In this document: positions 1 through 64,000 of the stretch, piece by piece
Layout of the letters: each line of letters begins with the position of its first letter
How positions within the stretch are numbered: the first letter of the stretch is position 1
Assembly (NCBI GenBank): GCA_963701095.1
Contig: OY969564.1
Location: 2,240,001-2,304,000 of the forward strand
Direction of reading: 5' to 3'
Length of the DNA stretch: 64,000 nucleotides
From: an uncultured Methanoregulaceae archaeon
Lineage (GTDB): Archaea; Halobacteriota; Methanomicrobia; Methanomicrobiales; Methanospirillaceae
The notes under the pieces: generated by a model
Told to the model about the DNA's origin: nothing
The model's input: the letters and a program-made list of their open reading frames with translations, nothing else
Databases searched by the model: none
Position numbers and translations under genes: made by a program

Positions 1-232
1 TTCCTATTTTACCCAGAATGATATCCTTATGGCATACACTATCAACAATGTCACCCTCCCTGCAGAACGCGGGTATCCGTTCCAGCTTGTTGCCGAAAAC
101 AAGTGGGGATACAAATGGATCAAGTGGATTGACCAGATACAACTGACCAATGATCCGACCTATCAGGGTTACTGGGAACAACGGGGGTATTCAGAATCCG
201 GCGACCTGAACCAGAGTTTCTACTCAGTGTGA
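1..232 (+). CDS. Molybdopterin-dependent oxidoreductase (sulfite oxidase/MsrP-like), C-terminal part; gene starts before the window
   Basis: LPAERGYPFQLV...WGYKWIKW...GYWEQRGY matches the conserved C-terminal motifs of the Oxidored_molyb family. Confidence 0.85.
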   Translation, partial: SYFTQNDILMAYTINNVTLPAERGYPFQLVAENKWGYKWIKWIDQIQLTNDPTYQGYWEQRGYSESGDLNQSFYSV

Positions 233-273
233 TCTTATTTTGGCGGATGTCGTAGAGAAATCAGGGCTTTCGT

Positions 274-531
274 CTAGGTTTTTCCCAGCATTTTGCGGCC
301 TATGGAAACGATCCACCGCCGGTTCATGAAGAGGTGGAGAAACACAAAAAGCCCAAGCAGGATTCCGGACCAGTCATGGAGATCTGAAATAAATGCGGCC
401 GGAAGAATAACTTCGTTTAACCCGGTTACCTGCAACAGAACGGAGAATTTCAAAAGTCCGGTAATAAAACAGATCATGAAAGTAATGCCCATGAGGAGAT
501 CAACTACCCAGGTTACAACGAATCTGTCCAT
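274..531 (-). CDS. DUF4405-type small membrane protein (His-containing, cytochrome b-like), partner of the molybdopterin oxidoreductase
   Basis: VDLLMGITF..ITGL and LHDWSG...LHL..N.RWI pattern; likely start MDRF at 531. Confidence 0.7.
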   Translation of the reverse strand: MDRFVVTWVVDLLMGITFMICFITGLLKFSVLLQVTGLNEVILPAAFISDLHDWSGILLGLFVFLHLFMNRRWIVSIGRKMLGKT

Positions 532-633
532 CCAATCTTCGTTCTTCTTTTCCCATAATATGTTTTTTGTGCACAATCAGAAGTCTCCTTTAATCAGCGA
601 TCCTTTTTTCCCTTCCCGCTCCACACGTTTTTT

Positions 634-1190
634 ATGCCCTACGATCCTTTCCAGGTCTACCAGCCTGAGGCTGATACGTTCCTGCTTCTCGGGGCTGCGC
701 TTGCCGAAATCCGTTCCGGGGACCGTGTCCTTGAGATCGGCACCGGAACAGGCCGCATTGCAATGGCGATTGCGCAGAGCTGCGATGTCGTGGCTACGGA
801 TGTCAATCCTCATGCGGCCCTCTGTGCTCAGCGAAACGGTCTCAAGGTAGTGCGAAGCGATCTCTGTGCCGGATCCGGGGCACATTCGATCTGATAATTT
901 TCAATCCCCCCTATCTCCCAACCCAGCTTGATGAACGAATAGATGACTGGCTGGAATTTGCTCTTGACGGCGGTATCACCGGACGTGAAGTTATCAGTCG
1001 TTTTGCTCTCAGCGTGGGAAGCGTCCTTGCCCCTTCGGGCAGGATCCTGCTCCTTGTCTCCTCGTTGACCGGTATCTCTGAGGTCAGGGATCTTTTTGAA
1101 AAACGCCTTTTTATGGTAGAAATACTACGGCAGGAAATCGTAGAAGACGAGATACTTTACGTACTCCGGATTACCCGGGACGATGGCTGA
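634..1190 (+). CDS. HemK/PrmC-family (archaeal HemK2-type) SAM-dependent methyltransferase; -1 frameshift near 872, probably a sequencing error
   Basis: VYQPEADTFLL and VLEIGTGTG in the first frame; FDLIIFNPPYLP...ALDGG..GREVISRF continues in another frame to TGA at 1188-1190. Confidence 0.85.
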
Positions 1191-1353
1191 TTTTTTTCAA
1201 CAAAAAATACGAAGATATTTTTGATGGCCAGGAATTGGTCAGCCTCAATCTTTATAGGCTAAATTAAAACTATTTAAAGAAAAAAACGGCAATATCAAAG
1301 GCAGATTTTTCAATCGTTTTCCCACTTTACCCCCTTTTTACACAGGTAATCCC

Positions 1354-1944
1354 ATGGACACAACCACCACCGAAGATATCTCCCGTCTCCTGGATCAGTA
1401 CCGTACAGCTATACATGAAACACAGGATCACGCCGGGGAACGCTGTAGTTTCGGCAGGTTCCGGGCAGGTGCACCGTATTTCGCACGTCATGCACTTCTC
1501 CGGCACATGGGTTCACGCGGTGAAAGGTATCCTTTTACACCGTCGTTACAAAGAGAGTTTGAATCTATCAATGCGGATCTTGCGGTCCTTGAGGATGAGG
1601 GCGGCTGGGCATATCGCGAGGAACTCTTCTGCGACCTTATCGCCTATACTGAAGCCCACAGGTCATTAATGTGTTATCGAGAGCTTGGCATGTGCAATTT
1701 CGATAAAATCAAGAATCAACAATTCCGGGAAGAGATCACGGTTCTTCTTGAAGAACTCGAAGGGGAATTTTGTATAGATACTATTATGGCGCTCATCTGC
1801 TCCCTAGATGAAACGGCGAAATCCTTACATGAATCCATCCGGACAGATGCGGTTTTGCCCGAAGGAGCCGGGCATATACCTGTCTGGGAGGATCGGTTCT
1901 GTTTTAACCTGGCCGGTAAACGGACCGGCCTCCTGGAAGAGTAG
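1354..1944 (+). CDS. Hypothetical protein (196 aa)
   Basis: Long ATG-started ORF with protein-like composition; no recognised motif. Confidence 0.65.
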   Translation: MDTTTTEDISRLLDQYRTAIHETQDHAGERCSFGRFRAGAPYFARHALLRHMGSRGERYPFTPSLQREFESINADLAVLEDEGGWAYREELFCDLIAYTEAHRSLMCYRELGMCNFDKIKNQQFREEITVLLEELEGEFCIDTIMALICSLDETAKSLHESIRTDAVLPEGAGHIPVWEDRFCFNLAGKRTGLLEE

Positions 1945-2730
1945 TCACACAATCAGCCGGCGTCGCATCATGTTGATTGAGATAATACAGAAAAACACCG
2001 TGGCAACAAGTATCCACGCGATATTCAGAAAGATCAGGCTGCCTGTTGCGGGAAGCGTGGCCATCCGCATGAGCGAGACAAGATGGGTAAGGGGAAAAAT
2101 TGCGAGGGCAATGTACTGGAAGATTACCGGGAGTATAGTAAGCGGGAAAAACGTACCCGAGAATAACATCATCGGTGTAATAAGCAGAAACGAGGGGTAA
2201 TTGAGCGTATCGATAGTGGGGGTAATCGCGGTAAAGCACATCGCAATGCCGGCGAAGGTAAGCCCGCCGAGAAAAGCAAGAGGGATAGTGAGAAGCGAGA
2301 AAGGAAGGGATACTACCCTGAATACCACAAGCACCGGCAGCATGATGGTGACCGAGATAACCGCTCTTGTGGCACCCCAGAGGAGTTCCCCAGCGATGAC
2401 GTCTTCAATCGAAAGTGGCGTTGCGATAATCGCATCAAAACTTTTCTGGTAATACATTCTCACGTAGGAACCATAGGTGCATTCGAAGAATGCAGAGTTC
2501 ATCGCCGAGATTGCAAGTACAGCAGGAGCAATAAAGTTGATGTACGGTACACCGTCGATTGTGCCAACATAGGTCCCGATCCCAAGACCGATGGCTGATA
2601 AATACAGGAATGCTTCAATTAACGGCGGGAAAAAATTCACTTTCCAGGTCTTTATAAATACATCAAGGTTCCGGCGCCAGACCTTCCCTGCACGTCGTGA
2701 GATCCGGGGAATTGACACTATGGATGACAT
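1945..2730 (-). CDS. ABC-2 type transporter permease (NodJ-like)
   Basis: Multiple TM helices; YINFIAP, FECTYGSYVRM, FSGTFFPL motifs; adjacent to its ATPase. Confidence 0.9.
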   Translation of the reverse strand: MSSIVSIPRISRRAGKVWRRNLDVFIKTWKVNFFPPLIEAFLYLSAIGLGIGTYVGTIDGVPYINFIAPAVLAISAMNSAFFECTYGSYVRMYYQKSFDAIIATPLSIEDVIAGELLWGATRAVISVTIMLPVLVVFRVVSLPFSLLTIPLAFLGGLTFAGIAMCFTAITPTIDTLNYPSFLLITPMMLFSGTFFPLTILPVIFQYIALAIFPLTHLVSLMRMATLPATGSLIFLNIAWILVATVFFCIISINMMRRRLIV

Positions 2731-2732
2731 GT

Positions 2733-3647
2733 TTACTCCCTCAGTGTCCTTCCGGTCAGTTTTAAAAAGACATCCTCAAGTGTCGCCGGCCTGGTACTCA
2801 TCCTGCTGTTTTTACACCGGTCGAGGAGTGTTTTTGCAAGCTCCCGGGACGAATCCGTTGCTACCTGTACCTGCTCGCCGAGGCTTTCGAACGAAACTCC
2901 CAGCTCCGAAAGACAAGCGGTCACTTCGGGCGTATTATCCATTTCGATGATCTCGCTACCTACATGGTCCCGGACCAGTTGGGCGGGGGTTCCTTCGACA
3001 AGGAATGTACCATGGTCCATAATAACCAGCCTGTCGCAGAGCCGGGCAGCCTCGTCGAGATAATGGGTCGTGAGCACAATGGTATTTCCCTGTGAACGGA
3101 GCAACCGGAGGCGGTCCCAGATGAGGTGGCGTGCCTGCGGGTCGAGACCAATAGTCGGCTCGTCAAGGATGAGCAGATCCGGGTTGTTGATAAGCGCCCG
3201 GGCAAGAATAAGCCGGCGTTTCATACCTCCGGAAAGTTTGTCGATACTTATTTTTCGTTTCTCGGTAAGTGATACAAACGCAAGAAGGTTCTCCGCTCGT
3301 TTCTGTGCCTCGGTTTCCGGGATATCGAAGTACCGGGCAAAGGTAAGCAGGTTCCCTTCAGTAGTAAAATCAGGATCAAGGTTTGTCTCCTGGGGGACTA
3401 CGCCGATCCTTTGTTTGATCTCTGCCGGGTTTATAGCGGGATCCATGCCAAAAACCCGCAGGGTGCCTGATGTCCGGGGTGAAACGCACTGGATCATCCG
3501 CATTGTTGTGGTTTTTCCCGCCCCGTTTGGCCCTAAAAATCCAAAAATCTCCCCTTTCTGGACACTGAACCGGATGTGGCTTACCGCAGTGGTGTCATTG
3601 TACGTCTTTGTCAGGTCGTCGGCTTCGATTATCCCGGGCATCGGCAT
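2733..3647 (-). CDS. ABC transporter ATP-binding protein (NodI/DrrA-like)
   Basis: Walker A GPNGAGKTT, signature LSGGMKRR, Walker B LILDEPT, C-terminal TLEDVFLKLTG. Confidence 0.95.
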   Translation of the reverse strand: MPMPGIIEADDLTKTYNDTTAVSHIRFSVQKGEIFGFLGPNGAGKTTTMRMIQCVSPRTSGTLRVFGMDPAINPAEIKQRIGVVPQETNLDPDFTTEGNLLTFARYFDIPETEAQKRAENLLAFVSLTEKRKISIDKLSGGMKRRLILARALINNPDLLILDEPTIGLDPQARHLIWDRLRLLRSQGNTIVLTTHYLDEAARLCDRLVIMDHGTFLVEGTPAQLVRDHVGSEIIEMDNTPEVTACLSELGVSFESLGEQVQVATDSSRELAKTLLDRCKNSRMSTRPATLEDVFLKLTGRTLRE

Positions 3648-3688
3648 AACCTCGTATCTTTGTACTGCCCATCCATGGTACGATCATA

Positions 3689-4186
3689 TTATTTTCTTTT
3701 ATTCAGCATCTGCAGAGAGCGGGATACAGCATCCCGGACATTTTCAAAGGGATCAGCTGCTGCCCCGGCGAGTGCATCTATCGCCCGGGTGTCACCGAAT
3801 CTTCCCAGCACCTCGGCAGCACCGGCCCGGATACGATCATCCCGATCTGCCAGACATCCTATGAGGGGAATGACTGCACGCCGGTCCTTCAACCGGCCGA
3901 GGGCTGCAACAACGCCAGCCCGGACCTCGGTATCTCTGTCGTTCAGCGCCGCAATTAGCCCCGGCACTGCACGATCGTCGTTTAATCTCCCCAATGCACG
4001 TGTTACCTCCCGGCGGACAGACGGGTGGTCATCACCCAGGGCTTTAACCAGTGGCATTACTCCAGCCGGGTCGCCGGATTGGCCCAAAGTCGCAGCAGCG
4101 TCGCGCCGTCTTTTAATCGTCGGCGAAGTCAGGTCTGTAATCAGCGGTGAGATATCGGTCATAGATGGTGGGATCAGCGGTCGCAC
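3689..4186 (-). CDS. HEAT/PBS-lyase repeat protein
   Basis: Repeated L.D....VR..A..ALG...D.RAV..L units; true start may be 4162. Confidence 0.9.
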   Translation of the reverse strand: MRPLIPPSMTDISPLITDLTSPTIKRRRDAAATLGQSGDPAGVMPLVKALGDDHPSVRREVTRALGRLNDDRAVPGLIAALNDRDTEVRAGVVAALGRLKDRRAVIPLIGCLADRDDRIRAGAAEVLGRFGDTRAIDALAGAAADPFENVRDAVSRSLQMLNKRK

Positions 4187-4521
4187 TCCTGGCCCGACTC
4201 GTATGCTGCGATTACTTTCTTTGCCATTTCCGGAGAGATCCTGTCGTGAACAAGTTTTACGAGAGCTTCAGCATCTTCGGGCTCAACACAGCCAAGACCC
4301 TCTTCCCCGGTCAGAATTTTTTCGGTAATATAGGTCAGTTCATCATCTGAAAGCCGGCTGATCCGTCCGGTGAAATCTTCTGCACTTTCCGCAAAATGGT
4401 TGGAGACCGGTGGCAGGATCGCGTGAAACTGGTGCCCCGATCCGCCACAGGTAAGATCTCCGCATTCGGGTGCAAGTTTTTTTAAGATTACAATATCTTT
4501 CTCACTGAGTTCGCGTGCCAT
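4174..4521 (-). CDS. Hypothetical protein (115 aa)
   Basis: ATG preceded by GGAGGGG; acidic protein-like sequence with several Cys/His. Confidence 0.7.
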   Translation of the reverse strand: MARELSEKDIVILKKLAPECGDLTCGGSGHQFHAILPPVSNHFAESAEDFTGRISRLSDDELTYITEKILTGEEGLGCVEPEDAEALVKLVHDRISPEMAKKVIAAYESGQECDR

Positions 4522-4605
4522 GGTTCAGAAATCCCCTCCGGGAAGTAAGTCATGTATCATCTGATGAGCGTTCAGGCGCATCATTTACTAAAAAAAGACT
4601 GGTGA

Positions 4606-5004
4606 TTAGAAGTATTTATTGATCCATTTTTTTATACTGGCAAGAATGCCCGAGTTGCTGCCGGAGGAAGATTTTCTCTGGGATGAGCGGCCCGGTTGAG
4701 GCTGGGGTCGGCTGGCCTGCATGGTTGGGGGATGGGAAACGGTTCGTCTCTGGGTAGGTTCTGACCTCTCCGGAATGTCCCGTATAGTGCTGTGTGGTTC
4801 CTCTGCCTCGGGTTCAAAACCCCACGAAAATCCAACCTTATACGCGTTCTCATTCTGGCGGATCCAGTTTGCCGCTGCCATATAACCCCGGTCTTCTGCC
4901 CGCTTAACCGTGTCCTGGGTATCCAGGGTGAAATGGATCTCCCGCTCAAGTGCGACCAGCTCTTCATACACATTGCCTGGAACCTTAATCTTCTCCCTGC
5001 TCAT
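4606..5004 (-). CDS. Hypothetical protein with low-complexity C-terminus
   Basis: ATG ORF, 132 aa, followed by a T-run on the minus strand. Confidence 0.65.
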   Translation of the reverse strand: MSREKIKVPGNVYEELVALEREIHFTLDTQDTVKRAEDRGYMAAANWIRQNENAYKVGFSWGFEPEAEEPHSTIRDIPERSEPTQRRTVSHPPTMQASRPQPQPGRSSQRKSSSGSNSGILASIKKWINKYF

Positions 5005-5212
5005 AGTAATCCATATAGGGATATGCAGGGATACGATATTTAATATTTCCTCATAAAACGCGCAGATATGCGTTAAATCTACGAACCGGTAAAAAAAAGA
5101 GCGTCAAAAGCCGCAAAACCGCTCACTCGCACAAGATTGATACTCCCGCTCGTAAAACGTAGTTAACAGGAATAAGTCCGGGGCAGGTCAGCTCCTCAGG
5201 GGAAAACAGTTC

Positions 5213-5401
5213 ATGACAACCGTTGTTTTTGTTGATGATGATTTCCGGCGGATGCCCCGCACGGATATGGCGAAACTCCAGAGAATCATTGCATCCGGGA
5301 AATTCGGCACACACAAAGTGTCGTTCGGGGATCGCTCTCTCAATGTAGAGATTAAAAAACAGGGTGATAAGATCACCGTTAGTATATCGAAGGTAATCTA
5401 A
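5213..5401 (+). CDS. Small hypothetical protein (62 aa)
   Basis: ATG ORF with purine-rich upstream region and beta-rich, protein-like sequence. Confidence 0.55.
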   Translation: MTTVVFVDDDFRRMPRTDMAKLQRIIASGKFGTHKVSFGDRSLNVEIKKQGDKITVSISKVI

Positions 5402-5499
5402 AGCATCCTTATAATAAGGAATATTGGTATCATAGCAATGCTTATATGAAATACCGGAAAAATAAAAGTCAAATAATGAAATAAGGGAGAATACAACCT

Positions 5500-5874
5500 A
5501 TGCCAGGTAAAAAGGTACTATATTTTACTGAAAAGGACATGGAATTTACCGATCTTCTTATCAGGATAGGGCTCCAGAGGACTGTCGCAACCGTACTGGT
5601 ATTCCTTGCAAACACTTCTGAAGCCTCCTCCCGGGATATCGAACGCGGTACCGATCTCCGCCAGCCTGAGGTAAGTCTAGCGATGCAGTATCTCCAGTCA
5701 CAAGGCTGGATTTCAAGCAGGCTTGAAAAGACGGATTCAATCGGTCGGCCGCAGAATCTTTTCAGTCTCTCAAAACCTATAGCAGAGATAATAGATCTTA
5801 TCCAGACCGAAAAAGAAAACGAGATACGGAGAAAAATCGCCCTTACTCAGAAAATCCGGAATTATATTGAATGA
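5500..5874 (+). CDS. Winged-HTH transcriptional regulator (methanogen ArsR-like family)
   Basis: EASSRDIERGTDLRQPEVSLAM...GW...GRP motif typical of this family. Confidence 0.85.
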   Translation: MPGKKVLYFTEKDMEFTDLLIRIGLQRTVATVLVFLANTSEASSRDIERGTDLRQPEVSLAMQYLQSQGWISSRLEKTDSIGRPQNLFSLSKPIAEIIDLIQTEKENEIRRKIALTQKIRNYIE

Positions 5875-5907
5875 AGGGTACTCTTTTCTTTAAAGGCCGG
5901 TGAGGGA

Positions 5908-6069
5908 TCACTGGCCGTGTTCATGTTCCGCAGAATACAGGAGCGCTTTTACCAGAAAATAAGCAAGTACGGCCGCAATTAAAAGAAGGGCAACTGCAAG
6001 AAGGATTCGTTCCTGCGGCGGAATTACCAGGGACAGGTATGCATGGTTGGCGAGCATGGGAAAACTCAT
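5908..6069 (-). CDS. Small single-pass membrane protein (49-53 aa, below the ORF-track cutoff)
   Basis: Read by hand: (MSFP)MLANHAYLSLVIPPQERILLAVALLLIAAVLAYFLVKALLYSAEHEHGQ*; ATGs at 6069 and 6057. Confidence 0.45.
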   Translation of the reverse strand: MSFPMLANHAYLSLVIPPQERILLAVALLLIAAVLAYFLVKALLYSAEHEHGQ

Positions 6070-6235
6070 CTGCCGAAATGTACTCTCTGTGGTGTTTTAC
6101 TGTCTCAATCCTTAAAAAAGTGATGGCTGGCTTTCTCCTTTAATCGGATCTTTCAGATGTTTTTCGGTCCCCGGATATTTACCTGTGTCTGAAGTATTCT
6201 TGGATTCTGCCAAACGATAAAGAAAGATAAGGGTT

Positions 6236-6796
6236 TTATTTTCCGGCAAACTTTTTGCCTGCAGAAAATGCTTTCTCGATCTCCTTTCCCACGCCGAAAT
6301 ACGTGGCCTGTGTGTAAATAACCGGGTTGATTTTTGCTATATCCGGTTTCCCTTCAGTCAGACAGGATGCATCAGCATGGATCTCTGCGATTTCGCCGAT
6401 TATCAGGATGTGGCTTCCACATTCTACCGATTTAAACAGCTTGCATTCAATGTTGACCGGGCATTCCGCAGCCAGGGGGGCAGTTTTGAGCTTGCCATAG
6501 AACGACCGGAACACCCCGCTTTTGTCCTGTTGTGAACCGGAGACAAGACCGCAGTGATCGGTTTCGATTACCTGCCGGGTTGACGGAATATTAAGACTGA
6601 ATGTTTTATTCTCGTCGATCCCTTTCATGGTATACCGTATTTTGTTAATCGCTACACAGACCATGGGAGGTGCCATGCACGCAACAGTTGACCAGGCTGC
6701 GGTCATGTAGTTTGCCTTCCCCTTCACGTTCGTGCCCACGAGAACGGTGGGCATAATACTCATGTATGGCATAGGGCCGATAGCTACCTTTTCCAT
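6236..6796 (-). CDS. Flavin reductase-like (flavoredoxin) family protein
   Basis: PTVLVG...NYMTAAW, FSLNIPS, DHCGLVSG..DK, APL..ECPVNIEC, SH...IGEI. Confidence 0.9.
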   Translation of the reverse strand: MEKVAIGPMPYMSIMPTVLVGTNVKGKANYMTAAWSTVACMAPPMVCVAINKIRYTMKGIDENKTFSLNIPSTRQVIETDHCGLVSGSQQDKSGVFRSFYGKLKTAPLAAECPVNIECKLFKSVECGSHILIIGEIAEIHADASCLTEGKPDIAKINPVIYTQATYFGVGKEIEKAFSAGKKFAGK

Positions 6797-6939
6797 AGAG
6801 ATTCGCCGGTTTCCGGTGGGCGAAGGTGGTTTTTAAGGGTATCTATGATAGCGGTTTGAATCTGTGCAAGAATGCGCCGGGATACCTTTCCTACACAACA
6901 ATGAAAAAATGGACCTGTCGGGAAACACTAAAAAAATGA

Positions 6940-7227
6940 TTATTGGTTATTGGCATCCGATGCCGGGTTTTCCTGGACGACCTGGCGCAACAATTTACGG
7001 AATTCATCATCATGGCGGGCGAGATTGAAGAACACGCTGCGCATCGTTGCCGGAAACTCTTCGGCATGCATATCATAGAACTGGCAATAAAAGGTGCAGG
7101 CGTCTATGATCACGTCCTCGCGGTTAAGGTACTTAAGTTTTGCAATGGTATCGATCTTTTCAATAAGCGCATTGGGAATCTTCAACGAGATCAACGTTTC
7201 GCCATAATCCATGTTTTCAGCTCTCAT
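6940..7227 (-). CDS. Ribbon-helix-helix (CopG-like) domain protein
   Basis: ISLKIPNALIEKIDTIAKLKYLNREDVIIDAC fits the RHH strand-helix-helix pattern; start at 7227 or 7212. Confidence 0.6.
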   Translation of the reverse strand: MRAENMDYGETLISLKIPNALIEKIDTIAKLKYLNREDVIIDACTFYCQFYDMHAEEFPATMRSVFFNLARHDDEFRKLLRQVVQENPASDANNQ

Positions 7228-7388
7228 TTTTAAGGATAAGAACCTATTGCCGGAACGCAAAACCCCTTCGAGCCGGATGGAGAGGATACGTCCTAGTCTG
7301 AAGGGTGCATAAAGCGTGCAGTTTTTTTTTAACGACAACCCGGAAATTTAATAGGAACCCCTATATCCCATAAGTGTTTTTTTAGATC

Positions 7389-8219
7389 ATGGATGATGCT
7401 CAAACGTGGTTCAACGAAGGTGTTACTCTCTATGAAAAGAGCGATTACCGGCGTGCAATAACCGCATTTGATAAAGCCCTGGCCGCTGATCCTACCCTGG
7501 CCGAGGCCTGGAATAACCGGGGTCTTGCTCTTATCCAGACGGGTGATTATGAGGAAGCCAGGCGATCTATCCAGAAAGCGTTATCGCTTAATCCCCATTA
7601 CGAAAATGCAAAAAAAGCACGGAATATTGTTCTCAGGCTTTTAAAAGACCAGGAAAATACAGAAACGGCGCCCGATGCATCCAAAGTCACACCGCCTCAG
7701 GCTCCTGATGGTAAAGGACCGAAACGTCCCGTGGTCCTTGTCACACTCATCTTCGTGGTCCTCCTTATAGCAGCAGGTGGCATCATTGCTGTGAGACATA
7801 TGCAGGGTTCAGGAGGCTTTTTTGCACAGGTAACCCCCACACCTGTATTAACGCCAATACCAACTCCTGTAGCAACCCTGACTCCCGGACCGACATCGAC
7901 AAAACCGGCAGTGCCTTCTTCAGGAGTCTGGGTGGAAATCAAGTACGACCGTTCCTATTCAGGGACTGTGGGGATACCCGGCAACGTGCAGATGCTTTCC
8001 GGCAGTACGCAAATGCAGCCAAATACCGGCGACCAGTTCTACCAGATCGAGCGAAATAATGGAATTATTTATGCATCTGTTACCAAGAACGACGGATCCG
8101 GAGATCCGCTGACGGTAAATATCTATAAAGATGGTACGCTTATCAAAACGGATTCTACTATGAAACCCTATGGGGGTCTTGATGTAGTGGGAGTTCTTTC
8201 GACACCAACGGTTCAATAA
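7389..8219 (+). CDS. TPR-repeat membrane-anchored protein with Pro/Thr linker and extracellular C-terminal domain
   Basis: WFNEG/AWNNRG TPR motifs, one TM segment, PTPTP linker. Confidence 0.85.
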   Translation: MDDAQTWFNEGVTLYEKSDYRRAITAFDKALAADPTLAEAWNNRGLALIQTGDYEEARRSIQKALSLNPHYENAKKARNIVLRLLKDQENTETAPDASKVTPPQAPDGKGPKRPVVLVTLIFVVLLIAAGGIIAVRHMQGSGGFFAQVTPTPVLTPIPTPVATLTPGPTSTKPAVPSSGVWVEIKYDRSYSGTVGIPGNVQMLSGSTQMQPNTGDQFYQIERNNGIIYASVTKNDGSGDPLTVNIYKDGTLIKTDSTMKPYGGLDVVGVLSTPTVQ

Positions 8220-8411
8220 TCATCTGTCAGCAGTACCTGAAACCGCTCCGTCTGAAACCTGATCTTTCCATTTTTCACCCGATTGTGTGTTTTTGGTGTA
8301 AAGGTGATGGAACCGCGTATCGGTGCTCTTCAAAATATATATTTAGTTCATCAAATCTATATACTTTAGAAATAATATAGTGTTTAGAAGCATCGCAGGA
8401 GTGAATGAGCA

Positions 8412-8759
8412 ATGCCTATGATTGGTTTATACAGGATCCATCAGGAGCAGATAAAGAAAGTCGAGCAGAGCCTAAAAGCTCCTTTCCAGATTCATAAGGG
8501 GGATACAGGTACAGGTAACCCCCAGGTAAAAAAACCGGAACACATGAGACAGAAATCCCTTTCCGGTGAAAGGGAGCTTGGCCGCAATGTATCCGGTAAC
8601 AAACGGGTGTGCATGGATCCCCCGACACCACCCTCATCTCCGGTACCCGCACTCCGGTGCCTCCGCTGCAACACCCGCATGCCTGAACTGGATTTTCTCT
8701 ATACCAATAAGTCCGGCTTATGCATCTGCTGCTGGGAAGAACAGGAGGCGTGCATATGA
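8412..8759 (+). CDS. Hypothetical protein with C-terminal Cys4 zinc-finger-like motif
   Basis: GGAGTG upstream; CLRC...CICC near the C-terminus. Confidence 0.55.
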   Translation: MPMIGLYRIHQEQIKKVEQSLKAPFQIHKGDTGTGNPQVKKPEHMRQKSLSGERELGRNVSGNKRVCMDPPTPPSSPVPALRCLRCNTRMPELDFLYTNKSGLCICCWEEQEACI

Positions 8760-8947
8760 GCATGAAAAAGAAAAAAGCAAAGAAATCATCATCACTGACA
8801 CCCGGATCTAATCCTGCACAACAACCCGCGCTTCCTCTCTCCCGGTCTTCACAAAAATCCGGTCCCGCGACTGTTGACACTTCAGGGGGCTCTCTGTTGG
8901 GGAAGGTAAAGTCTTATTTACTATCCGGTAAACCCGCAGAAGCCTAA
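8756..8947 (+). CDS. Small basic hypothetical protein
   Basis: ATGA overlap with the previous stop and GGAGG upstream. Confidence 0.45.
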   Translation: MSMKKKKAKKSSSLTPGSNPAQQPALPLSRSSQKSGPATVDTSGGSLLGKVKSYLLSGKPAEA

Positions 8948-9069
8948 AGACCTCGTCAGCAGACAGAAGGACACAATAAAAACTGATTAGTTCCCGAACG
9001 GATGGAGGGTCCGGTCCACCCGTCGGTGACGCAGCTTTATTTCAATATTATCTTAGGTCTGCAGGACTG

Positions 9070-10104
9070 TTATTTTCCGGAAGGCTTCCGGTGCAGGGAC
9101 TTGTCTTCCTCGACAATATAGTTGATTACATTCTCTGAAATATCTGCAGCGTACTCTCCTGACCTGCGGATACTCTCGGCAATATAGCTGACAGAAACAG
9201 CCATCATCGTCTCCTGTTTAAAGGCAAGGTTGTGGATGTCGCCGCAGATATGTTCAAGGGCCGAAACCGATTCGATAGTCTTATGGGCCTCCTTGATATC
9301 GGCATTAAAAAACGAAATAACGCTCTTATCAAAGATTTGCATAGACATCGCACTTGCCTTCTTTAATGAAGTTATGATCTTCGGGTCGAGCTCGGTATCC
9401 ATCACCGGTTGTGCATTCTCGGCAATCCGTACGGCATGATCACCGATCCGTTCAATGATTTTGCTGATGAGGTGATAGTACATGGCCATACCGACCGACA
9501 CTTCCATCTTCCGCGAGAGGGACGGGTTCTGCATGATCATGTTGGTCTGCCGTGCTATCAGCCAGTTGAGCCGGTCTGAGTCCATATCCCGGTTAATCAC
9601 ATCAGTAGCAAGTGTCGCGTTATGCGTTTCAAGCGCCATAATGGCATCTTCATGCATGTTCCTGACAATCACAAACATCCGTTTTATGGTGTTATCAAAG
9701 GGCATCTCGGCAGGGTTGAGCAGATCTTTAATGAGGATAAGTGTATCGGTCTCTTCGATGACTTCCTGGCCGATAGTCATCTGGGTGAAGTCCCGGACAA
9801 CCGTACGGACAAATGGCGGGAACCGTTGTTTTGAGCTTATCCGGATTGTGGTAAACCCGGTAATGTATGTCCCGATAAGCATCCTGAACAGGAAGGAAGG
9901 GTCGGTAATATGACCGATATCGATCTCCTTGACCCGCTGGACCGGATCCTCAGTGGTCTTTTTGGTAACCAGAAGGGTACCATCGGGCTGGGTGATCAGT
10001 CCGACAGGATCGTTCTTCTTGATGCGCATTTCCTGGACCCAGTCTTTGGGTAGCGTAACGACAAACGATGACCCCCCGGTCATCTGTACACGGCGTATTT
10101 CCAT
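9070..10104 (-). CDS. phoU: Phosphate uptake regulator: N-terminal AbrB/SpoVT DNA-binding domain plus PhoU domains
   Basis: MEIRRVQMTGGSSFVVTLPKDW start; IERIGDHAVRIAE and IRRSGEYAADISE PhoU helices; AGGAGG RBS. Confidence 0.92.
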   Translation of the reverse strand: MEIRRVQMTGGSSFVVTLPKDWVQEMRIKKNDPVGLITQPDGTLLVTKKTTEDPVQRVKEIDIGHITDPSFLFRMLIGTYITGFTTIRISSKQRFPPFVRTVVRDFTQMTIGQEVIEETDTLILIKDLLNPAEMPFDNTIKRMFVIVRNMHEDAIMALETHNATLATDVINRDMDSDRLNWLIARQTNMIMQNPSLSRKMEVSVGMAMYYHLISKIIERIGDHAVRIAENAQPVMDTELDPKIITSLKKASAMSMQIFDKSVISFFNADIKEAHKTIESVSALEHICGDIHNLAFKQETMMAVSVSYIAESIRRSGEYAADISENVINYIVEEDKSLHRKPSGK

Positions 10105-10268
10105 TTTCTGTTTACCTCCTGATGAATAGAGCGGTATGATGAATATGCTTAACTCTATTTTCACTCTTAAAGCATATATACCTGTATAGTCTATGTCGAA
10201 AAATTGTATATCATCTCGAAGTTAATATTCGTTTGAATATCAAAAGACGATGAATATGGGGGGCAGAT

Positions 10269-10766
10269 ATGAAAAATGAAACGATACTTTTTATCTGCTC
10301 TTTTAATTCGGTCAGGTCCCCCATGGCTGAAGGAATTCTCCGGCACCGGGATGTCTGCCGGCACTATACCATCTGCTCTGCAGGAATAGCGCCGGTCCGG
10401 GTCCGTCCCGGCGCAGTTGCGGTCATGCAGGAGATGAAAATAGATATATCTGATCATCTCCCTGCTTCACTCTACCAGTACCGGAATGAACATTTCGATT
10501 ATGTCATCACGCTTTGCAATAATGTCCGGGGGACGGCTGAAGAGATGCTGGTAGGTGGGGACCGGTTTATTCACCGGGATTTTGTCAGCCCTTCGGAAAT
10601 AGGGAAAACACACGGGGAAATTCTTGAGGAATACCGGAAATTGCGCGACGAGATCGGGGCATGGGTCGACGAGCTTTTTCCGGCTGCCGCCTTGGCGCCG
10701 GGAAAAAATAATGGCGAAATAAAGGCTGGTGCCACTATTTCTCCCATTTCTACCGGACACGCATAA
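10269..10766 (+). CDS. LMW-PTP/ArsC-family protein (arsenate reductase-like, non-canonical active site)
   Basis: ILFICSFNSVRSPMAEG P-loop, SAG, FDYVITLC, RKLRDEI. Confidence 0.85.
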   Translation: MKNETILFICSFNSVRSPMAEGILRHRDVCRHYTICSAGIAPVRVRPGAVAVMQEMKIDISDHLPASLYQYRNEHFDYVITLCNNVRGTAEEMLVGGDRFIHRDFVSPSEIGKTHGEILEEYRKLRDEIGAWVDELFPAAALAPGKNNGEIKAGATISPISTGHA

Positions 10767-10807
10767 ATAGTTGTCAGGGTGGAAAGGTACACTAAAGAGA
10801 GACGGAT

Positions 10808-11002
10808 ATGACCTATACCTCTTCATCGAATATGATCGATCTCGATGGTCCGCTCATCCAGGTATTTTTAGGATTTCTGTTCGCGATAATCGGGTGCGTC
10901 CTTTTGATCAGCGCACCGCAATACACTGATTTGGCCTATCTCCTCTTTCTTGTAGCTGGTGTACTGGTTGCTCTTTCTATGATTTTTCTTGCTAGTGCAT
11001 AA
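10808..11002 (+). CDS. Small two-TM membrane protein
   Basis: Two hydrophobic segments. Confidence 0.55.
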   Translation: MTYTSSSNMIDLDGPLIQVFLGFLFAIIGCVLLISAPQYTDLAYLLFLVAGVLVALSMIFLASA

Positions 11003-11115
11003 TCACAATAGATATTTTCAATAAATATATACATGAGAAAAATAACTATGTAGTTAGTGCCCCCGGAACTTCCCTCCGCTTCTGATCCACTCTGGCGCCG
11101 GGAAACGGTCCTCAG

Positions 11116-11652
11116 GTGTACACGTCTCTGAGGAAGAACATGTATCGGTTTACATCCAAAATAACAACAAATCCCATAAACCAAAGCGGACTTATCGCCG
11201 GTGCTATTGGTGGAGAGTCAGTCGTACTTGTTGTTCTGGTGAACACGCTTATTATCCGGACCTTCACCCAGGAAAATCTCCTGCCCGGTGATCCAAAAAT
11301 AATTGCATGGAACACCATCTACCCGTTCCTTATTATTGCGATTTTTGAAGGATGGGGGGTATTTGCCGCCTGGCTTGGCAGGTCAGAACTGCGCAGTGAT
11401 AACGATGCACTTATGGCCGGGTTTATCACCGGCATTGTCATTGGCATTTTGCTTGAAGTAATGTGGGTAGCCCAGCTCATCAGCCTGATTGCACATCAGT
11501 TCGGATCGTATTCCGGCGTTTTCGCCGGGTTTGGAAACATACTTATTACCTCCATGATCCTGGTTATTTTCGTTATCCTGGGGGGAATACTGTCGGGATT
11601 TGGCTCGTATATTTTTTATTTATTCAGATCATCCCCGAAGAACCAGAAGTAA
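11116..11652 (+). CDS. Multi-pass membrane protein, hypothetical
   Basis: Four Gly-rich hydrophobic segments; ATG alternative at 11140. Confidence 0.7.
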   Translation: MYTSLRKNMYRFTSKITTNPINQSGLIAGAIGGESVVLVVLVNTLIIRTFTQENLLPGDPKIIAWNTIYPFLIIAIFEGWGVFAAWLGRSELRSDNDALMAGFITGIVIGILLEVMWVAQLISLIAHQFGSYSGVFAGFGNILITSMILVIFVILGGILSGFGSYIFYLFRSSPKNQK

Positions 11653-11742
11653 TCCCGGCTTCAAGCGTTCGGAAAAGGATCTTTCAGGAATCTCAAAAAT
11701 CTATATAGAAATTATTTTAAGTATATACTGTAAGTATAAACT

Positions 11743-11925
11743 ATGTGTTTATCCTTCCAGCCCTACCGCCACAACACCGGCCGTTGCCTTGATGAACCGG
11801 TTCCTGATACTGAAAATCCGGTATTGGAGCGATCGCATACATTATCTGAATTTATGACGGATAACCTTGGTCTGACCTATGTTTCAGTCAGGAATTGCGA
11901 TCTCGAACGGTTCAGTGTCAAATAA
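11743..11925 (+). CDS. Small hypothetical protein
   Basis: 60-aa ORF directly after an AT-rich promoter-like block. Confidence 0.35.
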   Translation: MCLSFQPYRHNTGRCLDEPVPDTENPVLERSHTLSEFMTDNLGLTYVSVRNCDLERFSVK

Positions 11926-11937
11926 TTCGGTGGTGCA

Positions 11938-12135
11938 ATGATAATGCAATGCCAGAGTGAAATGTTGGAATTACTGTCAGCGCCAGCGGTATTGTTACGC
12001 AACCGTCCGTTTGGATCCCTCGATCCTGAGGATCTCAAGGGGCTCCGCGAATGGGTTACCGCGAAAAGGATTGCAGAAATAAAAACTCAGGAAAACTATA
12101 CTTCTCTATATTATGCACCCTGGCGGATAGGGTAA
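11938..12135 (+). CDS. Small hypothetical protein
   Basis: GGTG RBS-like motif; 65 aa. Confidence 0.5.
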   Translation: MIMQCQSEMLELLSAPAVLLRNRPFGSLDPEDLKGLREWVTAKRIAEIKTQENYTSLYYAPWRIG

Positions 12136-12289
12136 CAGTGATTTTTATAGATATACAGCACTAGTTATTTTGAAAAAAAAGTCTGTGGGGGATTTGCGTG
12201 ACGCAAATCAATGAAACGCATCAAGAAGATGATTGCTTCTTGATAGAATATAGTTTAAACACTATCTCTATAAATAAATTTCGATAACT

Positions 12290-13192
12290 ATGGCTGCGGA
12301 AACGGACAGTTTTGAGAAGTTTTTTGAGATGTATAAGCGTTTTTGCTACATTTTCGGTCGGTCTTTTGATCGGAACCCCAACCGCGATATCATCAAACTG
12401 ATCTACCAGGCCGATCTTGAAATGACCCCGGGGATGTTTACCTCGTTATGGATTGTCACGACGATGGTCGTCGGTACTTTGATGATTATTATTGCCGCAT
12501 TCATTTTCCTGCTCCCCCAGAGCCCGTTTGCAATGCCGGCTCCTTTGCCCTACATACTGCTCTTTGCTCTTATCGGTGCAGCTGCAGTTGCTATTGGTTT
12601 TCCCTTTTACCTGCAAAACCAGATCGAGAATAAAAAGCGGGATATCGATACCCAGGTCCCGTATGCCCTTGCATTCATGTCGATCCTTGCAAGTTCGGGT
12701 GCTACGCCACTCGATATTATCCGGAGGATTGCCCGGGAAGAGTACGGCCAGATCTCCAATGAGTTTCGCAAAGTGCTCTTCCGGGTGGATGTACTCGGGG
12801 AAGATGTGGTCACCGCGATGAACGGGCTTGTGCAGAATACGCCGTCCGATATATTCCGGGACATCTGCATCGATATGACCAACATTATCTACGGTGGTGG
12901 GGGCCTGAAATCCTATCTTGAGACCAAGTCAAAAGAACTCATGTCCATCCGCCGCCAGACCTACAAGGAATTTGTGGAGTCGCTCGCCGTATTCGGTGAG
13001 GGATATCTCGGGGGAGTAGTCATGACTATTACCCTGGCTGTGCTGGGCGTGGTGATTACCGGTGCTCTCGGTATCCAGATAGGGCCATTTTCCGCACAGG
13101 ATTTGTTCAATTACCTGGTTTACCTGTTGATCCCGCTCATCAATGTGATCTTCCTGCAGATGCTGGCTGTGAAATATTCGACTACCCCGTGA
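12290..13192 (+). CDS. Type IV pilus platform protein (T2SS-F/TadC/FlaJ-like)
   Basis: IDTQVPYALAFMSILASSG...YGQISNEF....DVLGED, typical of archaeal TadC. Confidence 0.92.
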   Translation: MAAETDSFEKFFEMYKRFCYIFGRSFDRNPNRDIIKLIYQADLEMTPGMFTSLWIVTTMVVGTLMIIIAAFIFLLPQSPFAMPAPLPYILLFALIGAAAVAIGFPFYLQNQIENKKRDIDTQVPYALAFMSILASSGATPLDIIRRIAREEYGQISNEFRKVLFRVDVLGEDVVTAMNGLVQNTPSDIFRDICIDMTNIIYGGGGLKSYLETKSKELMSIRRQTYKEFVESLAVFGEGYLGGVVMTITLAVLGVVITGALGIQIGPFSAQDLFNYLVYLLIPLINVIFLQMLAVKYSTTP

Positions 13193-13198
13193 TCCGTT

Positions 13199-14566
13199 AT
13201 GCCTGCGCCACCTAAGAACAAACCGGTCAATAAGAAAATGGATGAACTCCATGAGATTATCGAACGGATACGGATCAAGTACAACCCGCCGCGGGAACTG
13301 TTCACGATCGCTATTCCGGTAGCTATTGCCCTGTTGGTCGTTTTATCTGCATTTTTGATGGGATATACTCTTCACACCACGCAAAAACAAGTAACTGTCA
13401 CCACAAGTGACAAAGAAAAAGCACTGCAGGCATACCTTGCACAAATGAACAACGAGGGCGGCAATGGTACAGAAGAATCTGCTAATATAACGCCGACAAC
13501 ACCTGTAGCTCCAACAATGGGACTGGACGAGGTGATGGTATTTGCTCTCCTTATCGCTATTATCCCGTACGCGGTGGATATTACAATCCAGAAAAGGGCG
13601 GTTCGTAAAAAAGAAGAGCTCTATACCGAGTTTCTTTTCAAGCTCTCTGAGCTGATGAGAGGCGGTCTCGATCCGATAAAAGCGGTAAAGGAACTCTCTA
13701 AAACTGATCTTGGTGTTCTGACCCCGCATATCCGCATCGCATCGACATCGATGACCTATGGAAAATCCTTTGAAGAGGCCATGAAGGCGATGTCGAAATC
13801 GCTTCACTCCGAGTTGATTACCAGGTATACCATGCTCGTTGTTCAGGCTTCATATTCAGGGGGGTCAGTTGCTGATCTTATTCTCAAGGCCTCAGAAGAT
13901 ATGCGGAGCATTATCTCAATAGAAAGGGAAAAAGAAGGTAACCTTCACCAGTATGTGATGATCTTCTACTTTGCTCAGGCGATTATCATATTTATCGTCT
14001 ATATCCTAACGACAAGCCTGCTCCCGTTCGTAGCACAGATAGGTGCCACCCAGATGTTTGGTAAATCAGATATTGGTGATATCGATTTTGCCCGGGGATT
14101 CTTTCATATGATCATTCTCAACTCCATATTCGGTGGTCTGATTATTGGTAAGATCAGCGAAGGGGAGGCACGGTACGGTCTCAAGCATGTCGTGGTGCTC
14201 GTCGCCGTGGGGTATATTGCATGTGCTCTGTTTATACTTCCTCCGCCGGTTGCACCGGTCGGACCAAAAATCAATATTACTGTCGTATCCGGGGATCAAC
14301 AGACTGGAGTTATTGCATTACCGCTTTCAAACCCCATTGTTTTCCAGCTTACAGATGCAACTGGTAATCCTGTGAATAGTACATCGGTTTCATTCAGCAT
14401 AGTACCGAGTGGGTCAGTGAATCCGGTGTCGGCTACCTCAGATGATAAAGGACAAGTAGAGACGAAAGTCATTTTCGGATCCGATTCGGGATCTTATATT
14501 ATTACTGCAACGGCAAATGGAGTTTCCACTAAAGCAACCGCAATAGCAAAAACAGGAGGAAGTTAG
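13199..14566 (+). CDS. Second T2SS-F/TadC platform protein with C-terminal Big_1/invasin-type Ig-like domain
   Basis: EFLFKLSELMRGG...GLIIGKISEG...GLKH; tail VSGDQQTG...LTDATGNPV...V.F...SATSDDKG...ITAT. Confidence 0.9.
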   Translation: MPAPPKNKPVNKKMDELHEIIERIRIKYNPPRELFTIAIPVAIALLVVLSAFLMGYTLHTTQKQVTVTTSDKEKALQAYLAQMNNEGGNGTEESANITPTTPVAPTMGLDEVMVFALLIAIIPYAVDITIQKRAVRKKEELYTEFLFKLSELMRGGLDPIKAVKELSKTDLGVLTPHIRIASTSMTYGKSFEEAMKAMSKSLHSELITRYTMLVVQASYSGGSVADLILKASEDMRSIISIEREKEGNLHQYVMIFYFAQAIIIFIVYILTTSLLPFVAQIGATQMFGKSDIGDIDFARGFFHMIILNSIFGGLIIGKISEGEARYGLKHVVVLVAVGYIACALFILPPPVAPVGPKINITVVSGDQQTGVIALPLSNPIVFQLTDATGNPVNSTSVSFSIVPSGSVNPVSATSDDKGQVETKVIFGSDSGSYIITATANGVSTKATAIAKTGGS

Positions 14567-14570
14567 TTCT

Positions 14571-15035
14571 ATGCCAAAAAATATTGTTTGTATTATATCG
14601 TTATGTCTGCTCATTGTTGCAGCAGTGAATATTTCCGGTTGTACATCAAATATGCCAAATGTCCAATCGAATAAGACAGTGTTAAGTTCAGATCCTCAAA
14701 TAGGTATTCATGAATGGGTATACGCTGTAAACAACAAAAATATCGCCATGCTATATGATCTTGAACCTGACGGTTTCAAGCAGGAGATTTCATTAAGTCA
14801 ATTCGCCATCTTAAATAAAGATAATGAATTTATGAATCCTAATTCAAGTCTCACAGACTACACGATCCTCAATGAAACGAGTAATGCAACCACCGCAAAC
14901 ATTAGAGTGATGGTACATTGGTATGGACCAAAATCCCCAAATTCTACACAAATGGAGACAGTTCCCCTGTTGTTCAATTTTGAGGAATCATATGAAAATG
15001 GGGGCTGGAGAGTCTGGGAAATTCCATGGCAATAA
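14571..15035 (+). CDS. Putative lipoprotein (possibly NTF2-like fold), last gene of the TadC operon
   Basis: Hydrophobic N-terminus ending in the ISGC lipobox; C-terminal ENGGWRV; 4 bp after the previous stop. Confidence 0.7.
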   Translation: MPKNIVCIISLCLLIVAAVNISGCTSNMPNVQSNKTVLSSDPQIGIHEWVYAVNNKNIAMLYDLEPDGFKQEISLSQFAILNKDNEFMNPNSSLTDYTILNETSNATTANIRVMVHWYGPKSPNSTQMETVPLLFNFEESYENGGWRVWEIPWQ

Positions 15036-15087
15036 TACTTATCAAAATTTATGTTTAAAACCTTGAGTCGGGAAAATGGTAATTGAA

Positions 15088-15639
15088 TTACATCCCTTGG
15101 ACAAAATGATGACAGCTCGGGCAGACCCAGCCGACGGGGATCATCTCCCCGCTTATAGTTGTTGAAAATGCCTGAATCATGGGAGTGGTGCAGGGGCATA
15201 TTGGCCTGTTTGCGGCTGCCTGCTGTTCCATAAAGGAATTGAGCTTACGTTTTTTGTAAAGGGCACTCTCGATGCTGGCAAAAAGTTCCCGGGTATTTAT
15301 CGGCTTGACAAGGTACCCGCTTGATTCTGTCTGAACGACACGCTTTATGGTTTCATCGTCGGAATAAGCGGTAAGGAAAATGACAGGCGTTCCGTACTGC
15401 CCTTTGATCTTCTGGGCGGCTTCGATGCCATCCATATCTCCCTGGAGATGGATATCCATGAGGATTACATCCGGTTGACACTCTCCTGTAAGAGTGAGGG
15501 CTTCTTTGCCGCTCATTGCAATGCCGACAACTGAGTATCCAATCCGTTTGAGTGTTTCCTCCAGAGTAATGGCGACGAGCCCCTCATCCTCAACGATAAG
15601 AATTCTTTTTTCCGCAGAATTTGCAGGGTTTTTTATCAT
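15088..15639 (-). CDS. Response regulator (receiver domain) with C-terminal Cys4 zinc-ribbon-like tail
   Basis: ILIVEDE, PDVILMDIHL, FLTAYSD, YLVKP; tail CPC...WVCPSC. Confidence 0.92.
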   Translation of the reverse strand: MIKNPANSAEKRILIVEDEGLVAITLEETLKRIGYSVVGIAMSGKEALTLTGECQPDVILMDIHLQGDMDGIEAAQKIKGQYGTPVIFLTAYSDDETIKRVVQTESSGYLVKPINTRELFASIESALYKKRKLNSFMEQQAAANRPICPCTTPMIQAFSTTISGEMIPVGWVCPSCHHFVQGM

Positions 15640-15723
15640 AGTTTCGCTGGATAATAATTTTGCATTTGACTATATTTAGTTGTGTTTAATATAGAGTAGA
15701 CTTACAATATATTTAGGAACTTA

Positions 15724-17139
15724 ATGAGCAGTCAGATCCCTGAAAGCCTCACATGGAAGGGAACGGATAACCCGTTTGTGCAGATACCAGAGGATCCCGG
15801 GATCATGCGCATATTGATAATTATTGTTGCCGCTGCTACGGTTTGTGTCGCAGTATTCAGCCTGACTCATGGAATTCTCGCTCTTTACCAGTACCTTTTC
15901 CTTCTGCCTATCGTAATGACAGCGTATTTTTTTCCCCGGTATGGGATTGCCGCCTCCATTATAATGGGATTCTCTCTGGTTCTGCTGAATGTACTGTTTT
16001 TAGGAGAAAATCTTCCTGTTTTGTCGCTTGCCTGTGTTACCTTCGGTGTGTTTCTGGGGATCGGTGGCATCGTCACCATGATGTCAGAGAATATAACCGG
16101 GCTTAAAAAAAGATACCAGGATATATTTGCAATGTCTGAGGCTGGCATTGTTATTTTTAACAGGGATACTGGCTGTATTACAGAGGCCAATCCCGGTTTC
16201 CTCAGCTCCGCTCGGCTATGAATCCATGCGATCCGGATTGCCTGCTTTTTGCGATCTTTTCGAACGTGCCGAGCAATATCACGATCTGGCCGGGGAGTAA
16301 CAGTCAGCGAAAGAATTAGTGACAGGAAATGCTCCCTTCGTACGGCAACAGGGGCGTTGCGCCAGTTTCAGATTTCAGCTCGTAAATTTGCGGGTCCCTT
16401 TATTCTCTGTACCCTTATGGACATCACGGAAAGAAAACAATACGAGGATATCTTGCGACAGTCATTGTCTGAAAAAGAGATCCTTCTCAAGGAAGTTCAC
16501 CACCGGGTCAAGAATAATATGCAGGTTATCATGAGCCTGCTGGAGCTCAATGCACTCAAGGCTGAAAACGCTCGTGAACGGTCACAGTACGCAGAGATGC
16601 AGGGAAGGGTGATGACTATGGCACTGATTCACGAGAAGCTGTACCAATCTCCGGTCTCCGGTTTCATCGAAGGGGAGGCATACTTCTCAGAACTCTTAAA
16701 AAATGTTGTTTCTGCTTCCGCGACGCCCGGAGTAAACTGTTTTGTCCGGGCACCAGGCATATTTCTCGATATTGACAAGGCTATTCCCTGTGGTCTCATT
16801 ATCAACGAGCTTGCGACAAATTCGCTGAAATACGCTTTTCATAATGAGGCGGGACCGGAGATTCACCTGACCCTCGTTATAGATAATGAAGGTATGTGTG
16901 TATTGGATTATGGTGATAATGGTGAAGGTTTTCCCGAATCCTTTGACTTCTCTGCATCAGAAACTCTTGGTATTAGGTTGGTGCATATGCTCGTACGCCA
17001 ACTTAAAGGAGTAATATCAATCACCAATAACAAAGGCACTCATTTCTGCATACGATTCCCCTTAAACATTCATGAACGGGAATTGAGAGCATCTGTTGCC
17101 CAGATTGCTGAGCAAACAACCATTGCCCAGTGGGCTTAA
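15724..17139 (+). CDS. Membrane-bound PAS/HisKA_2 sensor histidine kinase; compensating frameshifts at about 16210 and 16293
   Basis: N-terminal TMs; PAS (EANPGF..LGY, DITERK); H-box KEVHHRVKNN; NELATNSLKYAF, DNGEG, TLG..LV. Confidence 0.88.
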
Positions 17140-17304
17140 CAATGGGAGATGTGAAATTGCTTCAGACAGGGAGAGGATATTCACCGATGGTAGGAAACTA
17201 CTATGAGGAATTTGTTCCCGATACATGACTAAATAGTGCAATAGAGAATATAGAAGTAACCATGATATGATTCGAGAAAGAAGTAATAATTCCCCGGGGC
17301 ACCC

Positions 17305-19086
17305 ATGAAAGTCCGTACGCGATCACGCCTGATTCTTGCTGCAATGGCCTTTATTTTCTTAATCGCCCTGAGTTTTATTACCCAGTTTGTTATCCTTGAT
17401 TCCTTCAGGACGATGGAAAAACAGCAGATGACAGCAAATGTTGAGAGGGTTATTTCAAATCTCAACAACCAGGAAACAACAGTTGCGGCAACCTGCAGGG
17501 ATTGGGCTGGTCGTGATGAGACGTATGCTTTTTTGGGAGGACTGAATTCGTCAGGGCCTCATGGTACATTTGATCAGCCGCTCCTTTTGGGAACTCTCGA
17601 TATCGATTATCTTCTCATGTACAATACTTCGGGACAACTGGTTTTTTCTGAAGGAGCCATGACATCAGACGGAACCCCTGAAGTCATTCCGGGGCAGCTC
17701 CAGAATATAATCGACGACAGTATTATTCCTGCGGGAGTGCCCGAGGGAGTTTCCGGAAGACATGGGGTATCTTTTCTGAATGGTGAACCGGTAATTCTTG
17801 CCGGCTACGCTATCCGGGGAAGTGACCCGTCAGAGCCTTTAAGGGGTACGCTGGTGATGGTGAGGGTCCTTAACAGCCAGAGGATTGGGGATATGGAAAG
17901 CGTACTCCAGATCCCAGACTTTTCTATTGGCCCCTCTTCCGTGGTTTCAAGTGCTGGTGTACTGAATGCCACGGATATACAAAAAATGAAAAAAGGCCAG
18001 ATCATTAGTCAGCCCGTAAACAACAGCCTTATGGGTGGCACGGCAATGATCAGTGGTATCGAGGATAAACCGACATACCTGGCGCTGCAGGTTTTTACAG
18101 ATCGTACATTGTTCACTGATGTGCAAACGTCGATCCTTATTATCGCGGTTTCCATTATCATATTGAGTTTGGTTTTCATTGTCGCGGTACAGTTTTTACT
18201 TCAGCGTTTTGTTCTCGGACCGCTCAGTGCCCTTGATGATGATATAAAAATCGTCGGTAAATCAGGTGATCTCTCCCGTCGCATCCCGGAAAAAGGAGAT
18301 GACGAGATTGTTTCCGTTACCCGGGCCTTAAACCAGATGCTTGCAGACCTTGAGGAAAAAAGGGCCGAGCTTTCTGCAGCACGTAGTGAACTTGCCGAAC
18401 GTAACCGGGATCTTGAGGAATATAACAGGAAGGCAAATCTGTACCTGGATATTTACCTCGACGTAATTACGTATGAGATACTGAATGCCATCATGGGTCT
18501 CAGAGGATATGCCGAATATCTCAATGATATGGCTCATGAAAACGAAAAGCGGTTCCTTAAAAAGATCATCGATCTCGCCCAGAAAAGTAACAACGTTATT
18601 CGTAATATCGAGACAATCAGCCGCATTTACAAGATGCAACCCGGCGTTGTTGCTGTCAACCTTGAGAATATCATTCAGCATGAAATAGCCGCACGTCCGA
18701 ACCTTCATATCACTCTTGAGGGATGTGCCCTTTCGGTGTGTGCCAACGATATGCTCGGCGTAGTCTTTGACAACCTGTTTTCGAATAGTCTGAAATTTGG
18801 CGGATCTGAGGTGTCTATAATGGTCTCTGCCCGGCAAAAAAGTAAGGGTATGCTCGAAATATCGGTCATCGATAACGGGCCGGGTATTGCCGATGAAATG
18901 AAACCCGGTATTTTTGACCGGTTTGCCAAGGATACCAAAACCCGGAGCAGTTATGGCCTCGGGCTCCACATTGTCAAGATGCTCATAGAAGGGTATGGGG
19001 GCCGGGTATGGGCCGATGACAGGATCCCGGGCGACGCATCCTCCGGCGTTGCAATATGCTTTACTCTTCGTCTTGCCAAAAAATAA
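17305..19086 (+). CDS. CHASE4-HAMP sensor histidine kinase-like protein (H-box His replaced by Tyr)
   Basis: DWAGRDETYAF (CHASE4), HAMP GDDEI..LNQML, N-box NLFSNSLKF, DNGPGI, GLGL. Confidence 0.9.
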   Translation: MKVRTRSRLILAAMAFIFLIALSFITQFVILDSFRTMEKQQMTANVERVISNLNNQETTVAATCRDWAGRDETYAFLGGLNSSGPHGTFDQPLLLGTLDIDYLLMYNTSGQLVFSEGAMTSDGTPEVIPGQLQNIIDDSIIPAGVPEGVSGRHGVSFLNGEPVILAGYAIRGSDPSEPLRGTLVMVRVLNSQRIGDMESVLQIPDFSIGPSSVVSSAGVLNATDIQKMKKGQIISQPVNNSLMGGTAMISGIEDKPTYLALQVFTDRTLFTDVQTSILIIAVSIIILSLVFIVAVQFLLQRFVLGPLSALDDDIKIVGKSGDLSRRIPEKGDDEIVSVTRALNQMLADLEEKRAELSAARSELAERNRDLEEYNRKANLYLDIYLDVITYEILNAIMGLRGYAEYLNDMAHENEKRFLKKIIDLAQKSNNVIRNIETISRIYKMQPGVVAVNLENIIQHEIAARPNLHITLEGCALSVCANDMLGVVFDNLFSNSLKFGGSEVSIMVSARQKSKGMLEISVIDNGPGIADEMKPGIFDRFAKDTKTRSSYGLGLHIVKMLIEGYGGRVWADDRIPGDASSGVAICFTLRLAKK

Positions 19087-19136
19087 TTCCACGTGTTTTT
19101 CTGGGACGTCTCAGCAGGATGCAAGAGAAAAAATGA

Positions 19137-19751
19137 CTATCCGTGTCGCTCTCTGGTATCGATTAGGAATCCTTCATCGCTCACTGTGAAAGGTAGCATC
19201 TTTTCAGAAAGCTTGGCTCCCTGCATTTTGGGGATATTGAGAAAACGTTTGAGTTTATCCCCTTCAATTACGGTGGTCACCTGAATAATCCCGTCTGCCA
19301 TAGCCCGCAAAAGTGCCTCATGCCGTTCGGGGAGAACACCGCGATCTACAAGCAGGAGGAGAACATGGCCGGTTTTTGCTGCGGTGAGGAGCCGGGAAAT
19401 AGCGTCCCGGAATTCGGAAAGAGGCGTATCAAGGAAATAGAGTGAAAACTGATCTACGATCACCAGGTTGCAGTTCCCAGGGAGTGTAAGAATATCAAGG
19501 AGCGGTCCGGGAGCGGTTCCGTGCATTTCTTCAATATGGAATCCCTTCACCGGCAAAATTCTCAGGAGTTTCATGTCATCGCGGATCTCGTCTGATGCTC
19601 TTGTGGTGATATAACACACGTCTTTTCCGTCAGCTGCCGCCTCTGAGGCTATATATTGGGCATAGATTGATTTGGCGAGCCCCAAATCTTCTTCAATCAG
19701 GATCACGCTCTTTTTCGGAAAATTATCTAAGCCATGAACGAGTGTCATCAA
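19137..19751 (-). CDS. Single-domain KaiC/RAD55-like RecA-superfamily protein with degenerate Walker A
   Basis: VCYITT, LVIVD.FS, MADGIIQ, RFLNIPKM, PFTVSDEGF.IDT. Confidence 0.8.
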   Translation of the reverse strand: MMTLVHGLDNFPKKSVILIEEDLGLAKSIYAQYIASEAAADGKDVCYITTRASDEIRDDMKLLRILPVKGFHIEEMHGTAPGPLLDILTLPGNCNLVIVDQFSLYFLDTPLSEFRDAISRLLTAAKTGHVLLLLVDRGVLPERHEALLRAMADGIIQVTTVIEGDKLKRFLNIPKMQGAKLSEKMLPFTVSDEGFLIDTRERHG

Positions 19752-20007
19752 CTATCTTTTGCATGTCCCCTCTCATAAGTGCTTTCCAACTCAGATGGAA
19801 CTTCAACAAACGGAATTTGGCAAATCCGGGAAACAATTTAATGTAACCTGACAACAAAATTTCCGCTGTAATTCCCCATGATAACCTCCAATTTCATTTT
19901 AAATCGTTTGTTTTTTACAGAAACTTTTTATAGGAAAAGTACCCCACAATATTATATCCCCCACAGAGATCACTCCTGAAAAAGCGCGTCTCCGGGATGC
20001 AACAAAA

Positions 20008-20454
20008 ATGCAGACCATCCCAGACCTCTTCAGGCGTATTTATACTACGCCGGCATACATTGCCCTTATCCCGTCGATCGCAGTAATTATCGATTACACC
20101 CTGACTTTTTTTCTCGCTGAAAATACGGGAATGATTTTACAATGGGAGGCAAGCCCTCTTGTCCGGTTTGCCGTTGCACATAATAGTGTCTCGATTTACA
20201 TAATGGCGATTGTTATATTCTATTATAGCACGGCTTATGTAGTCCTCCACATCTTACAGTCCACTCAATATTATCGATATGGCGTAGCGTTGGTTTTACT
20301 GGTTAGCATAATACATATCCTTGGCGGATTATCGTGGCAATTCAAGACCGCATGGTATTCCAACAGCATTTTTGTGCTTTCATTTTTATCTGTTCTCATT
20401 GCGATCTGCCTTTTCGGGTATACTTTCTTCAGGCAGATTCATTCTTCACAATGA
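20008..20454 (+). CDS. DUF5658-like membrane protein
   Basis: IIDYTLT...EASPL motif plus four TMs. Confidence 0.65.
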   Translation: MQTIPDLFRRIYTTPAYIALIPSIAVIIDYTLTFFLAENTGMILQWEASPLVRFAVAHNSVSIYIMAIVIFYYSTAYVVLHILQSTQYYRYGVALVLLVSIIHILGGLSWQFKTAWYSNSIFVLSFLSVLIAICLFGYTFFRQIHSSQ

Positions 20455-20612
20455 AGATTGCGAACAATGCAAAGATTTTATCACAATAGTTATCTATACT
20501 AATCATATATGGCTATATTTTATTATCCCAAAAGAATATATCTAACTTGGAATAGAATACTTCGTCGAGCAGGTAGTGCGGGTAAAATAAGGGGGAGAAG
20601 GCCCGAACTGAA

Positions 20613-20837
20613 ATGGACGTGAAAAGAACCGTGAGCAGAACACAACCAGACCAGGAAAGAATGAATCATACAATCATTCCCGCCGCTGCCTGTCTCACGC
20701 TTCTCACCGCGGGAAGTCTTTCTATTTATGGGAATTTTGATCTTATTCTGCCTTCCATCATAGCGATCTCAATCGTTTGCATACTTTATTTAGTATTTAT
20801 GATGGTACTTCACAAAAGAAATATTCTTGAAACATAA
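20613..20837 (+). CDS. Small membrane protein, hypothetical
   Basis: Two hydrophobic segments; start may be 20661. Confidence 0.5.
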   Translation: MDVKRTVSRTQPDQERMNHTIIPAAACLTLLTAGSLSIYGNFDLILPSIIAISIVCILYLVFMMVLHKRNILET

Positions 20838-20941
20838 GTCTCTTTTGAACTCTTCACCTATTCGCATAGTAATTCTCTACGTCGTGATTTTAGCATGGCA
20901 TGAATATATCGATCGCGATAACGGTGGAAAGTAGGAAGCCC

Positions 20942-21343
20942 TTACCGATGCGCGATGAGCAGTAATTTGTCTGAATACAAAAGCCAGAAAAGATTCACCG
21001 TGAATGCGAGCATATAAGGAGCACAGGCTACCTGGATGATCCGTGTTCCCAGCCCCTTAAAGTTTCGTTCCATGATATTTGCAACAATGATGGTGAAAAG
21101 GGCAAACATCAGTTTGAGTCCCAGATGAAGGAGCGGCTGGTGCACTATATAATTCATAAAGGGATTTGCCTCAGTTGCCGCTCCTGCCCCTGCACCTTTC
21201 CAGAGAAGAAGGGTTGTCGAGATGACATCAAAAATGACGAGAAAAGTGAGAAAGACCATCCACTGGCTATCGATAGTAATGTCATCGGGGAATAGCGTAT
21301 TTACTATAATTTTCAATCGGGAAGGTAAATTGTTACGCTGCAT
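20942..21343 (-). CDS. DUF5658-family membrane protein
   Basis: FDVISTT...EANPFM...LK motif. Confidence 0.7.
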   Translation of the reverse strand: MQRNNLPSRLKIIVNTLFPDDITIDSQWMVFLTFLVIFDVISTTLLLWKGAGAGAATEANPFMNYIVHQPLLHLGLKLMFALFTIIVANIMERNFKGLGTRIIQVACAPYMLAFTVNLFWLLYSDKLLLIAHR

Positions 21344-21532
21344 CAAAAGGGCGGCTCCGGGTAAAGACTCTTAATATGCTTATTTTCTTAATCCCTATAG
21401 ATAGTTTTAGTCTTTCGCAAAAAGTAAAATCTCATTCAATATGTTTTTTTAATATAGAGATTATACCTTAAGTATAGATACCGGCATGTTCGACTTGCCT
21501 GCTCTTTACTCCCCACCCTGGATCGTGCTGCT

Positions 21533-22216
21533 GTGAACCTAATTATCCTGAAATACGGAATCTTCATCGGGGCTCTTCTTGCAACCACCCTGTACGTCTC
21601 ACCTGCATTAAATCCGCTTTCAGCAGCGTCAGGAGAGCAGAACACCAGCGAGATCAATGCACAATCCGTCTTTGCGTTTGGCTCGCAGGTTTTTTATAAA
21701 CAGGTTTCCCAGCCCGGAAATGAGTATATGCAAGGAAGTGTTCAGGGGTATTCCCAGAACCTGATCCCAAATGATACAGAAAACCAGGCCTATTCCTCAT
21801 CATGGCAGGCTGGTGTTGCAGAATTTGAGTCCGGATATAACCGGTGTACAGCCGCACTTTTTGATCTTGCGTCAGTACCATCGCTGCAGACCAATCAGCA
21901 GAAAATGGCTGTATGTCAGGAGTTTTTGGATGGCGAAAACGAAATGACCCAGGCCAGGAATGATTTCCTTTCAGCTAAGAGCAGTACTTCGCCTGCAGTC
22001 GACTCAGGTTTTACCATTGCCATGGTACTGGAACGGGTTGACGAGATTATCCAGAGTTCGGATGATGCAGACGAGGCCTGCATGAAAGCAGTACTTGCCG
22101 ATCATAATCATGACCCTGCGGGATTTTCACAAAATCTCAAGGATACTCAAAGTGCGGTACAGGAAATGAAACGCGTTTATCCTGAGCTTGAGGTGTTGAG
22201 CACGGATTTTACCTGA
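21533..22216 (+). CDS. Secreted or membrane-anchored helical hypothetical protein
   Basis: N-terminal hydrophobic segment, acidic helical body with four Cys. Confidence 0.65.
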   Translation: MNLIILKYGIFIGALLATTLYVSPALNPLSAASGEQNTSEINAQSVFAFGSQVFYKQVSQPGNEYMQGSVQGYSQNLIPNDTENQAYSSSWQAGVAEFESGYNRCTAALFDLASVPSLQTNQQKMAVCQEFLDGENEMTQARNDFLSAKSSTSPAVDSGFTIAMVLERVDEIIQSSDDADEACMKAVLADHNHDPAGFSQNLKDTQSAVQEMKRVYPELEVLSTDFT

Positions 22217-22306
22217 AATTTGCAGAGCAAAAGGAATGCGATCTATGAGAAAAAACGAAAAGCCGGAGAAATACCAGGAAACCCATCGAAAACAGGTGAT
22301 ATGTGC

Positions 22307-22633
22307 ATGAAATTACCCGATCCAAGAAGACTGTTCGTTGATGACCGAGCCATAAGCGATGAAGAGTTCAGGAATCAAAACATTGTATATTTAATCACCG
22401 CTGCAGTTATGATGATTGCAGGGCCGCTTTTCATCTATCATGGGTTCAATCTCCTTCCGTGGCCGTATACAGCAAAGTGGGGGGCCCTTTCGATTGCTCT
22501 GGGGTCATTTGTCCTCGTCTTCGGTTTTAGCATCTGGCAGGATCGTCAGGTTCAAATCCTGCAGCGGATGTATATCAAAGACGCCACCGAGATAAAACAG
22601 CTCCTGAGGGAATTAAAGGAAGAGAGAAAATAG
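22307..22633 (+). CDS. Two-TM hypothetical protein
   Basis: AGGTGA RBS before ATG at 22301/22307; two TMs. Confidence 0.6.
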   Translation: MKLPDPRRLFVDDRAISDEEFRNQNIVYLITAAVMMIAGPLFIYHGFNLLPWPYTAKWGALSIALGSFVLVFGFSIWQDRQVQILQRMYIKDATEIKQLLRELKEERK

Positions 22634-22779
22634 GAGAGAATGGATATGCAACTGCAATCTCCTGTTTTCGGGGATACTTCTGGAGGAAAAAATGGTGATA
22701 GTGTGATCGCCCAAGTACCTCAGGGAATGCTGGATTGCAGATTTACGAATGCAATGCAACTCCCAAAGAGCAGAGCTGT

Positions 22780-23595
22780 ATGATACTTACACTCCTTTCC
22801 TGGAATGTAAACGGCCTCCGTGAATGTTATGACCGGAAATATTTCTTGCCGGTCTTCCGTCACAACCCGGAAATTGTCTGTATTCAGGAAACAAAAGCCT
22901 CCGAGGAGAAACTCCCGGAGAAGGTGCGGAACCTGTACGGATACCACACGTTTTTTTCTGCTGTGCCCCAGGGAAGTACCGCCGGTGTAGGGCTTTTTTC
23001 CCGGCACAATCCGATTTCTGTTCAGTATGGTTTTGGAAACCCGGTCCTTGATAATAAGGGACGGGTCCTTGTAGCTGATTACGGTAGTTTTGTTCTGCTC
23101 AATATGTCATTCCCGCTTGGGATCAAACCGATGGGAAATCTCGATCATAAACTGAAATTTTACGATGCATTTCTTCTGTACGTGCAATCGTTATGTGAAC
23201 AGAATCGACCGGTAATCATCTGTGGCGATTTCAATGTGGCCCACACTAATCAGGATCTCTATAATCCCCCTAAAAAACAGGTCCGGCAGATTGGCATTTC
23301 ACCGGAAGAACGCAGTCGTCTTGACCAGCTGATAAGTTTTGGCTTTTACGATACGTTCCGGATTTTTCATCAGGGACCTGGTAACTATACCCGGTGGCCG
23401 TTCCAGAATGATTCCCGGCAAAGGAATTTTGGCTGGCGTATAGATTACTGCTTTGTCAGTTCTGCACTCCGAAAGTATGTATCGGATGCCGCAATCATGA
23501 AGGAAGTCAAAGGATCGGATCATTGCCCGGTCATGTTGGAACTGAATCTACCGGAAGCGGAAATGTTCCTTTCTGGATCTAAAACATTGTCGTGA
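22780..23595 (+). CDS. xth: Exodeoxyribonuclease III / AP endonuclease family (variant active site)
   Basis: SWNVNGLR, CIQETK, CGDFNVAH, WRIDY, SDHCP. Confidence 0.9.
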   Translation: MILTLLSWNVNGLRECYDRKYFLPVFRHNPEIVCIQETKASEEKLPEKVRNLYGYHTFFSAVPQGSTAGVGLFSRHNPISVQYGFGNPVLDNKGRVLVADYGSFVLLNMSFPLGIKPMGNLDHKLKFYDAFLLYVQSLCEQNRPVIICGDFNVAHTNQDLYNPPKKQVRQIGISPEERSRLDQLISFGFYDTFRIFHQGPGNYTRWPFQNDSRQRNFGWRIDYCFVSSALRKYVSDAAIMKEVKGSDHCPVMLELNLPEAEMFLSGSKTLS

Positions 23596-23650
23596 TACAA
23601 CAACCCAAAAAAAGTTTTTTTAACGATATCAGTTATAAAAGGTCTGAAAT

Positions 23651-24175
23651 TTATACTGACGAAGTCAGAAGAATTTGCTGTGAATTATCCTTAAAATTTC
23701 CGATAACGATAATCTCATCAGGACCATTGGCTCCTCCAACGTTCGAATAAGTAAACTGTTGATTGACTGTGGGTTTGGGAAGCATCTGGTGAAGAACAAG
23801 CTCACCGGAATTACGAAGCTGGATATCAAGAGAGATGAGTTCTGCATCATCCTTTCCTCCCAGATAAATAATTCTGGCAGTATTACCGATAAGATAACCA
23901 CGAACAGCAACATTTTTTGCCGCAAATAACGTCAGACTACCATCAGGCAATAAAATAAAAGAATCAACCATGGCTTCAGGATTATTACTTGCAAGTTCCG
24001 GGAACATGGATACGTACATCTGCACTGAGAGATTCTGCTCTGGCGAGTGATTGATTATATGATACACTGGAACAGCGATTACTAGAAGAAGCACGAGAAC
24101 AGTGAACCCAATAAAAAATTTCTGAAATACAAGCAGTATGATTATCCCAAAACCTCTGCAATCTGCGGTTTTCAA
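23651..24175 (-). CDS. Type IV pilin-like protein (Methanomicrobiales-type globular domain, atypical N-terminus)
   Basis: KNVAV...IIYLGGKD and C-terminal IIVIGNFKDNSQQILLTSSV resemble the xxYQGGxD / VxGxFxDGxxQ(V/I)LL pilin motifs; TTG start after GGAG. Confidence 0.6.
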   Translation of the reverse strand: MKTADCRGFGIIILLVFQKFFIGFTVLVLLLVIAVPVYHIINHSPEQNLSVQMYVSMFPELASNNPEAMVDSFILLPDGSLTLFAAKNVAVRGYLIGNTARIIYLGGKDDAELISLDIQLRNSGELVLHQMLPKPTVNQQFTYSNVGGANGPDEIIVIGNFKDNSQQILLTSSV

Positions 24176-24300
24176 ACTCCTTTATATGATAAGAATCAGT
24201 TTTTATCTCGCTAAATTCTGTTTTAGATTAATTGCTATTGTTAACTATTGATTTTTGGGACAAAAATATATAAATATTTAGGTACTATGGTAAAATTAAT

Positions 24301-24648
24301 ATGAAAACGGGTTACGGGTGGATTGAGATCTATGCTGTCCGGTATGACCATGATATAATTGTTCACCGCGATCGTTCGATCGAGAAAAGATCCAAGAAAA
24401 AATCCCGCAAATACCGCAGTTTCTTTAAACATACACCTTTGACTGACAGCGAGCTCGCTTTTCTTGAGGAAGAAAAACCCGATATTGTGTATATCGGGAC
24501 CGGACAATTCGGTGATCTTCCCATTACCTCAGAGGCACTTCTGATTCTTGCAAAGTTTGGGGCAATAATCCGGCCGACCCCAGAGATAATGAATTTTTTT
24601 TCCTCTGAATATCGCTCATTTGCAGCTATCCTCCATGTAAAGTGCTGA
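24301..24648 (+). CDS. Mth938/DUF498-like protein
   Basis: YDHDIIV, PDIVYIGTGQFG, PTPE, AILHVKC. Confidence 0.8.
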   Translation: MKTGYGWIEIYAVRYDHDIIVHRDRSIEKRSKKKSRKYRSFFKHTPLTDSELAFLEEEKPDIVYIGTGQFGDLPITSEALLILAKFGAIIRPTPEIMNFFSSEYRSFAAILHVKC

Positions 24649-24852
24649 TGTGAGTTGAAATGCCGGTAAAAGAAAGCCGCTTTTTTAAATTTTTCAGATT
24701 GTAACCATAGGTTCAGATCTTTTTGAAAAACAGCGGGATATCGTTTTTTGAAGCATGATCTGTTTTATTTTCATGGAAATCTATTTAGGGTTTGAAGAAT
24801 AGGTTTTGGATACTCGATATTAACCGGATTTTAAGTATCCTGAAGTGTAATA

Positions 24853-26798
24853 ATGGCTGAAAAACGTGAGATCCTTCATGAGCTCGGCGAAGATGAACTC
24901 CTCCTTCCTACTCTCCTCAACTCCGCCCTGAAAGCGAACGACAGGATCAAATATTATTTTACTCTTCTCCAGGCAGCAAAAAACCATGCAGATAACCCGG
25001 ATCAGAGCCATTCGAATCTTAGGGCTGAACGGGAGTCTGTTGGGATTTCCGATCCTGATCTCGATATAGTTGTTGGCGGTTCAACAAGGGCCGGAGAAAA
25101 AGAATATACCATCCCTTTGGCAGGACTGATTTTTCATGAAATGTCGATAGCCATTGAAGAAATGGTATCTCCCCTTGCCTCAAAAAATTCTCCAGAAGTG
25201 GACAGTTTCAATGAGAGATTTACCCACCTGCGTAGTTCCCTCTCTCTATCCGGAGAAGAACCGGTATCTGGCGATCTTATCAATAATATTACGCTGGCCG
25301 ACCGGGGCAGTGGTACTGACAGCCTTCACCTGCTGGTAATGGATCTTCATAAAGCCATAAATTCGCTGCAGACGCAGATCGCGAACGAAGAAATCGATGG
25401 TGCACTCGGCTATCTTCTCATCGACCCGGATCGGGAAATGGTCCGGGCCTTCATGACTGGCGTCAACCGCACAGCCCCGCTCAAATTCGGTCATCCCGGT
25501 CTTGCGACAATCGCAACCCGAACCGGGGACAAACTGGTAATCCAGAATGATATTGGCCTTACTGATGCACATGTACTCGTCGTCACAGTAAAAGATCAAA
25601 CGATTACCATTACTTATACGGATATTCACCTTCCACGGCTGCATTTCTTTCAGAGTCTCTTCCATCCATTTCGGGTGCAGTGGAGCGATACGATCTCCCG
25701 GACGCCGGAGAAAAAATTCGAAGCCCCGGTATACCACCTTTCCGTGGGAACTTTCACTGCACACGATGAAACAGATGCTTGGGATTTCCTCACTCATGCA
25801 GGGTCGCGTGTCGTCTTTTTAATCGATTGGAACCGGGCCCGGAAAAGATTGCGCAATTTTGTTCCGAATGCTGATGCAATTGAAATTCTTGCCCGTGCAG
25901 CTGAGGAGGAAACAGGGCACATCGCTTTCCTTGAGCTGGGGGGGAAAGGCTGATCTATGAGGCTCTCGAACTGGCATCAAGTATCCCTCTCCGGTACGGT
26001 GAACCGTTACATGCGATTCTTGGCAGGGAGCAGACCATGGAATATCTTCAGTTTGTCCTCCGGACAGCATCGAAGGGACTTCTGGCAAATACGTCCCGTT
26101 TTCTTCTTCAGAATGAGATCCGTGCCGAGCTGCTCCGGTATTTCCGGACGGCACACGAAGGGATGATGGATCTCTGCGAAGAACATGCCTCGTATTCCAT
26201 AGAAATCGCTTCAATCGTCCTTGAATCCTTATGGCTTGCATCTGATCAGCACGATCCTCTGATCATTTCGCGCAATGCCGCCCGGGGGAAGGAATGGGAG
26301 CATAATGCTGACGATCTTGTGAACAGGATGAGGAATCTCTCCCAAAGGATCCAGAACCCGGAATTCTTTATCTCTCTTATCGCAACCGCAGATGACGTCG
26401 CCGACTATCTGGAAGAGGCTGGCTTTTTCATTACCTTGATCCCGGTTCATACCGATTCCAAAGATATTTTCTTTGAGCTCAGGAACCTTGCGGAGCTGGT
26501 CCTGAAGGGATGCCGTGGTTACCTGAAAATCCTGATTGCAGCCCAGGAATTCCATAGCACGAGCCAGCGCGAAGATCTCAAGGATCTGCTGACCGCTGTT
26601 GACGAGGTCTTTTCAATTGAGCGGCTCTGTGACGAATCCCTGAGAAGGACAGAGCGGGTGATCTTTGAGCAGTGCACCGATTTTAAGGAATTCAATCTAT
26701 ACCTCGAGATTGCGAGAACCCTCGAAGAAGCTTCCAATGCCCTTTTGAAAGTTGCTTTCCACGTCAGGGACTACATGATAGAGAGCATGAACCGATAG
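24853..26798 (+). CDS. Large protein with C-terminal DUF47/PhoU-like (phosphate transport regulator) domain; -1 frameshift in the G run at 25938-25944
   Basis: Frames join as LELGG-ERLIYEAL; C-terminal KEWEHNADDL, ADDVADYLEEA, IERLCD, LEEASN are DUF47-type helices. Confidence 0.78.
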
Positions 26799-26810
26799 GA
26801 TGGATACCAA

Positions 26811-28412
26811 ATGACCGACGAAACGCCCCGGATTGTATTTTTCGGACCAGATGTTAAGACAGAAGTATCCTCGGATGATTTCGGGAATAAGGCGTCTGTA
26901 CTGACAAGGATGTCGGCTCTGGGTATCCCGGTGCCCCCTGGGTTTGCCCTATCTGTTGACCTCTGCGAGGAATATTTCCGGAATGGTCAGGTTCTTCCCG
27001 ATGATGTACCTGAATTACTCCGGCAGGGACTTGCCTTCATCGAGCGGTCTACCGGGCTGCGATATGGTGCCAGTCGAAGGCCTCTGCTTGTCTCGGCACG
27101 CTCCGGAGCGGCCGTGAGCATGCCCGGGGCAATGGAGACGATCCTTAATATCGGGCTCAACCGTGTTACCGTGCGAGGCCTTATTGCACAGACCGGGAAC
27201 CCGAGATTTGCCTGGGATTCTTACCGGAGGTTCCTTGAATATTTTGGAACAATTGTTTTCTCCCATGATCCTGGGTCATACCGGAAAATTGAACGCCAGG
27301 TTATGGAAGAGGAACACGTGCCAGATGAATCCGTTCTTGATTTTGCCGCCATGAGAAGCATCGCTGAACAGTACGAACAATTGTATCCCCGTACAAACGG
27401 TAAGCGATTGCCGGATGATGTCTTCTCGCAGCTCGAACTCGCAACAACGGCGATCCTCCAGTCATGGAACAGCTCCCGTGCCCAGGCTTTCAGAAATATG
27501 AATCTCAATTCAGGCGCACGAGGAACTGGTGTTACGATAGAAGCCATGGTTTTTGGAAACCTGGGCTCGCTCTCCGGGGCTGGTGTTGCATTCTCACGAA
27601 ACCCCTTGACCGGCGTTAACGAACTTCTTGTTGATTTCAAGTTCGGCGCACAAGGTGAAGATATTGTATCAGGACTCATGGGGGTCGTGTCGCACCAAGA
27701 ATTCGCCGCAAGGATTCCTCTTGCTGCGCGTGAATTATCCGAGGCTGCGAAGAGACTTGAGTTCATGTACCGTGATATGCAGGATATAGAATTCACGGTT
27801 CAGGAAGGGAAACTTTTCATCCTCCAAAGCAGATCCGGGAAACGCGCTCCGCTCGCCGCCCTGAAAATCGCTGTAGATCTTGTCCACGAAAATATTATTG
27901 CAAAAGACGAAGCAGTTAGCCGGGTGAGGGATATCGATGCAGAGGCGATCACCATTCAGACTATCAAAACCTCTAAATCGCCTCTTGCTGTGGGTATTTC
28001 AGCTTCCATGGGTGTAGCATCTGGGAAAATTGCCCTTAGTGCCGAATACGCAATCGAATTATCTAAAAATTCGCCGGTCATCCTCGTCCGGGAAACCGCA
28101 AATCCGGATGACATTGGTGGTATTGGTGCCTCTCTTGGTATCCTTACGGTGAGAGGTGCAAGAACCTCCCATGCAGCCGTTGTCGCACGACAAATGGGGA
28201 AAGTGTGTATTGTGAGTTGTGGCGACCTGAAAATTGATCTGGCTCGGCGTGCGTGCACCTTCCCCGGACGTGATCTCTACGAGGGTGATTATATCACCCT
28301 TGATGGCGGGAATGGACAGATTTATGAAGGGATCGTTCCCGTGGTAGTGGAGAAACCAGTAGAACTTATTCAAGAGCTGCGTATGTGGAATTCAGATACA
28401 CCTGCCCTATGA
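26811..28412 (+). CDS. Truncated pyruvate,phosphate dikinase-like protein (nucleotide-binding and phospho-His domains only)
   Basis: GNKA, PVPPGF, LLVSARSGA..SMPG.METILN, AMVFGN, DMQDIEFT, LQSR, TSHAAVVAR; ends at 533 aa. Confidence 0.9.
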   Translation: MTDETPRIVFFGPDVKTEVSSDDFGNKASVLTRMSALGIPVPPGFALSVDLCEEYFRNGQVLPDDVPELLRQGLAFIERSTGLRYGASRRPLLVSARSGAAVSMPGAMETILNIGLNRVTVRGLIAQTGNPRFAWDSYRRFLEYFGTIVFSHDPGSYRKIERQVMEEEHVPDESVLDFAAMRSIAEQYEQLYPRTNGKRLPDDVFSQLELATTAILQSWNSSRAQAFRNMNLNSGARGTGVTIEAMVFGNLGSLSGAGVAFSRNPLTGVNELLVDFKFGAQGEDIVSGLMGVVSHQEFAARIPLAARELSEAAKRLEFMYRDMQDIEFTVQEGKLFILQSRSGKRAPLAALKIAVDLVHENIIAKDEAVSRVRDIDAEAITIQTIKTSKSPLAVGISASMGVASGKIALSAEYAIELSKNSPVILVRETANPDDIGGIGASLGILTVRGARTSHAAVVARQMGKVCIVSCGDLKIDLARRACTFPGRDLYEGDYITLDGGNGQIYEGIVPVVVEKPVELIQELRMWNSDTPAL

Positions 28413-28431
28413 CCAGGATGATTCCATCGTT

Positions 28432-28677
28432 TTATTCTTTCTTGTAATCCTTCAGGGAATCAAGCGTTTTCTGATCAACTCGAATTTTTCCTTTAAGCTT
28501 CCGTACCTTTATCCAGGTTTCCAGATATTTCAAAAATCCATTTTTTCCGATGGAAGAGTCATCTAATACTTTCTTTGCTGCCTGGTATTCCGCCGTGGTG
28601 TTTGCAACCTGTTTTTCCGCATCGCGGACGGATTTCTGGTATGCTGCATCAGTCATTCGGGCAGGGAGGGGTTTCAT
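28432..28677 (-). CDS. Small basic coiled-coil hypothetical protein
   Basis: GAGGT RBS; 81 aa. Confidence 0.6.
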   Translation of the reverse strand: MKPLPARMTDAAYQKSVRDAEKQVANTTAEYQAAKKVLDDSSIGKNGFLKYLETWIKVRKLKGKIRVDQKTLDSLKDYKKE

Positions 28678-28699
28678 CTTAATTACCTCTTGAATAAAT

Positions 28700-29434
28700 T
28701 CATGCTGTAATTACATCGATTGATCTTTCGGTGTTCTTATTCCGTGCTGCTGCTTGCTCGATCCGGGCATAATTCCTCAGGATCCTGGTTAATGTATCGT
28801 GTAACTCTTGGTTCTTGGTGAGAAAGATAAACATAACGGTATTGTCGGCTATGATAAGGGGAGAAGATCCTGTCAGTCTCAAAACCTCGTCGAACTTCTT
28901 TTTCGGTTCATCCGGTGCAGGGGGTTTCCTTCTCTGATAGTGCTGGTATATCATGAGGATGGATTCGTTATCGAGGTGTTCATAAAATGTTTTTAGTTCT
29001 GAGAATGCGAGATGTTTTTCTGTGACATTCTTTTCCTTGATCCCCGTATCCGGATCAATAAATATCAATGATTCAATGGGAAAATTCTCGTAGATGCTCT
29101 GGAAATACTCATCGCGTTTCTGTTTTGAGAAGATCTCGTTTTTCTCGATGCGTATCCGGACTTTTTTTTTGTTGATATCATCTTTGAGTTCCTTTATGTA
29201 ACTTTTCAATTCATCATAATAGTGATCGACTTCTTCTGTTCTCCTGAGACGCCGGAAACAGGCTATCAGATCAGTATTTCGGCAACCGGGATTTCCTTTG
29301 AAATCTGGATCGTATTTTGTCAGCATGGGGACGATAACGATACGATCGATTCCACCCTTGAATCCCTTGATGATTGAAGTAATAAGATCATACTTGAACA
29401 GATCTTTAGTATCACCAAAATATTTCGCATTCAT
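28700..29434 (-). CDS. Uncharacterised protein (possible SAM-dependent methyltransferase-like fold)
   Basis: N-terminal YFGD..D..KY, LIFIDPDTG, KH...EL, IYQH motifs. Confidence 0.65.
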   Translation of the reverse strand: MNAKYFGDTKDLFKYDLITSIIKGFKGGIDRIVIVPMLTKYDPDFKGNPGCRNTDLIACFRRLRRTEEVDHYYDELKSYIKELKDDINKKKVRIRIEKNEIFSKQKRDEYFQSIYENFPIESLIFIDPDTGIKEKNVTEKHLAFSELKTFYEHLDNESILMIYQHYQRRKPPAPDEPKKKFDEVLRLTGSSPLIIADNTVMFIFLTKNQELHDTLTRILRNYARIEQAAARNKNTERSIDVITA

Positions 29435-29539
29435 TGTTCAATCCCTGTTGAGAATAGCAAGCGAGACAGTAAAAAAGTATGTTTTCAGGGATTTTTTGTT
29501 GATTTGAATACCCTGATTAGGTAATGTTAAAGAGATCTA

Positions 29540-29695
29540 ATCTATATTGAATTACCTCCTATCCCGTCTGAATTAAAAATATATATAGCCTATTGTGATC
29601 ACTATATTGAAAAGCCTTAAATCTATATCAAAAACGCTAAAAATATATAGTCAAAGGTCGATATGGTGATTGGTGAATTGACATCTGTGGGGGAT
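29540..29695 (+). promoter_or_regulatory. pstS upstream region with phased (C/A)TATAT repeats and a TCTGTGGGGGAT box
   Basis: CTATAT at 29542, 29602 and 29623; ATATAT at 29581 and 29643; 12-mer at 29684-29695. Confidence 0.5.
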
Positions 29696-29789
29696 GAATG
29701 AACTTCACCAGCAAGAACTCCGTGGCAAATCCCTTAATACTACAAATTTTTCTACAAATCCCATCCACGAACACCAAAGGTGAAAAGTA

Positions 29790-30994
29790 ATGTACGCAAT
29801 GAAACGCATGAACAATGATATGGCAGTCTCACCGATTGTCGCGACGCTCGTCCTTATCGTCGTCGCCGTCATCGGTGCTGTTGCAGTCGGAACCATTATG
29901 GGTTCCTTCTCAACCCAGGTATCGAAGCAGGCAAACGCAGGGCAGGCATCGTCCGCATCCCAGACCGAGATTCTCGTTGCTGGTTCGACAACCCTCCAGC
30001 CCGTTGAAATCAACCTTGCATCAGACTATGCAAAGATCAACCCCGGTATCCAGGTTAACGTCCAGGGTGGATCATCAGGTGTCGGTGTAACCGCTGTTGC
30101 AACCGGTATCGCTGATATCGGTGCATCTTCAGCCGCATCCAAGATCACCGCAGGACAGGCAGCAAACCCGTCCAACCCCGGCTACCAGAACCTTTACGCA
30201 CAACTCATCGGCGGCCGTGCAGTTGCATGGATCACCAATGCCGCATCCCCGGCTGTCGCATCAGGCACAGTTAGCGCATCTGATCTCCAGCAGGCATACA
30301 GCACTGCCCTTGGATCAAACGGTACCCTTCCAGCTCATGGGCAAACAGCAGCAGCATTTCAGGAAATGCCATTATGGTTTCCCGTGCAGACTCATCTGGA
30401 ACTGAAGACGATGCAAGCACCTGGCTCTTTGGTGCAACCGGCAAGATCAACTCCTCATACACTATTGCAGAGACTGGCAACGAAGGTCTTCGTTATTATA
30501 TCGCTACGACGGCACACACACTCGGTTTCTGCGACGCAGGCTGGGCACTCACCAACCCGTCCGGTATCGAGATCCTCAACGTCACTGACTGGACCGCAGC
30601 AACAAGCCCAGACTCACTCTACACTCCAGAAGTAGCAACTGGCACAGTAGGAGAAACCTACGGTGCAGTCACCAAGACTGAAATGATGGATGCTCTTAAG
30701 GACTGGTATTTCGGCAGCGCACAGGACCACTCAGGCAGTGCAGTTGCAACCTCTGGCGTACACACTGGCCAGCAGATCGGTAACTACCCCCAGGGACTTG
30801 TCGGCGGTATGTACTGGATCACCCCAGCTACCGTCCCAACCGTCTTTACCGCCCGTGGAACCATCCAGACCCAGGGAAGCAGCGCAGCATCAAGCACAGT
30901 CAAGGACCTCATGAACTTCGCAGTGTCACCCGTAGAACAGCCAGCATTTGACAACGTCGGTGACTTACAGATTAACGAGTTCGCCTCGACATAA
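29790..30994 (+). CDS. pstS: PstS-type phosphate-binding protein fused to an archaeal type IV pilin (class III) N-terminus; -1 frameshift near 30330
   Basis: NDMA|VSPIVATLVLIVVAVIGAVAVG; then AGSTTLQP, VQGGSSGVG, ADIGASS and, in the second frame, SRADSSGTE; directly upstream of pstC. Confidence 0.88.
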
Positions 30995-31003
30995 GACCAT
31001 ATA

Positions 31004-31019
31004 ATTTTTTTCTTTTTTT
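31004..31019 (+). terminator. Oligo-T tract after pstS (archaeal-type terminator/attenuator)
   Basis: ATTTTTTTCTTTTTTT about 10 bp after the stop codon. Confidence 0.5.
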
Positions 31020-31038
31020 GACTGAGTGTAATTAAATA

Positions 31039-31956
31039 ATGAAAAGCAAATCAGAGATTCATAAAAATCTCTTCCTCTTCTGTGCCTTAGCCACTGTGGT
31101 CACAGTTTTTTCCGTCATTTTGTTTATTCTGATAAATGCAGCACCAGTATTTCTCCAGTACGGCTTTGGGTTCATCTTCGGAACCACATGGGACTACCCC
31201 ACTCACCAGTATGGTGCCTGGCCACTCATAACAGGGACATTATTACTGACTGCAGTGACGATGGTGATCTCGGTTCCTGTGGGCATTGCAACTGCGGTTT
31301 TCCTCTCTGAATGGGCGCCGCCGTGGCTCGACCGGTCCCTCTCCACGCTTATCGAACTTTTGGTAGGGATACCTTCGGTCGTTTTTGGTATACTCGGTTT
31401 TTTTGTATTCCGGGATTTTTTCCGGTATGGTATCAATCCGTTCATCGCAAACAATCTTGGTTTCATTTCATTCTTTCAAGCAGGTTCTACAGATGGTTTC
31501 GGTATCCCGATAGCATCGTTTGTCCTTAGCCTGATGATCCTTCCCACAATTATTGCTCTTTCGACAGAGGCGATGAGGAGTGTCCCGGCAGAGCAGCGTG
31601 AAGCATCAGCTGCTCTTGGCGCGACTGACTGGGAAACCATACGGGATCTCATCCTTCCCTCGGCAGTCCCCGGAATAACGACCGGCGTGATTTTGGGAAC
31701 GATGCGAGCAATGGGTGAGACTATGGCTGTGGTCATGCTCGCCGGAGGTGCGTATGGAGTTCCAACGTCCGTTCTTGATTCTGTCCTGCCACTGACTGCA
31801 AAAATCCTCATCGATCTTGAGAATTATATCGCCGAACCGGAACCAAGGAGCGCTCTTTTCGCTCTTGGCGTCCTACTTATGGCAGTGGAAATCGGTTTTG
31901 TTTTAGCTATTCATATCATTACCGACAAAATGAAGCGGCGGTATGGCGGTGCCTGA
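31039..31956 (+). CDS. pstC: Phosphate ABC transporter permease PstC
   Basis: YG.WPLI.GT, IELL.GIPSVVFG, MILPTI, EAS.ALGAT, RAMGETMAV. Confidence 0.95.
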   Translation: MKSKSEIHKNLFLFCALATVVTVFSVILFILINAAPVFLQYGFGFIFGTTWDYPTHQYGAWPLITGTLLLTAVTMVISVPVGIATAVFLSEWAPPWLDRSLSTLIELLVGIPSVVFGILGFFVFRDFFRYGINPFIANNLGFISFFQAGSTDGFGIPIASFVLSLMILPTIIALSTEAMRSVPAEQREASAALGATDWETIRDLILPSAVPGITTGVILGTMRAMGETMAVVMLAGGAYGVPTSVLDSVLPLTAKILIDLENYIAEPEPRSALFALGVLLMAVEIGFVLAIHIITDKMKRRYGGA

Positions 31957-33071
31957 TGAAACGGCGTTATGTCAAAGGTCAGATCATCAAGATAATCTGC
32001 GGCACTATTGCGTTTCTTCTTGCGGGGATGCTCATCCTCATCGTTGCAATATGTCTTATCAAAGGATTCCCCTCCCTTAACCCGAAATTTTTTCTCGTTA
32101 CCGAAAACGTGGCCGGGGGTTACAAGGGAATAGGGACGGGCATTGCCAATGCTATTGAGGGTACGTTCCTTCTCGCTCTCACATCTACCTTACTCGCTCT
32201 TCCATTCGGTGTGGGCACAGCAATTTATCTCCAGAGATATGCGCCAGATAACCGGTATACCAGGTCACTCCGGTTCATTATAGAAGTCCTTGCTGGTACG
32301 CCATCAATAGTCCTTGGTATTTTTGGCGTGATTGTCCTTGTTATTTACCTAAAACCTATAACCGGGGGAGAATCGTTATTTGCAGGTGCTATTGCTCTTT
32401 CTATACTTGTACTTCCGGTTATAATCCGGGCCACAGAAGATGCAATTATCCGGGTGCCATCAGAGCTTGAGGAAGCCAGCTATGCCCTTGGTGCTACGAA
32501 ATGGCTGACTCTGAAAAATATCACTATTCCCGTTGCCCTTTCCGGTATTGTTGTCGGTGCTATTCTCTCGTTTGGCAGGGCTGCTGAGGAATCGGCTATA
32601 GTAATTCTGACCGCAGGATATTCACAGTATGCCCCGGAATTTAAGGTTGTTGCTAACCCGACGTTTTTACTCGGTATAAAAATATATCCCCTTAACAATC
32701 TTGTTGGAACTATCCCGACACTGATCTATACAGGGTATGAAAATTCTGGTGTTTACCCTGAATCTTTCGTCTTTGCCGCGGCCTGCGCTCTCATTATGCT
32801 CGTTTTGATCATCAACCTCTCGGCAAAGATCATTCTCGCATTTGCAACGGCAAATATGAAGGGAAATCAGGATACCCTTTTATCTTCCCTTTTTGAACCT
32901 TTATCAGACCCCTTCCACAGGAAAAAACCAAAAAAAATACCTTCATGTAGCGACGTGGAGACTGTATCCGTGGCATCAAAAGAATTATTTTCCAAACCGG
33001 AGGAGATCCTCACTTCCGAACCGCCGAATGAGTCAGCCCGGGAAATGCAAAGCTTACCCAGGTACTGCTGA
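31956..33071 (+). CDS. pstA: Phosphate ABC transporter permease PstA, possibly fused to the next ORF
   Basis: AIEGT, LAGTPSIV.G.FG, EEASYALGATKW, GRAAEESA; TGATG coupling to pstC. Confidence 0.93.
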   Translation: MKRRYVKGQIIKIICGTIAFLLAGMLILIVAICLIKGFPSLNPKFFLVTENVAGGYKGIGTGIANAIEGTFLLALTSTLLALPFGVGTAIYLQRYAPDNRYTRSLRFIIEVLAGTPSIVLGIFGVIVLVIYLKPITGGESLFAGAIALSILVLPVIIRATEDAIIRVPSELEEASYALGATKWLTLKNITIPVALSGIVVGAILSFGRAAEESAIVILTAGYSQYAPEFKVVANPTFLLGIKIYPLNNLVGTIPTLIYTGYENSGVYPESFVFAAACALIMLVLIINLSAKIILAFATANMKGNQDTLLSSLFEPLSDPFHRKKPKKIPSCSDVETVSVASKELFSKPEEILTSEPPNESAREMQSLPRYC

Positions 33072-34611
33072 ACTATCTGTCGATTCCACGCTCAGTAATG
33101 CTGAAAATCTCTCCGTTGCCCCTAGCAAGAAAAAATTTTCTGTTGGTGCCGGGATTAAACGGGGTTTTAATACTATTAGCCAAAAAACCCGTATTTTTGT
33201 CCATGACACCGGGAAAAAGGAAACTACTGCAAAAATGGCCACGGTTCCTGGCAGCTCAGATTACCTCGGTCCCATTCGTAAAGTGAAGATCTCCCATATT
33301 AGGAATATTATAGTCTCATTCAGATCGTTCCTCGTTACTCTCGCCCCGTTTGCATTGGTTACTGTAATTCTCGTAGCTCTAACCGCTATGCTACCTGTTC
33401 TGTCACCAGTAGGATCTAATGGGCCGGCTGGTTCCCTGACTGTTCCCCTCATGACTCTAATCATATGCGTGATCGGAACGGTATGTGCTCTCTTCCTTGT
33501 GCGTAATAGTACTCTCTTTTTATTGCGGCGCCAAAAGGGACGAATGGGGAACCGGCGTGCTGAGTTCGCCGCGATCGCAATCGGATTTTGTTTTGTCCTT
33601 TTCGGTGCATTCATGTTTTCCGTTCATATTTTCTCACCCGTCCCGTCAATTCAGTCTCCGGGTTCAGGAGCATCAACGGGTACAGGCATATTCAGTTACT
33701 TCACTCCTTCAGGAAATGGCGGACTTTCTGAAATCAGTGGATTAGTTTTTAATAACAGCCTGTTTAGCTTCGTTTATAAGCCTGGAAATGGGACAACCCC
33801 CCAGGCCACGGACACATCCAACAGGGCCGCACAGATGGCAGCACTACTGGCTTCTGAAGAGACACCCGTAGCGACAACTACAACTCCCCAAAGCACACCG
33901 GCAGCACTCCAACCCTCACCAGTGCTGTCCTCCTCTACAGCGGTGTCATCACCAGGATCGGTCGTTCCGGTAAAAAACGCGCTTGATATAGGAGAATCCT
34001 ATTGGTATGGCGATAACAGCCGGCCGTGCTTGGCGACGATTTACAATGCAACAACTATGCCACTCTATTTCTATTGGGATATAGACTGGAACCGGTTTGT
34101 CCAAGTAACTCCGGCATCGAGCGGGGACACATTCCTGGTTATCTTCATCCGCATCGAAGACACAGGAAATATGAGTGCCATTGTCCCGCCTGGAGCTCAG
34201 TATGTTGTTTATTATAAAGGTCAGGCATATTACAACGAACCGTATTTCGATACTTCTGTCCTCGATGCGAACGAAATTAGTATTTATACGGCTAATTTCA
34301 ATCTCCTTCCCTACCAGTGGATCCGCGAGATCGGGCAGCAAAGGCGAGATTATGCCTTCCTGACCGGGTATAACATCTTTGGTCAGAACCAGACTCTTGA
34401 ATCAAATTATTCGGCCAATACCCAGTTCGCCCCCCCAAGTGCCACCACTCCCAACGGGGAAGGTTGGTTTATCAAGCCCGGACGGAGCAATGCCATAGAT
34501 GGGTACCTGATCTATGAAGTCCCGGGAGCTGTTGCAACGGATCTCAAAGATACCTACGTTCAGGTGCCTTTCAATAGTTTCAGCTCAACTCAATGGCGCC
34601 TCGGAAAATAA
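33058..34611 (+). CDS. Three-TM protein with Ser/Thr/Pro linker and extracellular DUF4352-like Ig domain; probable C-terminal extension of PstA (alternative start 33235)
   Basis: Open frame overlapping the pstA end; GDTFLVIFIRIEDTG and IKPG...DGYLIYEVP are typical of DUF4352-like domains. Confidence 0.7.
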   Translation, partial: PGTAELSVDSTLSNAENLSVAPSKKKFSVGAGIKRGFNTISQKTRIFVHDTGKKETTAKMATVPGSSDYLGPIRKVKISHIRNIIVSFRSFLVTLAPFALVTVILVALTAMLPVLSPVGSNGPAGSLTVPLMTLIICVIGTVCALFLVRNSTLFLLRRQKGRMGNRRAEFAAIAIGFCFVLFGAFMFSVHIFSPVPSIQSPGSGASTGTGIFSYFTPSGNGGLSEISGLVFNNSLFSFVYKPGNGTTPQATDTSNRAAQMAALLASEETPVATTTTPQSTPAALQPSPVLSSSTAVSSPGSVVPVKNALDIGESYWYGDNSRPCLATIYNATTMPLYFYWDIDWNRFVQVTPASSGDTFLVIFIRIEDTGNMSAIVPPGAQYVVYYKGQAYYNEPYFDTSVLDANEISIYTANFNLLPYQWIREIGQQRRDYAFLTGYNIFGQNQTLESNYSANTQFAPPSATTPNGEGWFIKPGRSNAIDGYLIYEVPGAVATDLKDTYVQVPFNSFSSTQWRLGK

Positions 34612-34878
34612 GCCTGAAAGATCTTCCCGAAAAAAAATATCTGGAGTCCTTAAAAGCAGGGGATAGAAAATGAGTTTGGGCGAATATAAGTATATATAAC
34701 TATATACTCTCAATGCCAAAAATATATTTTAATTGGACACGTAATAATTTTGATATTACGGTTTTTTCGGAAGAGCCGCACAGGAAACACGGGGATATCG
34801 CATGGCAAATCAGGGATGGCATTTTGTGCAAGGGGAGATTAGAGTGTCATGTGCGAAGGTCAATTTTGAGGATCTTTT

Positions 34879-36951
34879 ATGAAAATAAACATTTTAGGCA
34901 ATAGGAAAAAGATCTTAGGTGACAGGAAACAGCTCCGTATTCCCCGCATCAGGAAACAGCTCCATATTCCTCTTGTCATAGGTGTAATCATTATCCTGCT
35001 GGGGCTTGGGATGTATTTCCACTTCCTGCCGAGTATTGGCAGTTTTACACATATGTTTGAACCTGAAGTTACTGCGGCTCCAGTCCAGTCACTGGCAGAC
35101 GCAGGTGCGCCGCTCAGTATCCCTCTTACAAAGCCACTCATCGCTGATTTCCTGGCTTCACCTGGAAATCAATCAGACCCCCTCTCCGTACAGTTTTTTG
35201 ATATGAGCCGGGGTGATCCGGATACTTGGAAATGGGACTTTGGTGACAACACGACTTCAACCGTTCAGAACCCGGTTCACGATTATGCCCAACAGGGTAT
35301 CTATAATGTTACCCTGACGGATACACGTGGAGATGGAGCCAGCAGCACTATCACCGCTTACGACGTTATGGACACCCGGGAAAACACCGAAAATTCCGTG
35401 CTTTTCGATACTATCCGTGATGGCGTCATCAAAAAAGGCTCGTTTTTATCCTTCGTAACTGCCGACAGCAGCTCATCTGTCTCCGTGAATGGCAAACAGA
35501 TCCAGCTGCCGGTGGGATCCCTTGTAAAAATCCGGGCTGACTTTGACACCACCGGCACCATAACCCTTCGCGGCAGCAATATTCTTGGTTGCAGTATTGC
35601 TGATGGCACTCTTTTTGTGAACGGTGCACAGGCTGCTATCGGTAGTTTTTCGAATTGTGTCATACCATCAGTCCGAAACTATCATGCAAACATTACTTTT
35701 GCGATCAAACCGACACTGGGGGAGGTCAGACAGATCCTGATCAACGGTAACAAAATCCTTGCCGGGCAGGAAAACTCCTATATGGTCGTTTCTGAGGACT
35801 CCCAAAATCCCGGAAATGATCTAAGTCTTATAACCCTCCCCGGGTACTACGAGGGAAGCGCTTCCCGGTATTCGATCTCACCGGCGCTGATCGCTGGTTT
35901 TGTAGCAACATCAGCAAGTGAAGGAAGCACTCCACTTAATGTCTCATTTATGGATCAATCGGCCGGTTCACCAAACTCATGGTTATGGACATTCGGTGAC
36001 GGGACCAGTTCCGATGAACAGAATCCCACACATCTCTATTCCTACCCGGGGACGTATGATGTGACCCTCACGGTGAAAAATGGGGAACAGACCGATACTG
36101 TTGGACTTGATAACGCGGTGATCGTCACTCCGCCTCGGGTTGTGGCCAACTTTTCGGCACAGCCGCTCACGGGCACAGTGCCTCTTACCGTAAAATTTGC
36201 CGACCAGTCCACCGGGTCCCCGACATCATGGGACTGGACCTTCCAGGAGATCTCGTGGAATCAGACATTCTATACTTCCAGCACCACCGTTTACGCCACA
36301 TCAACTGCCCAGAATCCCCAGATAACCTTCACCGATCCCGGCACGTATGACGTCTGGCTTACGGTTGGCAATGTCTATGGCAGCAGTGATATGCTTAAAC
36401 CCCAGTATATCGTAGCCACCCCGTGGCCATACAGTATTCCCAATAATGATATAATATTCAAAACGGGGAAACCCGGCTATCTTGAAGAGGCTTCAAGCGC
36501 ACAATTTGTCGTGAGTAACACACCTGCTTCAATTACGATCAACGGGACATATCACGATCTTCCAAAAGGTGCAACCGTGCGGTTCGTGGCAGACAGCGAC
36601 CAGCAGGGTGACATAAGCGTTGTCCGCAACAGCATCATAAAATTTGCATTCCCGGACATGGCGGTTTATGTGAACGGCGATCTTCTCGATCAGGGCACTA
36701 TTGGCGACATCTATATTCCCTCCATGAATCAGTTCCAGACGAACCTCACGTATTATTTCTCGCCAAATTCGTCCCAGACTTATGAGACAATTAACGGGCA
36801 AAAGTACCTTTCCGATCTCGACAATGCATGGATCCGTATCTATAACCTTGGTCCGGATGAACAGGGGTCGCTTTCGCTCATATCAGCGGCAAATACAACT
36901 TCTATAGAGGGTGCCGAGAACCAGACGGTTCAGGACTGGATTCTCCAGTGA
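34879..36951 (+). CDS. Membrane-anchored PKD-domain surface protein (three PKD domains and two copies of an unassigned beta domain)
   Basis: WKWDFGD...QNPVHDY, WLWTFGDG...QNPTHLY, WDWTF...QNP; N-terminal TM. Confidence 0.9.
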   Translation: MKINILGNRKKILGDRKQLRIPRIRKQLHIPLVIGVIIILLGLGMYFHFLPSIGSFTHMFEPEVTAAPVQSLADAGAPLSIPLTKPLIADFLASPGNQSDPLSVQFFDMSRGDPDTWKWDFGDNTTSTVQNPVHDYAQQGIYNVTLTDTRGDGASSTITAYDVMDTRENTENSVLFDTIRDGVIKKGSFLSFVTADSSSSVSVNGKQIQLPVGSLVKIRADFDTTGTITLRGSNILGCSIADGTLFVNGAQAAIGSFSNCVIPSVRNYHANITFAIKPTLGEVRQILINGNKILAGQENSYMVVSEDSQNPGNDLSLITLPGYYEGSASRYSISPALIAGFVATSASEGSTPLNVSFMDQSAGSPNSWLWTFGDGTSSDEQNPTHLYSYPGTYDVTLTVKNGEQTDTVGLDNAVIVTPPRVVANFSAQPLTGTVPLTVKFADQSTGSPTSWDWTFQEISWNQTFYTSSTTVYATSTAQNPQITFTDPGTYDVWLTVGNVYGSSDMLKPQYIVATPWPYSIPNNDIIFKTGKPGYLEEASSAQFVVSNTPASITINGTYHDLPKGATVRFVADSDQQGDISVVRNSIIKFAFPDMAVYVNGDLLDQGTIGDIYIPSMNQFQTNLTYYFSPNSSQTYETINGQKYLSDLDNAWIRIYNLGPDEQGSLSLISAANTTSIEGAENQTVQDWILQ
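34924..34970 (+). repeat. Short in-frame tandem duplication (27-bp period) in the PKD gene N-terminus
   Basis: AGGAAACAGCTCCGTATTCC / AGGAAACAGCTCCATATTCC encoding RKQLRIP / RKQLHIP. Confidence 0.7.
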
Positions 36952-37133
36952 GGGGCAGTCCATGAGAAAGCTGCCGGATAATCGGCCAAAACATCCCTTT
37001 TCTTCAAACAAAGTGACGCCTTCTTTTTATGTGGAGGTTTTGAGCGTCTGTTCACTCACATGAGTGGATAAAGATAGGTTACGGAGAACACACTTTTACT
37101 GTGAGTTTTGGATGTGCCAAGGCAATAAAAAAA

Positions 37134-37990
37134 GGGTATAGTCCCATTCTAGCGACTAAACCTCGTGTTCCAATAGCTTGATAATACGCTTCACTTTATG
37201 ATTATCATTTTCATTTCTGTGATTGTACCTCCACACATACTCACCTAAGTAGAGAGGTAGTTTCTCTCGTCTGATACCGCCTTTCGACACCAGTTTTCTT
37301 TTCAAGTATCCCCAGAATCCCTCCAGACCATTGATGTGATTTCCTTTTCCGTCGCTATACTGTTTTTCACCATGATTGACAAGGCGATGAACATATCCAC
37401 GTGAAGCGATACCGGTGTATGCCTTCCAGGTATCGGAACAGATGACAGACCCTGTTGAAACTTTTCTTGAGATAAGAGGTTGAGGGGTTTCAGCTCCCAC
37501 GTCATCAACAACCTCGGCCCAGACCCTACCATTACGACAAAGAATTCCAAACACCGGTTGTTTCTTCGTACCCCTTCCTCGTTTAGTACCGTAATCCCGG
37601 AGCGTTTTTCGTTTGTTTTTCCATTGACCTCCGAGATATGTTTCATCAACTTCAACGGTGCCGGAAAAGATCTCCGGTACATCTTTTACGAGTGCAGTTC
37701 GGATCAACGTCAGTGCCCTCATGACTTGTTTTCGTTCAAGACCGGTCCGGATTGATATGTTATGGCTGCTCTGCTCCAAGAGGAACCAAGTGATAATTTC
37801 TTTCCACTGATCCTTTGTAAGATAGAGGGGAAGCCGGTGCAGTGTGAATTCATATTTGCACCGGGAACATTTCCTCTTCCCATTAGAAAGTAGGTAAACT
37901 TTTTTGGCCTCGCATTTTGGGCATGATATTTTTACCATTTCCTTCTCGTAATTCTTTTTACGAGTTGGTAGTTAAAATGGTACTTTACCC
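37134..37990 (-). mobile_element. IS1595-family insertion sequence, 857 bp, with 26-bp imperfect TIRs and 8-bp TSD TAAAAAAA
   Basis: Left GGGTATAGTCCCATTCTAGCGACTAA vs reverse complement of right GGGTAAAGTACCATTTTAACTACCAA (20/26); TAAAAAAA at 37126-37133 and 37991-37998. Confidence 0.93.
37156..37938 (-). CDS. IS1595/ISXO2-like DDE transposase
   Basis: Zn ribbon CPKC...CSRC, VEVDETYLGG, KRGRG, CSDTWKAY, HINGLEGFW, YL.EY.WRYN. Confidence 0.95.
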   Translation of the reverse strand: MVKISCPKCEAKKVYLLSNGKRKCSRCKYEFTLHRLPLYLTKDQWKEIITWFLLEQSSHNISIRTGLERKQVMRALTLIRTALVKDVPEIFSGTVEVDETYLGGQWKNKRKTLRDYGTKRGRGTKKQPVFGILCRNGRVWAEVVDDVGAETPQPLISRKVSTGSVICSDTWKAYTGIASRGYVHRLVNHGEKQYSDGKGNHINGLEGFWGYLKRKLVSKGGIRREKLPLYLGEYVWRYNHRNENDNHKVKRIIKLLEHEV

Positions 37991-37998
37991 TAAAAAAA

Positions 37999-38637
37999 TT
38001 ACTGGAGCTGTTGGATGAGCTTTGCCGTTGCAGTGATATTTGAAAGTGCATTATCGCCGTCTGCAATAGACGATAATGCCTGAGCCTTGGCATCCATTGC
38101 CTTCATCCGCAGGGAGTCGTCCCGGTAATCAGGATCGTTTACGGACAGATACCCGCTGAGATCCCGGTTATAATCAACGAAATGCTGCTGTGCATTATTC
38201 ATATCGATAGAATAGATTTTCATTTCCTGAAGCAAAAATCCCGTAAGCCAAGGAGTTTCTGTGTCATTTCCAAACGAAAGGGATGCAGTGTCAGAAGAAA
38301 ATGAATCTGTAGCAGATCCCAGTGTCGTACCTGCAGATCCCCACTGGTTAATGGCCTGCCCATCTGCAGCCACATCGCCTTGGAGTGTTGTAGTATCAGA
38401 AGAACCTTGAGCAGTCTCGTGATTATATTCGTTAAGCGTATTTCCTATCTGGGTTAGTGTGGAACTGACCTGCTTGGAGTAGGTAACCTGCTGACCTGCC
38501 CAGGCATTATAGGACTGCATGACCATTGTTGTATTGTGGGAATCACCCATCCGTGGGGTGGTGCAACCGGTGACAAGAATCGTGCATCCTGTCAGGAGAA
38601 GGAGAAAGAAAATTACATGGGCTCGTTCCATCATCAC
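37999..38637 (-). CDS. Putative lipoprotein, helical, hypothetical
   Basis: Hydrophobic N-terminus with LTGC/VTGC lipoboxes. Confidence 0.7.
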   Translation of the reverse strand: MMMERAHVIFFLLLLTGCTILVTGCTTPRMGDSHNTTMVMQSYNAWAGQQVTYSKQVSSTLTQIGNTLNEYNHETAQGSSDTTTLQGDVAADGQAINQWGSAGTTLGSATDSFSSDTASLSFGNDTETPWLTGFLLQEMKIYSIDMNNAQQHFVDYNRDLSGYLSVNDPDYRDDSLRMKAMDAKAQALSSIADGDNALSNITATAKLIQQLQ

Positions 38638-38771
38638 TAACTATAGGGATAGTGTTTTCTTCAATCTTTCGTCTGTTTTTAAGAAAATATCAGGTACCAT
38701 TTAAAATGATCTCATAAATAATGAGAACCAATAATAGAATGATTTAAGACTATAGTAAATAAATTAAAAAT

Positions 38772-40076
38772 ATGTATAAATTGGGATTTGTTGCATGCCT
38801 CTTCGTCGTCGTTCTTGTCGGGGCATGCGGATGCTCTGTTGCATCTCCCGGAACTGGTCCAGTACCGGGGACAATGCCAACGTTACCTGCTACCTATATT
38901 GCCGGTGAAAATACACCTGCCGCGGAAACTTTCGTGATTACACCAACCCCGACGCCGCCAACTGCAGCGGTAAATATTTCTGGAGCTCAAACTAATGTGA
39001 CGCCTACCCAAGTCACCATTAACTGCAACGGTCAGTCATGTTCAGGTTTCGTTAATGTCACGCCGGGTAATCCTGATGCCCCGGTAAGCTCTTTTTCGGC
39101 GAATCCACAGTTTACGTATGTGCCGCCAAATTCCCCCAATCCGAATGTTTCAGTCCAGTTTACTGATACTTCGACAAATTCTCCGACATCGTGGGCCTGG
39201 TCATTCGGTGACACAAATCATAGCACCAGCTCGGTGGAGAACCCGACTTTTACCTATTATGGATACAATTATTATCAGGTCAGCCTCGGTGTGAGTAACC
39301 TTCTTGGACAGTCTTCGAGCACCGCTACTATCGCTGTTTGTCCTCTTGAAGCATCCTTTACGATGAACCAGACTACTGGTCCCGTGCCACTTACCGTCCA
39401 GTTCACCGATACTTCAAACAACCAACCCACGTCATGGTTATGGAACTTCGGGGACGGATCAACCAGCACCCAACAAAACCCCCTTCACCGGTACATCACA
39501 TCAGGAGTTTACACGGTCAGGCTGGATGCAACGGATGCTCTTGGCTCCTGCTGGAACACCAACCAGATCACCGTCTCGCCTTTGGTTGCATCGTTTATCG
39601 CTAACCAGACCAGTGGACTTGAACCTCTCACTGTCCAGTTTACCGATAAATCGACAGACCAGCCAATTTCGTGGCGATGGAACTTTGGTGACGGTGGAAC
39701 ATCCACTCTCCAGAATCCGGTCCACGTATACGCGACAGCAGGTTCGTATCTCGTAAATCTCAATGCCACGAACGGCTATGATGGATGGATGAGCGCTCCG
39801 CAATCGACGATCACCGTTTATTCCCTCCCTGCTGTATCCTTCACGGCAATCCCGACAACCGGGGCCGCCGGAACTTCCGTAGTATTTAATGACCAGAGCA
39901 CTGGCTCCCCCGCTCCCACATCTTGGTACTGGGACTTTGGCGATGGGTACAACAGCACATACCAAAACCCATCACACCAGTATGCCAGTGCCGGATTGTA
40001 TACTATCAGCCATTCGGCAACAAATGTGCAGGGAACGGAGTGGCTGAATAAAACGGCGTATATCTCTATATCATGA
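38772..40076 (+). CDS. Secreted/lipoprotein PKD-repeat protein (four PKD domains)
   Basis: Four VQFTD.S...PTSW.W.FGDG..S..QNP units; signal with GACGC; ATGA overlap with the next gene. Confidence 0.92.
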   Translation: MYKLGFVACLFVVVLVGACGCSVASPGTGPVPGTMPTLPATYIAGENTPAAETFVITPTPTPPTAAVNISGAQTNVTPTQVTINCNGQSCSGFVNVTPGNPDAPVSSFSANPQFTYVPPNSPNPNVSVQFTDTSTNSPTSWAWSFGDTNHSTSSVENPTFTYYGYNYYQVSLGVSNLLGQSSSTATIAVCPLEASFTMNQTTGPVPLTVQFTDTSNNQPTSWLWNFGDGSTSTQQNPLHRYITSGVYTVRLDATDALGSCWNTNQITVSPLVASFIANQTSGLEPLTVQFTDKSTDQPISWRWNFGDGGTSTLQNPVHVYATAGSYLVNLNATNGYDGWMSAPQSTITVYSLPAVSFTAIPTTGAAGTSVVFNDQSTGSPAPTSWYWDFGDGYNSTYQNPSHQYASAGLYTISHSATNVQGTEWLNKTAYISIS

Positions 40077-42257
40077 CACCCATACCACTTGCCAGCAGGA
40101 TCTCATCATTTTTTATTCACAAAGAGCCTGACGGAACTGAAACCGAGGTCTCTCTGGAAACACAGGACTCACCGTCAGAACAACCCGAAGAAAATTTTGT
40201 TCATAATGAGGCTAAGCCGGAACAGGACGTAATTCCTCAGATTCCTGAGAACCCGCGTCCGGTTTCACGTATCCAGAAGTTCATTTTGTACTTTGTTGAG
40301 CCGGAACTGGAACCGGACACAAAAACAACCGCTGTTGTCCCGGCACCAGCCAAAGAACCCCCCCAAAAACGTCCTGCCCTCCCTATAAAAGACCGGATTC
40401 ATGTACAACTGGCATCGTTAAGATCGTTTGGCCTGAAAATAGTATTGATTTTCGTCGAGCCCGGGTCCATTGAAACGGAGGCGGCTCCCCATCAGGATCT
40501 TCCTGCACTTTCTGAACCCGAATCTCCACAAGCGATCATTGAAGCTCCACCAGTCCAACCGGAACCCGTTCCAACCCTAACCGAAGAAAGCCAGGTCAGC
40601 TCCAGTCAAGGCCAAACCCTCTTTTATGGAGACGATCCGGTCATTACTCGTGTCGCCGGAAGCAAAGGAGATACAGACCCTTGATTTCGATCCGGGTGTT
40701 CTTGACGACCCATCCCTTGAGGGTTCGCTCCGGGATGTCAATATCACCTACAGGATCGATCCTCCGTACCAGTATGTGCATATCGAGTACAACAAACAAG
40801 AGGGGACCCTCATTTATTCCGTCGTAGAGCCGCAGCTCTCTGAAGATGAAAAAGTCGCCCTTGATATTATCGAGCAGGCATTCGAGAAACTGGTGAGTAC
40901 AAATCTCGAGATTATTGAGGGTGACCGGCGGACTGAATATCTCCGGGAACGGTTTTATTCCCTAGTCAATATATTCGGCCTCAAACTGACGGAACACCAG
41001 AAAGAGCGGATGTTCTTTGTGCTCAAACGACAGTATCTCGGGTACAGCCGGATCGACACCCTGATGAAAGACAAATATATCGAAGATATCAGCTGCAACG
41101 GGTCGGATATCTTCCTCTATGTCCAGCACCGTATCTATGGTTCCATCCGGACCAACGTGAAATTCGGAGAAGTTGAGCTCAACAATTTTGTCCTGAAACT
41201 TGCTCAGGTCGGCGGCAGGCATATCTCCCTCCTCCAGCCCATCCGTGACGTCTCGCTCCCAGACGGGAGCAGAGGAAACCTTACGCTCGGTGGTGAAGTA
41301 ACACGGAAAGGATCGACGTTTACCATCCGTAAATTCCGTGCAAACCCTATCTCACCCATCGAAATGATGGACTACCACTCGGTCGATGCGATGGAACTTG
41401 CGTATTTGTGGATCCTGATGGAATACAAGCGATCGATTCTTGTTTCCGGGGGAACTGCAACCGGTAAAACCACATTTTTAAACGTCCTGTGCAGTTTCAT
41501 TCCGCCTGAGTACAAGATTGTCTCTATCGAAGACACCGCTGAGCTTAACCTGATGCACCCCAACTGGATCCAGTCCATTACCCGGGCCGGGTTTGGCAGT
41601 TCCAGTGGCGGAGAGTCTGTGTCCGGGGTAAGCGGCGTCTCTTCTAAAACCCCGGGTGACATCTCGCTTTATGACCTGCTTGTTGCAGCTCTTCGTCAGC
41701 GTCCTGAGTTCATCATCGTTGGTGAAGTCCGGGGCAGCGAAGCGTTCACCCTGTTTCAGGCAATTGCTGTCGGGCACGCGGCCCTAGGGACCATCCACGC
41801 CGGGTCCATGGATGAACTCCTCGCCCGTGTGGAGTCAAACCCCATGAACGTTCCCCGGAGCCTTTTCTCCAACCTCGATGTCGTGCTCTTTCCCATGCAT
41901 ATCAAGAAAGGGGAACGGAGTATGCGGCGCCTGGCCAATATCGTCGAGATGCTGGAGTCTGACCGGGATTCAGGGGACCTTATCACGAACACCGTCTTCA
42001 AATGGCAACCTGATATCGATGAGTTTCAGTACCAGGGCCGCAGTTTCCTCTTTGACAAGATCAAAGATACCCATGGTGTAAGTAAAGAGTTACTCAACCA
42101 GGAACTCAAGGACCGGACAGCATTCCTGCTTAACCTGCAGAAGTCAGGTATACGGGAATACAACGCGGTAACCGAGCAGATCCGGGCATATTACCGGGAT
42201 AAACCCGCGGTGATGAAAGAGATTATTGCGGTCCAGACAGATGCAATTGAAGCGTAA
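40073..42257 (+). CDS. Type II/IV secretion (archaeal pilus assembly) ATPase with Pro/Glu-rich N-terminal extension; frameshift near 40578, or independent start at 40626
   Basis: IEDISCNG, FTIRKF, Walker A GGTATGKTT, SIEDTAEL, LRQRPEFIIVGEVRG, TIHA; the downstream frame is open back to 40581 (PKKARSAPVKAKPSF). Confidence 0.93.
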
Positions 42258-42424
42258 AGTACGTTTATAAGTCTTTTATCGATTCCCCGGGACTATTTTG
42301 TTAGTTAGATAAAATATGGATTAGTTTTTACTTTACCTTTAGATTAGAGGAGGATCGATTGATCTATTCTGCGCTATTTTGGGGAAAAGAGATTATTTCC
42401 GTTAGATAAATTGACAAATTACGA

Positions 42425-43651
42425 TCAACAGGGAAACGCTGGATCTTTGACCTGTACGGGTATTGCTGGGAATGTTCCATAGATGACGTTTATCGTTCCA
42501 TTTCCCGATGTCACATTAGTCCATACATTTCCATATTGATCGGTTACATTGGAGTAAGGATTAAACACGAAATTACTGTTGTAGGGATTTGAACCAAGAA
42601 CAAAATTTACGGTCTGAGCGGGGGGATATAACGGAGGATTCCCGTCAATATCCTTTAACTTCACAAAGACTCCCGTCACAGACCCGGAACCGTTAAGATA
42701 ACAGAATGTTTGCACAACCGGGTTAACTATGGGGACATAATTCTGATCAGCGGGAATAACCTCTGATTCTGAAACCCCGGTCATCCCGACATTATCGGTT
42801 ACCTCAAGGTTGACGAGGAATGGACCTGCATCCATCGGCGTAAAATGTGTGGTTTTTCCATGGGTGACATTCGCAATCATATCAGATGTGTCCGTCCAGT
42901 TACCCGGTGCCGGTTTTGTGTTTGCACCGCTGTAAATAGTCCAATTCCAATTGGAAATTGTGTTATCTGATGTAGATCCCGAACCGTCAAGTACCAAAAC
43001 ATCCCGCTGAAAAGGACCTAAGTTTTCATTATCTATGGAAGTTCGGAAATCGGCGATAGGGGGCTTATATGTTTGTTGAAAGAAGTTATTGAGTGAAGTC
43101 ATAACAATGATCTTGACCTGAGCATTTGTGGGGATGAACGTGTTACTGTTGAGGAACGAGGGATCGGTAAAATTGACCTGAATTTCCTTGCTCTGGCCTC
43201 CGGGAATGCCTATGGTACCCAAAGCGGACTGGTTAAGATTTTGTTCGTATTCGTATGGCAGGCCATTTGTCGTCCCGTTGAATACAGTAATATTATTGAC
43301 ATATTGTATGTTGTCTGATCCCGTACCTGATATGGCAATAGCGACAATGCCTACACCGTCTGTATTCAGGTTCACCAGGTGAAGGGTCATTGAACTCCAG
43401 TTTTCCGAATTAGTAATATTATATGGAGCAGGGGTCTGGTTCCAGGCATTAGGATCATTTTGGAAGTTTACCGTTGAGAACTGAACATTCTCAGCTTTTA
43501 CTTCTGCAATATGCTCCTGCTGGTTCGCCGCAGTTTTCTGCATCTGGGAGATCATGAGACCGAGAGCAGCCGCAGCAGTGACCGTTATCAGGATGAGCAG
43601 AAGCGTTCCTATAATAACAGAAACGCCCTTATCGTTTAACGGCCGGGTCAT
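42425..43651 (-). CDS. Large (minor) type IV pilin with class III signal and PKD-like domain
   Basis: NDKG|VSVIIGTLLLILITVTAAAAL; PPIADF...VLDGSGSTSD...WNWT...LEVTDN.G. Confidence 0.88.
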   Translation of the reverse strand: MTRPLNDKGVSVIIGTLLLILITVTAAAALGLMISQMQKTAANQQEHIAEVKAENVQFSTVNFQNDPNAWNQTPAPYNITNSENWSSMTLHLVNLNTDGVGIVAIAISGTGSDNIQYVNNITVFNGTTNGLPYEYEQNLNQSALGTIGIPGGQSKEIQVNFTDPSFLNSNTFIPTNAQVKIIVMTSLNNFFQQTYKPPIADFRTSIDNENLGPFQRDVLVLDGSGSTSDNTISNWNWTIYSGANTKPAPGNWTDTSDMIANVTHGKTTHFTPMDAGPFLVNLEVTDNVGMTGVSESEVIPADQNYVPIVNPVVQTFCYLNGSGSVTGVFVKLKDIDGNPPLYPPAQTVNFVLGSNPYNSNFVFNPYSNVTDQYGNVWTNVTSGNGTINVIYGTFPAIPVQVKDPAFPC

Positions 43652-43988
43652 GGAATATCATCACGTTAATTGTCGTCAATGGATAAATTACTTGCCTATT
43701 TTTATATATCTGACTATACTATAGTTCCATATCTCTATATTTATCTCAAAAGGGTCCACGCCTCTCTCATAATACTGTCATAATCCCAAAACCCACTAAA
43801 AAATTGAGCCTTTATAATCGGGGCGTTCGTGGACCTTTTGCCACGTATCATTATTGGTAAGATAAGATCCCGGATCGAAGCGTTTGTTATCATTCTTCTC
43901 AATGAAGGTGTTTACAGAAATACTATGCCAGTTGGAGACCTTTTCTCTACAAAAAAAGACTATATATTTGACAAAACAAATATAGTGT

Positions 43989-44600
43989 ATGTACCATGAA
44001 CTAAAGGAATTGCTTTTTTCTCCGGATGCATTTTTCACGAAGAAAACAAAAGAGAAAATTGATCTTTTATTACCGGCGATAATTGTCTTAATCGGCAGTA
44101 TGGTTGGACTTTTAACATCGTTTGTTATCAGTGAGTTTTTGAACACTGTAGAATTGAGACATGTAGTGGTAGTTCTGACCCCTGAAAATTTTCTTGTTAT
44201 TTTGTTAAAACCGTTCATCGCCTGGCTCCTGCTTACCGGCATTTTTTATGGATTATGTCGTTTATGGTCTGGGAAGGGGACATTTATTGCAACCCTCCAG
44301 AATACCGGCTATGGGGCCCTTCCCCTCACGATACTTACTCTAGTGCCTATTCTCGATGGGATTTTCACTAATTTGAATATGAATATACCCCCAATGCTTG
44401 GCTATGGCGTTGGAATCATTCTCGATCTTCTCACGGTTTTCTTTATCCTCTGGAGTGGCTACCTCTGGGTGTACGCGATGGAAAGAACCCATAAGATCGC
44501 TCACGAAAAGGCTATCGCTTCTGCCGTAATTGTAGTCCTGCTGTATTTAGGGTATCACCTTATCCACACGCTGGGAATTGTAAACCTATTGCCCTCATAA
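43989..44600 (+). CDS. YIP1-family membrane protein
   Basis: LLFSPDAFF N-terminus, GKGTF.ATLQ.TGYG.LP, five TMs. Confidence 0.82.
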   Translation: MYHELKELLFSPDAFFTKKTKEKIDLLLPAIIVLIGSMVGLLTSFVISEFLNTVELRHVVVVLTPENFLVILLKPFIAWLLLTGIFYGLCRLWSGKGTFIATLQNTGYGALPLTILTLVPILDGIFTNLNMNIPPMLGYGVGIILDLLTVFFILWSGYLWVYAMERTHKIAHEKAIASAVIVVLLYLGYHLIHTLGIVNLLPS

Positions 44601-44648
44601 TTTTTTATCCGGGCTCAAAACCAAAGATACACTGAACATCAGATTCTT

Positions 44649-45257
44649 CTAAGAGGGTCTTTTTACCGGACCGTGATTTTTTCCTGAAAAATTAACGTTA
44701 TTTAGTTTTCCTGGCAGAGGTGCCCTTTTAACGTACTCTAAGAATTTCCTGAAACCTTTCGGCTCCTTGCCGTTTCTTAATGCTGCTATGAAAGTATCCG
44801 AGATCCTAAACGGTGCTTCACGGACGACCTCCGCTTCTCGCGGCATACCCCGGCCACCTCGTTTCCACAGATCCGGCTGCCGGTTTGTTAACCAGAATAT
44901 AATGGCAGATAAACTGGGAGGGACAAATTTCACCGCAATTTCCTTTCTCATCCTCCCGTCAGGGTATTCGACAATCTTTTTCTGTGTCGTTTCCATGCCC
45001 AGTGCACGTTTGAAGAGCGAGTTTTCGACCGTACAATCTACCAGGTATTTACTTTTCTTTATTGACTGGGAAAAATCGGGATACCGGATTTTCCAGCGGT
45101 TCAGGGTACTCTCATTGATGTCAAAGACCATGGCCATCTGCACATCGGTCAATCCCATTAACGCAAGCTGGGCAAGCTTTTCTGGGTGATAGGCAGAATC
45201 ATAGAGAGTCGGTCTGCCTCTCTTTATCTTTTCACTGTCTGCTTTTTTCCGGGTCAT
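44649..45257 (-). CDS. Phage terminase small subunit-like HTH protein
   Basis: GRPTLY...LMGLTD.QMA..F.I.ESTL.RWK..YPDF...VENSLFKRALG...VPPS..AIIFWL.NRQP..W. Confidence 0.8.
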   Translation of the reverse strand: MTRKKADSEKIKRGRPTLYDSAYHPEKLAQLALMGLTDVQMAMVFDINESTLNRWKIRYPDFSQSIKKSKYLVDCTVENSLFKRALGMETTQKKIVEYPDGRMRKEIAVKFVPPSLSAIIFWLTNRQPDLWKRGGRGMPREAEVVREAPFRISDTFIAALRNGKEPKGFRKFLEYVKRAPLPGKLNNVNFSGKNHGPVKRPS

Positions 45258-45546
45258 GTATCCTCATATTAATATAAAATATACTCAAATTTAAAACACT
45301 GGCAAAAATCAACGGAGTTAAAGTGAACAAGTTCCTGATGTCCATCAATAGCATCTACGTCAAAGGATAAAGCCATAGCGGCTCAGGTAAATCCCCCATA
45401 GGGACAGGCAAAATGCGGGATATTAAGAAAAACGATATAAAGAATCAACAGGAAAATGATAGAACTTTCGGCGATGTAATGCTCCTAAGATAACATGCTG
45501 GCTTACGCTCTTTGAAAAATGAAGTGAGAGAATTGAATGTCAGGAG

Positions 45547-45621
45547 TGCTGCTAAGGGGATTCGAACCCCTGTCGCGAGCGTGAGAGGCTCGCATGATTG
45601 GCCGGTCTACACTATAGCAGC
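45547..45621 (-). tRNA. tRNA-Glu(CTC), no intron, CCA not encoded
   Basis: GCTGCTA/TAGCAGC acceptor stem, CGAGC-CTCTCAC-GCTCG anticodon arm, GGTTCGAATCC T-arm. Confidence 0.95.
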
Positions 45622-45796
45622 AACTGCTCACTAACATGGGCGATGGAGTTACTTAAAGTTTATCAGCCGCCTGTCCCGGCAGGTCACAAAGACTAAGACT
45701 TCTCCTACAACAGCCACAGAAATCCGTCCCCACCCAGAAGTACCCGGACAATTCATAAACAAGTATATCCAGAACCTGCGTCGATTGATATAGGAA

Positions 45797-46908
45797 ATGA
45801 GTGGCCTTGAAGAACAGATAGCCGAGCTGGAGGCGGAGCTCACCAAAACGCCGTACAACAAGGCTACTTCGAAGCACATCGGCCGGATCAAGGCAAAAAT
45901 TGCCAAACTCCGCGATGAAGCTGTCAACCGTGCGATGAAATCCGGTGGAGGCGGTGAAGGTTACTCGGTCAAGAAATCGGGTGATGCAACCGCTGTCCTT
46001 GTGGGGTTTCCTTCGACCGGTAAAAGTACACTCCTCAACAAGCTCACCGGCACGGCAAGTGCAGTCGCCGCGTATGCTTTTACGACCCTTACGGTCGTTC
46101 CCGGGGCATTGGAACACAAAGGCGCAAAGATCCAGCTTCTGGATATCCCGGGTCTTATTGCCGGTGCTGCCATGGGAAAAGGAAGAGGTAAGGAAGTCAT
46201 CGGTGTTGTCCGGGGCGCTGATATCATTATCATCCTCGTGGACGTCTTCAACGAGGCCCATGTTAACGTCCTCCTCAAAGAACTCTACGACGCCGGAATC
46301 CGTATCAATGTGCCAAAACCGGATATCACCATCAAGAAGTCATCAGTAGGGGGTGTCCGGCTGTCAGCGGTCGGGACGCTGGACCTCGATATCGAAGAAG
46401 TACGGTCTATCTTAGCGGAAAGCAAGATGATGAACGCAGATATCCTTATCCGCGGCAATGCCACGCAGGAAGACCTCATTGACGCCGTGCAGGGAAACCG
46501 GGTCTACGTCCCTGCATTTATCGCGGTCAACAAGGTTGACCTTATCGATAAAGAGGCCTACCTGCGGATCGAACATGACATCAAGGACAGGTTCGGCGCT
46601 GCTCCTCTCATGATATCAGCTCATGCCGGGTATCATATGGAAGAGCTTAAGGACGCGATCTATGATTGTCTTGGGTTCATGCGCCTGTATCTTAAACCCC
46701 AGAGCGGCGATGCCGATCTCGAAGAACCGCTGATCATCAGGACCGGCAGTACCGTCGAGACCGTCTGTACCAGCTCCACCGGGACTTCGTACGCCGGTTC
46801 CGGTATGCCCGGGTCTGGGGATCATCGGTAAAACACGGCGGCCAGCGGGTCGGCCTCACCCATAGACTCATTGACGGTGACATTCTCACCATCATCATCG
46901 AACACTAG
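45797..46908 (+). CDS. DRG/OBG-family GTP-binding protein with TGS domain; -1 frameshift near 46770
   Basis: [32 protein letters not shown]; second frame [22 protein letters not shown]. Confidence 0.93.
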
Positions 46909-46909
46909 G

Positions 46910-48022
46910 TCAGTCCCTTATCGCGGCTAAAATCACGGGCAGGGGGGCATCGGTTTTTACGCCGGTCCCGGAGAAGTGGGTCCGGCCTGCCGCGTAACCG
47001 GCAGCCTGCAGTCGTGCAAGAACCATATCGATAGGAGGCGGCGAAACCGCCAGTGACCGGGCGAGGAGATGATAATCGTAATGGCTGGAAAGTGGCAGTT
47101 CCTCGCGGCAGGTGCACAGTAGTTTTAAAAGGTCTTTGTGGGTGCCGAGTGCCAGGCCGGGAAGCTGGTCCTGCATCCCGGCAATAATAGCATCATCAAA
47201 CAGTTTTCCCAGGTACAGCGGTCCTATCGGCTGCAGGGATTTGCCACAGTAGGGGCAGGTATCCGCGTCAGGAAACATACCGGCCTGCTCCTTCCTGAAG
47301 GCACAGAAAGGGCACTGCAGGATAAAACCGATCCGGGCAATGGTCTGGTCAGCGTTCTGTGCACCCCGGGTTATCCTCAGGTTCAGGCGCACGAAATGTT
47401 CCCGGGCAAAACAGAAAAGCGGCTCGATGCCCCGGTCGTATTTTACGGTTTCCCTGACCACAAACCCCAGCAGGATCCGGAGCCCCACTTCAGCGTGGTA
47501 ACCGGTATTGGCCGGTCGGGCAAAATACCGGCGGATGCCGGCTTTTAAATGTGCCCCGCAAAGAGGAGCTGTATCTGTTGCCGTCACGAGGAGGAAACGC
47601 CGGCATCCCCGGATACCGGCATCGATAAACGGTGCCGGTGTCCCGAACGGGTCGATGTCGACAGCATCGAATGCCTGCTCAAAAAGGAGCGAACAGGCGT
47701 CCCGGCAGGTAACTGTCACCGGAAGCCCGGACCGGGTCACATTCTCCTGGATCAGGGGCATGGTTGCCGGGTCCCGGTCATTGATGGTAACCGGGATCCC
47801 GATTTCGTTTGCCACCCGGAGCCCCCGGACGCCGGTTGCACCCATGGTATCGACATAATCAGAGGGTCTGAGTACCGAAAGAAGGAGAATGGTGGCATCC
47901 CGGTTGAGCTCCATGCGGCGGTTGAAAAAGACCGGGGCGGTACCGGGGGGGAACTGTTCACGGCAGTCCTGGACCGGCACCAAAAACGTTGTTTTTCCTT
48001 CTGTTGCCTCGATAATGTCCAT
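46910..48022 (-). CDS. trm1: tRNA (guanine-26-N2)-dimethyltransferase
   Basis: VFFNRRMELNRD, ATGVRGLR, DIDPFGTP, TATDTAPLCG, HAEVGLRIL, RTHF..TG.KTDA. Confidence 0.95.
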   Translation of the reverse strand: MDIIEATEGKTTFLVPVQDCREQFPPGTAPVFFNRRMELNRDATILLLSVLRPSDYVDTMGATGVRGLRVANEIGIPVTINDRDPATMPLIQENVTRSGLPVTVTCRDACSLLFEQAFDAVDIDPFGTPAPFIDAGIRGCRRFLLVTATDTAPLCGAHLKAGIRRYFARPANTGYHAEVGLRILLGFVVRETVKYDRGIEPLFCFAREHFVRLNLRITRGAQNADQTIARIGFILQCPFCAFRKEQAGMFPDADTCPYCGKSLQPIGPLYLGKLFDDAIIAGMQDQLPGLALGTHKDLLKLLCTCREELPLSSHYDYHLLARSLAVSPPPIDMVLARLQAAGYAAGRTHFSGTGVKTDAPLPVILAAIRD

Positions 48023-48085
48023 TGCGGTGAGAGTGTTAAAGCGCGCAAAACTTATACATATGCCCCTGCAATTGGTATGAGCAGT

Positions 48086-48160
48086 GGGCGAGTGGCTTAG
48101 TCCGGATAGAGCGTTAGCCTCCTAAGCTAATGGTCGGGGGTTCAAATCCCCCCTCGCCCG
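48086..48160 (+). tRNA. tRNA-Arg(CCT), no intron
   Basis: GGGCGAG/CTCGCCC acceptor stem, TTAGC-CTCCTAA-GCTAA anticodon arm, GGTTCAAATCC T-arm, followed by a T-run. Confidence 0.95.
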
Positions 48161-48263
48161 TAGGGTATCTTCTTTTTTTTACGGATGTCGCGTACCTTGA
48201 CTACATGAATTTTTTTAAGGAAAAAAACAAAAAATATCCGGTAGCACATCAAGAGGTGAACAA

Positions 48264-48793
48264 TTGAGAAAGGTCATTCTTTGTACGTTAGCAATGCTCT
48301 GTATCGGTGTGTTCCTCGTTGCCGGCTGTACTACCCCGGTTCCGGTACCACGAGTGCCCCCCCTGCGCCTGGCCAGGACACGGTCGCTACGCTCGCAAAC
48401 GGGACGTATGTTTTTAACGCCTCGATCGATCATATTACGGTCAGCCGTCCGCAATCGGGCGGCCATGAAATTGACATTTTTATTACGACAGTAAATACAG
48501 GAACTGCGCCGTTCATGCTGCAGCTGTTTAGTAAGGTTACCGGTCCAAATGGTGTTTCCTATGGTGGTGTGGGGGTCTCCCATGGCGGCTCGGGCACCGA
48601 AACAGATGAACTTGAACCGGGAAGTCAGGGAACCGGCCGGGATTACGTCGTTGTAGGTTCAGATAGTGACTATCAGGAGATGGTAAAAGAAGGAGCAACC
48701 CTTACCGTCTATTTTGTCACAGAACCGCTCGCAAATGAGACCCCCGTGAGTTTCCAGACCGCATGGACTCTGGATCCATCGGTATTTACATAA
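48264..48793 (+). CDS. Putative lipoprotein; -1 frameshift near 48337
   Basis: GAGGTG RBS and LVAGC lipobox in the first frame; globular domain (PGSGTTSAPP...) in the second frame. Confidence 0.7.
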
Positions 48794-48870
48794 CTTTTTT
48801 TAAAAAGGATCGCCCCCGGCAATCGCACCACGCAGGTTAATATCAGAACAACCCGATACCAGATCCTGAT

Positions 48871-49710
48871 ATGGGCCTTGCAGGATTTTTTACCATTACC
48901 CGGCCGGCAAACGCGATTGTTGCCGGGCTTGCGGCGGCTGTCGCTTACCTTATTGCTACCGGGACCCTGGTGTATGGTGTTGTCCTGCTTATGGCTGTGG
49001 TTATTCTTGTCACTGCAGCAGGGAATGTCATCAACGATTATTTCGATGCTGATATTGACGCAGTTAACCGCCCGAAACGCCCTATCCCGGCAGGTGCTGT
49101 CAGGAGACAACAGGCACTTGCATATGCCGGGACCCTCTTTTTTCTTGGTCTGGTTGTCAGCTGGTTCACGACACCACTCTGCCTGGGGATTGCCCTTTTC
49201 AACGCCCTTTTGCTTGTCGCGTACGCATACCGGCTTAAAAGTACACCTTTTTTCGGGAATGTTGCCGTCTCCTATCTTGCGGCAAGCATCTTCCTTTTTG
49301 GCGGGGCGTTTGCCGGGTGGGAACGGCTTGTGGTTATGCTTCCCATTGCTGCTATCACGTTCCTTGCGATGCTTGCCCGTGAACTTTTAAAGGATGCTGA
49401 AGATATTGAAGGAGATAAAGCCGGGGGTGCAGACACCCTTCCCATCCGGATCGGCGTACCAAAAACCGCAATCCTCGCTTTTGCCTGTGCCATCGCGGCA
49501 GTTGTGGCAAGTTTTCTTCCTTACCGGTGGTGGGGCTGCTGGTATCTTTTTGGGATACTGCTTGTTGATATTATTATTCTTGCAGCGGCTGGAAAGGCAC
49601 TTGGCTGTAAAGATCCCGAAAGCCTGACAGCGTCTGGTTCAACTACCCTGCTGAAGCTTGGTATGTTTGCCTCCCTTGTGGTCTTCACGGTCTCTGCGGT
49701 ACTGCTGTAA
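48871..49710 (+). CDS. Digeranylgeranylglyceryl-phosphate (DGGGP) synthase, UbiA family
   Basis: GNVINDYFDADIDAVNRP.RPIP, ARELLKDAEDIEGD. Confidence 0.92.
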   Translation: MGLAGFFTITRPANAIVAGLAAAVAYLIATGTLVYGVVLLMAVVILVTAAGNVINDYFDADIDAVNRPKRPIPAGAVRRQQALAYAGTLFFLGLVVSWFTTPLCLGIALFNALLLVAYAYRLKSTPFFGNVAVSYLAASIFLFGGAFAGWERLVVMLPIAAITFLAMLARELLKDAEDIEGDKAGGADTLPIRIGVPKTAILAFACAIAAVVASFLPYRWWGCWYLFGILLVDIIILAAAGKALGCKDPESLTASGSTTLLKLGMFASLVVFTVSAVLL

Positions 49711-49777
49711 AAGAGGTCCATCCTGTTGACAACAACATTTATGCACTAGGTCGTGCCTCATTTACCTTGATACGAAT

Positions 49778-50191
49778 ATGGCAGACGTCATCCGGAAAGG
49801 CAGCACGTTTTATGCACCGAAAGGAGCGTATTACGAAGGCAATGTCAGGATTGACGGCGATTTTATCGTGCCTGCCCGGACTCATTTCTGGGGCCGGCTT
49901 GTAGTCACCGGGAAGCTTGAACTGGGCATGAAATCGAGTGTTGCACTTGACGTTGCCTGCGGGAGTGCCATTATCGGGACCCATGCGAGGATTAAGGGGC
50001 CGCTTGTGGCGACCGGGGATGTTACCCTTCTTGATCATTGTGTGGTCTACAGGGTAACTGCAGGAGGTAAGGTGATTATCCGGCCCGATGTTCATGTCGG
50101 CGACGTGACTAGTGCTGATGCCATTGTCGTCCACGGTAAGATAAAAAGCGGGAAGTTAACCGGAAAAAGTATGAAGGTCCTCGGGAACTGA
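49778..50191 (+). CDS. Beta-helix protein, polymer-forming cytoskeletal (bactofilin-like) family
   Basis: Repeated G.V...G beta-coil units. Confidence 0.65.
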   Translation: MADVIRKGSTFYAPKGAYYEGNVRIDGDFIVPARTHFWGRLVVTGKLELGMKSSVALDVACGSAIIGTHARIKGPLVATGDVTLLDHCVVYRVTAGGKVIIRPDVHVGDVTSADAIVVHGKIKSGKLTGKSMKVLGN

Positions 50192-50866
50192 CGCCGGATC
50201 AAGTCCCAGCACCGCCACATCGTAGATATCCTGCCAGTTAACGAGCGTCTCGACGCATCCCTCCTTTATGGTTACGACGCCCATAGAGATAAGGCCGATT
50301 TTATCAGCCATGTCAATCCCTTCTTTTACTTCGGTCAGGCAGCCAACGCCGACTATCGCTTTTGGATGGTATTTTTTGACCATCCGTTTGATGAACGAGG
50401 AACCGGGGATAACAAAGATACGGTAGCCCAGTTTTTCTAAGAGAATCTTGGCTTCTCCCACGGTGCACTGCCCGCAGTTTACGCATTTAAGCCCCTCCGG
50501 AGTCAGGTGTGCCGGGCATTTTGCAGACCGCAGGCATTGGGGAACAAAAATCGCGCGTTGTGCAAGTGGCACCAGAGAGAACGCATTCGCATTCATCGCA
50601 TTATGGATCTTGATAAAAAAGGTCAGCATCTCCCGGTCTTCAAGACCGACCAGCCGGAAGAATGCTTTCATGAATCCTTCGAGAAAAACTTTGCCTGCCT
50701 TGATGAGCCGGGGGAAATAGAGGTGCCCTTTCCTGATAGAGTACAGGGATATAACCACAAGGACAAACGATACGAGGACCGCGCCAATGATAAATAGGAT
50801 CGTCACTTCACCGATGAGGTACATCAGGCTATGAAACGGGCTGAGATCGATATCCGGGAACGTCAT
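50156..50866 (-). CDS. DUF116 family protein
   Basis: PQCLR...CPA...G..C..CG.C, PGSSF, GVGC, GC..T. Confidence 0.85.
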   Translation of the reverse strand: MTFPDIDLSPFHSLMYLIGEVTILFIIGAVLVSFVLVVISLYSIRKGHLYFPRLIKAGKVFLEGFMKAFFRLVGLEDREMLTFFIKIHNAMNANAFSLVPLAQRAIFVPQCLRSAKCPAHLTPEGLKCVNCGQCTVGEAKILLEKLGYRIFVIPGSSFIKRMVKKYHPKAIVGVGCLTEVKEGIDMADKIGLISMGVVTIKEGCVETLVNWQDIYDVAVLGLDPASVPEDLHTFSG

Positions 50867-51924
50867 TTCAGGTAACCTTTATCCTTGGATCCTGTGCGGG
50901 ATAAGATTGCGCTGATATCAAATGGCGGCCGGACAATACCGTGTTCGGTAATAATCGCACTCACCAGGTCCATAGGTGTTGCATCGAACGCAAAGTTCCT
51001 CACTGGTACACCATCCGGGATAATGGTATGGTCTCCAAATACTGCGAGCTCATCACGTCCCCGTTCCTCGATCGTTACTTCCCACTCACTGCGAAGAGCA
51101 TCAAACGTGGAGAGCGGGGCTGCCACGTAAAACGGGATGCAATGGTGGCGGGCACAGACTGCATGCATGTACGTCCCGATCTTGTTAAAAATGGCATCGC
51201 CAGTGATACGGTCGGCGCCGACAATGACGGCATCGATAGTAGTGGTCCGCATCATATGGGCTGCCATGGAATCGGAAATAACCGTAACATCTATATCGTC
51301 CCGGGCAAGTTCCCATGCAGTAAGCCGAGCGCCCTGCAGGAGAGGCCTGGTTTCACAGGCAATCACCTGTACCTTTTTTCCTGCCTCAACAGCAGACCGT
51401 ATTACCCCCAATGCTGTCCCCCAGGAAGAACAGGCAAGTGCACCTGCATTGCAGTGCGTAAGGATCGTGCACCGGTCAGGAAGGAGGGCTGCGCCGTATG
51501 TGCCTATAGCATGGCAGCACCGGGTATCCTCGTTAGCAATTACTTGGGCCTCGGCAAGAGCAGCAGCCCGGGCCGATATGATATTGGTCTCTTTAAGTAC
51601 CCGGTTAAGCACCCGGTCAATGCCCCAGCTCAGGTTGACCGCTGTTGGCCTGCTCGTCCGGATACGTCCCGCCTCATCTTTTACAGTCTGTACAAACACC
51701 TCAAACGTTGGTCCGGTGCAGGTTGCGGCAGCAAGGGCAACGCCGTATCCCCCGGCAACGCCAAGTGCCGGGGCTCCCCGGATTTCCAGTCTCTGGATAG
51801 AGGCGATCAGCCGGTCGACAGTAGTACATAACTCAACAGAAAATGTTCCAGGAAGCCGGGTCTGGTCGATATACCTGATGCCGCTTAGAGTCTCATCCCA
51901 CCAGAGCGTTAACGTCTCCTTCAC
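50863..51924 (-). CDS. mtnA: S-methyl-5-thioribose-1-phosphate isomerase (eIF2B-alpha/MtnA family)
   Basis: IDQTRLP, IRGAPA, RPTAVNL, LTHCNAGALA, ETRP.LQGARLT, GADRI, NKIGTY, AFDATP. Confidence 0.92.
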   Translation of the reverse strand: MKETLTLWWDETLSGIRYIDQTRLPGTFSVELCTTVDRLIASIQRLEIRGAPALGVAGGYGVALAAATCTGPTFEVFVQTVKDEAGRIRTSRPTAVNLSWGIDRVLNRVLKETNIISARAAALAEAQVIANEDTRCCHAIGTYGAALLPDRCTILTHCNAGALACSSWGTALGVIRSAVEAGKKVQVIACETRPLLQGARLTAWELARDDIDVTVISDSMAAHMMRTTTIDAVIVGADRITGDAIFNKIGTYMHAVCARHHCIPFYVAAPLSTFDALRSEWEVTIEERGRDELAVFGDHTIIPDGVPVRNFAFDATPMDLVSAIITEHGIVRPPFDISAILSRTGSKDKGYLK

Positions 51925-53213
51925 CGGGATCGACCCCGCGCTTTTGCTTTTTTTGAACTGACAAAAGCCCGCATCGCTGCCGACTCCCCTGACGCTACAC
52001 TATCTGGAATATCTTTTGGCGAGACTGCGGTCCCGGCCACATAGATACCCGGCAGGATCGTCCCTATGGGATCCATGGCATCATGAGCCGACCGGAAGAA
52101 GCCGGTATCTTCACGCGTGATACCCAGCATATCCGCGAGTGCAGCGGTGGTGTCCACGGGCTGGATACCGACCGAGAGCACGACAAGGTCCGGACGGAGT
52201 ATCTCGATTGCGCCAGTTTCTGTATTCTCTATCTGGATACCGAGGCCGTTTGCATCTGCCCGTACATCAGATGGCATCCCCCGCAGGAACCGGACACCGG
52301 CAGATTTTGCCCGCTCGTAGTATTCCTCGTACCCTTTGCCGTATGCCCTGACGTCCATGTACAAAATGGTGACCGCGATTGATGGATGCTTTTCTTTTAT
52401 GAGCATCGCGTTCTTAATTGCCTGCATGCAGCAGACACAGGAACACCATGGCCGGCCAAGGGTCATATCCCGGGATCCCACGCACTGGATAAAGACAATG
52501 TGTTCAGGTTCCCGCCCGTCACTTAAACGCCGGATTTGTCCTCCTGTCGGCCCGCTTGCGTTTATCATCCGTTCCAGTTCGAGGCTCGTAACCACATCGG
52601 GGAATTTCAGGTACCCAAGAGGGCTTTTCTTCCGGGCATCAAACACATCGAACCCGGTAGCCACAACAACCGCTGAGGCATCAATAACGATCACTTTTTC
52701 TTTGTCCTCGCGAAGGATTGCCTGGGGCCCGCACACGTCATAGCAAAGTCCGCACTCGATACAATGTTCTGTATCCTTGACGACACGGTCCGGGACAGCC
52801 TGGGCGTGGGGCTTGTAAATTGCTTTACGGACACCAATCCCGGCATCAAACCGGTTGTAGACCTCAACTGGGCAGATCTGGATGCAATCACCACAGCCGT
52901 TGCAAGCCACCATATCGATATAGCGTGGGTGTTCGCGCACCGCGACCCGGAAATGTCCTTCCTTACCTTCGACACTCACAACCTCGGAAAGGGTATGGAT
53001 CCGGATGTTTTCATGGCGCTGGACATCCACCATTTTTGGCGAGAGAATACACATGGAACAATCGTTGGTAGGAAACGTCTTGTCAAGCTGCGCCATATGG
53101 CCGCCGATGGTCGGTTCGCGCTCAATGAGGTGGACGATACTGCCATGGTTTGCGAGATCCAACGCAGCCTGAATACCGGCTACACCGGCCCCGATGACAA
53201 CAACATCACCCAT
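51921..53213 (-). CDS. hdrA: Heterodisulfide reductase subunit A-like flavoprotein, short form (about 430 aa)
   Basis: GAGVAG, GGHMAQLDKTFPTNDCSMC, two ferredoxin motifs, QCVGSRD...CS.VCC, PKDIPDSV. Confidence 0.9.
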   Translation of the reverse strand: MGDVVVIGAGVAGIQAALDLANHGSIVHLIEREPTIGGHMAQLDKTFPTNDCSMCILSPKMVDVQRHENIRIHTLSEVVSVEGKEGHFRVAVREHPRYIDMVACNGCGDCIQICPVEVYNRFDAGIGVRKAIYKPHAQAVPDRVVKDTEHCIECGLCYDVCGPQAILREDKEKVIVIDASAVVVATGFDVFDARKKSPLGYLKFPDVVTSLELERMINASGPTGGQIRRLSDGREPEHIVFIQCVGSRDMTLGRPWCSCVCCMQAIKNAMLIKEKHPSIAVTILYMDVRAYGKGYEEYYERAKSAGVRFLRGMPSDVRADANGLGIQIENTETGAIEILRPDLVVLSVGIQPVDTTAALADMLGITREDTGFFRSAHDAMDPIGTILPGIYVAGTAVSPKDIPDSVASGESAAMRAFVSSKKAKARGRSR

Positions 53214-53700
53214 GGATATAGTCCCTGGCAAGTCTGACGTATGACTGCGCATTTTCGACGATATGGTCCCGTTGGATCTCGGTCGTCTCTTTGATTACTT
53301 TTCCCGGAACACCGAGCACGAGTGAACCCGCCGGTACCTGCATGCCCTCGGTAACAACCGCTCCAGCGCCGATAATGGAATATTCGCCGACTGTTGCACC
53401 GTTTAACACAATCGCCCCCATGCCAATAAGTACCCGGTCCCCGATGGTGCACCCATGAAGGATTGCCCCGTGGCCTATAGATACATCGCACCCGACTGTT
53501 GTCGGAAATCCGGCACTGGTATGGACGACGCAGTTATCCTGGATATTCGACCGGTCACCAATGACGATCCGGTCTTTGTCGGCCCGGATGACCGCGCCAA
53601 ACCATATCCCGACATCCTTGCCAACGGTTATTTTGCCAATCACCGTCGCGTTGGGTGCACACCAGAGAGGTGTACCCGCGATCTTCGCATCCATACCCAT
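53206..53700 (-). CDS. Gamma-class carbonic anhydrase family protein (hexapeptide repeats)
   Basis: IWFGAVIRAD, SNIQDNCVVH, GHGAILHG, GMGA; start 53700 or 53694. Confidence 0.9.
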   Translation of the reverse strand: MGMDAKIAGTPLWCAPNATVIGKITVGKDVGIWFGAVIRADKDRIVIGDRSNIQDNCVVHTSAGFPTTVGCDVSIGHGAILHGCTIGDRVLIGMGAIVLNGATVGEYSIIGAGAVVTEGMQVPAGSLVLGVPGKVIKETTEIQRDHIVENAQSYVRLARDYIHG

Positions 53701-53730
53701 AATACCATAGGAACTTAACGTACAGACAGT

Positions 53731-54228
53731 ATGAAGGTTATGGTAGGGGGCACTTTCGATCCCCTGCACGACGGACATAAACGCCTTTTGACCCGGTCGT
53801 TCGAACTTGCCGGACCCGAAGGTCAGGTCGTCATCGGGCTTACGACCGACTCGTTTGCAAGCCGAAAAACCCATCCGATCCACCCGTTTGCCGAGCGTGA
53901 AGCCGATCTTGAAAAGTTCATAACGGGGGCTATCTCAACCCATGCCCTCCAGAAAAAGTATGCCACTCGCTGGGAAATTGAGCCTCTTGGTGACCGTTAC
54001 GGTTCGGCACTGGATACCGATTTTGATGCTATTGTTGTATCTGAGGAAACCCTGCCGGTCGCAGTAGAGATAAACAAGTTGCGGCGTGAACGAAAGCTAC
54101 GTAAAGTTGATATTCACCAGATTACGTGCGTGCTGGCCGAAGATGGTCGTTGGATTTCCTCAACCAGGATCTGGCGTGGCGAGATCGATATCCACGGTCA
54201 CTTGATCCAAACACATTCGCATGTATAA
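53731..54228 (+). CDS. coaD: Phosphopantetheine adenylyltransferase (archaeal type)
   Basis: VGGTFDPLHDGH, IVVSEET, IN..R, ISSTRI..GEID. Confidence 0.92.
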   Translation: MKVMVGGTFDPLHDGHKRLLTRSFELAGPEGQVVIGLTTDSFASRKTHPIHPFAEREADLEKFITGAISTHALQKKYATRWEIEPLGDRYGSALDTDFDAIVVSEETLPVAVEINKLRRERKLRKVDIHQITCVLAEDGRWISSTRIWRGEIDIHGHLIQTHSHV

Positions 54229-54238
54229 AGAGGCCTGG

Positions 54239-54729
54239 TTATATGATGAAACTGGTGAGGTCTTTGGTAATGACGGAATCACAGTAAATACAACGGAGAC
54301 CTTTCCCGTCAGGGAGCACTGCAAACCTGCTACGAATCGGTTCGTTGGTCCGGGTGATACAGCCGGGATTTGGACATCGTACGCTTCCGACGATCAGCGT
54401 AGGAATTTCGACACCCTTCTTTTCGCAGACTTTATAGTTCCTGACAATGTTGATAGTTGCCCGGGGCGAGATAAGTGCAATACGGTCGACCTCTTCTTTG
54501 GAAAGCTCACGGTCGGAAATCTTGACAATATCCTTCATACCCATGTTCTTACTGGGGACATTGGTCGCTATTGTAAGCGCTTCTGTGGTTGTCCCGACAA
54601 TGCCAAGAATCTTTACAACGTTAAGTGCTTCGCCACCGTCGATGTGATCTATCACGGTCCCGTTCTTGATACGCCGGACAAGAAGACCTTCTCCATCCTC
54701 ATTGTTGGTGTCGGGAGACGCTAAGTGTT

Positions 54730-54733
<4 letters not shown>
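54239..54733 (-). CDS. pyrI: Aspartate carbamoyltransferase regulatory chain
   Basis: IKNGTVIDHI, KDIVKI, ATINI, CPNPGCIT, C.YC. Confidence 0.95.
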
Positions 54734-55624
<891 letters not shown>

Positions 55625-55794
55625 GGCAACTCCTCCCGCGCGGTGTTTCCTTCAGGATCATATGAACGTTCCGCCCTAATGTACCTATCTTCATTTTTTC
55701 CCTACACAAAAGATAGCACGACAGCAATGATATTATCGGATTGTATCTATTAACTTTGAAAGGCGTTTTGTTTTTAAAGGGGAATGAAAAAAGC

Positions 55795-56886
55795 ATGCAG
55801 ATACCAATAGCGCGGCCGGTAATTGGCCCGGATGAGGTGGCGGCAGTATCGGATGTTTTGAAGTCCGGAATGCTCGCACAAGGCGATAAAGTTGCAGAAT
55901 TCGAGCAGAAATTTGCCACGTACTGTGGCACCGCACAAGCTGTCGCTGTCAGCAACGGTACCACTGCACTCCATGCCGCCCTTCTGGCATGCGATATCGG
56001 TCCCGGCGATGAAGTAATTGTTCCTGCATTTTCATTTATTGCTACTGCCACCGCCGTTTCGATGTGCGGTGCAAAACCTGTTTTTGCCGATGTAGACGAG
56101 CAGACTTTCAATATCCGACCGGATCAGGTAAATGAACGTAGAACGTCAAAGACAAAGGCAGTCATAGGTGTCCATCTTTTCGGCCAGCCGTTCGATGTCG
56201 ATTCCATCCAGGAAATCTGCGAGGAGCATAACCTTGTCCTTTTAGAGGACGCAGCACAAGCTCATGGGGCCCAGTACCATGGTGTCAAAGTAGGTAATTT
56301 CGGCAAAGCCGGGTGTTTCTCGTTCTATGCCACTAAAAATATGATCACCGGGGAGGGTGGGATGATTACCACCAGCGACAAACCGACTGCTGACCGGCTC
56401 AGACTCCTCATCAACCACGGCCAAAGCGAGAAATACCTTCACACCGTGCTTGGTTATAATTACCGGATGACTGATATTGCCGCGGCTATCGGTATTGTGC
56501 AGCTTAAAAAACTGGACAAATTCAATCAGCGCCGGAGAAAAAACGCAGATTACTATGCGGCGAACCTTACGGCAAAAGGCCTTAAAAAACCCGTGGTTTC
56601 TGACAATGTTACGCATGTATACCATCAGTACGTCGTCCGGCTCACTGATGAGTTCCCTCTTTCGCGGACCGCGTTTATGGACTATCTTAAAGGAAAAGGT
56701 ATCGGATCGGCAGTGCACTACCCCATTCCGATCCACCGGCAACCCCTATATGCACCGGTAGCAGAACCAGATCCCTGCCCGGTGGCTACTCAGCTTTCTT
56801 CATCGGTGCTCTCATTGCCGGTACACCCGTCACTTGATACAAAAGATCTTGCATATGTCTGCGAAACCGTAAATAAGGTGAAATAA
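55795..56886 (+). CDS. DegT/DnrJ/EryC1/StrS PLP-dependent sugar aminotransferase (WbpE-like)
   Basis: SNGTTALH, EDAAQAHG, FSFYATKNM.TGEGG, GYNYRM, VHYP.P.H. Confidence 0.93.
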   Translation: MQIPIARPVIGPDEVAAVSDVLKSGMLAQGDKVAEFEQKFATYCGTAQAVAVSNGTTALHAALLACDIGPGDEVIVPAFSFIATATAVSMCGAKPVFADVDEQTFNIRPDQVNERRTSKTKAVIGVHLFGQPFDVDSIQEICEEHNLVLLEDAAQAHGAQYHGVKVGNFGKAGCFSFYATKNMITGEGGMITTSDKPTADRLRLLINHGQSEKYLHTVLGYNYRMTDIAAAIGIVQLKKLDKFNQRRRKNADYYAANLTAKGLKKPVVSDNVTHVYHQYVVRLTDEFPLSRTAFMDYLKGKGIGSAVHYPIPIHRQPLYAPVAEPDPCPVATQLSSSVLSLPVHPSLDTKDLAYVCETVNKVK

Positions 56887-56887
56887 T

Positions 56888-57808
56888 ATGGATGTCGGGG
56901 TTATCGGCGTCGGTTCTATGGGAAGAAACCATGTCCGTGTCTACTCAGAACTCAAAAGTGTAGCTCATCTCGGGGTTTGCGATGTGAATATGCAGGCAGC
57001 TACCGATATAGGCACTCAACACGGTGCTACTGCATATAAGACGGTTGACGACCTGCTTAACCATGTGGATGCGGTAAGTGTTTGTGTGCCGACTCAATTC
57101 CATGCGGCAGTCGCCCGGCAGGTCTTCCTCGCTGGAAAACATGCTTTTATCGAAAAACCGATTTGTGCAACTGCTAAAGAGGCACAAACGCTCATGGCCT
57201 GTGCCCCGGCAGGTACCACTATAGGTGTTGGCCATATCGAGCGGTTTAATCCTATCGTTTCTGAGATAAAAAAGATCGTCACCAATCCTTTGTTCATCGA
57301 GATGAAACGGCACAACCCGGCGTCAGCCCGGGTCACGGGGAGTTCTGTCGTGGAAGACCTGATGATCCATGATATCGACATTATTCTTAACGCGTTTATG
57401 AAAACCCCAAGCAATGTCCATTCCGTTGGAAATGGTGACCTGTGCAGTGTGCTTATGGAGTGCGACGGTGTGCCGGTAGCGCTCTCGGCAAGCCGCAAAG
57501 CATCCAAGAAGATCCGTATGATCTATATTGAAGAAGAGGATTTCACCGTTGAAGGAGACTTCATGAGCCAGGAAGTGACGATTTATCGCAAACCCGGCCA
57601 GTACCAATTCGAAAATGAACGATATGTCCAGGAAAACATCATCGAAAAAGTAACTGTCAATAAAGTTGAACCTCTTAAAGTGGAGCTGGCGACGTTTATT
57701 TCCTGCGCTCAGAACCACCTGCAGTTCCCGGTCACCCCGGAACAGGCAATCCGTAACCTCGTCTTGAGCGAAGAAATTCAGGCGGGTTTCCTTCCCGGGG
57801 TAGTGTGA
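56888..57808 (+). CDS. Gfo/Idh/MocA oxidoreductase (WbpB-like)
   Basis: GVGSMG.NH, EKP, GHIERFNP, DLMIHDID. Confidence 0.9.
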   Translation: MDVGVIGVGSMGRNHVRVYSELKSVAHLGVCDVNMQAATDIGTQHGATAYKTVDDLLNHVDAVSVCVPTQFHAAVARQVFLAGKHAFIEKPICATAKEAQTLMACAPAGTTIGVGHIERFNPIVSEIKKIVTNPLFIEMKRHNPASARVTGSSVVEDLMIHDIDIILNAFMKTPSNVHSVGNGDLCSVLMECDGVPVALSASRKASKKIRMIYIEEEDFTVEGDFMSQEVTIYRKPGQYQFENERYVQENIIEKVTVNKVEPLKVELATFISCAQNHLQFPVTPEQAIRNLVLSEEIQAGFLPGVV

Positions 57809-59238
57809 TGACGCTTCAGGCGCAGATCGACAACCGCGGTCCCATAAAAAAGATTGGCGTTATCGGCATGGGATATGTCGGTATACCGGCAGCGGTACTT
57901 TTCGCCAACTCCCCGTATTTTTCTCACGTGTACGGGTTTCAGAGGGATTCACCCTCGTCGGGACATAAGATCGCGATGCTCAACCGGGGGGAAAGCCCGC
58001 TTAAAGGCGAGGAACCGGATCTTGAAGACCTCCTTGGAAAAGTGGTAAATGAAAAAAAGTTCGAATGTACAAGCGATTTTACTAAAATTGCCGGACTTGA
58101 CGCTGTTACCCTTTCCATCCAGACACCCTTTAAGAACAAGGAGGACCTTATCCCGGATTTCTCAGCTTTATATGAAGGTATCCGGAATGTGGGTCGCAAC
58201 CTCAGGCCGGGAATGCTTGTGGTTCTTGAATCCACCATCACCCCGGGAACAACAGCCGGCCCGGCTAGCGTTATGCTTGAAGAAGAATCCGGACTTGTTG
58301 CCGGTATCGATTTTGCTCTTGCTCATGCTCCTGAACGGGTGATGGTAGGCCGGCTGATCCGAAATATCAGAGAACATGACCGTGTTGTCGGAGGCATTGA
58401 TCCGGTGAGCACGGCCCGGGCGGTAGAATTGTATTCTCCTGTTCTTACTATCGGAAAAGTGATCCCGATGACAGCAACAGCGGCTGAGGTCACAAAAACA
58501 GCCGAGAACACGTTCCGGGATCTCCAGATCGCGGCGGCAAACCAGCTGGCCCTTTACTGCGAGGCAATGGGTATCAACTTTTACGATGTGAGGGCAGGTA
58601 TCGACAGCCTCAAAGGTGAAGGGATCACACGGGCAATGCTCTGGCCTGGCGCAGGAGTTGGCGGCCATTGTCTTACCAAAGACACCTACCATCTCGAACG
58701 CGGCGTACAACAGCTGGGTAACAGCGACCTCGATTACCCGGAACGACAGCCTTCGCTGTTTGTACTTGCACGTACCATCAACGATTTCATGCCCCGGCAT
58801 ATGGTCAGGCTCACAAAAGACGGTCTGGACCTTGCGAGTATTTCGGTAAAAGGAGCAAAAATTGCGCTCCTTGGATGGGCATTCCTTTCCAACTCTGATG
58901 ATACGAGAAACACCCCTTCAGAACCGTACCGTGACGCCATGATCGCAGCAGGAGCCACGGTTGCCGTCCATGATCCGTATGTGGATCATGCTCCGGGTAT
59001 ATCTTTGATGCCCTCGCTTGAAGAGACGATACGGGGTGCAGATGCTGTTGTCATCTTTGCCGGTCACCACCAATACCGTTCACTTGACCCTTGTGAAATT
59101 AAGACCCTTACCGGAAAAAAGCACCCGGTCATTGTGGATGGGAGAAATATGGTTGACCCCGAAGCCTTCATAGCAAATGGGTTTATCTACAGGGGGATAG
59201 GTCGCGGTGACAAAAACAACCACCCTGTAAGGAATTGA
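57805..59238 (+). CDS. UDP-N-acetylhexosamine/nucleotide-sugar 6-dehydrogenase (WbpA/WecC-like)
   Basis: GMGYVG, ESTITPG, PER, K.AENTFRD, GVGGHCL.KD, D.RNTP. Confidence 0.92.
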   Translation: MMTLQAQIDNRGPIKKIGVIGMGYVGIPAAVLFANSPYFSHVYGFQRDSPSSGHKIAMLNRGESPLKGEEPDLEDLLGKVVNEKKFECTSDFTKIAGLDAVTLSIQTPFKNKEDLIPDFSALYEGIRNVGRNLRPGMLVVLESTITPGTTAGPASVMLEEESGLVAGIDFALAHAPERVMVGRLIRNIREHDRVVGGIDPVSTARAVELYSPVLTIGKVIPMTATAAEVTKTAENTFRDLQIAAANQLALYCEAMGINFYDVRAGIDSLKGEGITRAMLWPGAGVGGHCLTKDTYHLERGVQQLGNSDLDYPERQPSLFVLARTINDFMPRHMVRLTKDGLDLASISVKGAKIALLGWAFLSNSDDTRNTPSEPYRDAMIAAGATVAVHDPYVDHAPGISLMPSLEETIRGADAVVIFAGHHQYRSLDPCEIKTLTGKKHPVIVDGRNMVDPEAFIANGFIYRGIGRGDKNNHPVRN

Positions 59239-59261
59239 CGCAATTGAAAAGATAGATGATG

Positions 59262-59350
59262 CCTAAAAGGAACGGGGGCTGTCTGCCTTGTATGGGGCTT
59301 TGGAGGAGGCTTGCCGGGAGAGGGTTTCCGGTGCGTCCCCGTTCCTTTCC
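59262..59350 (-). ncRNA. Candidate small structured RNA closed by a perfect 12-bp stem
   Basis: AAAGGAACGGGG (59266-59277) pairs with CCCCGTTCCTTT (59337-59348); minus-strand TATAAA about 25 nt upstream and TTTT at the 3' end. Confidence 0.4.
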
Positions 59351-59553
59351 GATAACATCTTATACAGACGTTTCTTTATAGCGTGCCTGTGCTTTCCCAG
59401 GCCTATTTTTTAGGTTAGTTCCATCAGTATATAAGGAAAAGGAACCGGGCAAAAACGAGGGCGTTTTTTTCCAACGTTATATCGGATTTGTTTACTAACC
59501 AAAATAAATCCGGAATCTATATGTTAGGGTTTGCTCCAACGTCTAACAAGACG

Positions 59554-61169
59554 ATGTATCCTGACCGGGCGACATTTGAGCGGATGGTGAATGACGAGCC
59601 GGATCTTTCTTTTGCCGCAAAGGAGACTCTCCTAGTATTATATGACGGTCCATTGAAGATCCGGCAGATCCTTTCCCGTATTCATTCCCTTTCAGAACCA
59701 AGGCCGGAAAACAGGGAAAAAGATCATCACCTATCAGAATCTGCACTCAGGAAACGCCTCGATCAGCTGATTGACCGGGGGATCCTTGCCCGGGCAGCGA
59801 GCGAACGGACAAACCCGTACTATTTCATCCGCCGTCCCTGGCTCTTTAACCGTTATATTAGTATCAGGTGCCGGGACGACCCGACCGGAGAACTCCTCGA
59901 TCTCAAGATACTTCTTGGTGAAATTACTCGCGGAACTGCCGAACCAATCCAGCCTAGAGTGATCGCAACCATAGGTCAACGAACGGAACGAAGCCACGAA
60001 ATTGCAGCAGCCTTTGAAACGTTTCAGAAAAACGTCGGCAACCCGGCCGCCCTTAATGACTATCTTGAAGGGATCTACGCGGACATCTTTTTTGGGAACG
60101 TCCCTGCAAGCGACATCGATGGATCGCTTGCCCGGGATTTTATCCGATTTGTTGCAACAGCTTCTCCGCTTGAACAGGAAACAAGATTCTTTTTCTGGTA
60201 CGCAGAGTTCTTTTTGAGTTTAGACCTGTACGAGGAAGCATTCGGGGTCTTTAATCTAGGAACAGGCCTTGCTGAAGCCAGGGATCTCGACCCTTCCGCG
60301 ATCCTTGCAGGATCACGGATCTCGCGGGGTACTATCCTCATGCACTTAAACGATTTCACTGGTGCAAAGGAAGCATTCCTTGTCGGCACTAGGAGTGAGA
60401 CATACGGCCCGTTTGCAGCAGCAAAAAACTTGTTCGGCGCCGGGGAAATCGAGCTGATTTGCGGGGATATCGGCCCCACTCGCGCCCGGCCCGGTTTTCC
60501 CAAGCGCTTGAACTCATCAAAATTGCCGATGCCGAAAATAGCAACCCTGATGTCGAAGAACTCCGGGGAGACATCCTGTGCAGGACAGGAGCTTTCCGCC
60601 GCCTCACCGGAGAAATGGATGGGGCATGCACCTGTTACAATGCCGCAGAGTCAGTCTACCGTCACGATCTCTTCCGGGGCCGGTCTGCCTTGTTATTAGA
60701 ACAGGCGGAACTGGCCCGGGCCCGTGCCTGCACCGGTACCGGTGAGGAGAACTTGCTTGTACGGTCTGCATGCCTGTACGAGGAAGCTAAGGCTGCAGCC
60801 CAACGCATCCGTAGCCTCAAAAGGTTTGCTGAGGCCCTTATTGGGGAGTGCGAATTAGCACGAACCGCGTACCGGCACTTTGAGAGACCGCTGCCCCGAG
60901 ACATAGATACTAAATATTTAAACGCGTTTGATATTTTCTGTCAGATTGGTTTAACGTGGGGTATTGCACAGTGCTTTCTTTCGGAAGCACTCCTCTATCA
61001 TACTTCTGCAGATGAGTTCCCGGACAAATACGCGGATACCGCTGATAAATTGATCCAGGCCGAAATATATTCCCGGGGACTAGGTCTTGCACCAGAACTC
61101 GCTCTCATCCGTCGCATCAAATCGCATGCACCCGTGGCGTCCGAGATCCATCCCCTCGTTTTTTTATAA
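59554..61169 (+). CDS. N-terminal winged-HTH plus TPR-like helical protein (putative regulator); -1 frameshift near 60480
   Basis: LSESALRKRLDQLIDRGIL HTH; helical repeats continue in the second frame (ARFSQALEL...). Confidence 0.65.
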
Positions 61170-61501
61170 TATCCTTTGTGCCTCTACTTATAATGCAAAA
61201 TATGCTTCTACCGGGCCATACCACAGAGTAATTGTGATGAACAAAAGGATAGCTGCCATGTGAATGCCAAGAGGGATCTTCAGCGGCCTTTTGAAAGGTT
61301 TCGAATTTACGCGTATTTTATAATGCGTCATCGTTTGTTCCTCGGTTTGGATAATTGACCTATGCTAGTTTATTGAAATCGTGTTATAAAGTGAAGGATT
61401 CTGGAAATAAAGAGGCATCAATTTTCCCGGAGTTTTTTTTGTAAAAGACAAAGTATAAGTATTCAAAGATATTAAGCAATTTATTTACTGGCGGTAATGG
61501 G

Positions 61502-61861
61502 ATGGCACAAACATTATTAAAACCGATTTTGAATGAGTTTTTGAAAATAGACGGAGTATCAGCAGCAGTAATTGCGGGGACGGACGGTTTTGTTATTGAG
61601 AGTGCAGTTTCAGGAAAATTCGATATAGAAGCTCTTGCGGCCATGGCATCCACAGGTCTTGGCACATCTGGAGCAATGGGCTCATCACTGGAAAAAGGAC
61701 AACTGGCCCAGATGCTGGTCGAACTTGAAAAAGGTCCTATCCTCCTTTCACCCCTATCCGAAGATGAACTTATTGCAATTGTAGCAGACGAATCCGCTAA
61801 TATTGGAAGAATACGCTACGATCTCAAGAAAAACAGGGATCGGATCATTGCAGCACTGTGA
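61502..61861 (+). CDS. Roadblock/LC7 (MglB-like) domain protein
   Basis: GVSAAVIAGTDGFVI, ALAAM, ANIGRIR. Confidence 0.92.
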   Translation: MAQTLLKPILNEFLKIDGVSAAVIAGTDGFVIESAVSGKFDIEALAAMASTGLGTSGAMGSSLEKGQLAQMLVELEKGPILLSPLSEDELIAIVADESANIGRIRYDLKKNRDRIIAAL

Positions 61862-61985
61862 TTTTGGATATTCTCAGGCGACAACTCCACAGCCTTTGCT
61901 CAGTTCACCTGCCGGTATTTTCCTTATTTTTTTGACAACTTTCAAGTCGAAATATTTTAATTGCATTATACCAGAATAATCGTTC

Positions 61986-63104
61986 ATGAAGATTGGACGA
62001 GAAGATTTTGAAGCTTTCCTTAAAGGAGAAAAAGATATCCGGCCTTACATTGAACTGGATCCTGTTGCCGGTTCATATTCAGTTTTTGGCGTCAAGACTG
62101 CAAGCAATCCAAATTATCTGGTAAAAGCAATTTACGAGATGTATGAAAGCAACCTTGACAAAAAGCTTGCTGTGCAGGCAGTAAGAAAACTTTTCCGCTC
62201 AGTAGGTATGGGATCGGTGGGCCTTAATAACCTGTTAAAAAAACTGGACCTGAATCTTTCCCCGGCCGAATTTCTTATGCTTGTATTCAAGCTCCAGCAC
62301 CAGCAGGGCTGGGGAGCTCCATTTGAGCTTATAGAGCAGAGCGATAAACGGATACGGCTACGTACCAAACAGACCTTTGAATCACAGATCATGAAAGACT
62401 GGAACATGGCAGTCTGTGGTATCCACCAGGGATGGATTGAAGGTATTCTTTTTGCGGCAACCGGTAAGAACTGGTTCTGCCTCGAGACAAAGTGTCATGC
62501 GAAAGGCGATGATGTCTGTGAATTTGTTGCCGACCAGGTTGAATCCAGCTGGAGGTTCAAAGCACAGGCAATTGTAAAAGGGGATTCGGCTATAACGGAA
62601 TATATCGAACACAAACCCCTCAACGGTACTATAAAACTGATTGATGATCCCGTTGTCATGATGCCACGGTTCATTTTCACCTCAATGATGAACTCTTTAA
62701 AAAAGACCATGGGCGAGATGCCCGCAGGAGGGGTCAACTATCGGGCATATATGGAGATGGGCAAAGAAAATGTCGAGCATTACAAGAAGATGGGGATCGA
62801 CAAACCCAACATTCTCTCAGATATGGCTTTTGCCTTCTATTCCCAGATGGGATGGTTCAGTGTCCTTAAAACTGAATGGAATGAGGCTACAAAGACAAAG
62901 ACCATGACGCTTACCCATACAGTCGAATCCGAAGCTTTTGGTAATACCGGGAAAAACGTATGTTTCTGTACCGCCGGGCTTCTTGCGGGTATCATTGAAG
63001 GATCCTTTGGCATTAAAGTGCAGGCAAAAGAAATTAAATGCCGGTCAAAAGGCGATGAATATTGCGTATTTGCGATTACCAACAAAACTGAAAATTCACA
63101 ATAA
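61986..63104 (+). CDS. Tandem V4R (4-vinyl reductase) domain protein
   Basis: Two repeats of GW...ES...VC....G...G...E.KC..KGD..C.F. Confidence 0.88.
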   Translation: MKIGREDFEAFLKGEKDIRPYIELDPVAGSYSVFGVKTASNPNYLVKAIYEMYESNLDKKLAVQAVRKLFRSVGMGSVGLNNLLKKLDLNLSPAEFLMLVFKLQHQQGWGAPFELIEQSDKRIRLRTKQTFESQIMKDWNMAVCGIHQGWIEGILFAATGKNWFCLETKCHAKGDDVCEFVADQVESSWRFKAQAIVKGDSAITEYIEHKPLNGTIKLIDDPVVMMPRFIFTSMMNSLKKTMGEMPAGGVNYRAYMEMGKENVEHYKKMGIDKPNILSDMAFAFYSQMGWFSVLKTEWNEATKTKTMTLTHTVESEAFGNTGKNVCFCTAGLLAGIIEGSFGIKVQAKEIKCRSKGDEYCVFAITNKTENSQ

Positions 63105-63178
63105 TACGTCACTTTTTTCGTTTTCCGGATCTCTCTGGAATTATGGTGCAGTTTCGGTCTGAATATCAGGAAAGGTTA

Positions 63179-63730
63179 TCAGAGAAGGATCCCGGTAAGG
63201 ATCCTTATGCCCATCAGGATAAGGATAATACCGCCGACAATATCAGATTTATTGCCAAGGATCCGCTCAAATCGCTTCCCCGCCATGACGCCAATAAAAG
63301 AGCAGGTGAACGCAACAATGCCTATGATTAAAGCGGGCAGGAAAACAGGCGATTTAAGGATACCAAACGACATCCCGGCGGGGAAAGCGTCAATGCTTGT
63401 CGCTATTGAAAGACATATTACGGATACAGGTTGGATTAGTTCGATGCATTCTTCTTTCCGTTTCACACCCTCAATAATCATCTTTACTCCGATCAAGGAC
63501 AGAATTACAAAGGCTATAACCGTACCATACACGGTAACAATATTTGCAAGACTGATCCCGGCAACCCAGCCAAGTAAGGTTATACCTCCCTGAAAAATCC
63601 CAAAACAAAGACCGATTGCTACCGCAGCAGTTAGGAGACGGACTTTTGTGGTTGCACCGATCATAAGGGCAATCGCAAAACAGTCCATCGAAAGACCGAT
63701 ACCGATGAAAACGAAGGTGATAAGATCCAT
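63179..63730 (-). CDS. mntP: Manganese efflux pump MntP family
   Basis: GLSMDCFA, FGIFQG, IATSIDA, GG..LI..G. Confidence 0.88.
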   Translation of the reverse strand: MDLITFVFIGIGLSMDCFAIALMIGATTKVRLLTAAVAIGLCFGIFQGGITLLGWVAGISLANIVTVYGTVIAFVILSLIGVKMIIEGVKRKEECIELIQPVSVICLSIATSIDAFPAGMSFGILKSPVFLPALIIGIVAFTCSFIGVMAGKRFERILGNKSDIVGGIILILMGIRILTGILL

Positions 63731-63771
63731 GTTTGTTTCAATCTAGATTGTGGAAATGAATTCGATGACGT

Positions 63772-64000
63772 CTATTTCCGAGCTATAGTAATGTATCCTG
63801 AATGGCTTACGCTTGTAGAAGGACGCGTTCCCCGTTTTGACCGGGTCATTTCCCGTTCGATCAGCTCATGAGTATGGACCTCAGGGAATCGAGATTGTGC
63901 CGCATCGACAACAATGCCCATCTGTTCTAAGAACGGTGTATAGCAGGCAAGATATCCTCCCGCCCGGAGATGGTCATAGGCAAAGTATACATGGTCTGTT
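63772..64000 (-). CDS. trmI: tRNA (adenine-N1)-methyltransferase TrmI/GCD14, C-terminal part; gene starts beyond the window
   Basis: Read by hand: LRAGGYLACYTPFLEQ...ELIEREMTRSKRGTRPSTSVSHSGYITIARK*. Confidence 0.85.
   Translation of the reverse strand, partial: TDHVYFAYDHLRAGGYLACYTPFLEQMGIVVDAAQSRFPEVHTHELIEREMTRSKRGTRPSTSVSHSGYITIARK

Follow-up and report, generated by a model that had tools for sequence, protein, structure and literature searches.

The closest described counterpart of the locus reported here is the bindosome of Sulfolobus, in which sugar-binding proteins carry class III signals and, according to the sections cited, are proposed to be placed on the cell surface by an ATPase-platform pair of the FlaI/TadC type (PMC3047682, PMC13705601). 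A 2026 paper proposes that bindosomes are widespread and, in the part drawn on here, ties none of them to a specific pilus locus. In the sections used of the 2016 census (Makarova et al. 2016), the Bas system constitutes subclade 4I, and the M. petrolearius orthologue of the ATPase described below was filed in Clade_2. Table S4 of that census gives the gene order pstS-pstC-pstA-ATPase-tadC-tadC for Methanolobus psychrophilus without comment; in the portion of the main text consulted, the words 'Pst', 'ABC' and 'transporter' have 0 occurrences and the Pst genes of the locus are not discussed. Two families specific to the locus, arCOG09548 and arCOG09549, appear there in only 2 and only 4 genomes, respectively.

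Here we describe a locus of an uncultured Methanoregulaceae archaeon (GCA_963701095.1, contig OY969564.1, positions 2,240,001-2,304,000 of the forward strand). These 64,000 nt are referred to as the window and were analysed with family models from Pfam and NCBIfam, each match being compared with the cut-off of its model. Between 9 and 44 kb of the window, genes for pilus assembly are interleaved with genes for phosphate uptake. They probably form a conserved functional unit composed of a second, PstB-less phosphate ABC system and a dedicated archaeal type IV filament machine. The original prediction, an analogous phosphate-specific machine in a methanogen, gains support from the pairing of the ATPase clade with a pilin-type PstS in other genomes, and the recurrence of this pairing across many methanogens suggests a surface structure for phosphate scavenging.

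With the Bas system of Saccharolobus/Sulfolobus solfataricus, as far as it is covered by the sections cited, the cluster shares an ABC binding protein with a pilin-type signal and an ATPase-platform pair that would place it at the surface. The two systems are not orthologous: the model for BasE (NF053672, cut-off 1000) gives 192.4 bits and that for BasF (NF053673, cut-off 1300) gives 27.3 bits. The substrate would be phosphate instead of sugars, the binding protein and permeases belong to the operon of the machine whereas they are encoded apart in Sulfolobus (PMC13705601), one large pilin takes the place of the three small BasABC pilins, the platform consists of two halves, and a FlaH-like gene is present. 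We favour, with some reserve, the view that the cluster is a phosphate version of the Sulfolobus bindosome which is non-orthologous to it and borrows PstB from the canonical operon.

Phosphate-uptake genes

The phosphate genes that had been predicted among the filament genes were recovered by the Pfam and NCBIfam models; they are listed here together with the leader element of pstS:

9070-10164, reverse strand: PhoU with an N-terminal AbrB/MazE-type DNA-binding domain (Pfam: PhoU 1.4e-22, MazE_antitoxin 3.6e-10)
10269-10766, forward strand: low-molecular-weight phosphatase or ArsC-like protein (Pfam: LMWPc 3.2e-16)
26037-26798: DUF47-like protein (Pfam/NCBIfam)
29664-29716, forward strand: leader element, located downstream of a TATA-like box and ahead of pstS and predicted to fold into a two-stem hairpin
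29790-30994, forward strand: PstS-like protein (Pfam: PBP_like_2 5.1e-11, Pilin_N 0.0022)
31039-31956, forward strand: PstC permease (TIGR02138, 273.3 bits, cut-off 196.45)
31956-34611, forward strand: PstA permease with C-terminal extension (TIGR00974, 232.4 bits, cut-off 193.45)

The phosphate system looks functional: the PstC of the window retains an EAA-type loop, and loops of this type are kept in 24 of 28 PstC and 25 of 31 PstA relatives. The pstA open reading frame (ORF) of the window spans 31956-33071, and the true PstA runs on into the ORF at 32893-34611. Its extension of about 500 aa comprises additional membrane segments and an extracellular domain, and forms a single ORF with PstA in 11 of 13 related loci. 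The cluster resembles the canonical PstSCAB-PhoU system in its PstC and PstA, which pass the curated models, in the fold family and binding signature of PstS, and in the PhoU-type genes nearby. Unlike the canonical system it is devoid of pstB, whose usual place is taken by the pilus ATPase gene, its PstS is of the pilin type rather than the lipobox type and scores below the curated PstS cut-off, and PstA of Methanoregulaceae has the long C-terminal extension.

Neither PstB nor the prepilin peptidase is encoded in the window, as had been noted before; both were located in the same genome, 45-51 kb upstream. The sole PstB above cut-off in the genome (contig positions 2188916-2189677, model match at 2188919-2189659) lies inside the canonical pst operon, and the prepilin peptidase is a 397-aa ORF (2194206-2195399) matched by PF01478 with 31.2 bits (cut-off 26.5; G000:C1:2195175-2195351). 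Five other cluster-bearing genomes contain a canonical fused pstCA and pstB elsewhere and a cluster without pstB; exceptions are the loci L016, L017, and L025, where pstB adjoins the large pilin gene. The PhoU-AbrB protein is a candidate phosphate regulator, relatives of which adjoin the cluster in L016, L017, L034, and L041. The ArsC-like protein reaches 66-70 bits with the NCBIfam ArsC models, which is under their cut-offs, and its gene is situated between a canonical pstSCAB-phoU operon and tadC1 in L010, L014, L020, and L023.

A PstS with a pilin-type N-terminus

The PstS-like protein is matched by PF12849 (43.3 bits, cut-off 27) and reaches 45.1 bits against a cut-off of 206.6 with the curated PstS model TIGR02136, while its family profile matches 31 solved PstS structures (best 2e-21). 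In an alignment of 12 sequences the GSTT, GGxSG, DIG, and RxxxSGT positions are invariant, and the Ser/Thr, Asp, and Arg-x3-Ser-Gly-Thr residues are presumably the counterparts of those in Escherichia coli. The N-terminus, which reads AVSPIVATL..., contains the pilin-type motif AVSPIVATLVLIVVAVIGAVAVGTIMG, in agreement with the original prediction. The Pilin_N match is sub-threshold (19.2 bits, cut-off 25.2) and TIGR02537 yields no match to the N-terminus at E<=0.001, while the family profile matches the N-terminus of a solved archaellin (8fk7_A, E=4.6e-4). Like the binding proteins of the Bas system, PstS thus appears to bear a class III-type signal with a predicted cleavage.

Residues 12-46 are invariant except for positions 28, 39, 42, and 43 in the 12 sequences, which are 40-69% identical overall. 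Among 110 homologues the mean pairwise identity of the helix is 95% versus 38% for the remainder, a figure obtained from a biased set because the homologues were collected through words of the PstS N-terminus. The N-terminal helix appears to be conserved far beyond the need of a simple anchor. Instead of a pilin-type signal, the canonical PstS encoded in this genome bears a lipobox. The nearest relative of the pilin-type protein, P0001 (399 aa), is 95% identical and intact. Bacterial modular type IV pilins, for example PilB of Streptococcus sanguinis, carry a functional module on a pilin N-terminus, and the archaeal PstS is similar to them in that a pilin-type helix leads straight into a large functional domain; the bacterial modules are adhesins, whereas that of PstS is an ABC-transporter binding protein.

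The putative filament machine

Two TadC proteins, an ATPase, a large pilin, and PKD proteins had been predicted as parts of a type IV filament system, and all of them were confirmed by Pfam and NCBIfam. A FlaH/KaiC-like gene, missing from that earlier list, belongs to the set. Apart from the PKD proteins, which are listed further below, the components are:

12290-13192, forward strand: TadC1, N-terminal half of a split FlaJ/TadC platform (T2SSF 1.5e-15; FlaJ positions 5-216 of 555)
13199-14566, forward strand: TadC2, C-terminal platform half (T2SSF 1.3e-14; FlaJ positions 300-542 of 555)
19137-19751, reverse strand: FlaH/ArlH-like RecA/KaiC-family protein (Pfam: KaiC 4.6e-11; ArlH 46.7 bits, cut-off 215)
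40073-42257, forward strand: FlaI/PilB-type assembly ATPase of about 727 aa (Pfam: T2SSE 1.4e-31, PilB3_C)
42425-43651, reverse strand: large class III pilin of 408 aa (TIGR02537, 31.6 bits, cut-off 20)

PF00437 matches the ATPase with 110 bits (cut-off 24.9), and PF00482 matches TadC1 and TadC2 with 57.7 and 54.7 bits (cut-off 25.2). The platform is regarded as split because the two adjacent tadC genes match the N- and C-terminal halves of FlaJ. TadC1 orthologues in related loci are 39-90% identical, and TadC2 ends in an Ig-like domain (Big_1 7.7e-7, below the Pfam cut-off). The Pro/Glu-rich N-terminal extension of the ATPase forms one ORF with the ATPase in all five loci checked; in the window the gene is split into an upstream ORF (40073-40684) and the T2SSE ORF (40626-42257), and orthologue open frames encode 690-961 aa. 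These orthologues are 52-96% identical, against at most 43% for the paralogues in the same genome, and in a phylogenetic tree 25 pst-linked ATPases fall on one branch (support 96/95) apart from three paralogues of this genome. The Walker A motif of the FlaH-like protein is degenerate. The large pilin corresponds by position to arCOG09549 in Table S4 and has orthologues in related loci; in an AF2 model (pLDDT 75), residues 8-53 form a helix, after which come three beta-sandwich domains.

The cluster contains no small canonical major pilin, as stated earlier, PstS being a candidate for that role, and four compact loci are likewise free of small class III ORFs; the only class III N-termini there are those of PstS, in three of the four loci, and of a pilin of 370-440 aa, in all four. 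The class III proteins of the cluster have long hydrophobic helices, as found in assembled subunits. An additional 'pilin-like gene' at 23651-24175 could not be upheld: it has no family match in Pfam or NCBIfam, no class III motif, and no relative in 30 related loci. Elsewhere in the genome there is a separate ATPase-TadC locus at 1814-1817 kb, next to which ORFs at 1800-1814 kb have pilin-type N-termini; by its position, it is putatively the archaellum locus.

Within the text cited, euryarchaeal clade 2 pili (Makarova et al. 2016; Haloferax PilB3/PilC3) resemble the cluster in the PilB3-like C-terminal domain of their FlaI-family ATPase, in having two genes similar to tadC and neighbours of the KaiC/FlaH family, and in the euryarchaeal N-terminal helix of the pilins, but their usual PilA-family small pilins are missing from the four compact loci. 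The best NCBIfam matches are to the archaellum motor, namely FlaI for the ATPase, FlaJ for both TadC halves, and ArlH/FlaH for the RecA-like protein, all below the equivalog cut-offs (381 vs 550, 77 vs 550, and 46.7 vs 215 bits, respectively); unlike an archaellum locus, the cluster has no genes for archaellins, FlaCDE, or FlaFG.

Integrity of the genes

One-base indels interrupt three reading frames of the window, namely those of pstS, of pstA near its end, and of the ATPase gene. None of the three indels is shared by short-read contigs from four runs (X1, X2, X6, and X10), and we therefore consider the frameshifts assembly errors. The extra bases at 33061 (pstA) and 40597 (ATPase) are missing from X1, X2, and X6, and within pstS (29925-30953) X1 has one additional base, while the net change amounts to -5 in X2, X6, and X10. 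X1 represents an otherwise identical strain (0 other letters differ over more than 12 kb). The reading of pstS in two frames of the window is thus due to a one-base assembly error, pseudogene status was rejected for all three genes, and the genes of the cluster are intact in nature. Outside the region, a carbamoyltransferase gene (54730-55469) is also split, and with its single contig the genome scores only 86% complete, both of which are consistent with an assembly prone to indels.

Conservation in other genomes

The absence of co-occurrence with pilin-type PstS, named beforehand as an outcome that would speak against the prediction, was looked for and the opposite was found. In a sample of 200 genomes of the order, the ATPase clade is present in 13, pilin-type PstS in 12, and both in 11; nine of the 11 pairs are on one contig at a distance of 2.6-9.6 kb, and the two ATPase-only cases lie on contigs of 2.5 and 3.8 kb. 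In a sample of 400 genomes of the phylum the respective numbers are 25, 24, and 22, with 21 of the 22 pairs on one contig within 11 kb and pairs spanning six family codes. The ATPase occurs without pilin-type PstS in G371, G400, and G523 (ATPase match 50-52% identical), a PstS match without the ATPase in G059 and G387, and the genome behind L013 has no ATPase nearer than 43% identity. The pairing is not due to chance, although the counts overstate the number of independent events because related genomes are not independent.

Among 30 loci fetched through words of the PstS N-terminus, and hence forming a biased set for which the ATPase-started samples compensate only in part, an ATPase orthologue is present in 24 (24 of 27 if loci with less than 5 kb of downstream sequence are set aside), TadC2 in 19, the FlaH-like gene in 23, and PstC in 25. 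A compact operon pstS-pstC-pstA-ATPase-tadC1-tadC2 on one strand is found in L029, L034, L040, and L041, and the open frame of the ATPase overlaps the end of pstA in L018, L019, L021, L022, L024, and L027. When loci were reached via the ATPase alone, a pilin-type PstS again adjoined it; in L038 the PstS gene lies directly upstream of the ATPase gene with no pstCA between.

The spread over 35 kb in the window is a lineage-specific expansion of this compact operon, the ancestral form having lengthened in Methanoregulaceae through the insertion of regulators, of PKD surface proteins, and of housekeeping genes. Further genes of the expanded cluster are:

14571-15035, forward strand: small secreted protein with a lipobox-like N-terminus (translation)
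20008-20454, forward strand: 148-aa membrane protein (translation; equivalence to Table S4 by position only)
34879-36951, forward strand: PKD-repeat surface protein (Pfam: PKD_4 8.9e-39)
37156-37938: IS1595-family transposase (Pfam)
37999-38637, reverse strand: secreted protein, conserved at 34-75% identity in related loci, whose N-terminus is lipobox-like (translation)
38772-40076, forward strand: second PKD-repeat surface protein (PKD_4 4.6e-55; copies in related loci)

The first PKD protein is a lineage-specific insert of Methanoregulaceae clusters, and in 14 loci a copy of 42-73% identity occupies this place. The protein encoded at 14571-15035 has no family match in Pfam or NCBIfam; its relatives follow tadC2 in Methanoregulaceae loci, and at the corresponding position of M. 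boonei Table S4 lists arCOG08058, a 'predicted pilin family protein'.

Proposed mechanism and alternative explanations

The proposed unit consists of the class III PstS, PstC, PstA, the FlaI/PilB-type ATPase, the split TadC platform, the FlaH-like protein, and one large pilin. PstS would be synthesized with a signal of the pilin type, and the prepilin peptidase of the genome would cut the protein, whose invariant hydrophobic helix would be handled by the ATPase and TadC platform. Physical display of PstS would follow through its assembly or positioning, probably with the large pilin, in a short pilus-like or bindosome-like surface structure, in which the domain bearing the binding signature may bind phosphate and hand it to PstCA, whose ATPase-docking loops are kept and which would be powered by PstB of the canonical operon.

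Alternatively, the genes might serve separate, co-regulated functions, an adhesion pilus of the large pilin, perhaps with the PKD proteins, being induced alongside a high-affinity Pst system when phosphate is scarce, and PstS being cut by the prepilin peptidase and anchored by its helix without ever passing through the pilus machine. Operon linkage is indeed evidence of co-regulation and not of physical assembly, the three Ig/PKD-like domains modelled for the large pilin resemble adhesins, PKD surface proteins are inserted in the Methanoregulaceae clusters, and PstS need not be a filament subunit because a small major pilin is absent. We nevertheless consider this explanation unlikely, since it accounts neither for the near-confinement of pilin-type PstS to genomes with the ATPase clade (22 of 24), nor for the lipobox signal of the canonical PstS, nor for a near-invariant helix on a protein that is otherwise 38% identical; moreover, the pilin-type PstS of L038 adjoins the ATPase in the absence of pstCA.

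A device for secretion or insertion, either similar to a type II pseudopilus or a dedicated extraction machine, that carries PstS or PKD proteins into the S-layer space or across it, or frees PstS from the membrane, and forms no lasting filament or array, would agree with the single ATPase and the missing small major pilin, and the extracellular Ig-like domain of TadC2 or extension of the Methanoregulaceae PstA could hold freed PstS near the permease. We judge it very unlikely, as we know of no archaeal type IV filament system that acts as a secretion piston, the class III proteins keep the helices typical of assembled subunits, and the PKD proteins are missing from compact clusters and are therefore not conserved cargo.

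As to the displayed PstS, a filament whose subunits each carried a globular domain of 360 aa would be out of the ordinary, and a PstS fixed in a filament leaves its access to the membrane-bound PstCA unexplained. A dynamic 'phosphate fishing rod', in which the single FlaI-type ATPase drives a short filament of large pilin and PstS out through the S-layer and later dismantles it, so that phosphate-loaded PstS returns to the membrane and docks on PstCA, is a highly improbable variant; if it were true, the turnover of the filament would belong to the transport cycle, and phosphate uptake would draw energy from the pilus ATPase as a second source. Finally, chance neighbourhood or decay within an accessory island, for which the frameshifts in three genes, the IS1595-family transposase, and the patchy distribution (3 of 15 genomes of the genus) might be quoted, is almost certainly wrong and, as far as sequence can do so, already refuted by the short-read contigs, by the signs of an indel-prone assembly, and by the co-occurrence and synteny counts.

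The pstS leader

The leader upstream of pstS, which matches no Rfam family, occurs once in the genome. Its sequence hardly varies among 13 Methanoregulaceae loci, L033 having a variant form, and of the 12 predicted pairs of its hairpin 3 are changed on both sides.

Gene content of the region between 9 and 44 kb

The original prediction placed a phosphate-scavenging type IV pilus in this part of the window, and a Pfam and NCBIfam scan of the long open reading frames (ORFs) between 9 and 44 kb recovered almost all the parts it had named. The observation is thus confirmed overall, with three gene models corrected and one part dropped: the "pilin-like" gene at 23651-24175 gave no family match, lacks a class III motif and has no counterpart in any of the related loci. 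Housekeeping genes lie on both flanks of the region.

Principal genes of the region (window coordinates, strand, description and basis of assignment)
9070-10164 (-): PhoU with an AbrB-type DNA-binding domain (Pfam)
10269-10766 (+): low-molecular-weight phosphatase/ArsC-like protein (Pfam, NCBIfam)
12290-13192 and 13199-14566 (+): adjacent TadC pair, a split platform (matching the N- and C-terminal halves of FlaJ)
19137-19751 (-): FlaH/KaiC-like protein (Pfam, NCBIfam)
29790-30994 (+): PstS-like protein (Pfam, ORF reading)
31039-31956 (+): PstC (NCBIfam, 273 bits, cut-off 196)
31956-33071 as read in the window (+): PstA (NCBIfam, 232 bits, cut-off 193)
34879-36951 and 38772-40076 (+): two PKD surface proteins (Pfam)
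40626-42257 (+): T2SSE/FlaI-type ATPase (Pfam), downstream of a Pro/Glu-rich ORF that starts at 40073
42425-43651 (-): large pilin, 408 amino acids (passes the NCBIfam archaellin/pilin N-terminal model)

Frameshifts and corrected gene models

As read in the window, pstS lies in two frames with a break near 30330, pstA ends at 33071, and the ATPase and its N-terminal extension form separate ORFs with a break near 40600. Window positions 29700-42300 were compared with contigs from four public sequencing runs. Those of run X1 lack the bases at 33061 and 40597, carry one additional base within 29925-30953 and, in their long pieces, differ from the window in no other letter. The bases at 33061 and 40597 are also absent from runs X2 and X6, and in X2, X6 and the RNA run X10 pstS is 95% identical and differs in length by a net -5, which is frame-equivalent to one additional base. 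The nearest database relative of the window PstS (P0001) is 95% identical and intact, with 399 amino acids. The single-base indels, i.e. the extra bases at 33061 and 40597 and a missing base near 30330, are assembly errors, and short-read contigs free of them rule out that pstS and the ATPase gene are pseudogenes. Taken together with P0001, these contigs therefore establish intact true genes: PstS has about 400 amino acids, PstA continues into the ORF at 32893-34611, and the ATPase comprises about 727 amino acids (40073-42257).

Among relatives, PstA and the downstream membrane and extracellular part form a single ORF in 11 of 13 Methanoregulaceae loci, the N-terminal extension and the ATPase do so in all five loci examined, and the ATPase orthologues have open frames of 690-961 amino acids. 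The corrected PstA (31956-34611) bears a C-terminal extension of about 500 amino acids that adds membrane segments and an extracellular domain without any family match; Methanolinea-type loci have a shorter version (about 485-620 codons in total), and Methanoculleus-type loci lack it. Outside the region, a carbamoyltransferase gene (54730-55469) is likewise broken into two ORFs, and elsewhere in the genome, which is a single contig of 86% completeness, stops occur inside several ABC ATPase matches. The split carbamoyltransferase and the completeness value are consistent with an indel-prone assembly, and gene models of this genome should be used with caution.

Linkage of pilin-type PstS with the ATPase/TadC machine

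An alignment of 12 pilin-type PstS proteins (A1), i.e. PstS-like proteins with a class III N-terminus, was used to retrieve 30 loci, including flanks of 10 kb, from species genomes, mostly of Methanoregula, other Methanoregulaceae, Methanolinea, Methanoculleus and Methanofollis, which were then searched with the window proteins. In the resulting tally, which is biased because the loci were found via the PstS N-terminus, an ATPase orthologue (at least 50% identity) was present in 24 of the 30 loci (or 24 of 27 when only loci with 5 kb or more of downstream sequence are counted), PstC in 25, the FlaH-like gene in 23, TadC2 in 19 and the large pilin, which lies beyond the flank in expanded loci, in 10. 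Three loci had ample flank and no ATPase gene: for L005 an orthologue (77% identity) is located on another contig of the genome, the Methanolobus genome that contains L028 carries a full cluster at a different place, and for L033, from a bin labelled bacterial, no ATPase orthologue was found in locus or bin.

Co-occurrence of the ATPase clade with pilin-type PstS had been set beforehand as one test of the prediction, and it was borne out in two genome samples, whose figures are counts and not probabilities because related genomes are not independent: among 200 species genomes of the order (the window's own excluded; E≤1e-140 for the ATPase clade, E≤1e-15 for pilin-type PstS), 13 had the ATPase and 12 the PstS, 11 of them both (ATPase only 2, PstS only 1, neither 186), and among 400 genomes of the phylum the numbers were 25, 24 and 22 (ATPase only 3, PstS only 2, neither 373). 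The 22 genomes with both in the phylum sample span six family codes, with 14 from one family, and three of them are common to both samples. In the order sample, 9 of 11 genomes have the ATPase and PstS genes on a single contig at a distance of 2.6-9.6 kb, and one of the 11 (G049) matches PstS only with a 49-residue fragment; in the phylum sample the two genes lie within 11 kb in 21 of 22. The two ATPase-only genomes of the order sample have the ATPase on contigs of 2.5 and 3.8 kb, and the three of the phylum sample give its weakest ATPase matches (50-52% identity).

When loci were excised with the ATPase as the sole anchor, the neighbouring genes and the N-terminus of PstS were again the same. 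In three of these loci (L034, L040, L041) the genes form a compact operon on one strand, pstS-pstC-pstA-ATPase-tadC1-tadC2, adjoined by the FlaH-like gene and the large pilin gene and, in two of the three, by PhoU-AbrB. In a tree with three own-genome paralogues, 25 pst-linked ATPases fell on one branch apart from these paralogues (support 96/95), the outgroup being small with long branches. Loci of the Methanoculleus and Methanofollis types have an ATPase open frame that begins before pstA has ended; a pilus ATPase thus occupies the usual pstB slot of the operon. In locus L038, a pilin-type pstS immediately precedes the ATPase gene with no permease genes between them, and pilin-type PstS is therefore the constant partner of the machine. 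Four PstS-like ORFs in the stretch around this locus and L039 (G315:C2:337000-370000) have this pilin-type N-terminus in common; three of the four are much longer (541-679 residues after the motif), and together they surround an ATPase-tadC1-tadC2-pilin operon devoid of pstCA, with other ABC ATPase genes nearby.

The N-terminal helix of PstS and the large pilin

The window PstS starts with MKRMNNDMAVSPIVATLVLIVVAVIGAVAVGTIMG. Its family profile matches 31 solved PstS structures as well as the N-terminus of one solved archaellin. In alignment A1, whose proteins are 40-69% identical to the first sequence, residues 12-46 are invariant except for positions 28, 39, 42 and 43. Across 110 full-length homologues, the mean pairwise identity of the 35-residue helix is 95%, against 38% for the remainder, the former value being inflated because this set was collected via shared words, many of which lie in the helix. 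PstS proteins reached via the ATPase, from Methanolobus and other families, have nearly the same helix. Such conservation goes beyond the needs of a plain membrane anchor; packing on the platform, the peptidase or filament neighbours would demand it. In the window's own genome 14 class III-like N-termini were found, of which just one is on a binding protein, and the helix of that one is unique. RNA run X10 includes a 1229-letter contig that spans the pstS gene of a strain with 95% identity, and it covers the other cluster genes only sparsely, a weak hint that pstS is transcribed in wetland soil, given that contigs cannot rank expression and the library may contain DNA.

The helix of the large pilin is also conserved and similar to that of PstS. 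In an AlphaFold2 model of this protein (mean pLDDT 75), a helix (residues 8-53) is followed by three beta-sandwich domains; a Foldseek search of the PDB with the model returned only generic tandem Ig/FN3 matches (TM 0.15-0.28) and no functional lead. When four compact loci were scanned for class III N-termini, these were found on the large pilin (four of four) and on PstS (three of four), and on no other protein.

PstB and the remainder of the genome

PstB and a prepilin peptidase had been reported as missing from the window, and both were located upstream of it. A canonical operon (2188256-2192624, minus strand), 48-52 kb upstream, encodes a lipobox PstS, a fused PstCA, PstB and PhoU, and the peptidase gene is at 2194206-2195399 (minus strand); housekeeping genes separate both from the window. 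Four further ATPase/TadC loci exist in the genome, with ATPases at most 43% identical to that of the window.

The cluster never has a pstB of its own, and five carriers from four families each possess a canonical fused pstCA with pstB elsewhere. ABC permeases dock their ATPase via a conserved loop. A motif pattern that we take to describe this loop in PstC and PstA matched 24 of 28 PstC relatives and 25 of 31 PstA relatives, as well as the PstC and PstA of the window and the canonical PstCA, and this retention argues that the PstCA of the cluster should still depend on PstB. In three Methanolinea loci (L016, L017, L025) a co-directional pstB-phoU-arsC-like group leads up to the gene of the large pilin, and pstB has no pstCA next to it. 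That the cluster permeases might be the sole ones in Methanolinea-type genomes, for want of a canonical pstCA, was rejected as a general rule because one of these genomes (G031) carries a fused pstCA and pstB on the same contig.

Functional interpretation and comparison with known systems

Archaea widely possess binding proteins with pilin-type signals. To our knowledge, none outside Sulfolobus has been tied to one pilus machine. As far as sequence reaches, the proposal of a phosphate-specific analogue of the bindosome, the Sulfolobus Bas system on which class III sugar-binding proteins depend, is supported, and the linkage of the pilin-type pstS with the ATPase/TadC genes is very strong. The PstS-Pst-ATPase/TadC cluster is very probably a functional unit, and a bindosome-like mechanism is somewhat favoured: PstS would be cleaved, assembled and displayed by the machine and would hand over phosphate to PstCA, which would share PstB with the canonical system. 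That PstS is carried on an extended filament seems rather doubtful.

The proposed likeness to the Sulfolobus bindosome is one of working and not of membership: BasE and BasF models score far under cut-off on the window proteins, and the ATPase orthologue of M. petrolearius is assigned to the euryarchaeal Clade_2 in a 2016 census, Sulfolobus Bas belonging to subclade 4I (PMC4858521). In supplementary table S4 of that paper, the genes of M. petrolearius run TadC-TadC-FlaH-arCOG09548-PstS-PstC-PstA-FlaI-arCOG09549, Methanolobus psychrophilus has the compact operon, and Methanoregula boonei has two locus halves from which the pst genes are absent; Methanosarcina acetivorans C2A is entered there with the arCOG09549 pilin and this group of ATPases. 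The words "Pst", "ABC" and "transporter" do not appear in its main text. Widespread use of class III binding proteins to "functionalize" type IV filaments was proposed by Sivabalasarma and Albers (2026; PMC13705601), who stated that these proteins usually occur with ABC transporters, not with pilus loci, and that a tie to a specific pilus locus still requires validation. The strings "phosph", "PstS" and "Methanomicrob" do not occur in the text of that article, nor do PF12849, PBP_like_2, PstS or phosphate in its searchable supplements; figure S9, an image of the top Pfam domains, may show PBP_like_2. A literature search found no paper on pilin-type PstS in methanogens, and in the literature searched the pairing has therefore been catalogued in table S4, not interpreted.

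Binding protein, permeases and a dedicated ATPase/platform are united in one operon in many methanogens, so that the dependency is directly testable by deletion of one gene. If the interpretation holds, it would extend the bindosome idea from sugars and thermoacidophiles to phosphate and the methanogens of phosphate-poor peat and wetland soils, assign a function to a pilus clade so far without one, and bear on the competition of methane producers for phosphorus.

In the M. boonei rows 9337-9351 of table S4 (PMC4858521), an ABC transporter of the Ddp/Dpp type stands among clade-2 pilin genes beside another ATPase-TadC pair; the binding protein of this transporter has a single membrane segment. 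There may be further transporter-pilus pairings in these methanogens.

Accessory genes and the pstS leader

Residues 378-447 of TadC2 (13199-14566) resemble, under the Pfam cut-off, a terminal Ig-like (Big_1/invasin D3-like) domain, which platform proteins do not usually carry. Inserted at 15088-19086, after tadC2 and before the FlaH-like gene, are genes for a response regulator and a pair of histidine kinases, of which one contains PAS and the other CHASE4-HAMP; all three are candidate regulators of the cluster, and table S4 (PMC4858521) has the same insert for M. boonei. A gene trio at 24853-28412 encodes a 366-amino-acid protein without assignment, a DUF47/PhoU_div-like protein and a 533-amino-acid PPDK-like protein that matches the N-terminal part only (14-523 of 865) of pyruvate phosphate dikinase. 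In a related locus (L008) this set directly follows the pilus ATPase gene, and the trio may be an additional phosphate-related module. An IS1595-family transposase gene (37156-37938, minus strand) lies between the first PKD gene and a conserved gene (37999-38637), two genes that are 200-350 bases apart in relatives; the element is also present in an X1 contig.

The AT-rich spacers before pstS, tadC1 and the pilin gene contain "CTATAT" boxes. In the pstS leader (29560-29790), a TATA-like box at about 29642-29650 is followed by a conserved block of about 45 bases (core 29664-29716), which is almost invariant across 13 Methanoregulaceae loci and occurs once in the window's own genome. An upstream ORF was discarded as an explanation, the frame between relatives being broken by indels 3' of the hairpin described below, and an Rfam scan of the leader gave no family, only a chance-level ceN82 match (E=0.2). 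The block is predicted to fold into a two-stem hairpin with an invariant inner stem and an outer stem that changes from GGTGAA/TTCACC to GTAAAG/CTTTAC in L033, and it could act as a leader RNA or as a site for a repressor where transcription starts.

Follow-up and report, generated by a model that had tools for sequence, protein, structure and literature searches.

The only characterised pyruvate, orthophosphate dikinase (PPDK) homolog without the pyruvate/PEP barrel that our literature search retrieved is VadK (Rv1127c), which, according to the accessible part of its description, autophosphorylates its swivel histidine with ATP and Mg and illustrates that a barrel-less PPDK can serve as a regulatory kinase (PMC13400623). 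The reaction given there was run in Tris/NaCl with no added Pi, trace Pi not being excluded. Related arrangements are found elsewhere in the swivel-His family. In rifampin phosphotransferase (RPH) the acceptor domain has been swapped (PMC4844700), and HpeHI, CreHI and PpsAB are dikinases on two polypeptides (PMC12167813), as far as the accessible sections of these two papers go. PhoU and DUF47 proteins appear in the available part of PMC7326077 as regulators, not as enzyme subunits, and the E/D-x3-D acidic pairs of PhoU are described there as metal ligands.

We have analysed a stretch of 64,000 nucleotides of DNA from a methanogenic archaeon (the window) that contains a barrel-less PPDK-like kinase gene paired with a partner gene whose product ends in a DUF47/PhoU-like domain. 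No published description of this pair (hereafter the module) was found in a literature search outside which most subscription journals and supplements lay.

A PPDK-like kinase without the pyruvate barrel

The kinase gene (26811-28412, + strand) encodes 533 aa, among them the conserved tail residues P516 and W526. An ATP-grasp domain (about 26811-27839, +) is followed by a linker and then by the phospho-His swivel domain (about 27975-28346, +), after which the tail ends just past these two residues. The Pfam search found PPDK_N and the PEP-utilizers mobile domain and no PF02896 barrel. In the profile search residues 24-511 align to solved PPDKs (PDB 1kbl and 5jvn) with an E of about 1e-116, and the C-terminal end corresponds to the linker preceding the point at which the PPDK barrel would start. 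The TSH loop reads G449-A-R-T452-S-H454, His454 (codon 28170-28172, +) being the predicted phosphohistidine, and K27, R97, R140, E327, Q339, R341, T452 and H454 are invariant in 75/75 rows of the kinase family. The first-pass annotation had described exactly such a protein, a 533-aa frame with ATP-grasp residues and TSH loop and without the barrel, and the ORF list, Pfam and the PPDK alignment agree with it. Against the curated PPDK model TIGR01828 the kinase scores 524 bits and its relatives 492-602, all below the cut-off of 843.

The 120 best kinase homologs in the homolog search are all short and barrel-less, a barrel query had no match in any of the 64 pair loci, and the sole barrels that it detected in the query genome belong to two PEP synthases of 769 and 839 aa. 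These results bear out that no barrel remnant follows the gene, that the close homologs are not full-length PPDKs, and that no separate C-terminal-domain gene complements the kinase. A barrel-bearing frame of 883-970 aa, to our reading a full PPDK, is also encoded in three module genomes, bacterial or archaeal, and the module thus does not have to substitute for PPDK. Control of Thr452 by the PPDK regulatory protein was considered and rejected, PF03618 not being found in any of the five module genomes searched (4 of 14 controls had matches).

A probable assembly error splits the partner gene

The partner gene (24853-26798, +) encodes 648 aa in intact relatives, comprising an unclassified N-terminal region of ~430 aa and the DUF47/PhoU-fold tail. 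In the window one base is missing at 25,936/7, directly ahead of a run of seven G (frameshift site 25936-25944, +), which breaks the gene into an ORF of 366 aa (24853-25953) and another frame (25938-26798). The earlier size of about 650 aa fits the relatives, but no ORF of that length exists in the window as assembled. In run X1 the extra base is present in a Logan contig of 2047 bp that aligns with 0 substitutions and 1 gap, and contigs of runs X2 and X3 have it too; X1 likewise shows an extra base at a second break, at 30,331 in pstS. Since X1 is possibly the window's own sample, it counts as a second assembly and not as an independent organism. We read the break in the partner as an assembly error; with the relatives and the second assembly in frame, we rejected programmed frameshifting at 25,936. 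Frameshifts are also present in a few relatives (L012, L020, L072, L080 and L082). The RNA run X15 consists of short pieces, from related strains. A promoter and terminator scan of the locus gave results at chance level, with patterns of bacterial type only and an archaeal host.

The two genes stay together or fused in archaea and bacteria

The gap between the partner stop and the kinase ATG, when recomputed, is 12 bp as noted before, and the kinase lies directly downstream of the partner in 58/58 informative loci (64 pair loci were examined, with 3 duplicates, 2 cut by contig edges and 1 short remnant left out). Furthermore, all 69 long partner homologs (1135-3240 aa) are partner-kinase fusions with PF01326 and PF00391, none with PF02896, and no fusion to a polyphosphate enzyme was seen among them. 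The pair is adjacent or fused in both archaea and bacteria, so that its conservation across genomes is now established. Among 80 PPDK-family metagenome loci used as a control, 71 were barrel-bearing and none of these had the partner, 2 had the partner without a barrel and 7 had neither, 5 of the latter being cut at the contig end. As the genes stay together or fused across both domains, they probably form a two-part enzyme, one that would move phosphate to an acceptor other than pyruvate; that they work as a single phosphotransfer unit is in our opinion highly likely.

A decayed PPDK, or a split one with its barrel encoded elsewhere, accompanied by a pseudogene or a chance neighbour, would fit the frameshifted partner in the window and in the five relatives as well as the patchy distribution of the module (16/301, 15/401, 2/351 and 2/351 genomes, the query genome included in each count). 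The break is missing from the second assembly, however, and together with the uniformly short homologs, the 69 fusions and the lack of barrels in the pair loci (and, in the query genome, outside the two PEP synthases) this refutes decay or splitting, to which we assign a negligible probability. The pair is conserved, and it is a genuine gene pair.

The kinase could also be a regulatory enzyme of the VadK kind, which autophosphorylates and acts on third proteins, with the partner as modulator or scaffold. The two-domain architecture is shared with VadK, which is co-expressed with an operonic partner in the accessible part of PMC13400623, and the model of that family, NF004531 (PRK05878), gives module kinases 394-461 bits. 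Nine of ten, however, are under its cut-off of 456 (the window's kinase has 423 and one of nine relatives passes, at 461), whereas VadK-like proteins of Rhodococcus and Streptomyces score 768 and 479. In a quick, unrooted IQ-TREE phylogeny of 29 rows, in which three plasmid VadK-like proteins stand in and VadK itself is absent, the 19 module kinases split from full PPDKs and VadK-like proteins, the separating branch having an SH-aLRT of 100. The ~200-aa partner of the VadK-like proteins is dissimilar to ours (hhalign probability 0.9%), and a scaffold role would leave the catalytic-looking conservation of the partner (see below) unexplained. We regard this reading as rather improbable. Paired covariation between the two proteins (118 rows, with an effective number of 79 at 80% identity and of 32 at 62%) had top pairs in which the same few columns kept recurring, which is phylogenetic noise.

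A PhoU-like tail and an unclassified N-terminal region

The structure of the partner was predicted with AF2 from an intact relative (P0001, pLDDT 92.6). The partner had been called DUF47/PhoU-like, and for its tail (residues 431-648; 26142-26795, +) this has support: the match of the window to PF01865 (23.5 bits) is slightly under the gathering score of 24.4, which 9/35 homologs tested pass, yet profile and fold searches back the PhoU six-helix fold. PDB 3l39 was matched by profile (E 4.6e-8) and by fold (TM 0.82 by target, rmsd 2.4 Å), and PhoU-like structures fill the first ten Foldseek rows (E 1.3e-3 to 3.3e-2). The domain carries the acidic groups E483/D487, D514/D518/E521 and E590/D594, plus R598, and E483/D487, D514/D518 and E590/D594 are kept in 89-96% of 113 rows.

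The N-terminal region of ~430 aa is large and unassigned, as had been stated, and lacks a family or convincing fold match. Its motifs PLKFGHPGL, IQNDIG.TDAHV and DWNRARK are indeed present and belong to the best-conserved blocks across 113 homologs. Many His, Asp and Arg are invariant, six His being near-invariant. Columns conserved at 90% or more number 31 at residues 151-270 and 21 at residues 311-365, against 10 in the entire DUF47 tail; this concentration resembles an active site. Residues 178-362 (25384-25938, +) form an alpha/beta domain with the helices that follow it and carry H214, N232, D233, H240, D257, H259, R262, D325, W326, N327, R330, K331 and H356; they are the candidate acceptor site. 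The best fold match of this domain is the MotA C-terminal domain, and within residues 188-324 VIA-align gave MotA C-terminal/ACT-like matches (Z up to 8.6, rmsd 3.3 Å, 105 residues), a likeness that we did not accept as an indication of function. Foldseek had no match at E <= 0.001 for the model of the N-terminal region, and neither Foldseek nor VIA-align, by which residues 325-430 were barely covered, gave a convincing fold match to any enzyme, which does not in itself make the fold new. No Pfam family recurs on the region among 35 homologs, and the ESM Atlas matches were the family's own clusters and one 530-aa cluster, the latter below 0.9. Searches of the partner against Pfam, NCBIfam and PDB profiles and by fold did not list the acceptor domains of HpeHI, CreHI, PpsAB and RPH.

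The main rival to a catalytic role of the partner is a His-to-His phosphorelay, in which His454~P would pass its phosphate to a conserved histidine of the partner and so switch the control of the DUF47 tail over a phosphate or Mg transporter, SixA would reset the system and Pi as co-substrate would make the kinase a Pi sensor. The six near-invariant His offer possible receivers, the PhoU fold is regulatory, and R140, E283 and D284 of PPDK are retained in the kinase. Residues 1-177 (24853-25383, +), with conserved K4, N29, K33, R122, D156, H159 and H166, form a four-helix bundle, and CheA P1/HPt domains are among its VIA-align matches (Z 7.1-7.9, at fold level only). The matches of the bundle are all generic, however, and the HPt ones are outranked by unrelated bundles, while the majority of the invariant polar residues fall outside it. 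The activity of VadK with no added Pi, as given in the part of PMC13400623 that is accessible, also weakens the step from Pi as substrate to Pi as sensor, though VadK-like proteins are a different clade.

Genes around the pair

The pair is followed at 1.4 kb by a pstS-like gene, which has a frameshift in this assembly, and by two genes for ABC permeases with similarity to pstC/pstA (29790-33071, +); we consider all three context and not core. Phosphate or polyphosphate genes were found within 6 kb of the pair in 15/60 loci (10/32 archaeal and 5/28 bacterial), the background, taken from one archaeal genome, that of the query, being 6.5% of positions. In an evenly drawn bacterial set only 2/16 had one. 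The gene ppk1 is present in 15/16 module genomes vs 104/301 overall; one family (f1) has it in 24/24 genomes, module present or not, and one module genome (G111) is without it. Kinship among the genomes inflates the counts of neighbourhoods and of ppk1 alike. In several independent layouts the pair sits in clusters of pst, ppk, ppx or CHAD genes, in archaea and Alphaproteobacteria. These neighbourhoods, with the acidic motifs of the DUF47 fold, give some support to a link with phosphate metabolism.

The neighbourhood bears on the phosphorelay in both directions. The sixA gene adjoins the 3' end of the kinase gene in 5/32 archaeal loci, and 6/28 bacterial ones have an MgtA-like P-type ATPase within 6 kb of the pair, as a relay controlling transport would have it. 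SixA, however, is routine in polyphosphate clusters, according to the accessible part of PMC12995831, and no transporter or output gene is constant near the pair. On balance we think that the relay is unlikely, and we rate a catalytic acceptor role of the partner above pure signalling.

The 45 loci with no phosphate gene nearby, and the diversity of the neighbours, could also point to a two-part dikinase for an organic metabolite outside phosphate homeostasis, with the DUF47 tail structural or oligomerising. In PPDK the dimer contact is carried by the barrel, so something may need to take its place. The accessible part of PMC12167813 offers a precedent within the family in CreHI and HpeHI, and in PpsAB. 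On the other hand, no catabolic gene recurs next to the pair in the annotated loci, the tail retains its E/D-x3-D pairs, and the repeated occurrence in phosphate and polyphosphate clusters would be left aside. This metabolite reading appears quite unlikely to us.

A possible mechanism

We tentatively favour, at somewhat less than even probability, a two-part dikinase in which the partner takes over from the pyruvate barrel as the acceptor site and which is linked to phosphate homeostasis. Conserved residues and the precedents of PPDK and VadK suggest that the ATP-grasp domain would move the beta-phosphate of ATP to His454, giving AMP plus PPi (with Pi) or Pi (with water). The swivel domain would then turn to the partner, whose N-terminal ~430 aa would substitute for the barrel and hold the acceptor in a His/Asp/Arg-rich site. 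In the weakest part of the scheme, the DUF47/PhoU tail might bind metal or phosphate and gate the enzyme, and the acceptor might come from phosphate, PPi or polyphosphate homeostasis and not from carbon metabolism.

A narrower version, which we consider improbable, is a reversible polyphosphate (or Pi) dikinase: ATP + Pi + polyP(n) = AMP + PPi + polyP(n+1). In reverse it would turn AMP and PPi back into ATP, spending one polyphosphate residue. It is suggested by the conserved basic and His residues, the ppk, ppx, CHAD, CYTH and sixA neighbours and the co-occurrence with ppk1. The unclassified domain would then be a new polyphosphate-binding catalytic fold with the DUF47 tail as Pi or metal gate, and, if true, a new route for handling polyphosphate and PPi energy would be common to methanogens and soil bacteria.

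Significance and comparison with known systems

Thousands of database entries called 'pyruvate, orthophosphate dikinase' or 'DUF47 family protein' are members of this pair, so that the PPDK label on a gene from a methanogen or soil genome can be mistaken. The pair joins a domain of the PhoU fold directly to a phospho-His enzyme that is driven by ATP and thereby provides a simple two-protein system for studying what PhoU-type domains sense; the natural single-chain fusions make it easy to test.

With PPDK (EC 2.7.9.1; TIGR01828) the kinase has in common the ATP-grasp, linker and swivel and the positions of the catalytic Lys, Arg, Asp, Glu, Gln and His. It differs in lacking the barrel, in forming a separate clade with an obligate partner, and in its motif, G-[AG]-R-T-S-H...ARQ instead of GG[MKR]TSH...ARG. 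Like the VadK/NF004531 family, as far as the accessible description of VadK goes, it is a barrel-less PPDK with an operonic partner, that of VadK being small; the module belongs to a different clade (the plasmid proteins serving as stand-ins), its partner is unrelated and its gene context is different. Acceptor-domain swaps have repeatedly given the swivel-His family new chemistry, and the candidate acceptor here is the unclassified 430-aa region. RPH, HpeHI, CreHI and PpsAB resemble the pair, in the accessible parts of their descriptions, in reusing ATP-grasp and swivel His with another acceptor domain, RPH releasing AMP and Pi. Unlike them, the pair has a PPDK-type ATP-grasp and swivel on one chain and a PhoU-fold tail on the other. 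That tail shares the six-helix fold and the E/D-x3-D pairs with DUF47/PhoU_div (PF01865; PDB 3l39, 2olt) and PhoU (PDB 4q25), whereas the stand-alone homologs that the profile found lie mostly in frames of 230-300 aa and the domain described here continues an unclassified region of 430 aa and comes with a kinase.

The barrel-less kinase and its partner gene

The kinase ORF (26811-28412, plus strand, 533 aa) begins 12 bp downstream of the upstream gene's stop codon. Solved PPDKs are matched by its residues 24-511, and a Pfam search of the 533-aa protein found the PPDK_N and PEP-utilizers mobile domains and no PEP/pyruvate-binding barrel (PF02896). The protein ends just past W526, which aligns to the linker-helix Trp of full PPDKs, so that the truncation falls at a domain boundary (domain limits from PMC5371819). 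The length, spacing and clean barrel-less end described in the first-pass annotation are thereby borne out.

The partner (24853-26798, plus strand) is not a single ORF in the window: one base is missing at 25,936/7, which breaks it in two. A same-genus relative carries it intact (648 aa, 82% identity over the first part); the ~650 aa first proposed thus hold for the intact protein, although the window as assembled has two frames. The extra base at the break is carried, with no substitutions, by a contig of X1, a sequencing run with a second assembly that may come from the window's own sample. X1 likewise carries an extra base at another break, the one in pstS (30,331), and lacks that frameshift; the ppk1 gene of the window's genome (G000) is split as well. 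The breaks in partner, pstS and ppk1 are therefore read as assembly indels. At G000:C1:51578-56520 and 762343-763807, ppk1, a CHAD gene and one of four ppk2-like loci of this genome seem split in frame, which also fits assembly indels.

Conservation across genomes

Among 8,000 scored candidates we found 3,250 partner homologs, with 305 representatives at 50% identity (E <= 1e-30). They come from methanogens, with Methanoregula species as the nearest named relatives, and from a Nitrososphaeraceae archaeon, Alpha- and Betaproteobacteria, Geobacteraceae and Acidobacteria; Solirubrobacteraceae have the partner in fused form. The distribution is patchy. With the query genome included in every count, 16 of 301 genomes from the window's phylum carry the family; the figure is 15 of 401 for an alphaproteobacterial order, and two further phyla have it in 2 of 351 genomes each.

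Conservation of the pair and of its truncation point, proposed earlier as checks, held up. After excluding three duplicates, two loci at contig edges and one with a short remnant only from the 64 examined, the short kinase lay directly downstream of the partner, on the same strand, in 58 of 58, and all 69 long homologs of the partner N-terminal region were partner-kinase fusions. The best 120 kinase homologs (proteins up to 933 aa eligible) measured 366-591 aa, all lacking PF02896. A separate barrel gene completing the kinase, the counter-case raised at first pass, did not appear: none of the 58 loci has a barrel, and the two in G000 (86% complete), where no full PPDK was found, lie elsewhere in PEP synthase-like frames. 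Barrel-bearing frames (883-970 aa) also occur in three module genomes. As a control, 71 of 80 PPDK-family metagenome loci had the barrel, none of them with the partner; two had the partner and no barrel, and seven had neither (five of these cut off).

Kinase residues and phylogeny

All 75 kinase rows have K27, R97, R140, E327, Q339, R341, T452, H454 and R460, and E283, D284 and D325 show Asp/Glu exchange only. These residues align with the catalytic positions of PPDK. The role of one of those positions, Lys22, is described in PMC4844700. R451 (74/75 rows) and Q461 (68/75) mark the family.

A quick tree (29 rows, unrooted) set the 19 module kinases apart, by a branch with SH-aLRT 100, from six full PPDKs, three VadK-like proteins and one short protein from Skermanella. 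This separation argues that the module kinases are an old lineage of their own, neither VadK nor recent decay; decay of a full PPDK is highly improbable.

The partner protein

AlphaFold2 models of the partner were confident (pLDDT 92.6 overall, 94.1 for residues 1-430). The tail has a PhoU fold (3l39, TM 0.82 by target) and keeps the E/D-x3-D pairs, described as metal ligands in PhoU (PMC7326077). The N-terminal region has no match among Pfam or NCBIfam families. It comprises a four-helix bundle (generic matches), additional helices and an alpha/beta domain, for which the MotA C-terminal domain is the best match (6% identity, Z 8.6, rmsd 3.3 A). Conservation is concentrated here: R122, H159, H166, T207, H214, N232, D233, H240, D257, H259, R262, D325, W326, N327, R330, K331 and H356 are kept in 95-100% of 113 rows, and those checked in the window are all present. 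Matches covering profile positions 1-430 in the 301 genomes of the phylum were all full-length partners, the rest being stand-alone DUF47 proteins.

Gene neighbourhood

A pst-like cluster lies 1.4 kb downstream of the pair in the window. Of 32 archaeal loci 10, and of 28 bacterial loci 5, have phosphate or polyphosphate genes within 6 kb, compared with a background of 6.5% of positions taken from one genome, G000; the kin loci are not independent. None was present within 6 kb in 45 of 60 loci, and evenly drawn bacterial loci had them in only 2 of 16. A dikinase for a metabolite unrelated to phosphate homeostasis would be one reading of the pair, an unlikely one. Layouts vary: ppk1-CHAD-ppx (L009, L043, L048), pst-phoU-DUF47 (L021, L026), sixA-ppk2 (L012), pstSCAB directly upstream (L067) and CYTH-CHAD directly downstream (L080). 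The gene ppk1 occurs in 15 of 16 module genomes versus 104 of 301 overall, and in 24 of 24 genomes of the window's family, with or without the module. The boldest reading, a reversible polyphosphate dikinase, would be quite improbable.

Other features were seen around the pair. The downstream pst-like cluster (29790-33071), a second one, has pstS and two permeases without adjoining pstB, and is followed by a 572-aa ORF without Pfam match (32893-34611) and a PKD-domain protein. Upstream are a small DUF498-like gene (24301-24648, below cut-off, 205 bp from the pair), a KaiC-like ATPase fragment (19137-19751) and, 15 kb away, an AbrB/MazE-PhoU phosphate regulator (9073-10104, minus strand), whose ortholog is 2.5 kb from the pair in the relative L008. 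Genes for MgtA-like P-type ATPases lie close to 6 of 28 bacterial loci. In Acidobacteria and Proteobacteria such genes are repeatedly found next to the pair (L016, L032, L033, L034, where just a piece remains at the contig end, L040, L067 and L080), and a CorC/CNNM gene is near it in L037 and L039.

Possible mechanism

The conserved residues and the VadK precedent make it likely that His454 is autophosphorylated from ATP: given ATP and Mg in a Tris/NaCl buffer to which no Pi was added, VadK became 80 Da heavier at its His (PMC13400623). A VadK-like kinase with the partner as modulator would be improbable. Enzymes of the swivel-His family use the swivel domain to carry phosphate to an acceptor domain that can be exchanged and in some cases sits on a second chain (RPH, PMC4844700; HpeHI, CreHI and PpsAB, PMC12167813). 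The partner, obligate, sometimes fused and with an active-site-like cluster, fits the acceptor slot, and for this reason we prefer a two-part dikinase. ATP would phosphorylate His454, the swivel domain would then deliver the phosphate to the partner, and the PhoU-type tail would gate the reaction. Going beyond the architecture, we infer that such a gated dikinase acts in phosphate homeostasis, tentatively but as the best reading. A His-to-His relay from kinase to partner, ranked next, would be possible but rather doubtful; below it come the dikinase for an unrelated metabolite, the VadK-like kinase and, last, decay.

Comparison with known systems

Other barrel-less PPDKs were encountered. A variant at L131:1402-3471 and L150:1743-3821 (open for ~690 aa from the match start, GGLASH loop) lacks a partner of the present family; some 250 residues without assignment follow its swivel domain. 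In a Skermanella plasmid (L065:1447-3138) a 563-aa protein that groups with full PPDKs overlaps the stop of a pyruvate kinase, which might supply its pyruvate site. On Rhodococcus plasmids (L055, L057), VadK-like kinases and a gene of ~200 aa upstream of them lie between AMP-binding ligase and biotin carboxylase genes.

A literature search found no published account of the pair. The kinase differs from PPDK in lacking the barrel and is not a member by score (524 bits, cut-off 843), nor does it belong to NF004531, the VadK family (423 bits, cut-off 456). The pair is real and widespread. It represents an uncharacterised variation on a known type of enzyme, has an unclassified domain in the partner, and would work like the swivel-His dikinases.

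Follow-up and report, generated by a model that had tools for sequence, protein, structure and literature searches.

A divergent PstS-family binding protein with a pilin-type N-terminus, encoded within a cluster of type IV filament genes of a Methanoregulaceae archaeon: a candidate bindosome-like phosphate system

The window analysed here, by which we mean the whole stretch of 64,000 nucleotides taken from contig OY969564.1 of an uncultured Methanoregulaceae archaeon, carries genes for a divergent PstS-family binding protein and two permeases, to which we refer simply as pstS, pstC and pstA; the second pst system of the same genome is called canonical throughout. The operon and the elements that accompany it are as follows:

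29640-29789, plus strand: conserved 5' leader that contains a TATA-like AAAATATATAG and, about 10 nt upstream of the ATG at 29790, a GGTGA Shine-Dalgarno-like site
29790-30994, plus strand: pstS, divergent PstS-family binding protein, 401 aa once a missing base after 30331 is restored
29790-29825, plus strand: n-region MYAMKRMNNDMA of a class III-type signal, with an A-VSP junction as in the genome's pilins and a predicted cut after Ala12
29826-29912, plus strand: H-domain VSPIVATLVLIVVAVIGAVAVGTIMGSFS, 25 of 29 positions invariant in 55 homologues
30995-31038, plus strand: intergenic stretch with T7-C-T7, a candidate archaeal oligo-T terminator or attenuator
31039-31956, plus strand: pstC (TIGR02138, 273.3 bits against 196.45)
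31956-34611, plus strand: pstA with an extension of about 570 aa (TIGR00974, 232.4 bits against 193.45), split by an extra G at 33061

A sequence-only reading of this DNA had assigned the first gene to the PstS family, and the assignment is borne out both by its first open reading frame (29790-30635), whose score with Pfam PBP_like_2 is 43.3 bits (cut-off 27), a model matched by all 55 homologues, and by P0001, an orthologue of 95% identity whose AF2 model has the two-lobe PstS fold (pLDDT 85, pTM 0.80). In a Foldseek comparison of this model with the PDB, the listed matches as far as about rank 44 all belong to PstS, DING and other phosphate-binding proteins (best E 1.1e-16), with ModA appearing first at rank 45, and the family profile of PstS matches 31 phosphate-binding proteins of the PDB. 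The motifs named in that reading, GSTT, GGSSG, DIGASS and RxxxSGT, could all be located, the last as SRADSSGT in the second frame (ORF 30374-30994); they align with the same motifs in 1twy and in phosphate-bound 4gd5, and we take them to correspond to the phosphate-contact residues of E. coli PstS. Across the 55 homologues G65 and D109-I110-G111 are invariant, and conservation reaches at least 90% at A64, S66, T67, S96, R196 and S200-G201-T202. The NCBIfam models TIGR02136 (44.9 bits against a cut-off of 206.6) and TIGR00975 (27.2 against 205) are not reached by the window's protein, nor by the intact orthologue P0001 (45.1 and 35.8, respectively). The ligand is likely to be of the phosphate type, that is, a tetrahedral oxyanion.

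The first open reading frame opens with MYAMKRMNNDMAVSPIVATLVLIVVAVIGAVAVGTIMGSFS, and the N-terminus reads as MYAMKRMNNDMA followed, after the predicted cut, by VSPIVATLVLIVVAVIGAVAVG: a short charged n-region, Ala at position -1, and a hydrophobic stretch of about 20 residues or more that runs directly from +1. Cys is absent from the first 60 residues, and with it a lipobox, as had been stated. The A-VSP junction is common to seven PilA-like pilins of the same genome, and the N-terminal signal does not arise by chance: when the 2.63-Mb genome is translated in all six frames, the motif [AG][VIL]S[PE][VIL][IVL][GA] with a hydrophobic run behind it has 13 matches, namely 11 other pilin-like N-termini, pstS itself and one false match. 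In hhalign the N-terminus of the PstS family lies in register with the genome's pilin N-termini (probability 96.2%, E 2.5e-9), and the PDB chain 8fk7, which has 144 residues and was deposited as 'Flagellin', is matched by the PstS profile through the N-terminus (E 6.6e-4). The claim of a class III pilin start is sustained by the junction and by the profile alignment but not by the curated models, and of the two Pfam scans proposed with it only that for PBP_like_2 succeeds: Pilin_N (PF07790) gives 19.2 bits, below 25.2, and at E<=0.01 matches 5 of the 55 homologues (best E 0.0018), while with TIGR02537 (cut-off 20) PstS of the window scores 19.2, P0001 17.9 and the homologue P0072 24.0, and P0067 has no match at E<=0.01. 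Position -2 is Met, Leu or His, as against the Lys/Arg of classical class III signals, and the genome's own pilins likewise have no Lys/Arg there. A single gene for a Peptidase_A24 protein, a 397-aa open reading frame scoring 31.2 bits against 26.5, is present in the genome.

Conservation of this N-terminus is pronounced: V13, S14 and P15 are invariant and A12 is at least 90% conserved in the 55 homologues, and the H-domain is near-invariant while the same homologues are overall 36-69% identical. At five loci the helix codons carry 4-14 synonymous against 0-4 non-synonymous differences, and because the synonymous sites vary freely, the identity of the helix is the result of selection. Gene conversion was considered as a source of the identical helices and rejected on account of the synonymous differences, which fall at 4-14 of 31 codons. 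The helix is found in 120 of 120 homologues among the matches listed, a biased count in that the search seeds on shared words; in a less biased search of 274 genomes, every match of at least 53% identity begins at query residue 18 or earlier, save one in genome G236 that is the second piece of a split gene. In the AF2 model of P0001 the helix spans residues 15-37 and is followed by a low-confidence linker (pLDDT 46-63).

The architecture of PstA differs among related loci. The extension of PstA comprises extra TM helices, a Ser/Thr-rich linker and a C-terminal domain, and pstA is a single open reading frame of 805-948 aa in loci L016-L019; the extension has no match in loci L021, L022, L025, L026, L028, L029 and L031, which belong to Methanoculleus, Methanolinea and Methanocellaceae. 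Neither pstB nor phoU is present in the pstS-pstC-pstA operon. The sole PstB above cut-off in the genome is encoded at 2188919-2189659 (genome coordinates), beside the canonical PstS, which has the lipobox LVAGC.

The operon lies within a conserved cluster of type IV filament genes, a setting that, like the lack of pstB and the extension of PstA, had escaped the sequence-only reading. The other members and neighbours of the cluster in the window are listed below:

9073-10164, minus strand: protein with PhoU (80.3 bits) and a MazE/AbrB-type DNA-binding part (MazE_antitoxin, 40.1 bits), at the cluster edge; candidate phosphate-responsive regulator
12290-13189, plus strand: TadC/T2SSF platform protein a (Pfam T2SSF, 57.7 bits)
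13199-14563, plus strand: TadC/T2SSF platform protein b, Ig-like at its C-terminal end (T2SSF, 54.7 bits; synteny)
19140-19751, minus strand: KaiC/FlaH-like ATPase (Pfam KaiC, 43 bits), orthologues in 10 related loci
34879-36951, plus strand: membrane-anchored PKD-repeat protein (PKD_4, 131.9 bits), syntenic in Methanoregula
37156-37938, minus strand: IS1595-family transposase inserted in the cluster (DDE_Tnp_IS1595, 116.7 bits)
40073-42257, plus strand: FlaI/T2SSE-type filament ATPase (T2SSE, 110 bits; PilB3_C, 27.8 bits)
42425-43651, minus strand: cluster pilin, with the class III signal MTRPLNDKG cut before VSVIIGTLLLILITV, then a PKD-like region

Orthologues of platform protein a, 36-90% identical, adjoin pstS in L018, L019, L020-L022 and L026-L031; platform protein b also matches Big_1 at 29.6 bits, under the cut-off of that model. 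At the position of the KaiC/FlaH-like ATPase, the M. boonei locus has a gene given as FlaH, arCOG04148 (PMC4858521, Table S4). In L016-L019 the PKD-repeat protein has orthologues of 46-66% identity, and no open reading frame occurs at the place of the transposase, which is present only in this genome among those compared. The filament ATPase appears as two open reading frames in the window (40073-40681 and 40626-42257), whereas relatives have open frames of 590-979 aa, and the split probably comes from a third indel. The cluster pilin scores 22.3 bits with Pilin_N, under the cut-off, and 20.7 bits with K319L-like_PKD; its orthologues occur in L021, L025, L026, L028 and L030, four of them were aligned, and its H-domain differs from that of PstS.

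Among 274 genomes of the class, the ATPase orthologue is found in 30, pstS in 30 and both in 26, numbers to be read in the knowledge that related genomes are not independent samples and that physical linkage alone makes genes co-occur. Of these 26 genomes, 24 have both genes on one contig, and in 23 of these pstS lies 2.6-10.3 kb upstream of the ATPase in the same orientation; in genome G206 they are 33.5 kb apart. Four of the 274 genomes have the ATPase orthologue and no pstS at E<=1e-14, and another four have pstS but not the orthologue. At least 12 related loci, a sample rather than a census, were confirmed with patterns drawn from the hydrophobic helix; the same arrangement recurs in Methanoculleus, Methanolinea, Methanocellaceae and a Nitrososphaerales MAG. 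Among the matches listed, 10 of 11 further loci of other genera carry the ATPase on the stretch that holds pstS. In L026 and L028, both from Methanocellaceae, pstS stands beside ATPase and TadC genes, with no match to pstC or pstA in the stretch. Published tables contain the arrangement as well: the order PstS-PstC-PstA-FlaI-TadC-TadC is given for Methanosarcina acetivorans, with PstS flagged by FlaFind, and FlaI follows directly on PstS-PstC-PstA in Methanoplanus petrolearius and in Methanolobus psychrophilus, with a TadC gene next after FlaI in the latter (PMC4858521, Table S4). The pstA and ATPase genes overlap by 8 nt in M. acetivorans and by 11 nt in M. petrolearius (PMC4858521).

Two noncoding elements flank pstS. 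The 5' leader is almost the same in the window and in L017, and a search of Rfam over 29400-31100 returned no family at E<=1 except two chance-level matches far under their gathering scores. Downstream, the T-tract that had been reported between pstS and pstC lies at 31005-31019, between the pstS stop and the pstC start at 31039, and a run of T6-T9 is kept 3' of the pstS stop in all ten loci that could be judged. Archaeal transcription terminates at oligo-T tracts, and the run may act in termination or attenuation.

We regard it as probable, at roughly 60%, that pstS and its neighbours form a bindosome-like phosphate system that combines export by the pilin route, the neighbouring filament machinery and dedicated permeases. 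The strongest argument for a pilin-like reading of pstS is its place inside the filament cluster, and the tie to the machinery that marks a bindosome consists here of synteny and co-occurrence only. PstS would leave the cell by the pilin route in place of a lipid anchor, the single prepilin-type peptidase of the genome would cut it after Ala12, and the mature protein would consist of an N-terminal hydrophobic helix, a disordered linker of about 20 residues and the PstS fold. The filament machinery, that is, the FlaI-type ATPase, the two TadC proteins, the KaiC/FlaH-like ATPase and the PKD pilin, would handle PstS via its helix and mount it in a surface assembly akin to the Sulfolobus bindosome, from which PstS would supply PstC and PstA as its dedicated permeases. 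These may in turn borrow the genome's only PstB from the canonical pst operon, and the T-run 3' of pstS could lead to production of PstS in excess over the permeases.

A more far-reaching form of the proposal, which we advance tentatively and rate well below even odds, is that PstS is cut like a pilin and either polymerised or placed on a PKD-pilin fibre, and forms a phosphate-capturing appendage that extends through or beyond the S-layer and feeds the permeases of the same operon. If true, this would be the first bindosome with cargo, transporter and machinery as one genetic unit, and the system would extend over Methanomicrobiales, Methanocellales, Methanosarcinales and at least one Nitrososphaerales MAG, with tractable Methanosarcina included.

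The best of the rival explanations, although an unlikely one, perhaps a one-in-four case, holds that the helix is a mere permanent membrane anchor, cleaved or not, that keeps PstS near PstC and PstA; its conservation would then be due to helix-helix contacts with the transporter, for instance with additional TM segments of PstA, and the neighbouring genes would build an unrelated adhesive PKD pilus. Classical pilins pack the head on the helix, whereas the model shows a single helix with a flexible linker and a head that is not packed on it, and because the linker separates the helix from the binding domain, a plain tether fits as well as a filament subunit. The failure to pass the curated pilin models, the extra TM segments of Methanoregula PstA and the presence in the cluster of a separate pilin with a different H-domain also favour an anchor. 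Against it, the helix is nearly unchanged in the Methanoculleus, Methanolinea and Methanocellaceae loci that have no PstA extension, the A-VSP junction is kept as in true pilins although a plain anchor has no need of it, and the gene keeps its close upstream position to the ATPase in 23 of the 24 same-contig genomes and stands beside ATPase and TadC even where, as in L026 and L028, the permease genes find no match.

Less likely again is the proposal of the sequence-only reading that PstS is a true polymerising subunit, with the helices as the filament core and the phosphate-binding domains outside. The helix is near-invariant like that of major pilins, dedicated machinery adjoins the gene and the conserved T-run might permit excess expression; a head of 340 aa on a floppy linker is, however, unlike known major pilins, the cluster has a separate conserved pilin of its own, and no such filament has been seen, nor does the Sulfolobus bindosome have a visualised filament in the accessible part of its description (PMC13705601). 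A predicted complex of residues 10-130 of the cluster pilin with residues 13-70 of PstS scored 0.01 against a mark of 0.32 with controls not run, and speaks neither for nor against any of these readings.

The weakest rival, that pstS and possibly the whole operon are a pseudogene inactivated by frameshifts, is very improbable, even though the window shows two frames each for pstS and pstA and the 97%-identical database protein P0014 is truncated at another site, because contigs of public runs show the restored base. By homology to P0001, residues 1-182 and 185-399 of which match at 95% and 92% identity, the frame break in pstS lies between 30335 and 30350. When the indels were checked in Logan contigs of public runs, contigs of run X1 proved the same as the window over 29925-30953 (0 other letters) apart from one extra A after 30331, which yields a single pstS frame of 401 codons, in agreement with the earlier proposal that one base near 30330 restores a protein of about 400 aa. 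A relative of pstS is in frame in contigs of X2 and X3 and of the RNA library X12, so that the gene or a relative is in frame in four public runs, all labelled as soil, bog or wetland metagenomes; likewise X1, X2 and X3 are each one base shorter at 33061, where the extra G of the window splits pstA. The relative in X12 is a contig of 1178 nt that spans 29813-30995 with 55 other letters and 11 gaps, and since 31036-33206 is uncovered and the run is a single study, seen as contigs only and with DNA possibly in the library, it is of no use for expression. Further genes are split in this single-contig assembly, the completeness of which is 86%, and this fits indel errors. The frameshift in pstS is an assembly artefact.

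The idea of the bindosome, that is, of binding proteins on pilus-like machinery, rests on sugar-binding proteins of Sulfolobus. According to the accessible part of PMC13705601, the Sulfolobus system resembles the one described here in that the binding protein of an ABC transporter bears a prepilin-type signal and its hydrophobic N-terminus is conserved; its placement at the surface by a type IV filament ATPase with its platform has been proposed. The differences are that the probable ligand class of PstS is phosphate-type and not sugar, that the hosts are Methanomicrobia and relatives, that the operon is without pstB, and that the binding protein and permeases lie in the filament locus, whereas in Sulfolobus, as far as that text goes, the binding protein is encoded with its ABC transporter, away from bas; the ATPase of the published loci, moreover, falls in clade 2 and not in subclade 4I (PMC4858521, Table S2). 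The same 2026 survey, entitled 'Diversification and functional expansion of archaeal T4F machineries', counts, in its accessible text, 4397 candidate substrate-binding proteins (SBPs) with a class III signal, methanogen lineages included, proposes that they functionalise T4F machineries and states that the link of SBPs to a specific T4F locus is still to be shown (PMC13705601); PstS belongs to the same general class of SBPs. The searchable text of that survey, the Pfam-domain figure S9 excepted, has no mention of PstS, phosphate, permease, Methanoregula or a transporter-holding T4F locus, and its readable supplementary files contain none of PBP_like_2, PF12849, Methanoregula and phosphate (PMC13705601). 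Our literature search found no publication that treats bindosome and PstS together, and nothing relevant on Methanoregula and phosphate.

With the canonical PstSCAB-PhoU system the operon shares the PstS fold, the binding-site motifs and permeases above their equivalog cut-offs; it differs from it in a PstS that lies far under the PstS equivalog cut-offs and has a class III-type signal in place of a lipobox, in the absence of pstB and phoU, and in the long PstA extension of Methanoregula. The system also has a bearing on phosphorus acquisition by peat and wetland methanogens.

The nearest relatives of the machinery are the euryarchaeal clade 2 type IV pili, which have PilA-family pilins and PilB/PilC-type machinery (Makarova et al. 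2016; PMC4858521). To this clade have been assigned the ATPases encoded at the loci from M. boonei, M. acetivorans, M. petrolearius and M. psychrophilus; two tadC genes occur in these loci, three of which also encode a FlaH or RAD55/KaiC-type ATPase and two the secreted component arCOG09549 (PMC4858521). The window ATPase resembles them in its PilB3_C C-terminal domain, and what sets these loci apart from other clade 2 pili is pstS-pstC-pstA right upstream of the ATPase, an arrangement that goes unmentioned in the main text of PMC4858521. Because pstS, the permeases and the ATPase are kept together across several methanogen orders, the loci suggest a one-to-one assignment of cargo to machine, and because M. 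acetivorans has the same arrangement and is genetically tractable, the hypothesis can be tested there directly.

The decisive feature of pstS* (29790-30994), a PstS-family gene whose product begins like a pilin, is its genomic context, which the sequence-only reading missed and which is the main new result of this analysis. Together with the downstream permease genes pstC* and pstA*, it lies inside a filament gene cluster.

Features of the cluster around pstS* (window positions; strand where recorded)
9073-10164, minus: PhoU-AbrB-type regulator, first in cluster order
next in order: low-molecular-weight phosphatase
12290-14563: T2SSF/TadC proteins a and b
after T2SSF/TadC b: small secreted protein
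between the small secreted protein and the KaiC/FlaH-like ATPase: two-component genes
19140-19751, minus: KaiC/FlaH-like ATPase
between the KaiC/FlaH-like ATPase and pstS*: DUF5658 proteins and others
26037-26798, plus: PhoU_div (DUF47) protein, score just under cut-off
29790-34611: pstS*, pstC* and pstA* with its C-terminal extension
34879-36951: PKD membrane protein
37156-37938, minus: IS1595-family transposase, an insertion that separates the PKD gene from the lipoprotein genes
between the transposase and the FlaI/T2SSE ATPase: two lipoprotein-like proteins
40073-42257: FlaI/T2SSE ATPase
42425-43651, minus: pilin, 408 aa, with a class III signal and a PKD-like region

This order recurs, minus the transposase, in four genomes of the genus, with no open reading frame at the transposase position in the four related loci; the ATPase orthologues of these genomes (77-91% identical) lie about 10 kb downstream of pstS*. 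The two PhoU-related genes that flank the cluster region (9073-10164 and 26037-26798) may be phosphate-responsive regulators; the second adjoins a PEP-utilising-enzyme-like gene (26811-28412).

In a census of 274 genomes of the class, each at least 85% complete, whose counts are descriptive rather than a test because the genomes are related and linked genes co-occur trivially, the ATPase orthologue (E<=1e-140) was found in 30 genomes, pstS* (E<=1e-14) in 30, and both in 26. The two genes share a contig in 24 of these 26, the others being G062 and G063 (170 and 190 contigs), and in 23 of the 24 the ATPase gene lies 2.6-10.3 kb downstream of pstS*, with both on one strand, the exception being G206 at 33.5 kb. 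Four genomes (G057, G065, G159, G160) carry the ATPase without pstS*, and four a pstS*-like match without the ATPase (G274 at 58% identity; G073, G162 and G171 at 33-36%). Outside the class at least 12 related loci were found, one a duplicate of G032; 10 of the 11 non-duplicate loci have the ATPase orthologue (52-73% identical) in the same stretch, and the eleventh, L030, which ends within pstS*, holds tadC, kaiC and pilin genes with no ATPase in the stretch. Methanoculleus has a compact array, tadC-tadC-kaiC(-)-…-pstS*-pstC-pstA-ATPase-pilin(-), and Methanolinea the order pstS*-pstC-pstA-ATPase-pilin-pstB; two Methanocellaceae stretches place pstS* next to ATPase-tadC-tadC-pilin, a third holds pstS*, fragments of pstC and pstA, the ATPase and two tadC genes, and a Nitrososphaerales MAG reads pstS*-like…ATPase-tadC-tadC-kaiC.

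The genome under study (G000; 2.63 Mb, one contig, completeness 86%), of which the window is C1:2240001-2304000, presents pstS* as two ORFs. The first (29790-30635), with a GGTGA site about 10 nt 5' of its ATG, starts MYAMKRMNNDMAVSPIVATLVLIVVAVIGAVAVGTIMGSFS, continues into a Ser/Ala/Gln-rich stretch and contains GSTT, GGSSG and DIGASS; the second (30374-30994), in another frame, contains SRADSSGT. The database protein P0001 (399 aa) matches them at 95% (residues 1-182) and 92% identity (185-399), and because its match splits there, the break lies between 30335 and 30350. The frame was checked against Logan contigs, not raw reads, of four public runs aligned over 29700-34700. The X1 contig across 29925-30953 (0.91 of sampled words present in the run) has no other differing letter and one additional A behind 30331 (CCAGC to CCAAGC), which therefore gives a single frame of 401 codons, as the one restored base proposed from the sequence had anticipated. 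Runs X2, X3 and X12 (an RNA library) hold a close relative with at least 55 other letters and 11 gaps per contig across the gene, and its net 8-base deletion within 30334-30350 is likewise in frame. Because X1 may be the source sample of the window, it counts as a second assembly and not as an independent strain; X2 and X3 belong to other studies. The concern that the frameshift might be inactivating is thereby answered by in-frame contigs from all four runs: it is an assembly error. At 33061, X1, X2 and X3 have one base fewer, so that ORF 31956-33071 (pstA) and ORF 32893-34611 are joined; in four related Methanoregula genomes this region is a single ORF of 805-948 aa, which the extra G at 33061 splits in the window. 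The filament ATPase, present as two overlapping ORFs (203 and 543 aa) where relatives have open frames of 590-979 aa, probably reflects a third indel error near 40570-40680, and further G000 genes are also split. The indels at 30331 and 33061 both stand in CCAG contexts (TTCCAGCTC and ACCCAGGTA), which, speculatively, could mean that bases are systematically miscalled at a modified motif. The database entry P0014 (158 aa, on a 599-kb contig) is a pstS* copy of 97% identity in which a frameshift elsewhere, after GASS, ends the protein early; this is either a further assembly error or a true lesion of a sister strain.

That the product belongs to the PstS family, as first read from its motifs, is upheld by the Pfam model PBP_like_2, which scores 43.3 bits against a cut-off of 27 and matches 55 of 55 aligned homologues. 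Scores fall far under the cut-offs of the NCBIfam PstS models (TIGR02136, 44.9 vs 206.6; TIGR00975, 27.2 vs 205), and PstS* is therefore a divergent branch of the family; PstC* and PstA* exceed their equivalog cut-offs (273.3 vs 196.45 and 232.4 vs 193.45 bits). A profile of the 55 homologues matches 31 solved phosphate-binding proteins (best 1twy, E 4.9e-25; phosphate-bound 4gd5, E 1.2e-23) with the GST, GxGS, DIG and R-x3-SGT motifs in register. In the AF2 model of P0001 (pLDDT 85, pTM 0.80), residues 15-37 form a helix and about 38-58 a linker of low confidence, and a domain of two lobes begins at residue 59. The Foldseek ranking of this model against the PDB opens with phosphate-binding proteins (PstS, DING and others; best E 1.1e-16), which fill it to about rank 44; molybdate binders come in only at rank 45. 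G65 and D109-I110-G111 are invariant in the 55-sequence alignment, and A64, S66, T67, S96, R196 and S200-G201-T202 at least 90% conserved; these residues presumably match those that contact phosphate in E. coli PstS. Two pstS*-like paralogues on one Methanocellaceae contig (L026, L028) keep the pilin-type helix with LIADTPLMY and TIGGDYDMQ in place of the GSTT loop, and P0032 likewise lacks R-x3-SGT; to judge from these sequences, the same N-terminal module may bear binding domains with other ligands or none.

The N-terminus of PstS* is pilin-like, as was proposed from the sequence. Residues 1-60 contain no Cys and hence no lipobox, and seven PilA-like proteins of G000 share the junction A/G|VSPVVGVMLMLVV, several others having A|VSE or G|VSV. 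Asp, Glu, Asn, His, Gln or Ser occupy positions -2 and -3 in these proteins, whose basic residues, as in pstS*, lie farther from the junction on the upstream side, so that the unusual Met at -2 of PstS* fits the local pattern. An hhalign comparison of the family N-terminus with these pilins gave 96.2% probability (E 2.5e-9, register at A|VSP), values that hydrophobic bias may inflate, and through its N-terminus the family profile matched 8fk7, a 144-residue chain deposited as 'Flagellin' (E 6.6e-4). The window protein misses the thresholds of Pilin_N (19.2 vs 25.2 bits) and TIGR02537 (19.2 vs 20); the homologue P0072 passes the latter with 24 bits, and 5 of 55 homologues match Pilin_N at E<=0.01. 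G000 has one Peptidase_A24 gene (397-aa ORF, 31.2 vs 26.5 bits). Its second PstS, at locus L002, carries a lipobox-type signal (…LVAGC|TSN) and adjoins the only G000 PstB above cut-off; this canonical pstS, pstB and the peptidase gene lie within about 6 kb (G000:C1:2188919-2196851), some 75 kb from the filament cluster.

The 55 homologues have 36-69% overall identity to P0001. Of the 29 residues V13-S41, 25 never vary among them and each of the remaining four is conserved in at least 90%; in the homologues from Methanoculleus, Methanolinea, Methanocellaceae and a Nitrososphaerales MAG the helix is nearly unchanged, with VATLVLIVVA in every case. Over the 31 codons from A12 on, pairs of five Methanoregula loci differ by 4-14 synonymous and 0-4 non-synonymous changes; helix identity is therefore kept at the protein level, and the synonymous differences rule out recent gene conversion as the source of identical helices. 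The helix is under very strong selection. It is present in 120 of 120 database homologues among the matches listed, from a search biased by seeding on shared words, and in a six-frame search of the 274 genomes all matches of at least 53% identity start at query residue 18 or earlier, save for the second fragment of the G236 gene, which is split.

We favour, at a probability of roughly 0.6, a bindosome-like account, after the proposed Sulfolobus surface assembly of sugar-binding proteins on pilus-like machinery. On insertion, the n-region of pre-PstS* would stay on the cytoplasmic side, and cleavage by the A24 peptidase would occur after Ala12; the cluster's own TadC platform and FlaI ATPase would recognise the mature helix and, as synteny and helix selection suggest, lift PstS* into a surface assembly, possibly with the PKD pilin. 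Its domain, on a flexible linker, would capture phosphate and dock on PstC*/PstA*, with transport energised by the lone PstB, pstB being absent from the operon. Archaeal RNA polymerase terminates at oligo-T. The T-tract noticed earlier between pstS* and pstC* is confirmed as T7-C-T7 at 31005-31019, ahead of the pstC* start at 31039, and all 10 loci that could be judged have a run of T6-T9 after the stop codon of pstS* (excluding L020, where pstS* is truncated, and L031, where pstC is 3.5 kb away); partial termination there could yield excess pstS*.

As the main rival, PstS* could be simply tethered, with a conserved helix that packs against the transporter, a reading we consider unlikely: the helix is conserved also where the roughly 570-aa PstA* extension is absent, the pilin-type junction is itself conserved, and the two Methanocellaceae stretches with pstS* next to the ATPase and tadC contain no match to pstC or pstA. 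A filament that is a true homopolymer of PstS* is more doubtful still, given the floppy linker and the separate cluster pilin, and a pseudogene, contradicted by the contigs, is highly improbable.

Within 31956-34611, the PstA* extension adds further TM helices, a Ser/Thr-rich linker and a domain of some 230 aa that matches no Pfam family; in the Methanoculleus, Methanolinea and Methanocellaceae loci nothing matching the extension was found. An imperfect inverted repeat (GGTGAA…TTCACC) lies in the pstS* leader (29640-29789), which is almost identical to L017 8945-9097 in G020 and has no Rfam match. The leader also has a short upstream reading frame, MNFTSKNSVAN…, that certain gene callers join to the protein, as in P0061 and P0113.

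Parts of this arrangement are already on record. Tables in PMC4858521 (Makarova et al. 2016) list PstS (FlaFind 'yes')-PstC-PstA-FlaI-TadC-TadC-RAD55 in M. acetivorans, FlaH…PstS-PstC-PstA-FlaI-arCOG09549 in Methanoplanus petrolearius and PstS-PstC-PstA-FlaI-TadC in Methanolobus psychrophilus; pstA and the ATPase gene overlap by 8 nt in the first and 11 nt in the second. The ATPases of these three and of M. boonei all fall in clade 2, and in M. boonei the tadC and ATPase parts are given as two loci, with the pst genes in the gap between; the main text does not mention phosphate, PstS or transport. PMC13705601 (PLoS Genet 2026) counts 4397 putative archaeal binding proteins that carry class III signals, in lineages that include methanogens, and proposes that such proteins functionalise type IV filament machineries. 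PBP_like_2 may be among its families, the Pfam list being an image (S9 Fig); its searchable text contains none of 'phosphate', 'PstS', 'permease', 'Methanoregula', 'Methanoculleus' or 'KaiC'. The raw data thus became public in 2016 and the general idea in 2026; the literature searched yielded no paper joining 'bindosome' and 'PstS' and no discussion of a phosphate operon inside a filament locus. The PstS* system would be a variant of the bindosome and of class III-signal binding proteins, one that offers in methanogens a testable one-to-one pairing of cargo, transporter and filament machine.
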